A stretch of 64,000 nucleotides of DNA from Hemiscyllium ocellatum (Eukaryota). Position 1 is the stretch's first letter. Each line of letters opens with the position of its first letter. The stretch covers positions 36,357,090 through 36,421,089 of the forward strand of contig NC_083435.1 of the NCBI RefSeq assembly GCF_020745735.1, written 5' to 3'. Below, one piece after another: positions 1 to 64,000 of the stretch. The notes beneath the pieces were generated by a model. It ran no database searches. It was not told the DNA's origin and worked only from the letters and a program-made list of their open reading frames with translations. The position numbers and the translations under genes are program-made.

Positions 1-1357
1 GTTCAGGGGTGCTGGGGCGTGCGCCAAGTCTTGGGAGGAGCGTATCAGCAAAGTGAGGCAGAAACTGGGCAGATGGAAGCTACGGTCGCTCTCCATCACG
101 GGAAAAAATCCTGGTCAACAGGTGTGAGGCACTGTCATTGCTGTTGTACGTGGCACAGGTCTGGCCTATTCCCAGAACCTGTGCCGCTGCAGTCACCCGG
201 GCCATCTTCCAGGTTATATGGAGTTCAAAGATGGACCGGGTCCGAAGGGACTCGCTGTACAAAGATCTGGGCAACGGGGGAAAAAATACACCCAATACCA
301 CCCTCCCCCTTATGGGCACCTTTGTGTGTGGCTGCATCAAGCTGTGCGTGGATCCCCGGTACGCAAACACCAAGTATCACTGCGTACTGATGGTCTACCT
401 GTCCCCAGTGTTGCGAAGGATGGGCCTGGCCTCGCTGCCGCGGAATGCTCCGAGTAGTTGGACCGTTCCGTATCACCTGTCCTTTGTGGAGAAATTTTTG
501 AAGAAAAACATCTTTGACCACAAGTCCATCAGGAAGTGGTCAGCACGTAGCATCCTCAAGACCCTTCGGGAAAAGGAAAGGGCGGAGCCTGTTGAGTGGT
601 TCCCTGAGCAGACTGTCAAAGCAATTTGGCCGAATGCCTCATCGACAGAACTTGCCAACAAGCACCAAGACATGGCTTGGCTGGTGGTGAGAAGGGCTCT
701 GCCTGTGAGATCCTTTATGCACGCCCGGACTCTCAGCCGCACCGCACGCTGCCCTCGAAGCGGCTGCGGGGGGGACGAGACTGTCACACACCTCCTTCTG
801 GAATGTGCCTATGCAGAAGAAGTCTGGAGAGGAATGCAGTGGTATTTGTCGAGGTTCGTCCCGAACAGCGCTGTGACGCGGGACTCCGTGCTCTACGGCC
901 TGTTCCCGGGACGCACACCGAGACGAACATCAACTGTGTCTGGAGGATCATCAACTCGGTGAAGGACGCTCTCTGTGTGGTCCAAAACCTGTTGATCTTC
1001 CAGTTGAAGGAGTTGACTCCGACTGAGTGTTGCAGACTGGCATATTCCAAGGTCCGGGACTACGTGTTGAGGGACGCGCTGAAGCTCGGGGCAGCTGCCG
1101 CCAAGGCGCGGTGGGGAAAGACCACCGTGTAACATCTGCCTGTCGAAAGAAAAGCAGGGGGCCCATGCAGTCATTTGGGCTCTGCTGATGCCTCAGCTCA
1201 ATATATGAGTGAGAAATGCACAGATCTGTATGTAATAATGATAATTCTGAGCTGTGTATGTAAATGTGGAAATATGCATGGCATTACCTAATGTACAGTG
1301 TATCAAATTATTTTATGAATATTATACAAATAAAGTATATTTTTGAAATAAAAAAAA
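1..1357 (+). mobile_element. Tx1-clade (L1-like) non-LTR retrotransposon, 3' end: ORF2 C-terminus (frameshifted), 3' UTR and poly-A tail
   Basis: ORFs 138-962 and 626-1132 give TRAIFQVIWSSKMDRV...ARCPRSGCGGDETVTHLLLEC...WRIINSVKDALCVVQNLLIFQ, the Cys/His zinc-knuckle C-terminus typical of Tx1 ORF2. The AT-rich UTR ends in GAAATAAAAAAAA (1345-1357). Confidence 0.88.
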
Positions 1358-1358
1358 T

Positions 1359-1486
1359 GGTGGTTCTCCCAGGACGAGGCTATCCCATTGCACTTTGGGT
1401 GTGCTGACGCCTGCGATGTCCCCACATGTGGGATACTCGACTGCAAAGTTTGTGGTAGTGGGGGACTGCGTTCGCGCTATCCCCTG
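1359..1486 (+). ncRNA. RNU1: U1 snRNA gene/variant lacking about the first 36 nt (interrupted by the Tx1 element)
   Basis: GGTGGTTCTCCCAGGACGAGGCTATCCCATTGCAC...GACTGCAAAGTTTGTGGTAGTGGGGGACTGCGTTCGCGCTATCCCCTG aligns by eye to canonical U1 nt ~37-164. It includes the U1A loop ATTGCAC, an Sm-site-like TTTGTGG and the terminal stem-loop IV. Confidence 0.93.
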
Positions 1487-1506
1487 ATTTACCAGCAAAA
1501 AGCAGA
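1487..1506 (+). promoter_or_regulatory. Putative snRNA 3' box
   Basis: ATTTACCAGCAAAAAGCAGA directly follows the U1 3' end. AAAAAGCAGA fits the AAARNNAGA part of the 3'-box consensus; the GTTT part is poor. Confidence 0.5.
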
Positions 1507-1715
1507 TCTTTCAGTAGATGGCGCTCACTTGTGCTTCATACGGCTTCCTATCTCCCGCGCACCGACGTTCAATTCAGTTTCACCCAAATCGGCAGATAAT
1601 GCCGCACGTCTTACTTCATCCTGCAATAAACCGCGGTGTTCAAAGCTTTTCATAAGAGGACCAAGCCCTTCAAATAACCAAATCTGCGCCCGCATTTGCT
1701 CCATTTCCCTCTATT

Positions 1716-2004
1716 AGTGGTTAGCACTGCTGCCTCACAGCGCCTGAGACCTGGGTTCAGTTCCCGACTCAGGCGACTGACTGTGTGGAGTTTGCACATT
1801 CTCCCCGTGTCTGTGTGGGTTTCCTCCGGGTGCTCCGGTTTCCTCCCACAGTCCAAAGATGTGCGGGTCAGGTGAATTGGCCATGCTAAATTGCCCGTGG
1901 TGTTGGGTAAGGGATAAATGTAGGGGCATGGGTGGGTTGTGCTTCGGCGGGCCGGTGTGGACTTGGGCCAAAGGGCCTGTTTCCACACTGTAAGTAATCT
2001 AATC
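1716..2004 (+). mobile_element. tRNA-derived V-SINE (shark HE1-like)
   Basis: A-box-like TGGTTAG, B-box-like GGTTCAGTTCC, V-domain TGTGTGGAGTTTGCACATTCTCCCCGTG, and a CR1-derived tail GGGCCTGTTTCCACACTGTAAGTAATCTAATC. Confidence 0.85.
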
Positions 2005-2109
2005 CACTGCCTATCTCTTCCAGTATTGCTCAAAGTGCCTCTTTCAACAATTTATTCGACAGATTATATTCAGCTCTGTCCACTGATTCTTCACCACCAG
2101 CTCCAGGTA

Positions 2110-4028
2110 AAAGGAGAGGTAACTGGGAGCAGCGATCCTGTGACAGCCCTGCTGTCAGATGGAGAACTGGACGGTGCGGACCCTGGGCTAGACACAAAGA
2201 CACCAGAGCGGGGAAATGGCTTCAGCGTGGAGCCGGACAGCTACCTCAGCCCTGGGATGGTCCAGCAGTTTGCCGTCACCACGGGGATACACACAGCTAC
2301 CCCAGAGGGTCAAGACCAGCAGCAAATGGACACTGTTAACCTCGTAAACTGTTAAAATGGGGTTTAAAATTGCCAGCATCAATGTGCGTAGCATCAAATC
2401 GGCTACGCGATGGGTTTCAACGATGGCCTTCCTGGCCAGCGTTAAAGCCGATACCGCACGTCAGCAGCTACAGGAGATGGTCGAGCTTGTGGGCCCATGG
2501 GCAGTCAGTTTGGTCGGGGGGACACGACAGCCGCGTCTCTGGCCTGGGTATCCTGTTGCGAGGAGAAAGTAAGATCTGCAGATGCTGGAGATCAGAGCTG
2601 AAAATGTGTTGCTGGAAAAGCACAGCAGGTCAGGCAGCATCCAAGGAACAGGAGAATCGACGTTTTGGGTATAAGCCTCATTCCTGAAGAAGGGCTGATG
2701 CCCGAAACGTCGAATCTCCTGCTCCTTGGATGCTGCCTGACCTGCTGCGCTTTTCCAGTAACACATTTTCAGCTCCATCCTGTTGCAAGGAAGCAACTTC
2801 ACCATCTCCGAGGTTAAGGAGGTGGTGTGCGGGCGCCTCCTCGTCGCTGACGTTATGTACAGGAATGCTCCCCTGAGACTGATCAATGTGTACGCCCCAG
2901 TGGGTAAGAGGGAACGGTTGGCCGTCCTGCAGCAGCTTCCACTGTTGCTGGCTACGTCCAGGCCGGTCATTCTGGCCAGAGACTTCAACTGTATCATTGA
3001 TGCAGATGGACGATCCGGCGGGGGGGGACAGTAAACTGGACGCCACGTCCAGAGCCCTGATGGACACGGTAAAAGATGCCAAGCTGCACGATGTCTTCAG
3101 CTCCCCTGCAGACGGAGCGCAGCGTAGATACACCTGGTCACGGGCAGACGGGTCTATCCGCTCAAGGATAGATTACCTGTTTGTGTCCCGAACGCTCTCG
3201 GTCAGATCCACCGATGTCAAGCCGGTGTTCTTCTCTGACCACTGCCTCCTGCTGGCTGACTGTCACCTACAGGACGAGCAGCGGGCGGGTAAGGGAACGT
3301 GGAAGCTGAACACTAAGCTGTTGACCCCGGGAAACATTGAGGAGCTCAAGAGGGACTACGCAGGTTGGAGAACCGTGAAGCCCCTCTTTGAGTCCCCAGT
3401 GGACTGGTGGGAAACAGTTAAAGGGAACATCAAGAGGTTCTTCATCCTCAAAGGTGTTCAGGAGGCGAGAGAGAGGCGGGGAAAACTGTCCCAGCTCCAG
3501 GAAAGTATGCAGAACCTGCTCCTGCTGCAGACAATGTGGGTCGATGTCATGGAGGACCTCAAGGAGGTGAAGGGCCAGCAAGCCTCGCTCTTTGCCTCGG
3601 AGGCCTCCAAGATAATCTTCCAGTCCAGGGTCCGCTCGGTGGAGCAGGACGAGACGTGCTCACGATTCTTCTTCCAGAAAGTGCACAAAGAGAGCTCTGT
3701 GCTCAGCAGCCTGAAGGAAGAAGACGGCTCGATAATGTCATCTCAGGCTGACGTCATGAGGATCAGTAAATCCTTCTATGCCAGTCAGTATGACCCGAAG
3801 CCGACTGACAGCGCAGCCTCCCAGTCGTTCCTGTCCTCTATGATGGAGGTCTTAGACGACAGAACACACGAGAGGCTGGACCAGCCGCTATCTCTGGACG
3901 AGCTGACCAAGGCCCTCGAGTCCTTCGAAAAGAATAAAACTCCTGGAAGCGATGGCTTACCGGTCGAGCTCTATCCCGCTCTGTGGGACTTGATTGGCCA
4001 GGACCTGCTGGAGGTGTATGTCAGTATG
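2110..4028 (+). mobile_element. Tx1-clade LINE fragment: ORF1 3' end, then ORF2 APE endonuclease and start of RT, truncated at ~4028
   Basis: ORF1 stop TAA (2353-2355) is followed by the ORF2 ATG at 2357: MGFKIASINVRSIKS...LINVYAP...DFNC...RSRIDYLF...FSDH...GKGTWKLN...NKTPGSDGLPVELY. It is split by the insert at 2565-2776. The 5' boundary is approximate. Confidence 0.88.
2565..2776. mobile_element. Non-autonomous Penelope-derived inverted-repeat insert with hammerhead core, 15-bp TSD
   Basis: The arm GAGCTGAAAATGTGTTGC...TCGACGTTT pairs with AAACGTCGA...ACACATTTTCAGCTC. Hammerhead core CTGAAGA-A-GGGC-TGAT-GCCC-GAAAC at 2684-2708. TSD ATCCTGTTGC(G/A)AGGA at 2550-2564 and 2777-2791. Confidence 0.8.
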
Positions 4029-4031
4029 TCA

Positions 4032-4670
4032 GTGAGTTATCATTGATCAGAAACTCAGTTGGACTCACCACATAAATGCAGTGTCTACAAGAGCAGGTCA
4101 GAGGCTGGGGATACTGCAGTGAGTAACTCGTCTCCTGATTTCCCAATGCCTGTCCACAAACAACAAGACACAGGTCAGGAATGTGATGGAATACTCCCTG
4201 CTTGCCTGGATGTGTACAGCCATCTCAACACTGAAGAAGCTTGACACCATCCAGGACCTAGCAACCCAACTGATTGGCACTGCATCCACCAACATCCAGT
4301 CCCTCCATCACTGACACTCAGTTACAACAGTGTTTGCTATCTACAGAAATTCATCAAAGATCCTTAAACAGTGCCTTCCAAACCCACAACCACCTCCATC
4401 TGGAAGGTCAAGGTCAGCAGATATATGGGAACACCACCACCTTCATGTTCCCCTCCAAGCCACTCACCATCCTGACTCGGAAATATATCACCATTCCTTC
4501 ACTGTCGCTGGTCAAAAGCCTGGATTTCCCTCCCTCATGGCATTGTGGGTCAAACCACAGGAGGTAGACTGCAGCAGTTCAGGAAGGCAGATCACCACCA
4601 CCTTCTCAAGGGCAACTAGGGACGGGTAATAAATGCTGGCCAGTCAGAGACACCCACATCCTACAAAAAC
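4032..4670 (+). mobile_element. CR1/L2-group LINE 3' fragment (abrupt 5' junction)
   Basis: Contains ...QVRSVMEYS.LAW-like coding remnant and the 3' UTR CCCTCCAAGCCACTCACCATCC...CACCACCTTCTCAAGGGCAACTAGGGACGGGTAATAAATGCTGG. The same element continues upstream in copy B (28330-30620). A related 3' UTR piece is at ~4940-5170. Confidence 0.75.
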
Positions 4671-5366
4671 TGAATCAATACAAAAACTGGGGGAGGGGTG
4701 ATACATGGTTATTGTCTCTGGAGCAGGAACCCAGTGACCAAAGTATCATTCCAGAATGAGAAGCCTCTTTCTCCTCCAGGGAGTTGTTCAATTTTCACAC
4801 CTGGATGTGACAGGACAGCAGAGCTTCGATCTTATCTATCAACTGTGGAATCACTAAGTTCTGACTCTGCTCCCTCTGCTGTTTACTGCACGATCAGTCC
4901 TGATCTGTCACTTCACTGACCAACACAATCGCTTACAAGTTCCCCTCCAAGCCACTCACCATCCTGACTTGGAAATATATTGCACTTCCTTCACTGTCAC
5001 TGGGTCAAAATCCTGGAATTCCCTCCCTAATGACATTGTGGGTCTCCCACCACCACATGAACTGCTGATGTTCAGGAAGGTACCTCACCCCCACCTTCTC
5101 AAGGACAGTTAGGGATGGGAAATAAATTCCAGCAGCCAGTGATTTCCACGTCTCTCCACTGAATAAAAAAGACATCATTTTTCATCTCTGCCTGCTCCTG
5201 CTCCTGTGATCCCTCCCACATTCCTCATTGAACTGGGATTGGTCCCCTGGCTTGTTGGTAATGAGAGACTGGGGGTTGGGTTGAGCCATGAGGTGACAGT
5301 TTGAATTGGATGGCAGTTCTGCTGGTGTTGATGACCCACAGGACCTCATGGACACACAGTCTTCAT

Positions 5367-5648
5367 AGTTTGGGAGAAGATTTGTAGCTCGGGTGCTCAT
5401 TGTTGTGGTTCTGTTCGCCGAGCTGGGAGTATGTGTCGCAAACGTTTCGTCCCCTTTCTAGGAGACATCCTCAGTGCGTGGGAGCCTCCTGTGACAACCG
5501 GAAGCGGCAGAGACAAGCCACTATAAATGCCGAAGGAAACATGACAGAAGCGCTTCACAGGAGGCACCCAAGCACTGAGGATGTCACCTAGAAAGGGGAC
5601 GAAATGTTTGCAACACAAACTCCCAGCTCGGCAAACAGAACCACAACA
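5367..5648. mobile_element. Penelope-derived inverted-repeat (pLTR-like) insert with hammerhead core, ~11-bp TSD
   Basis: GTTGTGGTTCTGTTCGCCGAGCTGGGAG...CCTCCTGTGA pairs with TCACAGGAGG...CTCCCAGCTCGGCAAACAGAACCACAAC. Core CTGAGGA-T-GTC...GAC-GAAA at 5575-5604. TSD ACAGTCTTCAT at 5356-5366 and 5649-5659. Confidence 0.72.
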
Positions 5649-6221
5649 ACAGTCTTCATCTGCTCGACCTGTTCACATCCCTCAGGAGGGGAGTGGGATG
5701 GGGGTGTGCCATGAGGTTTAATGGGGAAATGTCTTCTCACAAGATGGTTATTGGTAGGAGCAGGGTGCAGTGAACAGGCTGTATCCACCCCCCACCCCCC
5801 GCCCACACTGGGCTGTCTGCACCTGCCTTTCACCATCAACCCCCCCCCAACCTCTCCCCACACACACACTGGGTTCTCTGTACCTGACTCTCACCATCAA
5901 TCCCCCCCTCCCCAACCAATCTCAGATTTCCCGTTTCCAGACTGTTTAATGTTTTATAAATCCCAGCAGGTGCTTCCTTTCCTGGTAGAATAGCCCAATT
6001 CTCTTTGCCACCTGACCCAGAACCTTGACCCTGGGGGTGAGCCTGGGTGTTTCTCTCTCTGCACTCCCCACTTCCACACTCCCCCCTCCCCCAGGGTCGG
6101 AGTGTCTCCCCTGTGACTGTGTCCTGAATTAGACTCAGTACCAGGAAGAACACCAGGGTCCATGGGATTACCAGCCAGCCCAGGGTTAGCAGTGACTGAT
6201 ACTGACCTGTGACCCATGACC

Positions 6222-6575
6222 CAGGGTGACACCATGCCTCAGTGCTTAGCATTCCTGCCTCATAGCACTAGGGACCTGAGTTTGATTCCAGCCTTGGGTG
6301 ACTGTCTGTGTGGAGTTTCCCTGAATCTGCATGGGGTTCCTCCGGGTGCTCCAGTTTCCTGCCACAGTCGAACAGGTGCACCTTGGGTAGATTGGTCATG
6401 TTCAGTTGCCCACAGTGTCCAGGGATGTGCATGTGGATTAGCTATGGAACATGCAGGGTTACGGGATTGAATAGAGGGGAGGGTCTGGGTGGGATACTCT
6501 TGAGGGGGTCGGTATCGACTCAATGGGCTGAATGGCCTGTTTCCACACTGTAGGGATTCTATGATTCATGAATGG
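6222..6575 (+). mobile_element. V-SINE
   Basis: CCTCAGTGCTTAGC...GTTTGATTCC...TGTGTGGAGTTT...GGCCTGTTTCCACACTGTAGGGATTCTATGATT. The related sequence at ~7590-7760 lacks this insertion. Confidence 0.8.
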
Positions 6576-6629
6576 TCTTTAATCTCCCAGTTCCCAGAGA
6601 GAGAATGGAAAGCTGAATTCTGTACTCAT

Positions 6630-6681
6630 CGGGAGGGACTCAGGGAAAACACAGGGAGGGAAAGGAAAAGATCAGCAACAT
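6630..6681 (-). pseudogene. Orphan, inverted class I leader-exon relic (in-frame stop, no GT donor)
   Basis: The minus strand reads TTCCCAGA-ATGTTGCTGATCTTTTCCTTTCCCTCCCTGTGTTTTCCCTGAGTCCCTCCCG-ATGAGTACAGAATTCAGCTTTCCATTCTCTC, homologous to the leaders at 16517 and 42490 and their flanks. Confidence 0.7.
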
Positions 6682-9531
6682 TCTGGGAATACACTGTCTC
6701 TATTCCAATCAGAGACTGGGAATTAAACACTCTGAGGGGAAACAGCTTCTGTTTACAAACAGGAAAAACCAGTAATACAACAATCTTTGGAGACTGCACC
6801 CTATTTGGTGAGAAATTTGATCCATTGTTTGATGTGAAGCTGCAGAAGCAGAAAAATGGAACAAATGCAAAGCGATGACCCGGTCCCAGTGACGGGGAAG
6901 CTCCAGCACAGCCAGGCTGAGGTTCAGGCTCTGAGCCAGGAAGGCTGGGGCTGAGAAGAGGCCTCCTCTCCCCCACCAGCTCAGGAACATCAGGACAGCA
7001 CTAGGACCCTGGGATCCCCCTCTCACAGTAAACATATGGCTCAGTCCTTCCAACTGGGGGAGGAGACGGTACATCGGGATTGTCCCTGGAGCAGGAATCC
7101 AGCAACCCAAGTGGAACCTCCTCCTCCTACATTGAGTTGTTGAATGACCATGACTGGATGTGGTAGGACAGCAGATCTGATCTGTTGGTTGTGGAATCAC
7201 TGAGCTCTGTCTCTGCTGCTCCTGTTATTTACTGCACACCTCGGCCTGTTCTGTAGCTTCACCGTGGATCACCATCATCTGCAAGTTCCCTCAAAGCCAC
7301 TCACCATCCTTACCATCCATTCCTTCACTGTCACTGGCTCCAAATCTTGGAATTCCCTCCCTCCCTAATGACATTGTGGGTCTGCCTCCAGCACATGGAA
7401 TGTTCCATGAGGTTCACTGGGGAGATGGGTTCTCCCATGACTGCAGGGAACCAGCTGAATCTCCATGCTGGATTCTCTGTACCAGACTCTCACCATCAAC
7501 TCCCATACTGGATCCTCTGGAACTAAACGTCCCACACCACTCTCTGTCATTAATCCACTTCATGAAGCCCCCACACCACACTCTTCGTTTCTCTCTCTGC
7601 ACTCCCCTCCCTCCCCCAGGGTCGGAGTGTCTCCCCTGTGACTGTGCCCTGAATTAGACTCAGTACCAGGAAGAACACCAGGGTCCATGGGATTCCCAGC
7701 CAGCCCAGGGTTAGCAGTGACTGATACTGACCTGTGACCCATGAATGGCCTTAACTCTTCCAGGTCACATTGAACTGACCCTCAACAACTGCTGATACGA
7801 GGACCCACAAGCTGCTGAGTGAATGAATTCAACCTTTCTTGGGGAATCATGAAAAATGAACTCAGTCATCAACGGACAATTATTTATTGATGACCAACTC
7901 CAATTGTCAGGGTTTATAGTCAGTTTAATGATATATACAGGAAAAGATTATTTTCCCAAATGTATATTTGCTTTCTAAAAATTGTGAAAAATTCCATATT
8001 GGATCCAATTTACATGACACATCCTTTCAGTGCAGTCTGCGGCTCTCTGAGCTGCCTCACTACATTTATAATTGTCGGTTATATTTTACAATATACACAT
8101 CACGTTAATCAGACAGCTCACTCAAGGGGTTTTATAAGGCCATCAATCTCTTCCTGTACTGTGGTGGGAGGGCTGCAGACAAAGTCCTTGCCTCTTTCAG
8201 CATCTATGGGACTCTCAGTCCTGATTCGTTTTGTATGTGGTTTCCTTCTGTATCCTTGGAAGAGTTTCTGTGGAACACTGACTCCCACAATCTCTCAAAA
8301 AAACATTGGAACGTGAAATCCCTTTCCATGAAATGCCCCATTCTGGGTCTCACATATTATTGGTGGGTGGGGTTAGGCTCTGAAAGGGTTAATGCTGAGG
8401 AGTACATGAAGCACTGCCCAATATGATGATGTCACATGGACTTGGGTGAAGGGATCAGATGTGGATGTTGAAGGGGTGAGACCCTACATGGATATCTCCC
8501 TCATCGTCTTTAAAACAATGTTCCCCCCACCCCCCACCCCCCACACCAGTGTATCCTGGACCGAGCTGTTACCATGAAGTAAACTCAGTCCTGTTTAAAA
8601 CAAGAACCTGTTCTCATTAGCTTCTCATGTGGTTTTCCTCAACTAACCACTTGACCAACTAGGTCCTGGAGATTCCAACCAGGAAAGAGGATGGTCATAT
8701 TTAATCTCTCAGGTGGAACTGGAGGAGCTGTGGGGAGGATCCATCTTACCTTACGTGTCTGAAAGGTCAATGGTTCATGATGTCAATCCCTTCAAACAGC
8801 CGTGTCAGTGCTCTTGAAGAGCTCGAGGTTAATGAGGTCTGGAACCACTCTGTGATAGACTGGAATTTTACCTTCCTAACATCTCAATCATTGCACAATG
8901 AAGGACCAACGCCATCCAGATAATGAACCATCACTGGATATCTTTATCTAACACTGTATCTATATCAGGTTGTGTATGTCTCTGTCCATCAGTGTGTTGT
9001 GTGTGGGTACACACAGATGTCTCTGACTTTGTATCTATCCCTGTGTGTGTACATCTCTATACACTCCTGAGTGAACTGTGTATGAGTGCACACTGACATA
9101 CCTAACGCTGATCTATATCTGTCCGTCTCCCTTTCGTTACCTGCCTTTTCTCTCTCACTCTGTGCAATCCATCTACTGACAGGGTCCTGCTCTCTGTCTG
9201 TGAAATGTGGATCATGTATACAGACCACATTATGGTCTGGAATCACTTTCCCCTGAGCTACCTGACACTGCCAATGGAGACCAGGTGGTTAAACAAGATC
9301 CTGACACTAAAGTCCATCTAAAAGCTGAGCTACCAGCTATCGATGCTCTGACTATGAATCACGGTGACAATGTTCAGCTCATGTGGTTCCAGTGTCTGAG
9401 GATCCAATCCTGAAGATGGTCTTTTCTGGGTAATTTCAGAGTGAACAGTAAAATTAAAATGTCTGTTTACAAGTGACTGACACAAAGCAACACAGACCTC
9501 TGTCATTGGGAACAAGTAGTTGAAGATGAGA

Positions 9532-9838
9532 CAGATTAGATTACTTACAGTGTGGAAACAGGCCCTCCGGCCCAACAAGTCCGCACCGACCTGCCGAAGC
9601 ATATACCACCCAGACCCATACTCCTACATTACCCCTTCACCTAACACTACGGGCAATTTAGCATGGCCAATTCACCTAACCTGCACATTTTTGGATTGTG
9701 GGAGGAAACCAGAGCACCCGGAGGAAACCCTCGCAGACACAGGGAGGATGTACAAACTCCACACAGATAGTGGGAATTGAACCCGGGTCTCTGGTGCTGT
9801 GAGTCAACAGTGCTAACCACTGTCCCACCATGCCGCCT
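9532..9838 (-). mobile_element. V-SINE
   Basis: Reverse complement of the 1716-2004 family: GATTAGATTACTTACAGTGTGGAAACAGGCCC...GTGCTAACCACTGT. Confidence 0.85.
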
Positions 9839-9924
9839 ATTCTGGCCTGGTGGATCTCGGATCCACTGTTCAATTTGTGGATGCACATTCTCAAGAAAAA
9901 TCTATCTCAATCCTTTCAAAAAAA

Positions 9925-10741
9925 ACAGTTATAGAGTCATGGAGATGTACAGCACAGAAACAGACAGTTAGGTCCAACACATCCATGCCGACCAGTTATC
10001 TCAAGTCATCCAGTCCCACTTGCCAGCACCCAGCCCATATCCCTCCAAATCCTTCCGATTCATTTAACCTTCCAGATACCTTTTAAATGCAATTGTACCA
10101 GCCTCCACACTTTCTCCACCAGCTCATTCCATGCACGTAACACACTCCATGTGAAAATGTTGCCCTTGAGGTCTCTTTTATGTCTTTCCCCTCTCATCCA
10201 CAACCTATGCCCTCTAGTTCTGGACTCCTCTACTCCAGGGAAAATATTTTGTTTTATCCTATCCATGCCCCTCATGATTTTATCAACCCCTCAGGACACC
10301 CCTCAGCCTCTGACGCTCCAGGATTATCACCCCAGCCTATTCAGCCTCTCCCTATAGCTCAAATCATCCAACCCTGGCAACATGCTTATAAATATTTCCT
10401 GAAGCCATTCAAGTTTCACAACATCTTTCTGAAAGGAAGGAGACCAGAATTGCATGCAATGTTGCTAAACTGGCCTAACCACTGTCCTGTACAGCCGCAA
10501 CATGACCTCCCAACTCCTGGACTCTGACCAATAAAGGAAAGCATACCAAACGCTTTCTTTACTTTCCTATCTACCTGCAACTCTACTTTCAAGAAGCTAT
10601 GAACCTGCACTCCAAGGTCTCTTTGTTCAGCAACACTCCCTAGGACCTTACCATTCAGGTATAAGTCCTGCTAAGATTTGCTTTCCCAAAATGCAGTACC
10701 TCACATTTCTCTGAATTAAACTCCATCTGCTACTCCTCAGC
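9925..10741 (-). mobile_element. CR1 LINE 3' fragment
   Basis: Minus-strand remnants: KCEVLHFGK, KVDRKVKKAFGMLSFI, YRTVVRP..FSNIA, NIFPGVEESRTRGHRL. Confidence 0.8.
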
Positions 10742-10968
10742 CCTCTTTTTGTCGATTGTATGGAAAGCTCCCCATTACCCTTTCCTTTCACAGTTTATGG
10801 GGCCATCTGTCCAATGATCTGCCTGAAGAACATGACTTGGGTTTTTGTGATCTCACTGTTCACCAGGTTTAACACCAAGCACACCTTCTGAAGTTGATTG
10901 AATAATTCTGAGAGATACTCCAAATGATCCTTCCACATGTGTCTGAAAATGACAAGATCATCCAGTAC

Positions 10969-10994
10969 CTGATGAAGGAGCGGCGCTCCGAAAG
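10969..10994 (+). other. Hammerhead-ribozyme catalytic-core motif in a Penelope-type repeat end
   Basis: CTGATGA-A-GGAGC-GGC-GCTCC-GAAAG has a perfect 5-bp stem II. The copy in duplicate B is at 36930-36955. Stems I and III were not verified. Confidence 0.6.
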
Positions 10995-11029
10995 TGAGTG
11001 TGCTTTACACGCTGTCCAGCCAACTCGCC

Positions 11030-11853
11030 CACTCTATTTAATTTCTCCCTAATATTTATCACGTTGTCCAAATATTTCGTCTTTGAACTCTTGACTCTTC
11101 AATATTTCCTGAATTAATTGAAATGGTCCTCCCACCTCATGTCCGAATATTAATTCAAAAGGACTGAATTTAGCTGATTTATTAGGTACATTCCAAATTG
11201 CAAAAAAATGTACAAATAGAATTCTGTTCTCCCAGTTGTGATGACACTGTGGCACTAAGTGATGGATTTTACCCTGGTTTTTATTGAAGAGAGATTTGAA
11301 GGCAGAGGGACTGAGCAGTCCAGCTGAGCCGTGAGAGTAAACAGCTTGTGAGGCCTTGGGGGTTTTATAAGTTGGAATAATAGACACAGCCTGAATGACA
11401 CTGTGGGGTCAGGCTCCCACAGACCCAGGATTTGTTATATACGTTTCAATAGTTGCTGTTTCGGTGTGAAGACGTGGAACCTCTTTATCCCTCTCTCAGT
11501 TCCAGCCAAAAGCTGGGGGTTCTCTTCCTGTTATTGGAGTTGGATGTGAGACAGTCTGTTCTCTAAATTTACATTTTGCCATGGGTGCATTTATGAGATA
11601 TCACTCCATTGGAACAGTTAATTAGTAATAGTTATTGCTTTAATTATCCTATTATATTTTCCAGTAGAGTTGATATTTTGTTGTATTTTAATTACAGTGG
11701 ATGAATAATGTGTGTTCTGCTTTAAATCCGGTAGATGGACCGATAAAACTGCATCTGGAATGCAGCATCTCATGCTGAGTTTTACAATAAGAAAAAGTTA
11801 GTATCTAGACGATCTTCTGAATATGTTGAGGGGGTTTGGTCTGGTTCTTAACA
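11030..11853 (-). mobile_element. Gypsy LTR-retrotransposon relic (integrase C-terminal fragment plus LTR-like segment)
   Basis: ORF 11049-11387(-) contains FFAIWNVPNKSAKFSPFELIFGHEVGGP, matching the integrase 'FSPFELxFGHEVRGP' motif. 11260-11853 resembles the LTR-like segment at 23290-23873; both end ...TAACA. Confidence 0.65.
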
Positions 11854-11899
11854 CAATCCCCTGGATGGTCTTGACTGCCTGCCCCCCAACATAGTTTTT

Positions 11900-13709
11900 A
11901 AATCTCAGTGTTCCCCAACAGGAAACCCTGGATAACTCAGGATATACAGAACCTGCTAAAAACCGGGTGTGAGGCCTTCACATCAGGAGACCCACTCAAA
12001 TATAAGGAATCCAATTATGACCTCCACAGAGCCATTAAGACAGCCAAGGACCAATACTGATCCCAACTAGAGACCCAGACAGACACCCGACAACTATGGC
12101 AAGGACTGAATGACATCACAGTGCAAGATAGCAGATGGTGACACATCCCTCCCAGATTGTCTCAACACCTTCTGTACTCGCTTTCGGCAGAATTTCGGTG
12201 GAGAGGAAACACCTATTCCAACAAGTCCTGATGACCCTCTCCCAACAGTCATTGCATCAGAGGTCAGATCAGTTTTCCATTGTGTGAATCCAAGGAAAAC
12301 GATGGGACCAGACGAAGTACCAGGCCGTGCACTCAGAGCAACTGACTGAGGTCTTCTCGGACATCTACAACCTCTCCCTGGAGTAGGCCACTGTCCCTGC
12401 CTGTTTCAAGAGGGCCAACATCATCCCTGTGCCTAAGAACAGTCATGCTGCATGTGTCAATGACAACCGCCCAGTGGCCCTAACTTTGGTGGACATAAAG
12501 TGCTTTGAAAGGCTGGTCATGGCATTAATCAACTCCAGCCTTCCCACAATTCCTGACCCACTCCAATTTGCCTATCAGACCAACAGATCCACATCAGATG
12601 CCATATCACTTGCCCTTCACTCCTCCCAAGAACATCTTGACACCAAGAACAGCTACGTAAGAATCCTACTCATTGACTACAGTTCAGGCTTCAACACTAT
12701 CATCCCCTCGAGACTGATGACTAAACTTAGTGATCTCAGACTGAGCCCCACTCTCTGCAACTGGATCCTCACTTTCCTGACCCACAGGCCACAATCAGTG
12801 AAGATTGGGAACAATATTTCATCCTCACTAACACTCAACACTGGAGTCTGTACTCAGTCCCCTACTGTATACCCATGACTGCGCCACCAAATACCAGGCT
12901 AATTCCATTTACAAGTCCGCTGATGATACCACCATAGTCGGCCGAATCTCAGATGGCAATGAAACAGACTACAAATGGGAAAGTGAAGACCTGGAAAATG
13001 GTGCACTGAGAACAACCGATTGGTTGCTGGCAATTGCCCCGCCCCAGCACCACACGCACACACATTAACAGCACAGAGGTGGAACGAGTGGAGAGTGTCA
13101 AGCTCCTGGGAGTGACCATCAACAACAAATTTTCTTGGACTCTTCATGTGGATACACTGGTTACAAAGGCCCAACAATGTCTGAGGAAATTCAGCATGAT
13201 GTCCATCTTTTATCAGTGTACTAATCAAGAGCATTCTGTCTGGATGTATCACTACCTGGAATGGCAACTGTACCATTCAAGATTGGAGATGGTTACAGAG
13301 AGTGGTGAACTCGGCCCGGACAATCACAAAGGCCAATCTCCCATCTATAGAATCCATCTACCAGGCCCACTGTCAAGGAAAGGCCGCCAGCATTCTCAAA
13401 GATCCATCCCACCCTGGCAATGTTTTTCTATAACCTCCTCTACAACCCTCTACCATCGGGGGGAAGGTAGAGAAGCCTGCACACAGGGACCAGCTGGTTA
13501 CAAAACCGTTTCTACTCTATTGTTGTTAGAATACTGAATGGACTTACAAACTCTTAACATTCGTCTGTCCCTGTTTTTTTCTGTTTTTGCCGCGGTTTAC
13601 CTATTATTTACTTATCTATGCTACTTAACTCTGTGATCTGCCTGTATTGCTCACAAGGCAAAGCTTTTCACTGTGCCTCGGTACACGGGACAATAAATTC
13701 AATTCAATT
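11900..13709 (+). mobile_element. Rex1/Babar-clade LINE, 5'-truncated and degenerate
   Basis: [16 protein letters not shown]...[17 protein letters not shown]...[16 protein letters not shown]...VERVESVKLLGVTI. The 3' end is GGACAATAAATTCAATTCAATT. Confidence 0.85.
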
Positions 13710-15827
13710 TAAAGTTTGATGTAATTGTTCTAATGCTCCCCCATTTTTGGATGGTACACAATTGATTTAAATTATTTAGATGTCTGAGCTCTTTCTAATT
13801 TCCTTGAATAACTTTGATGTAAAATTTGATCCTTGTTCCAATTGCATTTCTACGGGTTGTCAGTAACAATGGAAAAAATATTGAGTAATTCTTCTACACT
13901 CCTTTCAGCCATGCTATCTCATTCTGGAATGGCCTCTGGAAATCTCAGAGACACATCGATTATGGTCAACAAATACTGATCCCCACTTTTTGTTTTAGGG
14001 CTGGATCTGATGCAATAATTAAAACTTTTGTAAAAGATTCATCAAATGCTGGAATAGGTATGAAAGGTGTTGGTTTTATTAATAAATGAGTTTTCCAATT
14101 CTCTGACATGTCTGACATGTCTGGCAAAATGCAATGACATCTTTCTGCAGTCAAGGTCAAGAAAAGTAGACTTCTATTTTTGCTTGAGTTTTCCTTATTC
14201 CCAAATGACCTCCTGCTGGTAACTCTCATGGTGCTACCCACAACACCTCCTTTATATCACACACCAGTAATACAGCCTGATGAGCTCCTGCCTATTTTTC
14301 ACCCACTTGGTCTCCATTTCCTCATCAACACTTCGTTTTTAAGATAGTGACAATGTGGGATATGTGCACATTTGCCTTTTTGGTTCCACTGTTTTATCTT
14401 TCCACTTTTCAATTGTAACTTAGCGAACTTCTCTGAAGCAGAAAATGCCCACTTTGTTCTTCAACTGTACTTGCTTTTTCTCAACAACTTGAACAAATAT
14501 AGTTTCCGATAATTGAATTTTAACTTGCTTATCTTTTCTCTTTGATCTCTCCTTTTGTTCTACCTGTGGTTTTGTGACCTTGTTATCACACATTCAGGAA
14601 AGATCCCAGGATAAACTATTCTGGAACCGAGAATTTCTGTTACTCCTCCCATCACTTTTCATCAGACCCTCTAACTTAGCCTCACAAGTAAGAACACTAC
14701 GTTTCACACCATGAACTCCATCTATTCGAGCAATACGCTTTCTAATTACCCATCTCCTTATCTCTCCCTAACAAAGATTGATGTGCTTTCGTATGTCTGA
14801 AAATCTTATTTTTTTCCCCCACTCCTCTTGGTAAACATGAGGAAACTTTCCTCACACAAATGTTGCAAAGTTGAGGAGAATATGTGTGGATTGGAAGGCA
14901 GGAAGTTAGAATTTGGAGTATGTAAAATGCTAGGGGTGGATGGGGGAATGCATTGCATGGTCCCTTTAAAAGATCGTGTGCTTTATCTATGCTTAGAGAT
15001 TTAAAATGTATGTCCATGAGCAGCAGCTTGAAAGTTTGCACGTACACAGACAGCACCCAAACTGACACATTACATCGAAAGGCCATGCAGATAGCAGGCT
15101 AAACACCAGTTTTTTTTTCAATACAGCAGGCTTTTGAATTTAGCCAATTAATTTGAGCAACGACTTAGATACCAAAAATCTATAAGGTTTAAGGCTGATG
15201 ATTTTAACAACAGAGAACCAATCCTATTGTGTGAAATATTGATATGTCATTAAGGGGATAAAGGAAGGGGGCAGTTGAATAAAGACCTCAGAGCTAACTG
15301 CCCTCCAGCAAAGCCAACAGCCCTCAGCTCTCAGGAGAGAATCGCTGGCTCTCACAGCCTCATCTGTGTCTTAGTAAACCACCATCAAAATAAAAATGGT
15401 GCAGCTAGTTAATATTCCTGACTGAAGAATTGTCGGAGCAGGCACAGATCATTCCAGAAGACACGTAACATGGCCGGAATTTTGAGAGACTAGATTTTTT
15501 TTATGTGTAAGTGGGGCTGATCTTTATTGGAACAGCATACCATTAGAACCTTGCTGTAACTGGGAATAGTTAGAAGTTAATTGGGATTTATTCTGCTTGT
15601 TAATACTTTAGTTAATCTGTTCACTGTTAGAGTTAGGTAAATAGATGGTGACGAGTTGATTTTAAAGAGAGTGTCAGGGATTTATTTTATTGAACCACTT
15701 GAAGTTGCTGAGAAGCAGGTTACACCACTCGGCACACCCCCTTTTACAGAGTATGAGGTGAGGGGCTCCTCTTTGGGCATTTCGGGTCAGTTCACAGGGC
15801 GGGGGCCTCAACCTCCACTTTATAACA
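13710..15827 (-). mobile_element. Degenerate Gypsy LTR-retrotransposon relic (integrase/gag remnants plus LTR-like region)
   Basis: ORF 13966-14241(-) carries IKPTPFIPIPAFDESFTKVLI and a CxxC remnant of the integrase N-terminus. An AT-rich LTR-like block ends TATAACA at 15827. Confidence 0.55.
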
Positions 15828-16249
15828 CAAGGAAATTCTTCGCAGGTTTAACTCTCTGCTCTTCATCATGAGTTACCAATACTTCACAAAGGGAATTCTT
15901 GAACTCCAACAAAGTCGTCTCTCCAAGAATGTGATATGTGTCTGATTTATTTCCATGGCCTTATCCACTTTGCAATGTTACTTTGTTTGATCTTTTCAAA
16001 CTTTGACCAAGTTCTTCCATTAGATTTTGAAATTGTTTTCTTTCAGCTTCTGGTATAAGTTCATATGAACATGAGACGGCTGTTTTTAGAATCATAGATT
16101 CATAGACTCCCTACAGTGTGGGGACAGGCCATTTGGCCCAACAAGTCCACCCCACCCACTGAAGGGTATCCCACAAAGACCCCACACCCTGTGTCCTGCC
16201 AACGGGAGAAAGGTCAGTTTTCCCTGTGTCTGTTTCACAGCGGGTAAAT

Positions 16250-16311
16250 CAACCTGTCTGTGTCTGATCTCCCTGGGAACTGGTGACAGAACCTGTTCAT
16301 CTCTTTATTGG
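16250..16311 (+). promoter_or_regulatory. MHC SXY promoter module of class I gene 1
   Basis: S-like CAACCT (16250-16255), 16 bp spacer, X1/X2-like CCTGGGAACTGGTGACAG (16272-16289), 17 bp spacer, Y box ATTGG (16307-16311). Order and spacing match the known MHC SXY arrangement. Confidence 0.65.
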
Positions 16312-16516
16312 GTTTTTTTTACTGAGACTGGGACTGAGACTGGTTCGGCAGCTTCAAGTTCAGGAAATGATCAAATTACTTTGTCGATCGGGAAATGGCA
16401 TCATGGTAGAAACAAACATTTATTTTGTTAATTTTTCAGTTTGTGAACAGCAGATATTTTCCAATCACTGTTTTATTCCCAGTCCCTGATGGGAATAGGG
16501 AGAGTGGATTCCCAGA

Positions 16517-16569
16517 ATGTTGCTGATCCTTCTCTCCATCTCCCTGTGTTTTTCCCGGGTCTCTCCCGG
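16517..16569 (+). CDS. Class I gene 1 leader exon ([17 protein letters not shown]); donor GTAAGT is one nt out of phase
   Basis: Hydrophobic signal-peptide-like ORF. The sequence is CCC GG|GTAAGT, whereas the alpha1 exon needs phase 1 (CCC G|GTAAGT). Confidence 0.72.
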
Positions 16570-17761
16570 GTAAGTACAGAATTCAGCTTTCCATTCTCTC
16601 CCACTCTCTCTCTCTCTCTCTCTGTGTCTGGGGTGAATGTGAGTCTCTTGGGGAGAGTTTGAAATGGGGGATGTTTGATCAGCCGCCTGTTATACAGCCA
16701 GCCTGATCTTTTACACATTGAAGGCAGCACAGTCTGGGAGACTCTGATGGGATTTGTGTCCAGGTCTCCTGACAGCAGGATGTAGAAACCCCGAGATCAG
16801 AGAAGCTCCGAGCAAATGGGAAATGGTTCCAATGGACAATTTTAATTTTCACATTGATTGGGAGAAGCCAAACAGCTTCATCATTCCTGGTCTAAAGTCT
16901 TGTAAACACTGCGGGGAGGGGAAGGATACTCCATGTCTAACCCAGCCCAGGCCCAGCTGTGATCCCCTTATGGTTGAATAGGCTGGGTTATCTCAGACAC
17001 CAACATCCTACTGGCCGTGTATAAAGGGCTGATTAAAAAGCTCAGTGAAGGACAGTGGGGATCCTGCTCGGGATTGTCCATCCCCCTGTTTGACAGAGAG
17101 ACTGTTCACACAGTGACTGTCCCCCATGGTCTCACACTTCATCCTCCCAAATATTCCTGTTTCTCTTCATTTCAATCTGGATTCACTCACCCCACACCTT
17201 TCCTGGTTATGGATAAACCTATCCTCGGATTATCCTGAATTCCTCACTCCAGATGGACCATGGGCAGGAGAGTCCCTTCAATATTTTTCTTCCATTTATG
17301 CCAAGTTCCTGTTCCAGGTTAGTGATTTTCTGTTTAATATCCAATCACTGGATTGTGTCCCAGCCTCTCCCTGTGTCCACACTGATTCCATCGAGTATCT
17401 GAGTGACCCTGACTCTGTGTTTACTCCCCGTCCTGAGAGGCTGCAGCAGCTAATTCTGACCCAGTTGAATCTGATTCTGTTGATTATATCAGACAGGATT
17501 CTGACAGTGTTATAATTTGGTGGGTTATTGGAGATTGTCACTGTGTGGATGGGCCTCACTTTGACCAGCTGGAAGTCTGTGCAATTGTTTTCAGCCTGAT
17601 CTTTACAGATATAACATGTTGAAAGTAATTTTGAGGGCAATCTCTCACATTAGTGATGTCCCTGGGATCTGTGATGTGATTCTGGTTTTGTGGCCCAGTA
17701 CATTAATATGATGTTTATGTTGGTGTTGAGTAACTCCCTGCTTTTATTGTTTGTTTTACAG

Positions 17762-18022
17762 AGACTAATGCACTCACTCAGATTTACACAATTGTTGCTG
17801 GATTGAAGGATTTTCCTGAGGTTACAAACAGTGCAACAGTCTATGGAGTTATAATCGGTTCATGTGACAGTCAAACCCAACGGTGCATCCCCAGGCAGCA
17901 GTTCATGACAGATTTCTTCGATGTGAATTTCTGGAATTATGTCACAGAGCTAGTGAACAGACATGCAAACTTGGCGAAGGAAATTCTGAGTACAATAATG
18001 AAGAGGACAAACCAGACATCAG
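17762..18022 (+). CDS. Class I gene 1 alpha1 exon
   Basis: TTTTACAG| (E)TNALTQIYTIVAGLKDFPEV...GSCDSQTQRCIPRQQFM...FWN...KRTNQTS(G) |GTAAGA. 261 nt, open frame, with the N86-equivalent sequon NQT. Confidence 0.92.
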
Positions 18023-18270
18023 GTAAGATCAGGCTTGTTGAATTTCTCTGTTGTTGTTCCCTTTCATCATAAAACCTCATTCATTCCCCAACCCTGACAT
18101 TTGGGCCCCAGGATTGGGAGAGACATAACAGGCCTCAATGCTTCCCCTATTTCGGTGAGCCTTTTCCACCCCCCAGTGCACGACCAACATTCATCTCAGT
18201 TCTTCATATCTTTTGAGGGAAATGTAGACACAGTGCAGTCAAATTATTTTACAGAGGTTTAACAAAACAT

Positions 18271-19650
18271 CTTTTTTTATTATTTCAAAAACATACCTTA
18301 CTCATCAAATTATTTTGAGATCTATACAAATGGTGATGCCACACATACGTATACATTCCATTTCTTTACATACATAGATTGGAATTAATCATTCGTATGG
18401 ACAAGTCTGTACATTGACCATCCAGGTATTCTGCTGAGGTGTCAACAGAGCCATCTTTTTTTTTAATTTCAAAAATATACTTTATTCATAAAATACTTTG
18501 ATGATCTGTACATTTGGTCATGCCATACATCCGTAAACATTCCATTTCTTGGTATACAGAGACAGAGTAATCATTCATATATACAAGTCTGTACCATTAC
18601 ATATTTAGCAGAGGCGTCAGCAGAGCCCAAATGACTGCATGGGCCTCCTGTTCTTCTTAGGCAGACAGATGTTACACGGTGGTCTTTCCCCACCATGTCC
18701 CTCAACACATAGTCCTGGACCTTGGAATGTGCCAGTCTGCAACACTCAGTCGGAGTTAACTCCTTCAGCTGGAAGATCAACAGGTTTCGGACCACCCAGA
18801 GAGCGTCCTTCACCAAGTTGATGATCCTCCATGCACAGTTGATGTTCGTCTCGGTGTGCATCCCGGGGAACAGGCCGTAGAGCACGGAGTCTCACTGCTC
18901 GGGACGAACCTCGACAAACACCACTGCATTCCTCTCCAGACTTCTTCTGCGTAAGCACATTCTAGAAGGAGGTGTGTGACAGTCTCGTCCCCCCCGCAGC
19001 CACTTCGAGGGTGGGGTGCGGCGTGGCTGAGAGTCCGGGCGTGCATAAAGGATCTCACAGGCAGAGCCCTTCACACCACCAGCCAAGCCATATCTTGGTG
19101 CTTGTTGGAAAGTTCTGGCGATGAGCATTCTGCCAAATGGCTTTGACAGTCTTCTCAGGGAACCGCTCGATAGGATCCGTCCTCTCCTTTTCACGAAGGA
19201 TCTCAAGGACACTACGTGCTGACCACTTCCTGATGGACTTGTGGTCAAAGGTGTTCTTCTTCATAAACTTCTCCACGAAGGACAGGTGATACGGAACGGT
19301 CCAACTAGTCGGAGCGTTCTGCGGCAGCGAGGCCAGGCCCATCCTTCGCAACACCGGGGACAGGTAGAACCTCAGTATGTAGTGACACTTGGTGTTTGTG
19401 TACTGGGGATCCACGCACAGCTTGATGCAGCCACACACAAAGGTGGCCATCAGGGGGTGTATTTTTTTCCCCCGTTGCCCAGATCTTTGTACAGCGAGTC
19501 CCTTCGGACCCAGTCCATCTTTGACCTCCATATAAATTGGAAGATGGCCCGGGTGACTGCAGCGGCGCAGGTTCTGGGAATAGGCCAGACCTGTGCCATG
19601 TGTAACAGCAATGACAGTGCCTCACACCTGATGACCAGGTTTTTACCCAC
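18271..19650 (-). mobile_element. Tx1-clade LINE 3' fragment followed by a second ~185-bp 3'-UTR-only copy (tandem), in intron 2 of gene 1
   Basis: Minus-strand ORFs GKNLVIRCE...TRAIFQFIWRSKM...CGGDETVTHLLLEC...WVVRNLLIFQ, the same family as 1-1357. Poly-T tracts at ~18456-18464 and ~18272-18278 mark two tails. Confidence 0.88.
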
Positions 19651-19659
19651 AATGGAGAT

Positions 19660-20345
19660 TCATGGGAAACCAGGCTATGATGAGGAGATAATAAGTTTCC
19701 AAATGGATATTGGCTAGGAGAATGGGCCAGACTCTGACAGGTGGAGATTAATGTGGATAAATGTGAGGTTGTTCATTTTGGCTGGAAAATAAGACAAATT
19801 GTTATTGTGCTGCGAAGCAGATTCACAGTGTGTCAGTGCAGAGGGATCTGGGTGTTTTTGGGGCATGAATTGCAGAAAGTGGATATGCAGGTGCAGCATA
19901 TAATAAGAAAGGCAAATGGAATACTGCTATTTATTGCAAAGAAGTGTTGTTCCAATAATATAAGGCATTGGTGGGACCACACCTGGAGAATAATGTCCAG
20001 TTGTGGTCTCCTTCCCTAAGGGAGGATGTGGTGACATTGCAGGCAGTTCAGAGGAGGTTCACCAGGCTGGTTCCAGGGATGAAAGGGTTATTGTACGAGA
20101 AGCAATTGATAGCTTTGGCTTTCACTCACTGACGATCAGTGGAATGAAGGGAGATTGATTGAGGAATATAAAATGCTAAAGGGGATTGATAAGATTGATG
20201 TCGAGCAGATGTTCCCTTTGTGGGACAGCCTCGAACAAGAAGTAATAGATATAGAGAGAGGAGGTAGGTAAGATCAGCCACGATCATGTTAAATGGTGGA
20301 GTGGACTCAAAGGGTTGACTTGCTCACTCTCCCTCTGAACTCCCA
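19660..20345 (+). mobile_element. CR1 LINE RT/3' fragment
   Basis: Remnants: MEINVDKCEVVHFG, KVDMQVQHIIRKANG, QRRFTRLVPGM-like. Confidence 0.7.
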
Positions 20346-20794
20346 TGTTACTAGAATTAACTGGAAATGTGTTTGATAAGAGCAAATCAAGTGTAGTACT
20401 GAAATATATTATCTGTTGTCATTAAAACAGAAAAAAAAACAAATTGTAAAGTTAACAAATCTAGTAATGAAGAAATATTTTTAACAAATGAAGAAATTGA
20501 AGGGATGATTGTTAATATTATTCATGTTGAGTTATGAGCCAATCAGCAAACAGTGTGACAACGACTGAATTGAGAACCGGACTGTCACGGTCCATTCATG
20601 ATCTGGAGATATTTTTGAATCACGTTGTGCAGATATATTGAGACCCCTTTGGACCAGCTGGGACTTGGAGTAGGGCATTCTGGGAAACTGCCCAAAAGAA
20701 GCCAACTCATTCTGTTTAATTTGTGAGGAATGGATTAACCTACAAGAACAAATGTAAAAACACTGTAATAATCAGAGGAAATTGTACAGAAGGT

Positions 20795-21680
20795 AGATTC
20801 ATAGATTTGCACACCTCAGAAACAGACCCTTTAGTGCAACTTGTCCATGCAGACCAGAAATCCTAAACTGATCTAAGTCCCATTTGCCAGCATTTAGCCC
20901 ACATCCTTCTTAACCCATCCTATTATAAGCCCACCCCTGATGCCTTTTAAATGCTGTAATTGTACCAGCCTCTGTCACTTCCTCTGGCAGCTCTTTCCAT
21001 ACTTGCACCATCCTCTGCGTGAAAAAGTTCCCTGTTAGGTCCCTTTTAAATCTTTTCCCTCTCACCTTCAACCTATGCCCTTTAGTTTCAGACTCCCTGA
21101 CCCTGGGGAAAAAAAACTTGCTTATTCACCTTATCTATGCCCCTCATGTTTTTATAAACTTCAGGGAAAATAGCCCCAGCCGATTCAGTGTCTCACTATA
21201 GCTCCAAACCATATAAATCTTTTCTGAACCCTTTCACATTTCCTATTGCAGGAAGTATAGAATTTAACATAGCATTCGAAAAGTGGCTGAATCAATGTCC
21301 TGTACAGCTGCAACATGATATCCCAACTCCTGTACTCAATCCACTGACCAATTAAGGCAAATAGACCAAACACCTTCTTCACTATCCTGTCAATCTGTAA
21401 CTCCACCTTCAGGAACTATGACTCTACACCCCAAGGTCTGTTTGTTTGGCACCACTCCCCAGCACCCTATCATGAACTCTATAAATGCTGCTATGATTTA
21501 CACAAAATGCAACATCTCATATTTCTCAAAATTAAACTCCGTCTGCCACTCCTCAGCCCAGCTGATCAAGGTCCGATTGTACTCTGAGATAATCTTCTTC
21601 ACTGCTCACTACATTTCCTGTTTTGGTGTCATCTGCACTAACCATTACCAACCATTCCTCCTATATGCACATCCAAATCA
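20795..21680 (-). mobile_element. CR1 LINE 3' fragment
   Basis: Minus-strand remnants: QIDRIVKKVFGLFALIGQWIEYRSWDIMLQLYRTL. Confidence 0.7.
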
Positions 21681-22194
21681 TTTATAAAGCTGACAGAAAG
21701 CAGTGGATACGGTTAGTGAGTAACTTAGAGATTGATCCTCATCTCCATTCAGCCAGGCTCAGGGGAAGAGATTTCACATCCCCACGCAGGGAGAGGGCCC
21801 TTGTAAATAACACACAGAGTCCGATCGTGGGCCAGTGCCTGTGGGAGGCTGACAGAGTGGTCACGGACAGACATGGACTACATCCCCCAGAATGCAGCAT
21901 GTGATCAAAATAAACGACCACATGGAACGGGGCTGTCGTTCCAGGACAGTGGGAATGTGAGCGCTGGAATTCTGACCCAGATTGGAGAGCCCATTCCCTA
22001 TCTGCTCCAGGTTGAGGGATGAGGCAATTACTGGAGAAAGGGTCAGTGCTGCCCGAGTCTGGGGCCCTGGAGATGAGAACCGTGTGTAACCTCCTTTTCC
22101 TGGGCTTGATGCAGGATCCCCCTTCCCCTTTGATCAGATTGTTCCTCTGGTAAAATTAATGATTAATTATCTATGACTGTTTGATCACTGACAG

Positions 22195-22470
22195 GAGTTC
22201 ACATTTTTCAACAGATAACTATTGCTGAGGTCAGTGTTGATGGCAGCATTAAGACATCGATGAGATTTGGATTTGATGGAGAAGACTTGATCAGTTTAGA
22301 CCCAGACAGAATGAGATGGATCGCATCCAATCCCATTGCAGTGATGACTAAGGAGAAATGGGATTCTGATGATTCCTGGAATAATTACTGGAAACAACAC
22401 CTGGAAGGTGCACATGTTGAAAATTTGAACAGATATCTGGAAGCTGGAAAGGATTATTTCAGAAGGAAAG
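22195..22470 (+). CDS. Class I gene 1 alpha2 exon (no cysteines)
   Basis: CTGACAG| (G)VHIFQQITIAEV...MRFGFDGEDLISLD...TKEKW...HLEGAHVENLNRYLEAGKDYFRRK |GTACGT. 276 nt, open frame. Confidence 0.93.
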
Positions 22471-22586
22471 GTACGTATTTCAGTTTTGTTCCATGTTCTG
22501 ATCTAACCTCACTGATCTATGAAACTGTTCTCCCATTCCATTCAGTGTCTGTCTGTTGTTTGTGTTTTCACCCTTGCCCATCACAG

Positions 22587-22665
22587 TTCAGCCTGAAGTG
22601 TTCATCTCCAGGAGGGAGCCCAATGGTCAGGACAAGCCGCTCACTCTCTCCTGCCTGGTCACTGG
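22587..22665 (+). pseudogene. Class I gene 1 alpha3 exon, truncated after 79 nt
   Basis: [27 protein letters not shown] is identical to 48982-49060. It then runs directly into a degenerate (TG)n tract (~22669-22746), with no WLRNG, no second Cys and no donor. Confidence 0.92.
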
Positions 22666-23169
22666 AAATGTGTGTGTCTTTGTGTGTGTGTGTTTGTGTG
22701 CGTGTGTATGTAAGTTTGTGTGTGTGTGTGTGTGTATATACATGTGACAGATGAAAGTATTTAGAGGACACTTTTTTCACTTCCTTGTTTGCAACTACCC
22801 ACCTTGTTCTCTGTGTTGATATGTCATGTTGGTCTCACTGAGTTAAAGATTTCGATTCTAAGTTTGACAGGGTCTCCGAATCCCAAGCTTCCAGAGCCTT
22901 TTGGGGATTCCAGATTCCCACAGCCCTGTTATTGGTGAAGTACTCATTGATTTCCCTCTGGAATAATCTCACTAGAATTACAAGAAGATTCCCTTGTATT
23001 CCAGGCTTCAGCACCAGACATGGGCCCAGATTGTTCAGTAGCCAGACAGCCAGAGACTGGACACACCCTGAGAGAGGAGGGTCTAGACCCCTCAGAATTC
23101 CTGACTCACGGAATGGGATTTGTCTGGGAAGTTTCAACTTCCAATGGACAATTATCTCGCATCCAGAAC

Positions 23170-23873
23170 CCTCTAGAAAGATCTCAGGTTCTGAGATTAG
23201 GGATTGGAAGCTTCTTTAACTCCTGGTGTGATGATGCTGTCACTTTAAAAGGCTGTTTGTGTCTTAGTTTTTGTTTTGAAGAGAGGTTGTAAGGTAGAGG
23301 CACCAAACTCCCTGCTGATGATGACTGAGGTAAACCAGTTGTGAGGCCTTTGGGTGTTTTTTTAAGCTGGAACAATAGAAGCAGTCTGAATGGGCGTGGC
23401 CAGCTCTCACAGATCCAGATTTCTCAGTTTGGTTTTTTTCAGTTACATCAGAAGCCTTTGGGGTCTCAAACGAGTTGGCAGCTTCAGTGAGTGTCACCTG
23501 GCTACTACTCTCTACATTTTTTTCTTGATATTATTTCCTCCAGGATTGGAGAACTGCATGTAAAAATCTGTGTCTGAACTTACCTTTTTGCCAAGGTGTT
23601 TATAGGATGTTACAATATTACAGCAGTGAATTAGTAATAGGTACTGTATTCGGTTGCATTTTTCAATTGTTAAGTTATTCTAAATTTCTCTTTCTTTTGT
23701 TTGTATTTTAATTACAATATTTAAGTAAATTGTGTTTTGCTTAACATCGAGTTGTTTGACCACCTGTGTTGATCTGGAACACAGCATTTTCCATCTAGTT
23801 TTAAAATAAAAAGCAGTTTGGATCGAGGCTACCTTCTTCAAGTATTTTGAGGGGGCCTGGTCTGGTCCCTAAC
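23170..23873. mobile_element. Solo-LTR-like repeat
   Basis: Similar to 11260-11853 (TGTGAGGCCTT.GG...GAATAA/AACAATAGA.ACAG.CTGAATG...GAGGGG..TGGTCTGGT.C.TAACA). The left boundary is uncertain. Confidence 0.5.
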
Positions 23874-24650
23874 ACCAGAGAACTAGAAAACCGACCATCT
23901 CCAAACGTACTGCTGATCCCTCCATTCACACACTGACGAGGATATCTGGTCAGTGTGGGCTAGTTGGACTGAACACACACACTTGTTGTGTGACTCTTTA
24001 ACTCTTTGACTCCATCCCCTCAAACCCATGACCTGACATTCTGCAACCAACACTTGACCTCTCCCCAGCACCAACACCAGCTCACCGCCTCCTGAGGTCT
24101 GTCAGACTCGCAGTGCCTCATCCTGGACAGACAACTGGGACAGAACACAGAACTCCATAAATGGATACCTAACAAGGTCCCATCACCAGCCCACTGTGGC
24201 ACCCAAACACCATTCCATTGGTACTCAACATCCCCAACACTCACCAGTGTGTTCCCAAACTGCCCCTTCCCCTCCACTGGAGGAAGTGCCTTTCTGGGAC
24301 ACCTAACTACACCCCTCCAACCATTCACTCACTTCTTCACCTCACCCAAGGCCGATCTACCCCACCAGCACGAGTAAGGACAGGACACAGAGGTATCGGG
24401 GAGAATGGGAACTGAACTGTCTGGGGAGGTAACCCCCCAGGACAGGTACAACACGATGTTTATACCCCTATCAATGGGATCCTTGGTGACCTCACTGGAG
24501 AGTGAAATCGGGAGAGGGTCAAACCAGCATTTCAACCAATCCCAACAATTCCCAACAGCTCGGAGCAGTTAAAATTGTTCCCAATCAATACAGAGCTAGA
24601 AATAAATCCAGGAACAGAGAGAATCCTGATATATTTCCAATGTGTTTCAG

Positions 24651-24770
24651 AAAATCTGAAAAGCAATTGGCTGCATTCCCATCTTGGAAGTCTCATTGCA
24701 TCAATGGTCATTCTATTGGCTGTTATTGTCGGGATAGTCGGAATAATCATCTGGAAAAGGTCACGGAGAG
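24651..24770 (+). CDS. Class I gene 1 connecting peptide/transmembrane exon
   Basis: GTTTCAG| (E)NLKSNWLHSHLGSLIASMVILLAVIVGIVGIIIWKRSRR(G) |GTAAGA. 120 nt. Confidence 0.9.
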
Positions 24771-25269
24771 GTAAGAATCAGAGAGAGAGGAATGTGGAAC
24801 TGAGGGGACAGAGTGAGTGTGGGGGAATCTCCGGTACTGGGAGTACAGGGCACTGTGGGGAATGGAACTGATTGAATCCCCACACACAGATACGCATGTA
24901 TAAACATGTCTCGTTCACTGTCTGATCATCCTTTATGTGATTGGTCTGGACCAGGTCTAATATTGATCATGAAACCCACTGCACCCAATCAGATCCTCAC
25001 TGACTGAATATTAATGGAATGGTAGGGATTTTCTGCATCTCCATAAAGTGTAATGATGGACGGGAGTGTGGGAATGAGGATTTTGGACACAATCCCTGTA
25101 AAACCTTCCTTCCTGCCTTGTTTGAGCACCATCTCCTTGATAAATTGTGAAGATCTCTCTCCCTTAATTAGTTGGTGCAGTTTTGGATGACTTATTACTT
25201 TGGTTTGACCCTCGCGTGTGACTCTGATACCGATCATGTTATTCCAGGCATTTGGGTTGTCTCCATCAC

Positions 25270-25570
25270 CACCGTATTTTTAATCTCTGCCTCATGTAAT
25301 GGGATTCTGGGTCATCCCTTCTCTTGTTATCCAGCTGTTGACACTTTCCTCCCAGCGTCTGACACTTGTGATCACCTGCAGAGACTCCACTCACCCCATT
25401 TGGATGATCTTTTGAGCTCTCTGCCCATTGATCTCCCTGCTGATCAATTCGGTGTCTGTGTGCTTCTCTCTCACTTCACCTGAGGAAGGGGCTACGCTCA
25501 GAAAGCTTGTGATTTCAAACAAACTTGTTGGACTGTAACCTGGGGCCGTGTGTGATTTCTGACTGTGTTC
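25270..25570 (+). mobile_element. Penelope-type repeat end with a degenerate hammerhead core
   Basis: CTGAGGA-A-GGGGC-TAC-GCTCA-GAAAGCTTGTGATTTCAAACAAAC at 25480-~25525, the same family as 45890. Confidence 0.5.
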
Positions 25571-25686
25571 ACACGAGTCCAATACCAACACCCCCCTCAA
25601 TCTCCCTCCCCTCACACTTGTTGTGTTCACAGTCTCTGAGAATAGATTACTCCCCATCCTAATGGACATTTATTTTGTTTCTGCAG

Positions 25687-25719
25687 GTTCACCAAATGGG
25701 ACCTACACAACAGCTCCCA
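25687..25719 (+). CDS. Class I gene 1 cytoplasmic exon 1 (GSPNGTYTTAP)
   Basis: TTTCTGCAG| 33 nt |GTAAGT. A paralogous exon is at 57078. Confidence 0.8.
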
Positions 25720-25747
25720 GTAAGTGACTGAGGGGACAGAGTGTTGG

Positions 25748-26060
25748 GAGGTGTAGAGTAGATTCCCTACGGTGTGGAAACAGGCCCTTCAGCCTAACAA
25801 GTCCACACAGACCCTCCAAAGAGTAACGCACCCAGACCCAATCCCCTACCCTATATTTACCCCTGACTAACACCATGGGCAATGTAACATGGCCAATTCA
25901 CCTGACCTGCACACCTTTGGACTGTGGGAGGAAACCGGAGCACCCGGAGAAAACCCACACAGACACGGGGAGAATGTGCAAACTCCACACAGACAGATAC
26001 CCGAGGTGGGAATTGTACCCGGGTCCCTGGTGCTGTGAGGCAACAGTGCTAACCACTGAG
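25748..26060 (-). mobile_element. V-SINE
   Basis: GGTGTGGAAACAGGCCC...GTGCAAACTCCACACAG...GTGCTAACCACTGAGCCACCGTG. Confidence 0.85.
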
Positions 26061-26396
26061 CCACCGTGCTGCCCCTATTAGAGTGTAGAGTTATATTTGC
26101 CAGGGTGTTGCTCAGGGTGACGGATCTGTCTCCTCACAGTGCTGTTTCTCTTTCGTCCTGTTCTCTACTCCATGTCCCCAGTGTCTCTCCTTCGAACTGT
26201 CACTCTCCATTCCCTTCCCCCACTGCCCCTCCCTCCACTCACTCACCCTTAATTCCCACTGGGGGGGGCTCAGAGAGTCTGGTTAGTTAATGCTGAGGGT
26301 GATTAAATCCTGGGTCCAGTGAGTGATAGAGAATATCTCACACTGTCTTATTTTATATTTTATATAATTTCTCATGTTCTGTTTTTATTTTCTCAG

Positions 26397-26428
26397 CTTC
26401 TGAAGTCTCTGGTGCAGCTTCTTCATGA
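26397..26428 (+). CDS. Class I gene 1 terminal exon (TSEVSGAASS*)
   Basis: TTTTCTCAG| CTTCTGAAGTCTCTGGTGCAGCTTCTTCATGA. A paralogous exon is at 57609-57640. Confidence 0.75.
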
Positions 26429-26512
26429 TTCACTAAGTGACATGTCAACTTTTCTCTGGCTGAGATTTATTTAGATTTAGATTCTCGAGATTTATTTGTG
26501 ACATTTTCACAT

Positions 26513-27310
26513 CCCTCCTGACACTGTCCCACCCTCCCAGACACTGTTAAACCCTGTCAGACTAATTCCCCTCCCCTCCTGACCCTGTCCCACCCCCAGT
26601 CACTGTTAAACCCGACAGACTAATTCCTCTCCCCTCCTGACCCTGTCCCATCCCCAGTCACTGTTAAACCCTGTCAGACTAATTCCCCTCCCCTCCTGAC
26701 CCTGTCCCACCCCCAGTCACTGTTAAACCCTGTCAGACTAATTCCCCTCCCCTCCTGACCCTGTCCCACCCTCCCAGACACTGTTAAACCCTGTCAGACT
26801 AATTCCCTTTCCCTCCTGACCCTGTCCCACTCCCAGTCACTGTTAAACCCTGTCAGACTGACTCCCCTCCCCTCCTGACCCTGTCCCACCCTCCCAGACA
26901 CTGTTAAACCCTGTCAGACTAATTCCCCTCCCCTCCTGACCCTGTCCCACCCTCCCAGTCACTGTCAAACCCTGTCAGACTCATTCCCCTCCCGTCCTGA
27001 CCCTGTCCCACCCTCCCAGACACTGTTTAACCCTGTCAGACTAATCCCCCTCCCCTCCTGACCCTGTCCCACCCTCCCAGACACTGTTAAACCCTGTCAG
27101 ACTAATTCCCCTCCCCTCCTGACCCTGTCCCACCCTCCCAGTCACTGTTAAACCCTGTCAGACTAATTTCCCTCCCCTCCTGACCCTGTCCCACCCTCCC
27201 ATTCACTGTTAAACCCTGTCAGACTAATTCCCCTCCCCTCCTGACCCTGTCCCACCCTCCCAGACACTGTTAAACCCTGTCAGACTAATTCCCCTCCCCT
27301 CCTCACCCTG
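26513..27310. repeat. 61-bp minisatellite, ~13 units, downstream of the gene 1 stop
   Basis: Unit CTGACCCTGTCCCACCCTCCCAGACACTGTTAAACCCTGTCAGACTAATTCCCCTCCCCTC, with 60/61-bp variants. Confidence 0.95.
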
Positions 27311-28329
27311 AAGTGATTGCCTTGTGTCTGTCCATTCCTGACCTTGTGGGTTTCCTGGGCCCTGCTGCAGGACATTCCCGGAGCCTCATTGTGGAATAAC
27401 GGGAGTCTCCTGTTCCAGTGTGAACATGGACACTATTGTCCATCCTTCCATAACACAGCAGACACACAGAATTACAGCTCATTGCTCACACTCAATTCCT
27501 TCAGGACTGAGATCAATTTTTCTGGGAATGTGTTTCCACAGGTTGAACAGTGGATCCCAGATCCCCAGGTTTGGATCCTGATTCTTCAAGTGAGATCTTC
27601 TCAAGTCATGTTCCAATCCCGTCTCAATGTGAGCAGTGTCACCGTCAGAGGGATCTTCACGGAGGGTTCCTCCCTCACAGTTTCTCATCTTCACTGTCTT
27701 CAGTGGGTCAGTGATTGAGCTGAAATAAGGCAACGTCCTGAAGGAACTCAGAGACAGTTTTTATATTGAAAGAAATTGATTTTGCATCTGACGTTAACAA
27801 ATTTAAAATGTTATGTAAATCTTTGTACATAGAATATGTAAAACTGATATTTAAGTCTTAAATAAATATATAAATATTATAAATCTGAGTTATTAATGGT
27901 AGGTTTTAGTATTCAACACTTATCACCATTGTTTAACTACAATCACCAATGTGTCATTTGTAATCATTAAGTTATTTATTGACTTACTAATTTTGATGTT
28001 TTTATTAATATTTCACAAGAACGATTAGATTCATTTACACAGCAGCAGCTTGTGGCTCTTGGAATCAGCAGATGCTGAGCTTCAATTCAGTGTGAACAGG
28101 GAGAGTTAAGACCATATCTATCTGCCTCTATTGTAAAATCCAAATCCCAGATGATAACTCCATACCCGTCAACACAATCAGGGAAAGTCCATTCCCAGAG
28201 AGTGGGAACACACAAGTGTGAGGGAATGGAGATTGTGTCAGAACCTGATGGAGATTCTGGAGATCGCTTCCATTCCATCGATATTCCCTGAGGATGTGAG
28301 TGTGTGTCTGGTGGGTTTGATGATCAAAA

Positions 28330-30620
28330 TCACATCTGTACTAAAGGACATAGCTGCTAGACTGGGTCTGCAGCAGGTGGTGAGGGAACCAACCTGAGGG
28401 AAAAACATACTTGATTCCATCTTTCCAATCTGCCAGCTGCAGGTACAAATGTCCATGACAGTCTCAGTGAGAGGGACCATCACACTGTCCTTGTGGAGGC
28501 AAAGTCCCACTGTCACATTGGGAATAACCTCCATCATACGGAGTGGTACTATCACTGTGTTAAATGGAACAGACTTGGATCAGATCTAGCAGCTCAAGCC
28601 TGGGTATCCATGAGGCACTGTGGGCCATCAACAGCAGTAGAACCGTACTCCAGCACAATCTGTAACCTCATGGCCTGGCATAGCCCCCACTGAACCATTA
28701 ACACCAAGCCAGGGGATCAACCCTGGTTCAATGGGGAGTGCAGGAGGGCATGCCAGGAGCAGCACCAGGCGTACCTGAAGATGAGGTGCCAACCTGGTGA
28801 AGCCCCCAAACAGGACGACTTGCATGTCACATAACATAAGCAGCAAGTGATAGACAGAGCTTAGCGATCCCACAACCAACGGATCCGATCTAAGCTCTGC
28901 AGTCCTGCCACATCCAGCCAGCTCACTGGAGGCTCCACAAGTATTCCCACTCTCACTGATGGAACAGCCGATTACTCCAGTGTGAAAGATAGGCCTGAAG
29001 GTTTCACAGCAATCTTCAGTCAGAAGTGTCGAGTGAATGATTCATCTCAGCCTCCTCCAGTGGTCCCCAGCATTACAGATACCAGTCTTCAGCCAATTCA
29101 ATTCACTCCACGTGATATCAAGGAACAGTTGAAGACACTGGGTACTGCAAAGGCTTCAGGCCCTGACAACATTCAGGCAATAGTACTGAAGGGTTGTGCT
29201 CTAGAACTTGCCACTCCCTGATCCAAACTGTTCCAGTCCAGTTACAACACTGGCATCTACCCAACAATGTAGAAAATTGCCCAGGTATAATCTACCCTCG
29301 ATCATCAGTAAAGGGATGGAAGGGGTCATTAACACTGCTATCAAGCAGCACCTACTCAGCAATAACCTGCTCAGTGACGTCCAGTTTGGGTTCTGTCAGA
29401 GTCACTCAGATCCTGACCTCAATACAGCCTTGGTTCAAACACGGACAAAAGAGCTGAATTCCATAGGGGAGGTGGGAGGGACAGCCCCTGACATCGAGGC
29501 TGAATTCGACAGAGTGAGGCATCATGGAACTCGAGCAGAACTGGAATCAATGGGTACTGGGGGAAACCTCTCCAGTGGATAGAGTCATACCTGACACACA
29601 GGAAGGTGGTCTTGGTTGTTGGAGGTCAGTCATCTCAGCTCTAGGAAAGCTCTGCAGGAGTCCCTCAGTGTGGGGTCCTAGGCCCAACCATCTTCAGCTG
29701 CTTTATCAATGACCTTCCCTTCATCATAAGGTCAGAAATGGGGATGTTTGCCAGTGATTGCACAATATTCACTATTTGCGACTCCTCAGACACTGAAGCA
29801 GTCCATGTTCAAATGCAACAAAATCTGGACAATACCCAGGCTTGGGCTGACAAGTGGCAACTAACATTTGTGCCACACAAATGCCAAGTTATGACCATCA
29901 CCAACAAGAGACAATCTCACCACCACCCCTTGGCATTCAATGGTGTTACCATCACTGAATCCCCCCACTGTCAACAGCCTGTGAGTTATCATTGATCAGA
30001 AACTCAGTTGGATTCACCACATAAATGCAGTGTCTACAAGAGCAGGTCAGAGGCTAGAGATACTGCAGCAAGTAACTCGTCTCCTGATTTCCCAATGCCT
30101 GTCCACAAACAACAAGACACAGGTCAGGAATGTGATGGAATACTCCCTGCTTGCCTGGATGTGTACAGCCATCTCAACACTGAAGAAGCTTGACACCATC
30201 CAGGACCTAGCAACCCAACTGATTGGCACTGCATCCACCAACATCCAGTCCCTCCATCACTGACACTCAGTTACAGCAGTGTTTGCTATCTACAGAAATT
30301 CATCAAAGATCCTTAAACAGTGCCTTCCAAACCCACAACCACCTCCATCTGGAAGGTCAAGGTCAGCAGATATATGGGAACACCACCACCTTCATGTTCT
30401 CCTCCAAGCCACTCACCATCCTGACTCGGAAATATATCACCATTCCTTCACTGTCGCTGGTCAAAATCCTGGATTTCCCTCCCTCATGGCATTGTGGGTC
30501 AACCCACAGGAGGTAGACTGCAGCAGTTCAGGAAGGCAGATCACCACCACCTTCTCAAGGGCAACTAGGGACGGGTAATAAATGCTGGCCAGTCAGAGAC
30601 ACCCACATCCCACAAAAACT
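28330..30620 (+). mobile_element. Degenerate CR1/L2-group LINE (endonuclease end, RT, 3' UTR)
   Basis: Remnants: QVVREPT.GKNILD, FTPRDIKEQLKTL..AKASGPDNI, LLSDVQFGF, GMFASD, WADKWQLTF. The 3' UTR matches 4032-4670. Confidence 0.8.
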
Positions 30621-33600
30621 GAATCAATACAAAAACTGGGGGAGGGGTGATACATGGTTATTGTCTCTGGAGCAGGAACCCAGTGACCAAAGTATCATTC
30701 CAGAATGAGAAACCACTTTCTCCTCCAGGGAGTTGTTCAATTTTCACACCTGGATGTGACAGGACAGCAGAGCTTCGATCTTATCTATCGGTTGTGGAAT
30801 CACTAAGTTCTGACTCTGCTCCCTCTGCTGTTTACTGCATGATCAGTCCTGATCTGTCACTTCACTGACCAACACCATCACTTACAAGTTCCCCTCCAAG
30901 CCACTCACCATCCTGACTTGGAAATATATTGCACTTCCTTCACTGTCACTGGGTCAAAATCCTGGAATTCCCTCCCTAATGACATTGTGGGTGTCCCACC
31001 ACCACATGAACTGCTGCTGTTCAGGAAGGTACCTCACCCCACATTCTCAAGGACAGTCAGGGATGGGAAATAAATTCCAGCAGCCAGTGATTTCCACGTC
31101 TCTCCACTGAATAAAAAAGACATCATTTTTCATCTCTGCCTGCTCCTGCTCCTGTGATCCCTCCCACATTCCTCATTGAACTGGTATTGGTCCCCTGGCT
31201 TGTTGGTAATGAGAGACTGGGGGTTGGGTTGAGCCATGAGGTGACAGTTTGAATTGCATGGCAGTTCTGCTGGTGTTGATGACCCACAGGACCTCATGGA
31301 CACACAATCTTCATAGTTTGGGAGAAGATTTGTAGCTCGGGTGCTTGTTGTTGTGGTTCTGTTCGCCGAGCTGGGAGTATGTGTCGCAAACGTTTCGTCC
31401 CCTTTCTAGGAGACATCCTCAGTGCTTGGGAGCCTCCTGTGACAACCGGAAGCGGCAGAGACAAGCCACTATAAATGCTGAAGGAAACATGACAGAAGCG
31501 CTTCACAGGAGGCTCCCAAGCACTGAGGAAGTCACCTAGAAAGGGGACGAAATGTTTGCAACACAAACTCCCAGCTCGTCAAACGGAACCACAACAACAG
31601 TCTTCATCTGCTCGACCTGTTCACATCCCTCAGGAGGGGAGTGGGATGGGGGTGTGCCATGAGGTTTAATGGGGAAATGTCTTCTCACAAGATGGTTATT
31701 GGTAGGAGCAGGGTGCAGTGAACGGGCTGTATCCACCCCCCACCCCCCGCCCACACTGGGCTGTCTGCACCTGACTTTCACCATCAAACCCCCCCCACCT
31801 CTCCCCACACACACACACTGGGTTCTCTGTACCTGACTCTCACCATCAATCCCCCCCTCCCCAACCAATCTCAGATTTCCCGTTTCCAGACTGTTTAATG
31901 TTTTATAAATCCCAGCAGGTGCTTCCTTTCCTGGTAGAATAGCCCAATTCTCTTTGCCACATGACCCAGAACCTTGACCCTGGGGGGGTTAGCCTGGGTA
32001 TTTCTCTCTCTGCACTCCCCACTTCCACACTCCCCCCTCCCCCAGGGTCGGAGTGTCTCCCCTGTGACTGTGTCCTGAATTAGACTCAGTACCAGGAAGA
32101 ACACCAGGGTCCATGGGATTACCAGCCAGCCCAGGGTTAGCAGTGACTGATACTGACCTGTGACCCATGACCCAGGGTGACACCATGCCTCAGTGCTTAG
32201 CATTCCTGCCTCACAGCACCAGGGACCTGAGTTTGATTCCAGCCTTGGGTGACTGTCTGTGTGGAGTTTCCCTGAATCCGCATGGGGTTCCTCCGCGTGC
32301 TCCAGTTTTCTGCCACAGTCGAACAGGTGCACCTTGGGTAGATTGGTCATGTTCAGTTGCCCACAGTGTCCAGGGATGTGCATGTGGATTAGCTATGGAA
32401 CATGCAGGGTTACGGGATTGAATAGAGGGGAGGGTCTGGGTGGGATACTCTTGAGGGGGTCGGTATCGACTCAATGGGCTGAATGGCCTGTTTCCACACT
32501 GTAGGGATTCTATGATTCATGAATGGTCTTTAATCTCCCAGTTCCCAGAGAGAGAATGGAAAGCTGAATTCTGTACTCATCGGGAGGGACTCAGGGAAAA
32601 CACAGGGAGGGAAAGGAAAAGATCAGCAACATTCTGGGAATACACTGTCTCTATTCCAATCAGAGACTGGGAATTAAACACTCTGAGGGGAAACAGCTTC
32701 TGTTTACAAACAGGAAAAACCAGTACTACAACAATCTTTGGAGACTGCACCCTATTTGGTGAGAAATTTGATCCATTGTTTGATGTGGAGCTGCAGAAGC
32801 AGAAAAATGGAACAAATGCAAAGCGATGACCCGGTCCCAGTGACGGGGAAGCTCCAGCACAGCCAGGCTGAGGTTCAGGCTCTGAGACAGGAAGGCTGGG
32901 GCTGAGAAGAGGCCTCCTCTCCCCCACCAGCTCAGGAACATCAGGACAGCACTAGGACCCTGGGATCCCCCTCTCACAGTAAACATATGGCTCAGTCCTT
33001 CCAACTGGGGGAGGAGACGGTACATCGGGATTGTCCCTGGAGCAGGAATCCAGCAACCCAAGTGGAACCTCCTCCTCCTACATTGAGTTGTTGAATGACC
33101 ATGACTGGATGTGGTAGGACAGCAGATCTGATCTGTTGGTTGTGGAATCACTGAGCTCTGTCTCTGCTGCTCCTGTTATTTACTGCACACCTCGGCCTGT
33201 TCTGTAGCTTCAGCGAGGATCACCATCATCTGCAAGTTCCCTCAAAGCCACTCACCATCCTCACTATCCATTCCTTCACTGTCACTGGCTCCAAATCTTG
33301 GAATTCCCTCCCTCCCTAATGATATTGTGGGTCTGCCTCCGGCACATGGAATGTTCCATGAGGTTCACTGGGGAGATGGGTTCTCCCATGACTGCAGGGA
33401 ACCAGCTGAATCTCCATGCTGGATTCTCTGTACCAGACTCTCACCATCAACTCCCATACTGGATCCTCTGGAACTAAACGTCCCACACCACTCTCTGTCA
33501 TTAATCCACTCCATGAAGCCCCCACACCACACTCTTCGTTTCTCTCTCTGCACTCCCCTCCCTCCCCCAGGGTCGGAGTGTCTCCCCTGTGACTGTGCCC

Positions 33601-36600
33601 TGAATTAGACTCAGTACCCGGAAGAACACCAGGGTCCATGGGATTCCCAGCCAGCCCAGGGTTAGCAGTGACTGATACTGACCTGTGACCCATGAATGGC
33701 CTTAACTCTTCCAGGTCACATTGAACTGACCCTCAACAACTGCTGATACGAGGACCCACAAGCTGCTGAGTGAATGAATTCAACCTTTCTTGGGGAGTCA
33801 TGGAAAATGAACTCAGTCATCAACGGACAATTATTTATTGATGACCAACTACAATTATCAGGATTTATAGTCAGTTTAATGATATATACAGGAAAAGATT
33901 ATTTTCCCAAATGTATATTTGCTTTCTAAAAATTGTGAAAAATTCCGTATTGGATCCAATTTACATGACACATCCTTTCAGTGCAGTCTGCGGCTCTCTG
34001 AGCTGCCTCACTACATTTATAATTGTCGGTTATATTTTACAATATACACATCACGTTAATCAGACAGCTCACTCAAGGGGTTTTATAAGGCCATCAATCT
34101 CTTCCTGTACTGTGGTGGGAGGGCTGCAGACAAAGTCCTTGCCTCATTCAGCATCTGTGGGACTCTCAGTCCTGATTCGTTTTGTATGTGGTTTCCTTCT
34201 GTATCCTTGGAAGAGTTTCTGTGGAACACTGACTTCCACAATCTCCCAAAAAAACATTGGAACGTGAAACCCCTTTCCATGAAATGCCCCATTCTGCTTC
34301 TCACATATTATTGATGGGTGGGGTTAGGCTCTGAAAGGGTTAATGCTGAGGAGTACATGAAGCACTGCCCAATATGATGATGTCACATGGACTTGGGTGA
34401 AGGGATCAGATGTGGATGTTGAAGGGGTGAGACCCTACATGGATATCTCCCTCATCGTCTTTAAAACAATGTTCCCCCCACCCCCCACCCCCCACACCAG
34501 TGTATCCTGGACCGAGCTGTTACCATGAAGTAAACTCAGTCCTGTTTAAAACAAGAACCTGTTCTCATTAGCTTCTCATGTGGTTTTCCTCAACTAACCA
34601 CTTGACCAACTAGGTCCTGGAGATTCCAACCAGGAAAGAGGATGGTCATATTTAATCTCTCAGGTGGAACTGGAGGAGCTGTGGGGAGGATCCATCTTAC
34701 CTTACGTGTCTGAAAGGTCAATGGTTCATGATGTCAATCCCTTCAAACAGCCGTGTCAGTGCTCTTGAAGAGCTCGAGGTTAATGAGGTCTGGAACCACT
34801 CTGTGGTAGACTGGAATTTTACCTTCCTAACATCTCAATCGTTGCACAATGAAGGACCAACGCCATCCAGATAATGAACCATCACTGGATATCTTTATCT
34901 AACACTGTATCTATATCAGATTGTGTATGTCTCTGTCTGTCCATCAGTGTGTTGTGTGTGGGTACACACAGATGTCTCTGACTTTGTATCTATCCCTGTG
35001 TGTGTACATCTCTATACACTCCTGAGTGAACTGTGTATGAGTGCACACTGACATACCTAACGCTGATCTATATCTGTCCGTCTCCCTTTCGTTACCTGCC
35101 TTTTCTCTCTCACTCTGTGCAATCCATCTACTGACAGGGTCCTGCTCTCTGTCTGTGAAATATGGATCATGTATACAGACCACATTATGATCTGGAATCA
35201 CTTTCCCCTGAGCTACCTGACACTGCCAATGGAGACCAGGTGGTTAAACAAGATCCTGACACTAAAGTCCATCTAAAAGCTGAGCTACCAGCTATCGATG
35301 CTCTGACTATGAATCACGGTGACAATGTTCAGCTCATGTGGTTCCAGTGTCTGAGGATCCAATCCTGAAGATGGTCTTTTCTGGGTAATTTCAGAGTGAA
35401 CAGTAAAATTAAAATGTCTGTTTACAAGTGACTGACACAAAGCAACACAGACCTCTGTCATTGGGAACAAGTAGTTGAAGATGAGACAGATTAGATTACT
35501 TACAGTGTGGAAACAGGCCCTCCAGCCCAACAAGTCCGCACCGACCTGCCGAAGCATATACCACCCAGACCCATACTCCTACATTACCCCTTCACCTAAC
35601 ACTACGGGCAATTTAGCATGGCCAATTCACCTAACCTGCACATTTTTGGATTGTGGGAGGAAACCAGAGCACCCGGAGGAAACCCATGCAGACACGGGGA
35701 GAATGTGCAAACTCCACACAGAGAGTCGCCTGAGACAGGAATTGAACCCGGGTCTCTGGTGCTGTAAGGCAACAGTGCTAACCACTGTGCCACCATGCCG
35801 CCTATTCTGGCCTGGTGGATCTCGGATCCACTGTTCAATTTGTGGATGCACATTCCCAAGAAAAATCTATCTCAATCCTTTCAAAAAAAACAGTTATAGA
35901 GTCATGGAGATGTACAGCACAGAAACAGACAGTTAGGTCCAACACATCCATGCCGACCAGTTATCTCAAGTCATCCAGTCCCACTTGCCAGCACCCAGCC
36001 CATATCCCTCCAAATCCTTCCGTTTCATTTAACCTTCCAGATGCCTTTTAAATGCAATTGTACCAACCTCCACACTTTCTCCACCAGCTCATTCCATGCA
36101 CGTAACACACTCCATGTGAAAATGTTGCCCTTGAGGTCTCTTTTATGTCTTTCCCCTCTCATCCACAACCTATGCCCTCTAGTTCTGGACTCCTCTACTC
36201 AAAAATATTTTGTTTTATCCTATCCATGCCCCTCATGATTTTATCAACCCCTCAGGACACCCCTCAGCCTCTGACGCTCCAGGATTATCACCCCAGCCTA
36301 TTCAGCCTCTCCCTATAGCTCAAATCATCCAACCCTGGCAACATGCTTATAAATATTTCCTGAAGCCATTCAAGTTTCACAACATCTTTCTGAAAGGAAG
36401 GAGACCAGAATTGCATGCAATGTTGCTAAACTGGCCTAACCAATGTCTTGTACAGCCGTAACATGACCTCCCAACTCCTGGACTCTGACCAATAAAGGAA
36501 AGCATACCAAACGCCTTCTTTACTTTCCTATCTACCTGCAACTCTACTTTCAAGAAGCTATGAACCTGCACTCCAAGGTCTCTTTGTTCAGCAACACTCC

Positions 36601-39600
36601 CTAGGACCTTACCATTCAGGTATAAGTCCTGCTAAGATTTGCTTTCCCAAAATGCAGCACCTCGCATTTCTCTGAATTAAACTCCATCTGCTACTCCTCA
36701 GCCCTCTTTTTGTCGATTGTATGGAAAGCTCCCCATTACCCTTTCCTTTCACAGTTTATGGGGCCATCTGTCCAATGATCTGCCTGAAGAACATGACTTG
36801 GGTTTTTGTGATCTCACTGTTCACCAGGTTTAACACCAAGCACACCTTCTGAAGTTGATTGAATAATTCTGAGAGATACTCCAAATGATCCTTCCACATG
36901 TGTCTGAAAATGACAAGATCACCCAGTACCTGATGAAGGAGCGGCGCTCCGAAAGTGAGTGTGCTTTACACGCTGTCCAGCCAACTCGCCCACTCTATTT
37001 AATTTCTCCCTAATATTTATCACGTTGTCCAAATATTTCGTCTTTGAACTCTTGACTCTTCAATATTTCCTGAATTAATTTAAATGGTCCTCCCACCTCA
37101 TGTCCGAATATTAATTCAAATGGACTGAATTAAGCTGATTTATTAGGTACATCCCAAATTGCAAAAAAATGTACAAATAGAATTCTGTTCTCCCAGTTGT
37201 GATGACACTGTGGCATTAAGTGATGGATTTTACCCTGGTTTTTATTGAAGAGAGATTTTAAGGCAGAGGTACTGAGCAGTCCAGCTGAGCCGTGAGAGTA
37301 AACAGCTTGTGAGGCCTTGGGGGTTTTATAAGTTGGAATAATAGACACAGCCTGAATGACCCTGTGGGGTCAGGCTCCCACAGACCCAGGATGTTTTATA
37401 TACGTTTCAATAGTTGCTGTTTCGGTGTGAAGACGTGGAACCTCTTTATCCCTCTCTCAGTTCCAGCCAAAAGCTGGGGGTTCTCTTCCTGTTATTGGAG
37501 TTGGATGTGAGACAGTCTGTTCTCTAAATTTACATTTTGCCATGGGTGCATTTATGAGATATCACTCCATTGGAACAGTTAATTAGTAATAGTTATTGCT
37601 TTAATTATCCTATTATATTTTCCAGTAGAGTTGATATTTTGTTGTATTTTAATTACAGTGGATGAATAAAGTGTGTTCTGCTTTAAATCCGGTAGATGGA
37701 CCGATAAAACTGCATCTGGAATGCAGCATCTCATGCTGAGTTTTACAATAAGAAAAAGTTAGTATCTAGACGATCTTCTGAATATGTTGAGGGGGTTTGG
37801 TCGGGTTCTTAACACAATCCCCTGGATGGTCTTGACCGTCTGCCCCCAAGCATAGTTTTTAAATCTCAGTGTTCCCCAACAGGAAACCCTGGATAACTCA
37901 GGATATACAGAACCTGCTAAAAACCGGGTGTGAGGCCTTCACATCAGGAGACCCACTCAAATATAAGGAATCCAATTATGACCCTCACAGAGCCATGAAG
38001 ACAGCCAAGGACCAATACTGATCCAAACTAGAGACCCAGACAGACACCCGACAACTATGGCAAGGACTGAATGACATCACAGTGCAAGATAGCAGATGGT
38101 GACACATCCCTCCCAGATTGTCTCAACACCTTCTGTGCTCGCTTTCGGCAGAATTTCGGTGGAGAGGAAACACCCATTCCAACAAGTCCTGATGACCCTC
38201 TCCCAACAGTCATTGCATCAGAGGTCAGATCAGTTTTCCATTGTGTGAATCCAAGGAAAACGATGGGACCAGACGAAGTACCAGGCCGTGCACTCAGAGC
38301 AACTGACTGAGGTCTTCTCGGACATCTACAACCTCTCCCTGGAGTAGGCCACTGTCCCTGCCTGTTTCAAGAGGGCCAACATCATCCCTGTGCCTAAGAA
38401 CAGTCATGCTGCATGTGTCAATGACAACCGCCCAGTGGCCCTAACTTTGGTGGACATAAAGTGCTTTGAAAGGCTGGTCATGGCATTAATCAACTCCAGC
38501 CTTCCCACAATTCCTGACCCACTCCAATTTGCCTATCAGACCAACAGATCCACATCAGATGCCATATCACTTGCCCTTCACTCCTCCCAAGAACATCTTG
38601 ACACCAAGAACAGCTACGTAAGAATCCTACTCATTGACTACAGTTCAGGTTTCAACACTATCATCCTCTCGAGACTGATGACTAAACTTAGTGATCTCAG
38701 ACTGAGCCCCACTCTCTGCACCTGGATCCTCACTTTCCTGACCCACAGGCCACAATCAGTGAAGATTGGGAACAATATTTCATCCTCACTAACACTCAAC
38801 ACTGGAGTCTGTACTCAGTCCCCTACTGTATACCCATGACTGCGCCATCAAATACCAGGCTAATTCCATTTACAAGTCCACTGATGATACCACCATAGTC
38901 GGCCGAATCTCAGATGGCAATGAAACAGACTACAAATGGGAAAGTGAAGACCTGGAAAATGGTGCACTGAGAACAACCGATTGGTTGCTGGCAATTGCCC
39001 CGCCCCAGCACCACACGCACACACATTAACAGCACAGAGGTGGAACGAGTGGAGAGTGTCAAGCTCCTGGGAGTGACCATCAACAACAAATTTTCTTGGA
39101 CTCTTCGGGTGGACACACTGGTTACAAAGGCCCAACAATGTCTCTTCTTCCTCAGACAGCTGAGGAAATTCAGCATGATGTCCATCTTTTATAAGTGTAC
39201 TAATCAAGAGCATTCTGTCTGGATGTATCACTACCTGGAATGGCAACTGTACCATTCAAGATTGGAGATGGTTACAGAGAGTGGTGAACTCGGCCCGGAC
39301 AATCACAAAGGCCAATCTCCCATCTATAGAATCCATCTACCAGGCCCACTGTCAAGGAAAGGCCGCCAGCATTCTCAAAGATCCATCCCACCCTGGCAAT
39401 GTTTTTCTATAACCTCCTCTACAACCCTCTACCATCGGGGGGAAGGTAGAGAAGCCTGCACACAGGGACCAGCTGGTTACAAAACCGTTTCTACTCTATT
39501 GTTGTTAGAATACTGAATGGACTTACAAACTCTTAACATTCGTCTGTCCCTTTTTTTTCTGTTTTTGCCGCAGTTTACCTATTATTTACTTATCTATGCT

Positions 39601-42224
39601 ACTTAACTCTGTGATCTGCCTGTATTGCTCACAAGGCAAAGCTTTTCACTGTGCCTCGGTACACGGGACAATAAATTCAATTCAATTTAAAGTTTGATGT
39701 AATTGTTCTAATGCTCCCCCATTTCTGGATGGTACACAATTGATTTAAATTATTTAGATGTCTGAGCTCTTTCTAATTTCCTTGAATAACTTTGATGTAA
39801 AATTTGATCCTTGTTCCAATTGCATTTCTACGGGTTGTCTGTAACAATGGAAAAAATATTGAGTAATTCTTCTACACTCCTATCAGCCATGCTATCTCAT
39901 TCTGGAATGGCCTCTGGAAATCTCCGAGACACATCCATTATGGTCAACAAATACTGATCCCTACTTTTTGTTTTAGGGCTGGATCTGATGCAATAATTAA
40001 AACTTTTGTAAAAGGTTCATCAAATGCTGGAATAGGTATGAAAGGTGTTGGTTTTATTAATAAATGAGTTTTCCAATTCTCTGACATGTCTGGCAAAATG
40101 CAATGACATCTTTCTGCAGTCAAGGTCAAGAAAAGTAGACTTCTATTTTTGCTTGAGTTTTCCTTATTCCCAAATGACCTCCTGCTGGTAACTCTCATGG
40201 TGCTACCCACAACACCTCCTTTATATCACACACCAGTAATACAGCCTGATGAGCTCCTGCCCATTTTCACCCACTTGGTCTCCATTTCCTCATCAACACT
40301 TCGTTTTTAAGATAGTGACAATGTGGGATATGTGCACATTTGCCTTTTTGGTTCCACTGTTTTATCTTTCCACTTTTCAATTGTAACTTAGCGAACTTCT
40401 CTGAAGCAGAAAATGCCCACTTTGTTCTTCAACTGTACTTGCTTTTTCTCAACAACTTGAACAAATATAGTTTCCGATAATTGAATTTTAACTTGCTTAT
40501 CTTTTCTCTTTGATCTCTCCTTTTGTTCTACCTGTGGTTTTGTGACCTTGTTATCACACATTCAGGAAAGATTCCAGGATAAACTATTCTGGAACCGAGA
40601 ATTTCTGTTACTCCTCCCATCACTTTCCATCAGACCCTCTAACTTAGCCTTACAAGGAAGAACACTACGTTTCACACCATGAACTCCTCCAATCGAGCAA
40701 TACTCTTTCTAATTACACACCTCCTTATCTCTCCCTAACAAAGATTGATGTGCTTTCGTATCTCTGAAAATCTTAATTTTTTTTCCCACTCCTCTTGGTA
40801 AACATGAGGAAACTTTCCTCACACAAATGTTGCAAAGTTGAGGAGAATACTTGTGGATTGGAAGGCAGGAAGTTAGAATTTGGAGTTTGTAAAATGCTAG
40901 GGGTGGATGGGGGAATGCATTGCATGGTCCCTTTAAAAGATCGTGTGCTTTCTCTATGCTTAGAGATTTAAAATGTATGTCCATGAGCAGCAGCTTGAAA
41001 GTTTGCAAGTACACAGACAGCACCCAAACTGACACATTACATCGAAAGGCCATGCAGATAGCAGGCTAACCACCAGTTTTTTTTTCAATACAACAGGCTT
41101 TTGAATTTAGCCAATTAATTTGAGCAGTGACTTAGATACCAAAAATCTATAAGATTTAAGGCTGATGATTTTAACAACAGAGGACCAATCCTATTGTGTG
41201 AAATATTGATATGTCATTAAGGGGATAAAGGAAGGGGGCAGTTGGTTAAAGACCTCAGAGCTAACTGCCCTCCAGCAGAGCCAACAGCCCTCAGCTCTCA
41301 AGAGAGAATCACTGGCTCTCACAGCCTCATCTATGTCTTAGAGAAACCACCATCAAAATAGAAATGGTACAGCTAGTTAATATTCCTGACTGAAGAATTG
41401 TCGGAGCAGGCACAGAACATTCCAGAAGACACGTAACATGGCTGTAATTTTGAGAGACTAATTTTTTTTATGTATAAGTGGGGCTGTTCTTTATTGGAAC
41501 AACATACAATTAGAACCTTGCTGTAACTGGGAATAGTTAGAAGTTAATTGGGATTTATTCTGCTTGTTAATACTTTAGTTAATTTGTTCACTGTTAGAGT
41601 TAGGTAAATAGATGGTGACGAGTTGGTTTTAAAGTGAGTGTCAGAGATTTATTTTATTGAACCACTTGAAGTTGCTGAGAAGCAGGTTACACCACTCGGC
41701 ACACCCCCTTTTACAGAGTATGAGGTGAGGGGCTCCTCTTTGGGCATTTCGGTTTAGTTCACAGGGCGGGGGTCTCAACCTCCACTTTATAACACAAGGA
41801 AATTCTTCGCAGGTTTAACTCTCTGCTCTTCATCATGAGTTACCAATACTTCACAAAGGGAATTCTTGAACTCCAACAAAGTCGTCTCTCCAAGAGTGTG
41901 ATATGGGTCTGATTTATTTCCTTGACCTTATCCACTTTGCAATGTTACTTTGTTTGATTTTTTCAAACTTTGACCAAGTTCTTCCGTTAGATTTTGAAAC
42001 TGTTTTCTTTCAGCTTCTGGTACAAGTTCATAAGAACATGAGATGGCTGTTTTTAGAATCATAGATTCATAGACTCCCTACAGTGTGGGGACAGGCCATT
42101 TGGCCCAACAAGTCCACCCCGACCCACTGAAGGGTATCCCACAAAGACCCCACACCCCACACCCTGTGTCCTGCCAACGGGAGAAAGGTCAGTTTTCCCT
42201 GTGTCTGTTTCACAGCGAGTAACT

Positions 42225-42286
42225 CAACCTGTCTGTGTCTGATCTCCCTGGGAACTGGTGACAGAACCTGTTCATCTCTTTATTGG
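42225..42286 (+). promoter_or_regulatory. MHC SXY promoter module of class I gene 2
   Basis: CAACCT (42225-42230), CCTGGGAACTGGTGACAG (42247-42264), ATTGG (42282-42286); identical to gene 1. Confidence 0.65.
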
Positions 42287-42489
42287 GTTTTTTACTGAGA
42301 CTGGGACTGAGACTGGTTCGACAGCTTCAAGCTCAGGAAATGATCAAATTACTTTGTCGATCGGGAAATGGCATCATGGTAGAAACAAACTTTTATTTTG
42401 TTTATTTTTCAGTTTGTGAACAGCAGATATTTTCCAATCACTGTTTTATTCCCAGATCCTGATGGGAATAGGGAGAGTGGATTCCCAGA

Positions 42490-42541
42490 ATGTTGCTGAT
42501 CCTTCTCTCCATCTCCCTGTGTTTTTCCCGGGTCTCTCCTG
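42490..42541 (+). CDS. Class I gene 2 leader exon ([18 protein letters not shown])
   Basis: CCT G|ATAAGT: the expected phase-1 donor has AT instead of GT. Confidence 0.72.
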
Positions 42542-45500
42542 ATAAGTACAGAATTCAGCTTTCCATTCTCTCTCTCTCTCTCTCTCTCTGTGTCTGGGGT
42601 GAATGTGAGTCTCTTGGGGAGAGTTTGAAATGAGGGATGTTTGATCAGCCGCCTGTTATACAGCCAGCCTGATCTTTTACACATTGAAGGCAGCACAGTC
42701 TGGGAGACTCTGATGGGATTTGTGTCCAGGTCTCCTGACAGCAGGATGTAGAAACCCCGAGATCAGAGCAGCTCCGAGCAAATGGGAAATGGTTCCAATG
42801 GAGAATTTTAATTTTCACATCGATTGGGAGAAGCCAAACAGCTTCATCATTCCTGGTCTAAAGTCTTGTAACCACTGCGGGGAGGGGAAGGATACTCCAT
42901 GTCTAACCCAGCCCAGGCCCAGCTGTGATGCCCTCTTGGTTGAATAGGCCGGGTTATCTCAGACACCAACATCCTACTGGCCGTGTATAAAGGGCTGATT
43001 AAAAAGCTCAGTGAAGGACAGTGGGGATCCTGCTCTGAATTCTCCATCCCCCTGTTTGACAGAAAGACTGTTCACACAGTGACTGTCCCCCATGGTCTCA
43101 CACTTCATCCTCCCAAATATTCCTGTTTCTCTTCATTTCAGTCCGGATTCATTCACACCACATCTTTTCTGGTTTTGGCAATAAACCACAGAACTGCCCT
43201 TGGGTTGTCCTGAATTCCTCACTCCGGATGCTCCCTGGTCAGGAAGGTTTCCTCAATATCTTTCTTCAATGCATTCTAGGTTATTTGTCCAGGACAATGA
43301 TATACCGGTTGTGTCACAGGTCACTGTTGCAGGTTAGTGAAAGACCCAAGGTTTGTGATCGACTATGTCTGTGCAAGTTGCTATTAAAATTTAGAGATGG
43401 ATGCAATTGTGGTGGGTGTTGCTGGCTGGCTCGCAATTATTACTCATCCTGAGTTGGAGTTATATATCCATCCAATAAAGAAGCGACTCCTCAACCTATC
43501 GAGTCTGTACTGCCAGCAATACACTAAATCTACATTTGTCTGACTTCCAAGTGATCGGCCCGGAACCATGAATGTGCTCATCAAGGGCTCACCTAAATAA
43601 TTTTGATCTGTTGTGACTGTTCCCACCTCAACTCCCCTCCCAGGCTGTGCCAACTCTAGCCCAACTCCCTCTCAGTGAAAAATACTTTTCCTCAAATCCC
43701 TTTGAAACTTCCTGCCTCTCTCGTTAAAATTTTGCCCCCTTGCTATTGACCATTCCAAAGCGAACACATGCCCTTGTGAGGGTGCTGGCGAGCTGTGGGA
43801 TTTGGACACACACCCAGTGCTGCTAAACAGGGAGTTCCAGGATTATGAACCAGCAAATGTTATGGAATGGCAATATATTTCCAAATGATGGTGTGGGGCC
43901 TGGAGGGGAATTTCCAGGGGTTAGTGTACTTTTGCATCTGTTGCTGTTGTCCTCCTCGAAGGTAGATGGTAGATGTCACACTTCATCCTCCCTCTGCTGT
44001 CAGAGAAGTTGTGTTAAGTTTCTGCAGTGAATCTTGGAGATGGTACACACTGCTGTGCATTGGTTTAAATAAAGAATGAATGATGACATTGCTAGTTTTT
44101 GGGGAATGAAGAGGTGAATTACTTACTGCAGAATTCCTAAAATCTGACCTGCTCTTGCTTACAGTAACATGGTTAATCCACTTCAGTTTCTGAACAATTC
44201 AGTGATGGTAACACCATTGAATATTAAAGGGATGCATTGCATTCTCACCTATTTCAGTTGGTCAGTACATGAGACCTGTGTTTGGTTCCAATATAACTTG
44301 CTACTTACCAGCCAAAGCCTGAATATTATCCAGGTGTTGCTCCATTTGGAAATGGGCTGTTTCAATATTTGAGGAGTCGGAACAATGCTGAACGTTGTGC
44401 CATCATCGGCAAACATTCTTATTTCTGACATTATAATGGAGGGAAATTGCCTGAGAAGCTGCTGTCAAGATGTCCTGGAGCTGCGATACCTGACCTCCAA
44501 CAATTGCAACCATTTTCCCATGTGCCAACCAACAGAAAGCTGATTCCCATTGATTCCAGTTTTGCTGGGCTCCTTGATGCCACACTCGGTCAAATGTGAT
44601 ACTGATATCAAGGGCTGTCTCTCTCACCTCACTGCTGGAATCAGCTGTTTTCTCCATGTTTGAACCAAGGCTGTAATGTGGTCCTGGGGGAAGCTAAACC
44701 TGACGTCACTGAGCAGGTTATTGCTGTTTGATGTCACTGTTGGTGACACTATCCACCAGTTTATTGATGATCGAGAACAGGCTGTGGGGTGGTTAATTCA
44801 CTGGGTTGGATTTGTCCTGCTTTTTTGTGTACAGGTCATACCTGAGCAATTTTCCACATTGTCACGTTGAGGCTGGTGTTGGAGCTGTACTGGAGCATCT
44901 TGGTTAGGTGTGTAGGAATTTCGGGGGCATAAGTCTTCAATACTGTGTAAATGTTTATTAACCCCTTCTTTAACTGATATTTGCAGACACCCACTCACTG
45001 ACTGTGATCTACACGGCAGTCTCTGGCATTAAGGATTTTCCGGAGGTGACTAACATTGCGATAGTCAATGGAGTTCAACTCAATTACCATGACACTAATG
45101 TTCGTCGGATGGTCCCCAGACAGCAGTTCATGGTGGACTATTTTGATGCAGAATACTGGGAATATCTCACAGGTCTCGGGAATACACGATCAGACATGGC
45201 AAAGGAGAATCTGAATACAATGATGCAAAGTACAAACCGGACATCTGGTAAGGTCAGTGATATGGAATTTCATAGAATCTCTACAATGTGGAAGCAGGCC
45301 ACTTGAGTCCATATTGACTCTCCAAAGAACACCCCACCCACTCCATTCCTGTAACTCCACATTTTTCATGGCTAACCCACTGAGCCTGCACGTCCTGAGA
45401 CATTATGGGTAATTTAGCATGGTCAATCCACTAACCTGCATATCATTGGACTGTGGGAAGAAACTGGAGCACCCAGAGAATGCAGACACAGGGAGAATGT

Positions 45501-48500
45501 GTAAACTCCATATGGACAGTCACCTGAGGCGAGGATTGAACCTGGGTCCCTGATGCTGTGAGTCAACAGTGCTCACCACTGAGCTGCTGGGCTTCCATTT
45601 CTCCAATTCGGATTATTTTCTCACTCTGTCTGATCTCTCTCTCTGTGTAAGAAATAGGAACAGGAGCAGGCCATTCGAATTGTCCAACCTGCTCACTCAT
45701 TCAATAGGATCATGGCTGATCCGACATTCCTCACATTCACTTTGCTTTCTCCGCAAACTCACGATTCCCCGATCGATCCAAAATTCTCCGTCTCAGCCTT
45801 AAAATATGATTGGACTGGGGTGGACAAAGTTACGTGGCACCAGGCCACAGTTCAGCAGGTTTATCTAGAATCACAATTTGAATTTTTACCTGATGAGGGA
45901 GCAACGCTTCGAAAGCTTGTGATTTCAAATAAACCTGCTGGACCATAACCTGGTGTCATGTGACCTCTGACCTTAGCCTTAATCGCGCACAAGGATGTGT
46001 TCCCCACAGCTCTCTCTGGCAAGGACTATCAATCCTCCTCATCTCCTCCTCATCTCAGTTTTAAATGGGCACCCCTTTATTCTGAGTCTGTGCCCACTGA
46101 GCCTAGACTCTCCCATGAAGAAAAACATCCTCTCAGCATTTATCCTGTCCAGCCCCGTCAGAATTTGATATGTTTCAATGGGATCACCTCTCATCCTTCG
46201 AAACTCCAGTAAATAGACTCCCATACAAAGAACAAAGAAAATTTACAGCCCAGGAACAGGCCCATCGGCATTCTAAGCCTGATCCAAATGTACTGTCTAA
46301 ACCTGTCGGTCAATTCCTAAGCATCTGTATCCCTCTGCTCTCCAACTACTCATGCATCTGTCCAGACGGATCTTAACTGAATCTACTGTGCCTGCCTCTA
46401 TGCTGGCAATGCACTCCAAATACCCACCACTCTCTGTGTGATGTACTTGCCACGTGTACCCCCTTAAACTTTCCAGCTCTCAGTGTGACCTCTCGTTACT
46501 GAATCCTTCTCCCTGGGAAAAAGCTTGTCTCTATCCACCCTGTTTATATCCTTTATAATTTTATAAACCTCAACCAGGTCCCCCCTCAATCTCCTTTTTT
46601 CTAATGAAAATAAACCTAACCTACTCAGCCTTTCTTCATAGCTAGCACCTTCCATACCAGGCAACCCTCTGCACCCTCTCCAAAGTGTCCACATCCTTTT
46701 GGTAATGTGGCGACCAGAACTGTACACAGTATTCTAAATGTGGCTGAACCAATGTCGTGTACAATTTTAACATGACCTGCCAGCTCTTATACTCAATACC
46801 CCATCCAATGAAGGCAAGCCTTCTTGACTACTCTATCCACCTGTGCAGCAACCTTCAGGGTACAATGGACCTGCACTCCCAGATCTCTCTGCCCATCAAC
46901 TTTTCCCAAGGCTTTTCCATTCATTGTATAATTCACTCTAGAATTAGTCTTGTCTAAATGCATCACCTCATATTGTCTGGATTGAAATCCATCTGCCACT
47001 TTTCCGCCCAACTCTCCAGTCTATCTATATCCTCCTGTATTCTCTGACAGTCCCTTATGCTTTCTGCTACTCCACCAATCTTTGTGTCATCTACAAACTT
47101 GCTGATCATTCCAACAGTGCTCTCTTCCAGATCATTTATGTAGATTACAAACAATAGTGGCCCCAACACTGACCCCTGTGAAACACCACCGGTCACCTTT
47201 CTCCACCTTTCGAGAAACTCCCTTCAACTGCTACTCTCTGTCTGCTGTTGCTCAACCAGTTTCTTAACCACCTAGCTAGAACACCCTGCACACCATGTGA
47301 CTTCACTTTCTCCATCAGTCTCCCATGGGGAACCTTATCAAATGCCTTTCTAAAGTCCATGTATATGACATCAACAGCCCTTCCTTCATCTCTCAACTTG
47401 GTCAGTATTGTTTAGCCTTTGCTCATATGACAATCCCTCCACACCAGGGATCCTCCTAGTGAATCTTCTCTGAACTGCCTGGAATGAAATATTATTTTTC
47501 CTTAAATAAGAGAATAAAACTGCTCTCAGTACTGCAGATGTGGTCTCACCAGCATCTTATATTAATTAATATAATAATTAATACCATTATATTAAGACTT
47601 CCCTACACTTATACTCTAACCCCTTGAAACAAGGGACAACAGTTCATGCCCCTTCCTGGTTACCTGCTGCCCTTGTGTGCTAGCTTTCTGTGTTTCCTGT
47701 ATAAATTCCTTTTTATTTCAGCTTTTCTCCAGTTTCAATGAGACTCTGTTCTCCCTGTCTCCTTCTGAGCTTCCTACTCCATTCCCCAGGGTTCAGGGTC
47801 ACTCACTGAAGGGTAGTGTTGTCTATGGTGCAGATGGTGTCCCTCTGGGTTCTGCATCAGAAGGTTGTAGGTACAAAGCCCCACTCCAGGGCATAAACCC
47901 AGCAATTACACTGAACATGCCAGTTCAGGCTTTACAGAATGCTGTGCTGTTGAAGTTGCTGTCTGTCAGATGAGATGCTGAACAGACTCTCCGTTGGCTT
48001 TATGTAGATGAAGAGCAGGGAAGTTATCCCCAACACCCTGGTCAGTATCAAACTTCAGTTTTCATCATTTGGAAGTTTGTAGGAGCCTTCCTGTGTGCAA
48101 ATTGTCTCCCACATTGCCTCCTTTTAAAACAATTACTAAAGGTAATGAATTACATCACACTTCAGCATTCCTAGAGATCAAGAAACTTGCTTTTTAAAAA
48201 CAAGTCTAATTTTATTCTTTTTCTTTCCAATGAGTGACAGGCAGTGCCCTGGCCTGAGTTATACTGTTCCCTGTAACATTTCAGCATTCCTTATGGAGTA
48301 CAATTTGAACAGGAGATTTGCAGAGTGTTACTCTATTTCTTTTCCCTATTCTGACTGAGGTATTTATAAAGTTGCGTCACACTAATGAAGATCAAGAGAT
48401 GGTTCATGATTGAGTGAGTGATCTACTCAGTCCATCCCCCACCACTAACCTCTGGGTCACTCCACTCAGTCCATCCCCAGCACTGATCCCTGATTCTACC

Positions 48501-49274
48501 TGACGCTAGATTGTGTTTCCCCTCTGATCAGAGTGATTGTCATTTTATGCAAAAAATTAAATACTATTTCCTGTTTGATCACCGATAGGAATTCATGTGT
48601 TTCAATGGATAGCAATTGCCGAGATCACTGATGACGGCTCTATTAAGAGATCGATGCGAGTTGGATTTGATGGAGAGGATTACCTCAGCTTAGAAGCAGA
48701 TAGAATGAGATGGATTGCAACCAATCACAATGCAGTAAAGACCAAAGAGAAATGGAATGCTGATGAATCCTGGAACAAATATTGGGAAACACATCTCAAG
48801 CAAGGATTTGTTCAAAATTTAAAGAGATATTTGCAAGCTGGAAAGCAGTATTTTGGAAGGAAAGGTATATATTTCAGTTTTGATCCCATGTTCTGATCTA
48901 ACCTCACTGATCTATGAAACCGTTCTCCCATTCCATTCAGTGTCTGTCTATTGTTTGTGTTTTCACCCTTTCCCATCACAGTTCAGCCTGAAGTGTTCAT
49001 CTCCAGGAGGGAGCCCAATGGTCAGGACAAGCCGCTCACTCTCTCCTGCCTGGTCACTGGGTTTTATCCTGCAGACATCGAGGTGACCTGGCTAAGGAAT
49101 GGAGAGGTCATGTCTGAGACCCAATCCTCAGGGGTTCGACCGAACCACGATGGGACCCATCAAATCCAGAAAGAGATTGAGATCAATGCTGGGGATGAGG
49201 ATCAATACTCCTGTCAAATTGAACACAGCAGCCTGGCAGAGGGCAAGCTCTATCAGTGGGGTAAGGGACTGGAG

Positions 49275-49311
<37 letters not shown>

Positions 49312-52300
49312 ATTTTTTTGACAACACCTAAACTTTTAAAACTATGAACATACTTTGATAGCTCTTTCTGAGATTGACCTTAGATTTTCTGAGACTCACA
49401 CTTCCCCAGACTGGGTAAAATGATGGTGGGTGGAATTCCCTCTTTTAGTGAGGAGGGGAGGTGATGACGAGGTGGTATTATCACGAGACTATTAATCCAG
49501 AGACCTGAATAACATCCTGGTGACGTGAGTTTGTATTCCATATGTTAGATGGTGGAAGTTGATTTGAATGAAAATCTGGAATTAAGAGTCTAATAATGAC
49601 AATGTAACCATTGTTGTGTAAACCTGTTTGGTTCATGAATTCCCTTTTGGGTGGAAATCAGCCGTTCTCACCTCCATGTGACTCCAGACATACAGCAGTG
49701 TGGGTAACTCTCAACTGCCCTCTGACCAATTAGGATTGATTTATAAATGCTAGACCAGACAGGAATAATGCTGTTTATGATTTATAGAAATTACGTAAAG
49801 TTAAATGTTCGAGGGTTATTCAGTAAGTTCTCAGATGATATGAAATGAGCGTGATAGGACATAGTGAAGAGGATAGCCTTCGATTACAGGAAGATATAGA
49901 AGTTCTGGTCAGGTGGGCTGATCAGTGCCAAATGGAATTCACTCTGAATAAGGCGAAGATGATGCACTGGGGCAGGACAACCAAGGCAAGGGAATACATG
50001 ATGGATCCTGGGAAGCACCGAGAATCAGAGGGCCCTTGATGTGCTGGTCACTGGTCCCTTAAGGTATTAGGACAGGGAGATGAAGTGGTTAAGAAGGCAT
50101 GTGTTACACTTGCCTTTTATTAGCTGCGTCATAGATTTGAAGATAAAGGAAGTTACACCGGACATGGATCAAAACTTGGTTATATCACAGCGAGATGATT
50201 GTGTACAGTTCTGGAATCCATATTACGGCACGGTGGCTCAGTGGTAAGCACTGCTGCCTCACAGTGCCAGGGACCCATGTTCGATTCCCACCTCGGTGGC
50301 CTGTCTGTGTGGAGTTTACACTTTCTCCCTATTTCTGTGTGGGTTTCCTCTGGGTGCTCCAGTTTCCTGCCACAGTCCAAAGATGTGCAGGTTAGGGTGA
50401 ATTGGCCATGCTAAATTGCCCATAGTGTTAGGTGCATTAGTCAGAGGGAAATGTAGGGAAATGAACAAAGAACAAAGAAAATTTACATCACAGGAACCAG
50501 CCCTTCGGCCCCCCAAGACTAAAACTGTTGCTCAATTCTTCAGCATCTGTATCCCTCTGCTCCCCACCTACTCATACATCTGTCCAGACGCACCTTAAAT
50601 GAATCTATCGTGCCTGCCTCTACCACCTCTCCTGGCAACGCATTCCAGGCACCTACCACCCTCTGTGTGAAGTATTTGCCGCATGTATCCCCCTTAAACT
50701 TTTCACCTCTCACCTTGAATGTGTGACCTCTCGTTATTGAATCCTTCACCCTGGGAAAAAGCTTATTCCTATCCACCCTGTGTATACCCTTGATGATTTT
50801 GTAGACCTCAATCAGGTCCCCCCTCAATCTCCTTTTTTCTAATGAAAACAATTCTAACCTACTCAACCCCTCTTTATAGCTAGCACCCTCCATACCAGGT
50901 AACATCCTCATAAACCTTCTGTGCACCCTCTCCAAAGCTGAAAATGTGTTGCTGGAAAAGCGCAGCAGGTCAGGCAGCATCCAAGGAGCAGGAGAATCGA
51001 CGTTTCAGGCATGAGCCCTTCTTCAGCTCTGATCTCCAGCATCTGCAGTCCTCACTTTCACCCTCTCCAAAGCGTCCACATCCTTTTGGTAATGTGGCGA
51101 CCAGAACTGTATACAGTATTCTAAATGCGACCGAATCAATGTCGTGTACAATGTTAACATGACCTGCCAGCTCTTATACTCAATACCCCGTCCGATGAAG
51201 GCATGCCTTCTTGACCACTCTATCCACCTGTGCAGCAACCTTCAGGGTACACTGGACCTGCACTCCCAGATCTCTCTGCTCATCAACCTTTCCCAAGACT
51301 TTACAGTATATTTCGCTCTAGAATTAGACTTCCCAAAATGCATCACCTCACATTTGTCTGGATTGAACTCCATCTGCCACTTCTCCGCCCAACTCTCCAG
51401 TCTATCCATATCCTCCTGTATTCTTTGACAGTCCCCTATGCTTTCTGCTACCTCACCATTCTTTGTATCTTCTGCAAAATTACTGATCAGACCAACTATG
51501 TCCTCTTCCAGATCGTTTATGTATATCACAAACAACAATGACCCCAGCACTGACCCCTGTGGAACACCACCGGTCACCTTTCTCCATTTGGAGCAACTCC
51601 CTTCAACTACTACTCCCTGTCTCCTGTTGCTCAACCAGTTCTTTATCCACCAAGCTAGAACACCCTGCACACCATGTGACTTCACTTTCTCCATTGGTTT
51701 ACTGCGGGGAACCCTATCAAATGCCTTACTAAAGTCCATGTATATGACATCTACAGCCCTTCCTTCATCTATCAACTTGGTCACTTCCTCAAAGAACTCT
51801 ATTCAGTTCGTAAGGCACGATCTCCCCCACACAAAACCATGTGGCCCTATCACTGATAAGCCCATTCTTTACTAAATATAAGTAGATTTTATCCTTCAGT
51901 ACCTTCTTCAGCAAGTTTCCCACCACTGACGTCAGGCTCACTGGTCTGTCATTACCTGGAATATCCCTACTACCCTCCTTGTACAGGGGAACAACATGAG
52001 CAACCCTCCAGTCCTCCAGCAGCTCACCTGTGTTTAAGGACACTGCAAAGATATCTGTCAGGGCCCCAACTATTTCCTCTCTCGCCTCTCTCAGTAACCT
52101 GGGTTAGATCCTATCAAGTCCTGGAGATTTGTCCACCTTAATATCCTTTCGCCTATCCAACACATCTTGCCTCTTTATGTCAACGTGATCCAGAGTAAAC
52201 AAACTTCTCTCTCTAATCTCATGTCCCTCTCCTCAGTGAACACTGATGCAAAGTAATCATTGAGAATCTCACCCACTTTCTCAGGTTCAACACACAACCT

Positions 52301-55300
52301 TCCTTCCTTATCCTTTAGTGGACCAACCCTTTCTCTAGTTATCTTCTTGCTTCTTCTATATGAATAAAAGGCTTTGGGATTCTCCTTATTTCATGACCCC
52401 TTTTAGCCGCTTTATTACTTGTTTAAGATTGGTCTGAATCTCCCTCTAAGGCCCATTCTGTTCTAAGCTGCCTGGACCTTATGTACGATTCCCTTTTCCT
52501 CTTGGCAAGTTGCATAATTTCTCCGATCGTCCACGGTTCATGAATCTTGCCTTTCCTATCCCTTGCCTTTAACGGGACATGCCTATCTTCAACCTGTCTT
52601 TGAAAGTCTCCCACATCTCAAATGTGGACTTCCCTTCAAATATCTGTGTCCAATCCACATTTCCCAGCTCCTGCCTAATTTTGATATAATTGGCCTTGAC
52701 CCAGTTTAGTACTCTTCCCTTAGGACCACTCTCACCTTTATCTACGAGTATTCTAAAACTTACAGAATTGTGGTCACTATTCCCAAAGAAAACCCCCCAC
52801 TGCAATTTCTACCACCTGGCCTGGTTCATTCCCCAACACCAGATCCAATATGGCTGCTTCCCTTGTCAGACTATTGACATATTGCTCCAGAAAACTTTCC
52901 TGGATGCTCCTTATAAAATCTGCCCCATCCAGACCTCTGACACTAAATGTATTCCAGTCAATGTTGGGAAAATTAAAATCTCCCATCATCACCACCTTGT
53001 TGCCTTTATATCTTTGCATAATCTGTTCACCTATTTGTTCTTCTACTTCACGCTCACTGTTGGGAGGCCTGTAATACAGCCCCAACAATGTAACTGAGCC
53101 CTTCTTATTTCTCCAACCCACCAATAATGCCTCACTACCCAAGCCCTCCATAGTGTCCTCCTTTAGCACAGCCGTGATATCATCGCCGACCAGCAATGCA
53201 GCTCCTCCCCCGCTTTTACTTCCCTCCCTGTCCTGTCTGAAGCAGCTATACCCTGGAACATTTAGTTGCCAATCATGCCCTTCCTTCAACCAAGCCTCTG
53301 TGATCTCAATAATGCCGTACTCCCAGGCACCAATCCAAGCCCTAAGTCCCTCTGCCTTACCCACAAAACGTCATGCATTAAAGTATATGCACTTCAGGCC
53401 GCCAGTTCTTTTGCGTTCATCTGCTGTCTGCCTACTCTTCCCCTTGGCAATACTAACTTCATGATCCTTTCAGTCTCAGTTTCCAACTCACTGTCTACTA
53501 GTTGTCTCTTCTGGTTCCCAGCCCCCTGTCGCATTAGTTTAAATCCTCCCCAACAGCAGAAGCAAAAACTCCCCCAAGGACATTAGTTCCAGTCTGGTTC
53601 AGATGTAGACCAACAATTTGTAATAGTCCCACCTTCCCCAGAACTGGTCCCAATGTCTCACAAATCTACACCATCCCTCAAGCCCCATGTTCATCCTGCC
53701 TATTCTTTCATTTCTCCCCTGGCTAGCACGTGGCACTGGGAGTAATCCCGAGATCACTACCTTTGAGCTCCTCCACTTTAACTTCATCTCAATTTTTTAC
53801 TGATATCGTTGGTGCCCATATGGGAGTCCCGTTTTCGGCCACAGAACCGCCGATCTAATCTCCTTACACTTGGAAGAAGTGTGTCCAGCTGCAGCTCTTG
53901 TTTGACCGTGTGGTGGCTCTGGAAGTGCGGTTGGACTCACTGTGGGGCATCCGAGACACTGAGGAGGTCGTGGGTAGCACGTTTAGTGAACTGGTCACAC
54001 CGCAGGTTAGAACTGCTGAGGGAGACAGTGAATGGGTGACCAAAAGGCAGAAAAAGAGCAGGAAGGCAGTGCAGGTGTCCCCTGCGGTCATCTCCCTCCA
54101 AAACAAGTATACCGCTTTGGATACTGTTGGGGAGATGGCTCACCAGGGGAGGGCAGCAGTTTCCAGGATCATGGCACCGTGGTGGGCACTGCTGTTCAGA
54201 AGGGCGGGAATAAGACTCGCAGGGCCATAGTCAGAGGGGATTCTGTTGTAAGGGGAATGGGTTCATGGGTTCATATTCCTCGGAGGATCAGTGTGAACAT
54301 GTTGGGCATAGAACCTGTTTCTACACAGTTGGGATTCTATTTTTAAAAAATCAAAATAACGAGAGTTAAAGCTTCAAGAGAGTCCATGAGTCCTGATCAT
54401 TGATGATGCTGCACCACTATCCCTCTCCCACTGCCTCGCCCACTCTCTACACTGGACCCAACCAACGTTGAAGCTGCCACTCTTCAGGCGCCATCTTGTA
54501 TATCTGGGCCAATTCTCCTCTGCCACCACCTTGCTGCCACCCGCACCGGATCCACCAACATCAGAGTCTCATCTCTCACCATTTAGCCAACCTCATCAAT
54601 GTCACTGTGAGGCCCTCCCACCACTGTATCTCCATCACTAGAGCTGGGTCCAACCAATGATGAAGTTACTGATCCTCAGGTGCCACCTTTCGCTGCTGGG
54701 CCGACCCCACCAACATCGCCCCCGCTGGGTAGCAGCTGCCAATTCTGATGCCAGCTCCCCATGCTCGGCCCTGGTAAAGTAAGTAAGCAAGGCTCACTTA
54801 CCACCATCACAAGGTCCACACTAGGCCCAGTCGAGTCCACACTGGGATACCTTGCTGCTGCTGATGCTGTCCAAACTCAGGAAAAGAGGTGAGTACAAAC
54901 AGAACGACCAAAAAAATGGAAAAGCATTCAGAGGAGACGTGGAGCTATATTCTACCGCCATCTTGATGAGACATCATGCCTGTAATTTCTTTTTGAATAC
55001 ATTAGATTCCCAATCATGTGGAAACAGGCCCTTCAGCCCAACAGGTCCACACCGACCCTCCAAAGAGTATCCACCCAGACCCATTTTTTTGTCTTTATCT
55101 TCCTGTCCGGGAGCAGTGGGAGACAGAGTGGAGGTGATGTTGGAGACCATGAACCCATTCCACATTACTCTACATTTACCCCTGACTAATGCACCTCACC
55201 CACATTCTCGAACACAATAGGCAATTTAACATGGCCACTTTACCTGACCTGCACATCTTTGGATTGGGGGAGGAAACCCATGCAGACAAGGGGAGTATGT

Positions 55301-57640
55301 GCAAACTCCACACAGACAGTCGCCTGAGGCTGGAATCGAACCTGGGTGCCTGGCACTGGGAGGCAGCAGTGCTAACCACTGAGTCACTGTGCCATCCCCT
55401 TGTTCTTAAAACTAATCAAAATGGCGTCAGATTGTGGTGACAGTGAAAAATCTTCTCACTGTATTTTACTGTTTTCTCACTGTAAAATACACATGACAAT
55501 GAAATCATTAGTTCATTCACGTGATAGGACTGGAGAGGGTGTAGAGGAGATTTACCAGGATATGCCTGGTCTAGAGACCGGGGAATAGATATTATATAAG
55601 TCTGAGAACATCCACATTAATACTGAGAACGTTCCGAGGAGCTGTGAGGAAAAGTGGGTCGTGGGAATCTGGAACTCACTATCTGTTAGGATGTTGGGGC
55701 AGAAACCCTCATTAGCATTTAAGGAGTATTTAGATGTGCCCTTGTGATTCCAAGGCTGACAAGGCTATGGCCAAATGCTTGAAAATGGGATGAGAACAGT
55801 TATTGGTTGTTGTTAACATGATGCGCTGAAGGGTCTCTCTCTGTGCTGCAGGCATCTCTGTCTCTGTCACCCCCACATCCCAGGAGCAGGTTAATGAGGT
55901 TAATGTGACCAGTGCTTATCGTTCACTCAACTGAATCTCCACTATACCCCCCTCCAAGAACAGTCTGTCTGATGTGAGGTTTGATGTTCAGGACACAATG
56001 TCATTCTCTGGATAGAGTCTGACCGAAGGTGCACTTTGCCACTTTATATTGTAACCCCCTTGAGATAAAGGCCAACACTCTATTAACTTTCTGTGTTTTT
56101 TAATGAAACATGCATGAGATTTTTAATGATGTTTATACATGGCCTTGTTAAATGCATTATATTTAACCTCACAACATAATCTCACAACAGCAGGAAAGGG
56201 TTCAGATTTGTCTTCCTCAGATCTAAAGTGGTTGATTGCACACTTCCCCACATTGGATAAAACGGAAGCAGATGGAATTCACTCATTTACCCTGTTACTG
56301 TCCCTTGAGTCCGTCTCTTAACCTAGCGCCTTCTGTAAACATGGATATTATCCCCCTAGATTGGGACAACACGGTGTTTACACCCCCTTCAATAGGACCT
56401 TTAGGGACTTCACTGGAGAGTGAAACTGGGTGATGGTCAAACCAATGTTAAACCAATCCCATCAAGTCCCAACGGACACGTTCTTTTCAATTGTCTCGAA
56501 TTGACACGAATTGGGGACGGATCCAGGAACACAGATAATCCTGATGTTATTCAAATGTATTTCAGAAGTCCTGAAAAACAGTGCAGGATATGCTCATCTT
56601 GGAATTGTGATTGGATTAGTCGCTGCAATGGCTGCAATATTCGGAATAATCATCTGGAAAAAACCCTGGAGAGGTAAGAATCAGAGGGAGGGGAATGTGG
56701 AAGTGAGGGGACAGGGTGAGTGTGGGGGAATCTCCAGTACTGGGAGTACAGGGCACTGTGGAGAATGGAACTGAATAAACCCCGACACACACATACACAC
56801 GTATACACACGTCCTGTCCCATGTCTGACTTTCCTTCAGGTGATCGGCCCAGTCCAGGTCCAATATTGATCATTAAACCCTTCACACACTCTCACCTCCT
56901 CACTGACTGAATATCAATGGGATGGGAGAGATCTCCAGCATCTCCATAAAAGGTTAGGATGGAAAGGAATGTGGGAGCTAGGATTTCTTACAGAACCTCA
57001 ATTCCCTCACACTGTGTTGTCATCCTTTGAGAATGGAGTATTCCCCATTCTAATGGGCATTTATTTTGTTTCTGCAGGTTCACCAGGTGGGACCTATACA
57101 ACAGCTCCCAGGAAGTGACTGAGGGGACAGAATGTTGGGAATGATGGGAGAGGGATTTGCAAGTACAGAGTTACATTGCACTGAGTGTTCCTCAGGCTGA
57201 CACATCTGCCACCCTCCTCACTCTGAAGACCCTCAAACTCTTGTCTCTTATCCCACTTCTTCCTCATTTTCACACCTTCTTCCCCCCTCATTCGTCTCCA
57301 TCCAATTCTTTGCTTTTTCATCCGTTATCCCCCATCCATCACCAGTCAGTTCCTGTTCCCTCAGGCCCCAGTGTCCCACTGCCTCACCCTTCACTTCCCC
57401 ATCCCCCACACTGCACTCCCTCAACCCCACCATCCACTCTCTCCCTCCAATCCCTCTTCCTCCACTCCCTTTGTGCTGTGCCCCCTGGGTCTGGTTTGTT
57501 AATGCTGAGGGGAATTGAATCCTGGGTCCTGTGACTGAGCGACAATAACTCAAAATGGTCACGTTTATATTTTGTTCCATTTCTCACGGTCTGATTTTAT
57601 TTTCTCAGCTTCTGATATGTCTGTTCCAGCTCCTTCATGA
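42490..57640 (+). CDS. Non-classical MHC class I heavy-chain gene 2 (all coding exons open; leader and cytoplasmic-1 donors mutated)
   Basis: Exons: leader 42490-42541, alpha1 44987-45247, alpha2 48589-48864, alpha3 48982-49260, TM 56566-56673, cytoplasmic 57078-57110 and 57609-57640. Predicted mature N-terminus [14 protein letters not shown]. Functional status is uncertain. Possibly the UEA lineage, which is not confirmed. Confidence 0.88.
44987..45247 (+). CDS. Class I gene 2 alpha1 exon
   Basis: TTTGCAG| (D)[20 protein letters not shown]...[16 protein letters not shown]...EYWE...STNRTS(G) |GTAAGG. 261 nt. Confidence 0.93.
45285..45590 (-). mobile_element. V-SINE
   Basis: AATGTGTAAACTCCAT...CCTGGGTCCCTGATGCTGTGAG...GTGCTCACCACTGAGC. 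Confidence 0.75.
45800..45975. mobile_element. Penelope-type hairpin with hammerhead core
   Basis: The ~45811-45875 arm is an imperfect reverse complement of ~45918-45973. Core CTGATGA-G-GGAGC-AAC-GCTTC-GAAAG at 45890-45915. Confidence 0.6.
46225..47405 (-). mobile_element. CR1 LINE 3' fragment with internal deletions
   Basis: [69 protein letters not shown]. Tail ACAAAGAACAAAG. Confidence 0.88.
48589..48864 (+). CDS. Class I gene 2 alpha2 exon (no cysteines)
   Basis: CCGATAG| (G)[12 protein letters not shown]...[10 protein letters not shown]...TKEKW...[24 protein letters not shown] |GTATAT. 276 nt. Confidence 0.93.
48982..49260 (+). CDS. Class I gene 2 alpha3 exon (C1-set Ig domain)
   Basis: [10 protein letters not shown]...[23 protein letters not shown]...[13 protein letters not shown]...[10 protein letters not shown]. 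Both Cys and the Trp are present. Donor GTAAGG, followed by (TG)n at 49278-49309. Confidence 0.96.
50225..50460 (+). mobile_element. V-SINE
   Basis: GGCACGGTGGCTCAGTGGTAAGCACTGCTGCCTCACAG...GTTCGATTCC...TGTGTGGAGTTTACAC. Confidence 0.85.
50461..53790 (-). mobile_element. CR1 LINE, ORF1 end plus most of ORF2, degenerate, in the alpha3-TM intron of gene 2
   Basis: [84 protein letters not shown]. Tail ATGAACAAAGAACAAAG. Confidence 0.9.
50939..51058. mobile_element. 120-bp internally inverted Penelope-derived insert with perfect 15-bp TSD (same family as 2565-2776)
   Basis: TSD CACCCTCTCCAAAGC at 50924-50938 and 51059-51073. The insert is the reverse complement of the hammerhead-bearing arm followed by the forward 3' end CTCTGATCTCCAGCATCTGCAGTCCTCACTTT. 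Confidence 0.82.
53860..54260 (+). mobile_element. CR1 ORF1 fragment (separate element)
   Basis: [22 protein letters not shown]...SELVTPQV...ISLQNKY...[12 protein letters not shown], homologous to ORF1 at 59081-59930. Confidence 0.7.
55003..55395 (-). mobile_element. V-SINE with a ~70-bp internal interruption
   Basis: ATCATGTGGAAACAGGCCC...GTGCAAACTCCACACAG...GTGCTAACCACTGAG. Confidence 0.75.
56566..56673 (+). CDS. Class I gene 2 connecting peptide/transmembrane exon
   Basis: ATTTCAG| (E)[35 protein letters not shown](G) |GTAAGA. 108 nt. Confidence 0.9.
57078..57118 (+). CDS. Class I gene 2 cytoplasmic exon 1; donor is GG, and read-through gives [13 protein letters not shown]
   Basis: TTTCTGCAG| GTTCACCAGGTGGGACCTATACAACAGCTCCCA-GGAAGTGA. 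Gene 1 has GTAAGT at this position. Confidence 0.78.
57609..57640 (+). CDS. Class I gene 2 terminal exon ([10 protein letters not shown]), used only if the upstream donor works
   Basis: TTTTCTCAG| CTTCTGATATGTCTGTTCCAGCTCCTTCATGA. Confidence 0.65.
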
Positions 57641-57691
57641 TTCGGTGAGTGACATTTTAATGTAGCTCCAGTGATAGGTAACATTTTCACG

Positions 57692-58743
57692 CCCCACCTG
57701 ACCCTGTCCCACCCTCCCAGTCACTGTTAAACTCTGTCAGACTAATTCTCCTCCCCCCACACCCTGTCCCACCCTCCCAGACACTGTTAAACCCTGTCAG
57801 ACTAATTCCCCTCCCCTCCTGACCCTGTCCCACCCTCCCAGACACTGTTAAACCCTGTCAGACTAATTCCCCTCCCCTCCTGACCCTGTCCCACCCTCCC
57901 AGACACTATTAAACCCTGTCAGACTAACCCCCCTCCCCTCCTGACCCTGTCCCACCCTCCCAGTCACTGTTAAACTCTGTAAGACTAATTCCCCTCCCCC
58001 CACACCCTGTCCCACCCTCCCAGACACTGTTAAACTCTGTCAGACTAATTCCCCTCCCCCCACACCCTGTCCCACCCTCCCAGACACTGTTAAACTCTGT
58101 CAGACTAATTCCCCTCCCCCCACACCCTGTCCCACCCTGTCAAACCCTGTCAGACTGATTCCCCTCTCCTCCTCACCCTGTCCCACCCTCCCAGACACTG
58201 TTAAACCCTGTCAGACTAATACCCCTCCCCTCCTGACACTGTCCCACCCCCCCAGACACTGTTAAACCCTGTCAGACTAACTCCCCTCGCTCCCTGCCCC
58301 TGTCTCACCCTCCCAGACACTGTTAAACCCTGTCAAACTAATTCGCCTCCCCTCCTGACACTGTCCCACCCTCCCAGACACTGTTAAACCCTGTCAGACT
58401 CATGCCTCTCCCTTCCTGACCCTGTCCCATCCTCCCAGACAGTGTTAAACGCTGTCAGATTGATGCCCCTCCCCTCCTGACCCTGTCCCACCCTCCCAGA
58501 CCCTGTTAAACCCTGTCAGAATAATTCCCCTCCCCTCCTGACCCTGTCCCGCCTTCCCAAACACTGTTAAGCCCTGTCAGACTAATTCTCCTCCCCTCCT
58601 AACCATGTCCCACCCTTCCAGTCAGTGTTAAACCCTACCAGACTAATTTCCCTGACCCTGACCCACCCTCCCAGACACTGTTAAACCCTGCCAGACTAAT
58701 TCCCCATCCCTCCTCACCCTATCTCACCCTCCCAGACACTGTT
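57692..58743. repeat. 61-bp minisatellite, ~17 units, downstream of gene 2
   Basis: Same unit as 26513-27310, more degenerate toward the 3' end, and abutting the CR1 5' end. Confidence 0.95.
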
Positions 58744-59080
58744 GTCTCTCTCGGCGGACCAAGTAACGGCTGTGTGGTGGTGTTTTTGAAGTCGCGGGGT
58801 AAGTCCAGTTCGTGTTTTTTTTTAAACAGCTAAAAGTTTTAAAGTTTTTTTTTAAAGCGCCTGGCGGACCCGGAAGCTGGTGTCGCGCTAGGTTACCTGG
58901 GTAGGGTTTTTTTCTTCTATAAGCGCGCAGGCGAGGAACCCGAGGCACTACAGGGGTAGAGCCTTCCACCCGCCCTCCTCCTCTAACCTAATAATAAGAC
59001 CCGTTGTGGCAAGCAGGTAAGTGCTGCATTTTGCTTGTTTGTTTCTTTAGATTTAGTTTTAAAGCTTACTTTTTAGAGGG

Positions 59081-59932
59081 ATGGCAGTGCAGGCAGTGCA
59101 ATGTTCCTCTTGCAACATGTATGAGGTGAGGGAAGCCATTAGCATCCCTGCTGATTACACTTGCAAGAAGTGCATCCATCTCCAGCTCCTCCAAGACCGC
59201 GTTAGGGAACTGGAGCTGGAGTTGGATGAACTGCGGATCATTCGGGAGGCAGAAGGGGGTCATAGATCAGAGCTTTAGGGAAGTAGTTACACCGAAAGTT
59301 ATAGACAGATGGGTGACAGTGAGGGGGAGTGGGAGGAACCAGCCAGTGCAGGGACCCCCTGCGGTCATTCCCCTCAAGAACAAGTATACCGTTTTGGATA
59401 CGTGTGGGGGGGATGACTTACCAGGGGTAAGCAACGAGGTTCAGGCCTCTGGCACGGAGCCTGTCCCCGTTGCTCAGAAGGGAAGGGTGGAGAAAGGTAG
59501 AGCGATAGTTCTTGGGGACTCAATAGTGAGGGTACAGATAGGCGGTTTTGTGGGGGCGACAGAGACTCACGATTGGTATGTTGCCTCCCAGGTGCAAGGG
59601 TACGTGATGTCTCTGATCGTGTTTTCCGGGTCCTGAAGGGGGAGGGGGAGCAGCCCCAGATCGTGGTCCACGTTGGCACCAACGACATAGGTAGGAAGAG
59701 GGGTGAGGATGTCAGGCAGGCTTTCAGGGAGCTAGGTTGGAAGCTCAGAGCTAGAACAAACAGAGTTGTTGTCTCTGGTTTGTTACCCGTGCCACGTGAT
59801 AGAGAGTCGAGGAATAGGGAGAGAGAGCAGTTAAATGCGTGGCTACAGGGATGGTGCAGGAGGGAGGGATTCCGGTTTCTGGACAACTGGGGTTCTTTCT
59901 GGGGAAGGTGGGACAGGATGGTCTACACCTGA
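59081..59932 (+). pseudogene. CR1 ORF1 (zinc finger plus SGNH esterase), in three frames
   Basis: QCSSCNM...YTCKKCIHL; AIVLGDSIVR; VCCLPGARV...HVGTND. Frameshifts near 59258 and 59533 and a small deletion near 59915. Confidence 0.82.
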
Positions 59933-59978
59933 ACCTGAGGGGCACCAGTATCCTTGGGGGGAGGTTTGCTAGTGCTCT

Positions 59979-62882
59979 TTGGGAGGGTTTAAACTAACTC
60001 CGCAAGGGCATCGGAACCTGGACTGTAGCTTTAGGGTACAGGACCTTGAGTGTAGGGAGGTTAGGAACAAGGCATCGATCTCGAAGGAGGGTGCCTGTAA
60101 ACAGGAAGGTGGCTTGAAGTGTGTATACTTCAATGCCAGAAGTATAAGAAATAAGGTAGGTGAACTTGCAGCGTGGGTTTGTACCTGGGACTTCGATGTT
60201 GTGGCCATTACAGAGACGTGGGTAGAACAGGGACAGGAATGGCTGTTGCAGGTTCCAGGGTTTAAATGTTTTAGTAGGGTCAGAGATGGGGGTAAAAGAG
60301 GGGGAGGTGTGGCATTACTAGTCAAAGATAGTATTACAGCGGTGGAAAGGACGATGGAGGAAGACTTGCCATCTGAGGTAGTTTGGGCTGAGGTTAGAAA
60401 TAGGAAAGGTGAGGTCACCCTGTTAGGTGTTTTCTACAGGCCTCCTAATAGTCCGAGAGAAGTAGAGGATAGTATTGCGAGGATGATTCAGGAGACGAGT
60501 GAAAGTAGCAGGGTGGTTGTTATGGGGGACTTTAACTTCCCAGATATTGACTGGGAAAGCTATAGCTCGAGTTCGTTAGATGGATCGGTGTTTGTCCAAT
60601 GTGTGCAGGAGGGTTTCCTGACACAATATGTAGACAGGCCAACAAGAGGTGAGGCAACACTGGATTTGGTTCTAGGTAATGAACCAGTCCAGGTGTTAGA
60701 CTTGGAGGTAGGTGAGCACTTCGGGGACAGTGACCACAACTCGGTGACTTTTACTTTAGTGATGGAGAGGGATAAGTGTGCACTGCAGGGCAAGAGTTAT
60801 AGCTGGGGGCAGGGAAATTATGATGCGGTGAGGCATGACTTAGGATGCGTGGATTGGAAAAACAGGCTTCAAGATAAGAACACTAATGATATGTGGAGAT
60901 TGTTCAAGGAACAGCTATTGAGTGTCCTTGATAAGTATGTACCAGTCAGGCAGGGAGTAAAGGGTCTTATGAGGGAGCCGTGGTTTAATAAGGAATTGGA
61001 ATCCCTTGTAAAAGGGAAGAGGGCGGCCTATGTAAGGATGAGGCGTGAAGGTTCAGTTGGGGCGATTGAGAGTTATAAGGTAGCCAGGAAGGATCTAAAG
61101 AGAGAGCTAAGAGCAGCGAGAAGGGGACATGAAAAGTCCTTAGTTGGTAGGATTAGGGAAAACCCAAAAGCTTTCTATAGGTTTGTCAGGAATAAAAGGA
61201 TGACTAGGGTAGGTATCGGTCCAGTCAAGGATAGTAGTGGGAAGTTGTGCGTGGAGGCGGAGGAGATTGGAGAGACACTAAATCAATACTTTTCATCAGT
61301 ATTCACTCAGGAACAGGACACTGTTGCTGGTGTGAATATTGAGTCACAAGTGATTAGAATGGATGGCATTGAAGTATGTAGGGAAGAGGTTTTGGGAATA
61401 CTGGAAAGGATGAAAATAGATAAGTCTCCTGGGCCTGATGGCATTTACCCTAGGATCCTCTGGGAAGCTAGGGAGGAGATAGCAGAGCCATTGGTCTTGA
61501 TTTTTATGTCGTCATTGTCAACGGGAATAGTACCAGAAGACTGGAGGATAGCGAATGTGGTCCCCTTGTTCAAGAAGGGGAGTAGGGATAGCCCGAGTAA
61601 CTATAGGCCAGTGAGTCTCACTTCTGTGGTGGGCAAAGTCTTAGAGAGAATTGTAAGGGATAAGATTTATGAACATCTGGATAGGAATAATGTGATCAAG
61701 GATAGTCAGCATGGTTTTGTGACGGGCAGGTCGTGCCTCACAAACCTTATTGAGTTCTTTGAGAAGGTGACTAAGGAGGTGGACGAGGGTAAAGCAGTAG
61801 ATGTGGTGTATATGGATTTTAGCAAGGCTTTCGATAAGGTACCCCATGGTAGGCTACTGCAAAAACTACGGAGGTATGGCATTGAGGGTGCATTAGAGGT
61901 TTGGATTAGGAATTGGCTGGCTGGAAGGAGACAGAGGGTAGTAGTTGATGGACTAGGTTCATCTTGGAGTGCAGTTACTAGCGGTGTACCACAAGGATCT
62001 GTTTTGGGACCATTGCTGTTTGTTATCTTTATAAATGATCTAGAGGAGGGGCTTGAAAGCTGGGTGAGCAAGTTTGCGGATGACACAAAAGTCGGTGGAG
62101 TTGTGGACAGTGAAGAAGGATGTGGCAGGTTACAGCGGGATATAGACAAGTTGCAGAGCTGGGCAGAAAGGTGGCAAATGGAATTCAATGTAACTAAGTG
62201 TGAAGTCATTCACTTTGGTAGGAGTAACAAGAAGATGGATTACTGGGCTAATGGTAGGCTACTTGGTAGTGTGGATGAGCAGAGGGATCTTGGTGTCCAT
62301 GTACACAGATCTCTGAAAGTTGCCACCCAGGTAAATAGTGCTGTGAGGAAGGCATATGGTGTACTGGGCTTTATTGGTAGAGGAATTGAGTTCCGGAGTC
62401 CTGAGGTCATGTTGCAGTTGTATAAGACTCTGGTGCGGCCTCATCTGGAGTATTGTGTGCAGTTTTGGTCGCCATACTATAGGAAGGATGTGGAGGCATT
62501 GGAACGAGTGCAGAGGAGATTTACCAGGATGTTGCCTGGCATGGTAGGAAAATCGTATGAGGAAAGACTGAGGCACTTGGGGCTGTTCTCATTGGAGAAA
62601 AGAAGGTTTAAGGGAGATTTGATAGAGGTGTATAAGATGATTAGGGGTTTAGATAGGGTAGACACTGAGAACCTTTTACCGCTAATGGAGTCAGCTGTTA
62701 CTAGGGGACACAGCTTTAAATTAAGGGGTGGTAGGTATAGGACAGATGTTAGGGGTAGATTTTTTACTCAGCGGGTTGTGAGTTCATGGAATGCCCTGCC
62801 AGTAGCAGTGGTGAACTCTCCCTCTTTATGGTCATTTAATCGGGCATTGGATAAGCACATAGAAGTTATTGGGCTAGTGTAG
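59979..62882 (+). CDS. CR1 ORF2: APE endonuclease plus reverse transcriptase (intact, 967 aa)
   Basis: YFNARSIRNK, ITETW, YRPPNS, MGDFNFPDIDW, LDLVL, SDH; [35 protein letters not shown]. The actual start codon is uncertain. Confidence 0.95.
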   Translation: MGGFKLTPQGHRNLDCSFRVQDLECREVRNKASISKEGACKQEGGLKCVYFNARSIRNKVGELAAWVCTWDFDVVAITETWVEQGQEWLLQVPGFKCFSRVRDGGKRGGGVALLVKDSITAVERTMEEDLPSEVVWAEVRNRKGEVTLLGVFYRPPNSPREVEDSIARMIQETSESSRVVVMGDFNFPDIDWESYSSSSLDGSVFVQCVQEGFLTQYVDRPTRGEATLDLVLGNEPVQVLDLEVGEHFGDSDHNSVTFTLVMERDKCALQGKSYSWGQGNYDAVRHDLGCVDWKNRLQDKNTNDMWRLFKEQLLSVLDKYVPVRQGVKGLMREPWFNKELESLVKGKRAAYVRMRREGSVGAIESYKVARKDLKRELRAARRGHEKSLVGRIRENPKAFYRFVRNKRMTRVGIGPVKDSSGKLCVEAEEIGETLNQYFSSVFTQEQDTVAGVNIESQVIRMDGIEVCREEVLGILERMKIDKSPGPDGIYPRILWEAREEIAEPLVLIFMSSLSTGIVPEDWRIANVVPLFKKGSRDSPSNYRPVSLTSVVGKVLERIVRDKIYEHLDRNNVIKDSQHGFVTGRSCLTNLIEFFEKVTKEVDEGKAVDVVYMDFSKAFDKVPHGRLLQKLRRYGIEGALEVWIRNWLAGRRQRVVVDGLGSSWSAVTSGVPQGSVLGPLLFVIFINDLEEGLESWVSKFADDTKVGGVVDSEEGCGRLQRDIDKLQSWAERWQMEFNVTKCEVIHFGRSNKKMDYWANGRLLGSVDEQRDLGVHVHRSLKVATQVNSAVRKAYGVLGFIGRGIEFRSPEVMLQLYKTLVRPHLEYCVQFWSPYYRKDVEALERVQRRFTRMLPGMVGKSYEERLRHLGLFSLEKRRFKGDLIEVYKMIRGLDRVDTENLLPLMESAVTRGHSFKLRGGRYRTDVRGRFFTQRVVSSWNALPVAVVNSPSLWSFNRALDKHIEVIGLV

Positions 62883-63285
62883 GTTAGGTAGGATTTGGTC
62901 GGTGCAACATCGAGGGCTGAAGGGCCTGTACTGCTGTATTTTTCTATGTTCTAAAATGAACCTAGATTTCAGTGGGCTGAGTATTTTAACTAATCATTTC
63001 CTAGCTTTGATTTGATTTCATTTGATTTATTTGTTGTGATGTGTTTTTTTGTTACAAAATACAGTAAAAAGTGTTGTATGGTGTTACCATTCACTGGCAT
63101 CATCTTAAAACACACACAAAAACCCAAAGCATTGAATATTCAGGCAGCAAAATAAAGGAAACCATGTTCAACTTGACAGTCCCTCTTGTTCACTGCCTCC
63201 CCCATGGACCTGGGGATGAGGTACGAGGCCCCCTTTGCCAAGCTGCTGCTGGCACGGAAGTGTCTACCCTTCAGCATGGTCTTGC

Positions 63286-63330
63286 CCCCCCCCCCCCCCC
63301 CCCCCCCCCCCCACCCCCGCCCACCCCCCC
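63286..63330. repeat. Poly-C tract
   Basis: About 26 consecutive C followed by C-rich sequence. Confidence 0.9.
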
Positions 63331-63554
63331 CACTGAGACCCTCACCATGTTCTACTGGGTGGGGGCTGCTTCCAGATTCCCGAGATAAGTGATGACAAAG
63401 TGCAAGTGAATTCTATCATCACTGACCTTTCATCATCATCATCATCAACTGGAATGGCGGAGGGGATGGTCCATCTTGGTTTCATTTTGACAAACCCATT
63501 TTCAGAAATGTCCATTTTCAACTGTAAAATAAAAACATCAAACCCTGGAACAGC

Positions 63555-63840
63555 TCAATGACACAGTGGCTCAGGGGTTAGCACTGCTGCCTCACAGCAC
63601 CAGAGACCGCGGTTCGATTCCAGTCCCAGACAACTGTTTTCGTGGCATTGGCACGTCCTCCCAGTGTCTGCGTGGGTTTCCTCCCACAGCCCAATGATGT
63701 GCAGGTTCGGTTAATTGTCCATTCTGTTTAGGGATGTGAAGGTTAGGTTCATTCGTCAGGGCAAATGTACAGCAATTGATTGGAGGGGAGGTGGGTTACC
63801 CTTCAGAGGGTCGAAAGGCCTGTTCTCACAGTGTCGGGGT
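63555..63840 (+). mobile_element. Degenerate V-SINE
   Basis: GTGGCTCAGGGGTTAGCACTGCTGCCTCACAG...GGTTCGATTCC...AAGGCCTGTTCTCACAGTG. Confidence 0.7.
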
Positions 63841-64000
63841 TCGATAATCTGGCAGCATCAATGGAAACACAGCAAACAGTTTGAGTCTGATTTGACTTTT
63901 CAGAACTGGTTCAGAAGAAGCCTCATATCAAACTTGAAACATTACCTCTGTTCCGCGTGCTGCCAGACTTGGAGTTTCTCCATCAATTTTTTGTTTTTAT

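What the first reader, a model, noticed from the sequence alone, without database searches (positions are those of the whole stretch)
22195..48864. Both class I paralogs lack the alpha2 disulfide and the N-terminal peptide anchors but keep the C-terminal TKxKW motif
Seen (HLA numbering by manual alignment): C101 is A in both genes; C164 is H or F; G100 is I; Y7 is Q or V; Y159 is H; W167 is N; Y59 is F in gene 1. T143, K146, W147 and Y171 are kept in both, and R84 is kept in gene 1. Known: these residues fix the peptide termini in classical class I, and the C101-C164 bond is nearly universal. Sharks have multigene non-classical lineages (e.g. UEA, UCA) with altered anchors. Inference: the groove still grips a carboxylate at the F pocket but has a remodelled A pocket, suiting N-extended or N-modified peptides, lipopeptides or fatty-acid-like ligands.
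Basis: partly seen in the sequence, partly recalled or inferred. Interest (0 to 1): 0.7.

Follow-up and report, generated by a model that had tools for sequence, protein, structure and literature searches.

The report
Known shark UEA-type class I genes, both damaged
The two genes are ordinary members of a large, shark-only family of non-classical MHC class I genes (almost certainly the published UEA lineage) whose every member lacks the alpha2 disulfide, and both copies in this window carry defects, so the residue pattern is real but neither new nor special to them.

Summary
C101 is A in both genes, C164 is H/F, G100 is I, Y7 is Q/V, Y159 is H and W167 is N. Y59 is F in gene 1. T143, K146, W147 and Y171 are kept, and R84 only in gene 1.

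The pattern is a family signature, not a trait of these paralogs. In 87 distinct alpha1-alpha2 domains from 13 shark species, C101 and Y7 are never present. W147 is in 87, K146 in 80 and T143 in 68. All 35 outgroup class I sequences have both cysteines.

The family is shark-only, multicopy and forms a 100%-supported clade. That fits the published UEA lineage, but no named UEA sequence could be compared.

The window is epaulette shark (Hemiscyllium ocellatum). Gene 2 is RefSeq XP_060706694.1.

Both copies are damaged. Gene 1 has an extra G at the signal-exon donor, which shifts the frame, and has lost the 3' two thirds of its alpha3 exon. Gene 2's signal-exon donor is AT instead of GT, and its RefSeq protein starts from another exon without a signal peptide.

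The carboxylate-grip, lipopeptide idea stays plausible for the family (precedent: chicken YF1*7.1) but is untested. Other agents of this scan reached the same family-level verdict on neighbouring windows.

The parts
16517..16569 (+). Gene 1 signal-peptide exon ([17 protein letters not shown]). It has 53 nt before the GT donor instead of the 52 needed, through an extra G (CCCGG|GTAAGT).
   Evidence: Splicing to the alpha1 acceptor then reads GGA GAC TAA, a stop. Family proteins show 17 codons plus one base at this junction.
17762..18022 (+). Gene 1 alpha1 exon, open. Y7 is Q, Y59 is F, R84 is kept.
22195..22470 (+). Gene 1 alpha2 exon, open. C101 is A, C164 is H, G100 is I, Y159 is H, W167 is N. 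T143, K146, W147 and Y171 are kept.
22587..22665 (+). Gene 1 alpha3 exon remnant. The first 79 nt differ from gene 2 at only one base in the 78-nt coding part. A deletion of about 200 bp then joins them straight to a (GT)n microsatellite. The second Ig cysteine and the donor site are lost.
   Evidence: DNA alignment
24651..24770 (+). Gene 1 connecting-peptide/transmembrane exon (ENLKSNW...IIIWKRSRR), with AG and GT borders
42490..42541 (+). Gene 2 canonical signal-peptide exon. The donor reads G|ATAAGT instead of G|GTAAGT.
43269..43332 (+). Gene 2 alternative first coding exon ([21 protein letters not shown], no hydrophobic signal core), used by RefSeq XP_060706694.1
   Evidence: It matches P0256 at 100%.
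44987..45247 (+). Gene 2 alpha1 exon. Y7 is V, Y59 is kept, position 84 is S.
48589..48864 (+). Gene 2 alpha2 exon. C101 is A, C164 is F, G100 is I, Y159 is H, W167 is N. T143, K146, W147 and Y171 are kept.
48982..49260 (+). Gene 2 alpha3 exon, an intact C1-set Ig domain with both cysteines
56566..56673 (+). Gene 2 connecting-peptide/transmembrane exon. The last coding piece, ...SDMSVPAPS plus stop, lies near 57611-57640.
4032..17292 (+). 13.3-kb block that is 97.6% identical to 29981-43267. It carries the upstream region and the signal exon of each gene. The alpha1 and alpha2 exons, by contrast, are deeply diverged (dS about 0.7).

Best explanation
The span holds two tandem members of a large, shark-restricted, multicopy family of non-classical MHC class I genes in the epaulette shark (Hemiscyllium ocellatum). 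This is almost certainly the UEA lineage of Almeida et al. 2021.

The family signature is no alpha2 disulfide (position 101 is V or A), no Tyr7, and variable 59, 84, 159, 164 and 167. W147, K146, T143, the N86 glycan site and a near-invariant alpha3 are conserved.

The two genes belong to different old subclades. Their signal-exon flanks and alpha3 regions have been homogenised to 97-99% identity, while alpha1 and alpha2 stay deeply diverged.

In this assembly neither copy encodes a normal heavy chain.
- Gene 1 is a pseudogene. It has a +1 frameshift at the signal-exon donor and has lost two thirds of the alpha3 exon.
- Gene 2 has a dead GT-to-AT donor on its signal exon. It is modelled by RefSeq from an alternative first exon without a signal peptide, so its product would probably not reach the ER lumen.

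For intact family members the most likely mode of action is inferred, not shown, at about 35-40%. They would be beta2-microglobulin-associated surface glycoproteins. Their groove would keep the F-pocket clamp for a C-terminal carboxylate or backbone. It would have an opened, more apolar N-terminal end for hydrophobic or N-modified ligands.
For: Identity and species:
- Gene 2 alpha1-alpha2 is 100% identical to P0256 = XP_060706694.1 of H. ocellatum, and its first and alpha1 exons match the window at 100%.

Family:
- An exhaustive HMMER search found close relatives (60-73% identity in alpha2). The six whose source could be looked up are all sharks. Everything else is at 41% or below.
- Two further searches returned 78 and 99 relatives, all from sharks of both superorders, none from rays or chimaeras.
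- The family forms a clade with 100% SH-aLRT support against 35 outgroups that include other cartilaginous-fish class I lineages.

Signature:
- C101 0/87, Y7 0/87, W147 87/87, K146 80/87, T143 68/87, N86 86/87. C101 and C164 are present in 35/35 outgroups.

Fold:
- The AlphaFold2 model of gene 2's ectodomain has pLDDT 91.7 and a canonical class I topology. The best PDB matches are chicken BF2 and YF1*7.1, shark UAA (6lup) and MR1.

Name:
- The literature gives two expanded shark class Ib families, UBA (derived from classical UAA) and the more ancient UEA. UEA sits in the class Ib cluster next to BRD2/B2M and class II (PMC12562908, PMC10751288).

Lesions.

Mosaic: a 13.3-kb block at 97.6% and the alpha3 start at 98.7%, against dS of 0.76 and 0.69 for alpha1 and alpha2.
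Against: - No sequence labelled UEA could be obtained. All database names are automatic ('F10 alpha chain-like'), and the two J Immunol papers are not held. The name therefore rests on distribution, copy number, divergence and elimination of the other lineages.
The GGG run could be an assembly slip, and the AT donor could be allelic.
- RefSeq does model gene 2 as protein-coding, so it may be transcribed.
- The mode of action of intact members is inference only.
Confidence: 0.8

Rival explanations
1. Both genes are working presenting molecules whose groove grips a ligand carboxylate at the F pocket. They would present N-extended or N-modified peptides, lipopeptides or fatty-acid-like ligands.
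For: - T143/K146/W147 are kept in both genes. R84 and T80 are also kept in gene 1, and in all 12 members of its orectolobiform clade that carry the full set.
- The groove has apolar replacements at 63, 66, 73, 74, 114 and 116, and smaller residues at 7, 99, 163 and 167.
- Chicken YF1*7.1 is a precedent and one of the better structural matches.
Against: - Gene 1 cannot make the protein, because of the frameshift at the signal junction and the alpha3 deletion.
- Gene 2 lacks a usable signal exon.
- The TKEKW motif lies in a block that is conserved as a whole.
- Position 84 is hypervariable, and groove hydrophobicity is only modestly raised.
- There are no ligand data.
Confidence: 0.12
2. Gene 1 is a working alpha3-less molecule (alpha1-alpha2-TM, like ULBP/RAE-1), made by skipping the alpha3 remnant.
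For: - Skipping alpha3 keeps the reading frame.
- RefSeq predicts alpha2-to-TM products in four other sharks: Cetorhinus P0004, S. torazame P0156, C. punctatum P0215 and C. plagiosum P0011.
- The alpha1, alpha2 and TM exons of gene 1 are open, with good splice sites.
Against: - The extra G at the signal-exon donor puts alpha1 out of frame, with a stop after two codons.
- No RefSeq protein corresponds to gene 1. The best match is 82%.
- The RNA word search is no better than the cross-species background. The share is 0.30 in one possible RNA run against 0.22-0.26 in DNA of another species.
Confidence: 0.05
3. Intact family members carry no ligand. They would act as surface tags read by NK-type or other receptors, as MIC or ULBP are. 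The conserved alpha2 block would then be kept for folding, chaperone docking or receptor contact, not for a carboxylate.
For: - The whole stretch from about position 125 to 153 is conserved, not only the groove-facing residues.
- The alpha3 domain is 77-100% identical across shark orders.
- The most variable positions (65, 69, 84, 164, 167, 180) lie on the helices, where a receptor would also bind.
- The loss of the disulfide that normally stabilises the peptide-receptive state fits a groove that need not open.
Against: - Variable positions include groove-lining ones (84, 164, 167).
- T143 and K146 are lost in other non-classical shark and skate lineages but kept here.
- The N86 glycan, used by the loading and quality-control pathway, is kept in 86/87.
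Confidence: 0.25

Closest known systems
Shark UEA non-classical class I lineage (Almeida et al. 2021, J Immunol 207:824; cited in PMC10751288 and PMC12562908)
   Same: - Found in sharks only, in many copies per genome.
- Lies on the MHC chromosome, in the class Ib cluster and away from the UBA array.
- Very divergent from classical UAA and lacks the invariant peptide-terminus residues.
- Falls into distinct subclades.
   Different: Nothing was shown to differ. The identity is by elimination, because no named UEA sequence could be compared. Whether the paper states the loss of the alpha2 disulfide could not be read.
Chicken YF1*7.1 (MHC-Y class I; PDB 3p73, 9eb2-9eb4; PMC12212280, PMC2998441)
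   Same: - It has a class I fold with beta2-microglobulin.
- It has an apolar A' pocket that takes an acyl chain.
- Residues equivalent to 84, 143, 146 and 147 contact the peptide part.
- It is among the better structural matches to the model (TM 0.69-0.70).
   Different: YF1*7.1 keeps Tyr7, a contact residue in PMC12212280. It is only 32% identical to gene 2, and its ligands are known. The resemblance is functional analogy only.
Classical class I (shark UAA, PDB 6lup; chicken BF2; HLA-A2)
   Same: - Same exon plan (signal, alpha1, alpha2, alpha3, TM) and same fold.
- N86 glycan site, T143, K146, W147 and Y171.
   Different: - No C101-C164 disulfide.
- Y7, Y159 and W167 are replaced.
- Multicopy.
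- About 31-35% identity.
Shark UFA/UGA (CD1-like) and other cartilaginous-fish class Ib lineages (e.g. P0295 Heterodontus, P0125 Leucoraja)
   Same: Non-classical and on the same chromosome. P0295 and P0125 have apolar grooves.
   Different: P0295 and P0125 keep C101 and C164, have lost T143 and K146, and score as more apolar (1.5-1.7 vs 0.73). UFA and UGA are reported as single or low copy and present in rays too. P0295 and P0125 fall outside the family clade.

Membership tests
MHC class I heavy chain (fold and gene plan) | alpha1/alpha2 platform (Pfam MHC_I) plus a C1-set alpha3, each on its own phase-1 exon | tested here: met
   Pfam matches; exon borders; AlphaFold2 model with pLDDT 91.7 and class I topology; Foldseek E about 1e-29 to class I structures. 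Gene 1 meets this only for alpha1 and alpha2.
Classical (peptide-presenting) class I | Invariant peptide-terminus residues Y7, Y59, Y/R84, T143, K146, W147, Y159, Y171 | tested here: not met
   Gene 1 reads QFRTKWHY and gene 2 VYSTKWHY, against YYRTKWYY in most outgroups.
Classical (peptide-presenting) class I | C101-C164 disulfide in alpha2 | tested here: not met
   A/H in gene 1 and A/F in gene 2. C101 is absent in 87/87 family domains and both cysteines are present in 35/35 outgroups.
Shark UEA lineage | Present in sharks, not in rays or chimaeras | tested here: met
   All 78 and 99 relatives come from 13 shark species, including Heptranchias and Pristiophorus. The nearest ray proteins are at 33% or below and fall outside the clade.
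Shark UEA lineage | Large multigene family within one genome | tested here: met
   There are 15 distinct alpha1-alpha2 domains from H. ocellatum, 14 from C. punctatum and 11 each from Mustelus and Cetorhinus. Two tandem copies lie in this window.
Shark UEA lineage | MHC-linked, in the class Ib cluster beside BRD2/B2M and class II, apart from the UBA cluster | tested here: inconclusive
   - All H. ocellatum members lie on one 49.3-Mb record, and all Carcharodon members on one 115.8-Mb record.
- The white-shark table of PMC10751288 shows about 16 class Ib genes 1.3-3.4 Mb from B2M.
- Unchecked scan notes place class II genes 2.2-2.8 Mb and the UBA array 9.8 Mb from this window.
- No coordinates could be matched directly.
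Shark UEA lineage | Clusters with the published UEA sequences in a tree | not testable with these tools
   No protein in the databases carries the name. PMC8454915 and PMC7002201 are not held.
Lipopeptide-presenting class I (YF1*7.1 type) | Apolar A' pocket able to take an acyl chain, plus F-pocket contacts through 84, 143, 146 and 147 | tested here: inconclusive
   The residues fit in part, more so in gene 1 (R84, T143, K146, W147; groove index 1.15) than in gene 2 (S84; 0.66). Pocket shape could not be measured, and no ligand is known.
Processed or decayed pseudogene (gene 1) | Lesions that prevent a full-length product | tested here: met
   Extra G at the signal-exon donor (53 nt instead of 52, stop after two codons) and a deletion of about 200 bp in alpha3. 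No matching RefSeq protein exists. The lesions were not confirmed in independent reads.

The most novel reading that the evidence does not exclude
Intact members of this disulfide-less shark family would be a second, independent origin of lipopeptide or N-acyl-amino-acid presentation. This applies above all to the orectolobiform subclade of gene 1, which keeps R84, T143, K146 and W147 beside an apolar groove. The ligand carboxylate or C-terminal backbone would be clamped at the F pocket and an acyl chain buried at the rebuilt A end, as in chicken YF1*7.1. Loss of the C101-C164 staple would let the alpha2 helix adapt to such ligands.
Probability: 0.15. Interest if true: 0.6.

Novelty: already known. 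Interest (0 to 1): 0.2.

Why it matters
It matters little for these two genes. They are damaged copies within a described family, and gene 2 is already in RefSeq.

The family-level picture is still useful to anyone who wants to find what UEA molecules bind.
- The disulfide loss is universal and old. It predates the split of the two shark superorders, since Heptranchias and Pristiophorus share it.
- The T143/K146/W147 clamp is kept in three quarters of members.
- Position 84 and the A-pocket end vary most.
- One orectolobiform subclade keeps the full C-terminal clamp.

The analysis also shows that ligand work should use intact paralogs (for example the genes of P0257 or P0198) and not gene 2 of this window.

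Tried and rejected
- Named lineage sequences. Three cluster look-ups and two homology searches returned only automatic names, so there is no direct UEA label.
- The UEA and UDA papers (PMC8454915, PMC7002201, DOI) are not held. The supplement of PMC10751288 labels genes only as 'MHC-Ib'.
- DNA of paralogs or orthologs, wanted to compare splice donors and test whether the alpha3 deletion is shared with Chiloscyllium. The look-up of encoding contigs gave no DNA for P0270, P0243, P0257 or P0011.
- RNA evidence. Those places were sent to no search tool afterwards.
- Word searches found no run on record as RNA. One possible RNA run holds 0.30 of gene 1's alpha2 words, against a cross-species background of 0.22-0.26. 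This is inconclusive.
- Groove hydrophobicity by Kyte-Doolittle mean over 29 positions shows only a modest shift and is too crude to decide.
- The AlphaFold2 model gives the fold but no pocket geometry through these tools.
- The idea that the two genes are a recent whole-gene duplicate was rejected. Only the flanks are 97-99% identical, and alpha1 and alpha2 have dS of about 0.7.
Full report
**What is there.**
The span runs from the alpha2 exon of one MHC class I-like gene to the alpha2 exon of the next, both on the + strand.

Translated searches and inspection of splice sites give the following.
- Gene 1: signal exon 16517-16569, alpha1 17762-18022, alpha2 22195-22470, an alpha3 remnant 22587-22665, and a TM exon 24651-24770.
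- Gene 2: signal exon 42490-42541, an alternative first exon 43269-43332, alpha1 44987-45247, alpha2 48589-48864, alpha3 48982-49260, a TM exon 56566-56673, and a last coding piece near 57611-57640.

Pfam recognises MHC_I in both alpha2 exons and in gene 2's alpha1. It recognises C1-set in gene 2's alpha3.

The rest of the window is LINE and other retroelement debris, plus two 61-bp satellite arrays.

**The observation.**
- phmmer aligns gene 2's alpha2 without gaps to solved class I chains. A falls on C101, I on G100, F on C164, H on Y159 and N on W167. TKEKW falls on TKRKW.
- In an alignment with 35 outgroup class I sequences, the columns used for positions 7, 59, 84, 143, 146, 147, 159 and 171 read YYRTKWYY in most outgroups. 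Gene 1 reads QFRTKWHY and gene 2 VYSTKWHY. Columns 101/164 read CC in all 35 outgroups, AH in gene 1 and AF in gene 2.

So the register is right.

**Whose pattern it is.**
An exhaustive HMMER search with gene 2's alpha2 found a handful of close relatives (60-73% identical). Those whose source could be looked up are sharks. Everything after them is at 41% or less.

Searches with one full-length relative returned 78 proteins (alpha1-alpha2) and 99 proteins (alpha3). All named ones come from 13 shark species: Hemiscyllium, two Chiloscyllium, Stegostoma, Rhincodon, Heterodontus, two Scyliorhinus, Mustelus, Carcharodon, Cetorhinus, Heptranchias and Pristiophorus. No ray or chimaera is among them.

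I extracted 85 distinct alpha1-alpha2 domains and added the two genes. The census is as follows.
- Position 101 is V78 A6 I2 L1, never C. Position 164 is C in only 7. Y7 is never present (V in 61).
- W147 is in 87/87, K146 in 80, K144 in 75, T143 in 68, Y171 in 62, and N86 in 86.
- Position 84 is S21 N18 R17 M13.
- The T143/K146/W147 triad is in 66 of 87. Adding R84 leaves 12, all in the orectolobiform clade that contains gene 1.

It is old, because both shark superorders share it.

**Which family.**
In a maximum-likelihood tree the 87 domains form one clade with 100% SH-aLRT support. The 35 outgroups include a classical-type manta sequence and two other cartilaginous-fish non-classical lineages that keep both cysteines. 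Gene 1 and gene 2 fall in different subclades.

The literature I could read describes the shark lineages as follows (PMC12562908, PMC10751288).
- There are two expanded class Ib families: UBA, derived from classical UAA, and the more ancient UEA.
- UDA, UFA and UGA are single or low copy.
- UEA lies with UDA and UFA in the class Ib cluster next to BRD2/B2M and class II. The UBA cluster lies elsewhere.

A shark-only, highly multicopy, very divergent family fits UEA and none of the others. From memory, not verified here, the 2021 abstract also describes UEA as shark-only, as lacking the invariant peptide-terminus residues, and as split into three sublineages.

No sequence carrying the name could be compared, so I put the name at about 85%. 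Other agents of this scan reached the same family-level verdict on neighbouring windows of this chromosome. That is not independent evidence.

**Species and annotation.**
Gene 2's alpha1-alpha2 is 100% identical to P0256 (XP_060706694.1, Hemiscyllium ocellatum). That protein's first and alpha1 exons also match the window at 100%. Gene 1 has no protein closer than 82%.

**Both copies are damaged (new here).**
- *Gene 1.* The family's signal exon carries 17 codons plus one base. Gene 1 has CCCGG|GTAAGT, which is 53 nt instead of 52, so the junction with alpha1 reads GGA GAC TAA. Its alpha3 exon matches gene 2's for 79 nt (one base differs in the coding part). A deletion of about 200 bp then runs straight into the (GT)n tract that lies just after the exon in gene 2. 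The second Ig cysteine and the donor are removed.
- *Gene 2.* The signal exon ends G|ATAAGT, so the donor G has become A. RefSeq accordingly starts the protein at another exon, [21 protein letters not shown], which has no hydrophobic signal core. Close paralogs (P0257, P0260) carry the normal signal peptide.

I could not confirm these lesions in reads. The word searches were inconclusive.

**Mosaic structure.**
A 13.3-kb block with the upstream region and signal exon is 97.6% identical between the genes. The start of alpha3 and the intron before it are about 97-99% identical. Yet alpha1 and alpha2 have dS of 0.76 and 0.69, with dN/dS of 0.45 and 0.31.

The groove-coding exons are therefore old and distinct, while the flanks have been homogenised. 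This matches the near-invariant alpha3 across the family.

**How it works.**
For these two copies, probably not at all (gene 1) or poorly (gene 2).

For intact members, an AlphaFold2 model of gene 2's ectodomain is confident (pLDDT 91.7) and has the canonical topology. The best structural matches are chicken BF2 and YF1*7.1, shark UAA and MR1.

Conservation mapping shows that the sheet and the first alpha2 helix (about 125-153) are conserved as a block. The most variable positions are 65, 69, 84, 164, 167 and 180. Groove positions are more apolar than in outgroups, but only modestly (0.73 vs 0.39; gene 1 is 1.15, gene 2 is 0.66).

Chicken YF1*7.1 shows that a class I groove can bury an N-acyl chain at the A end. 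It contacts the peptide part with the counterparts of R84, T143, K146 and W147 (PMC12212280).

Nothing here tests it, and a ligand-free, receptor-tag role is not excluded.

**Verdict.**
These are ordinary and, in this window, defective members of a known kind.

Noticed in passing
window 4032-17292 and 29981-43267: A 13.3-kb direct duplication at 97.6% identity carries each gene's upstream region and signal exon. It ends two bases before gene 2's alternative first exon. The alpha1 and alpha2 exons downstream are deeply diverged, so the flanks have been homogenised around old groove cassettes.
   Followed up: partly
window 26513-27310 and 57692-58743: Two arrays of a 61-bp C-rich satellite (13 and 18 copies, 86-93% matches), one downstream of each gene's TM exon. 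The second starts just after gene 2's stop codon.
   Followed up: partly
proteins P0004, P0156, P0215, P0011 (alpha2 joined to TM) and P0213, P0188, P0182 (alpha2 joined to ...[11 protein letters not shown]): RefSeq predicts in-frame isoforms in several sharks. Some skip the whole alpha3 exon. Others use an internal acceptor that removes its first 34 residues or so, including the first Ig cysteine. Whether these are real transcripts is unknown.
   Followed up: no
family subclade with P0005, P0154, P0158, P0159, P0160, P0241, P0162: One subclade looks like a conserved, roughly one-per-species ortholog group with short branches from Heptranchias to Chiloscyllium. The subclades of gene 1 and gene 2, in contrast, are expanded within orders.
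   Followed up: no
proteins P0295 (Heterodontus) and P0125 (Leucoraja): Two other cartilaginous-fish class I lineages keep C101 and C164 but have lost T143 and K146. They have the most apolar groove index of all sequences compared (1.5-1.7) and may be the CD1-like UFA/UGA type.
   Followed up: no
window 59979-62882 (+): An open 967-aa LINE ORF2 with endonuclease and reverse-transcriptase domains. Other LINE fragments lie at 138-962, 2886-4046, 12429-12878, 51242-51784 and 52777-53364.
   Followed up: partly
window 51511-51600 and 47130-47225: A repeat-derived piece ([24 protein letters not shown]...) is used as an extra exon between alpha3 and TM in long isoforms of a close paralog (P0243). 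It is present in gene 2's intron but is not part of its RefSeq protein.
   Followed up: no
   Followed up: no
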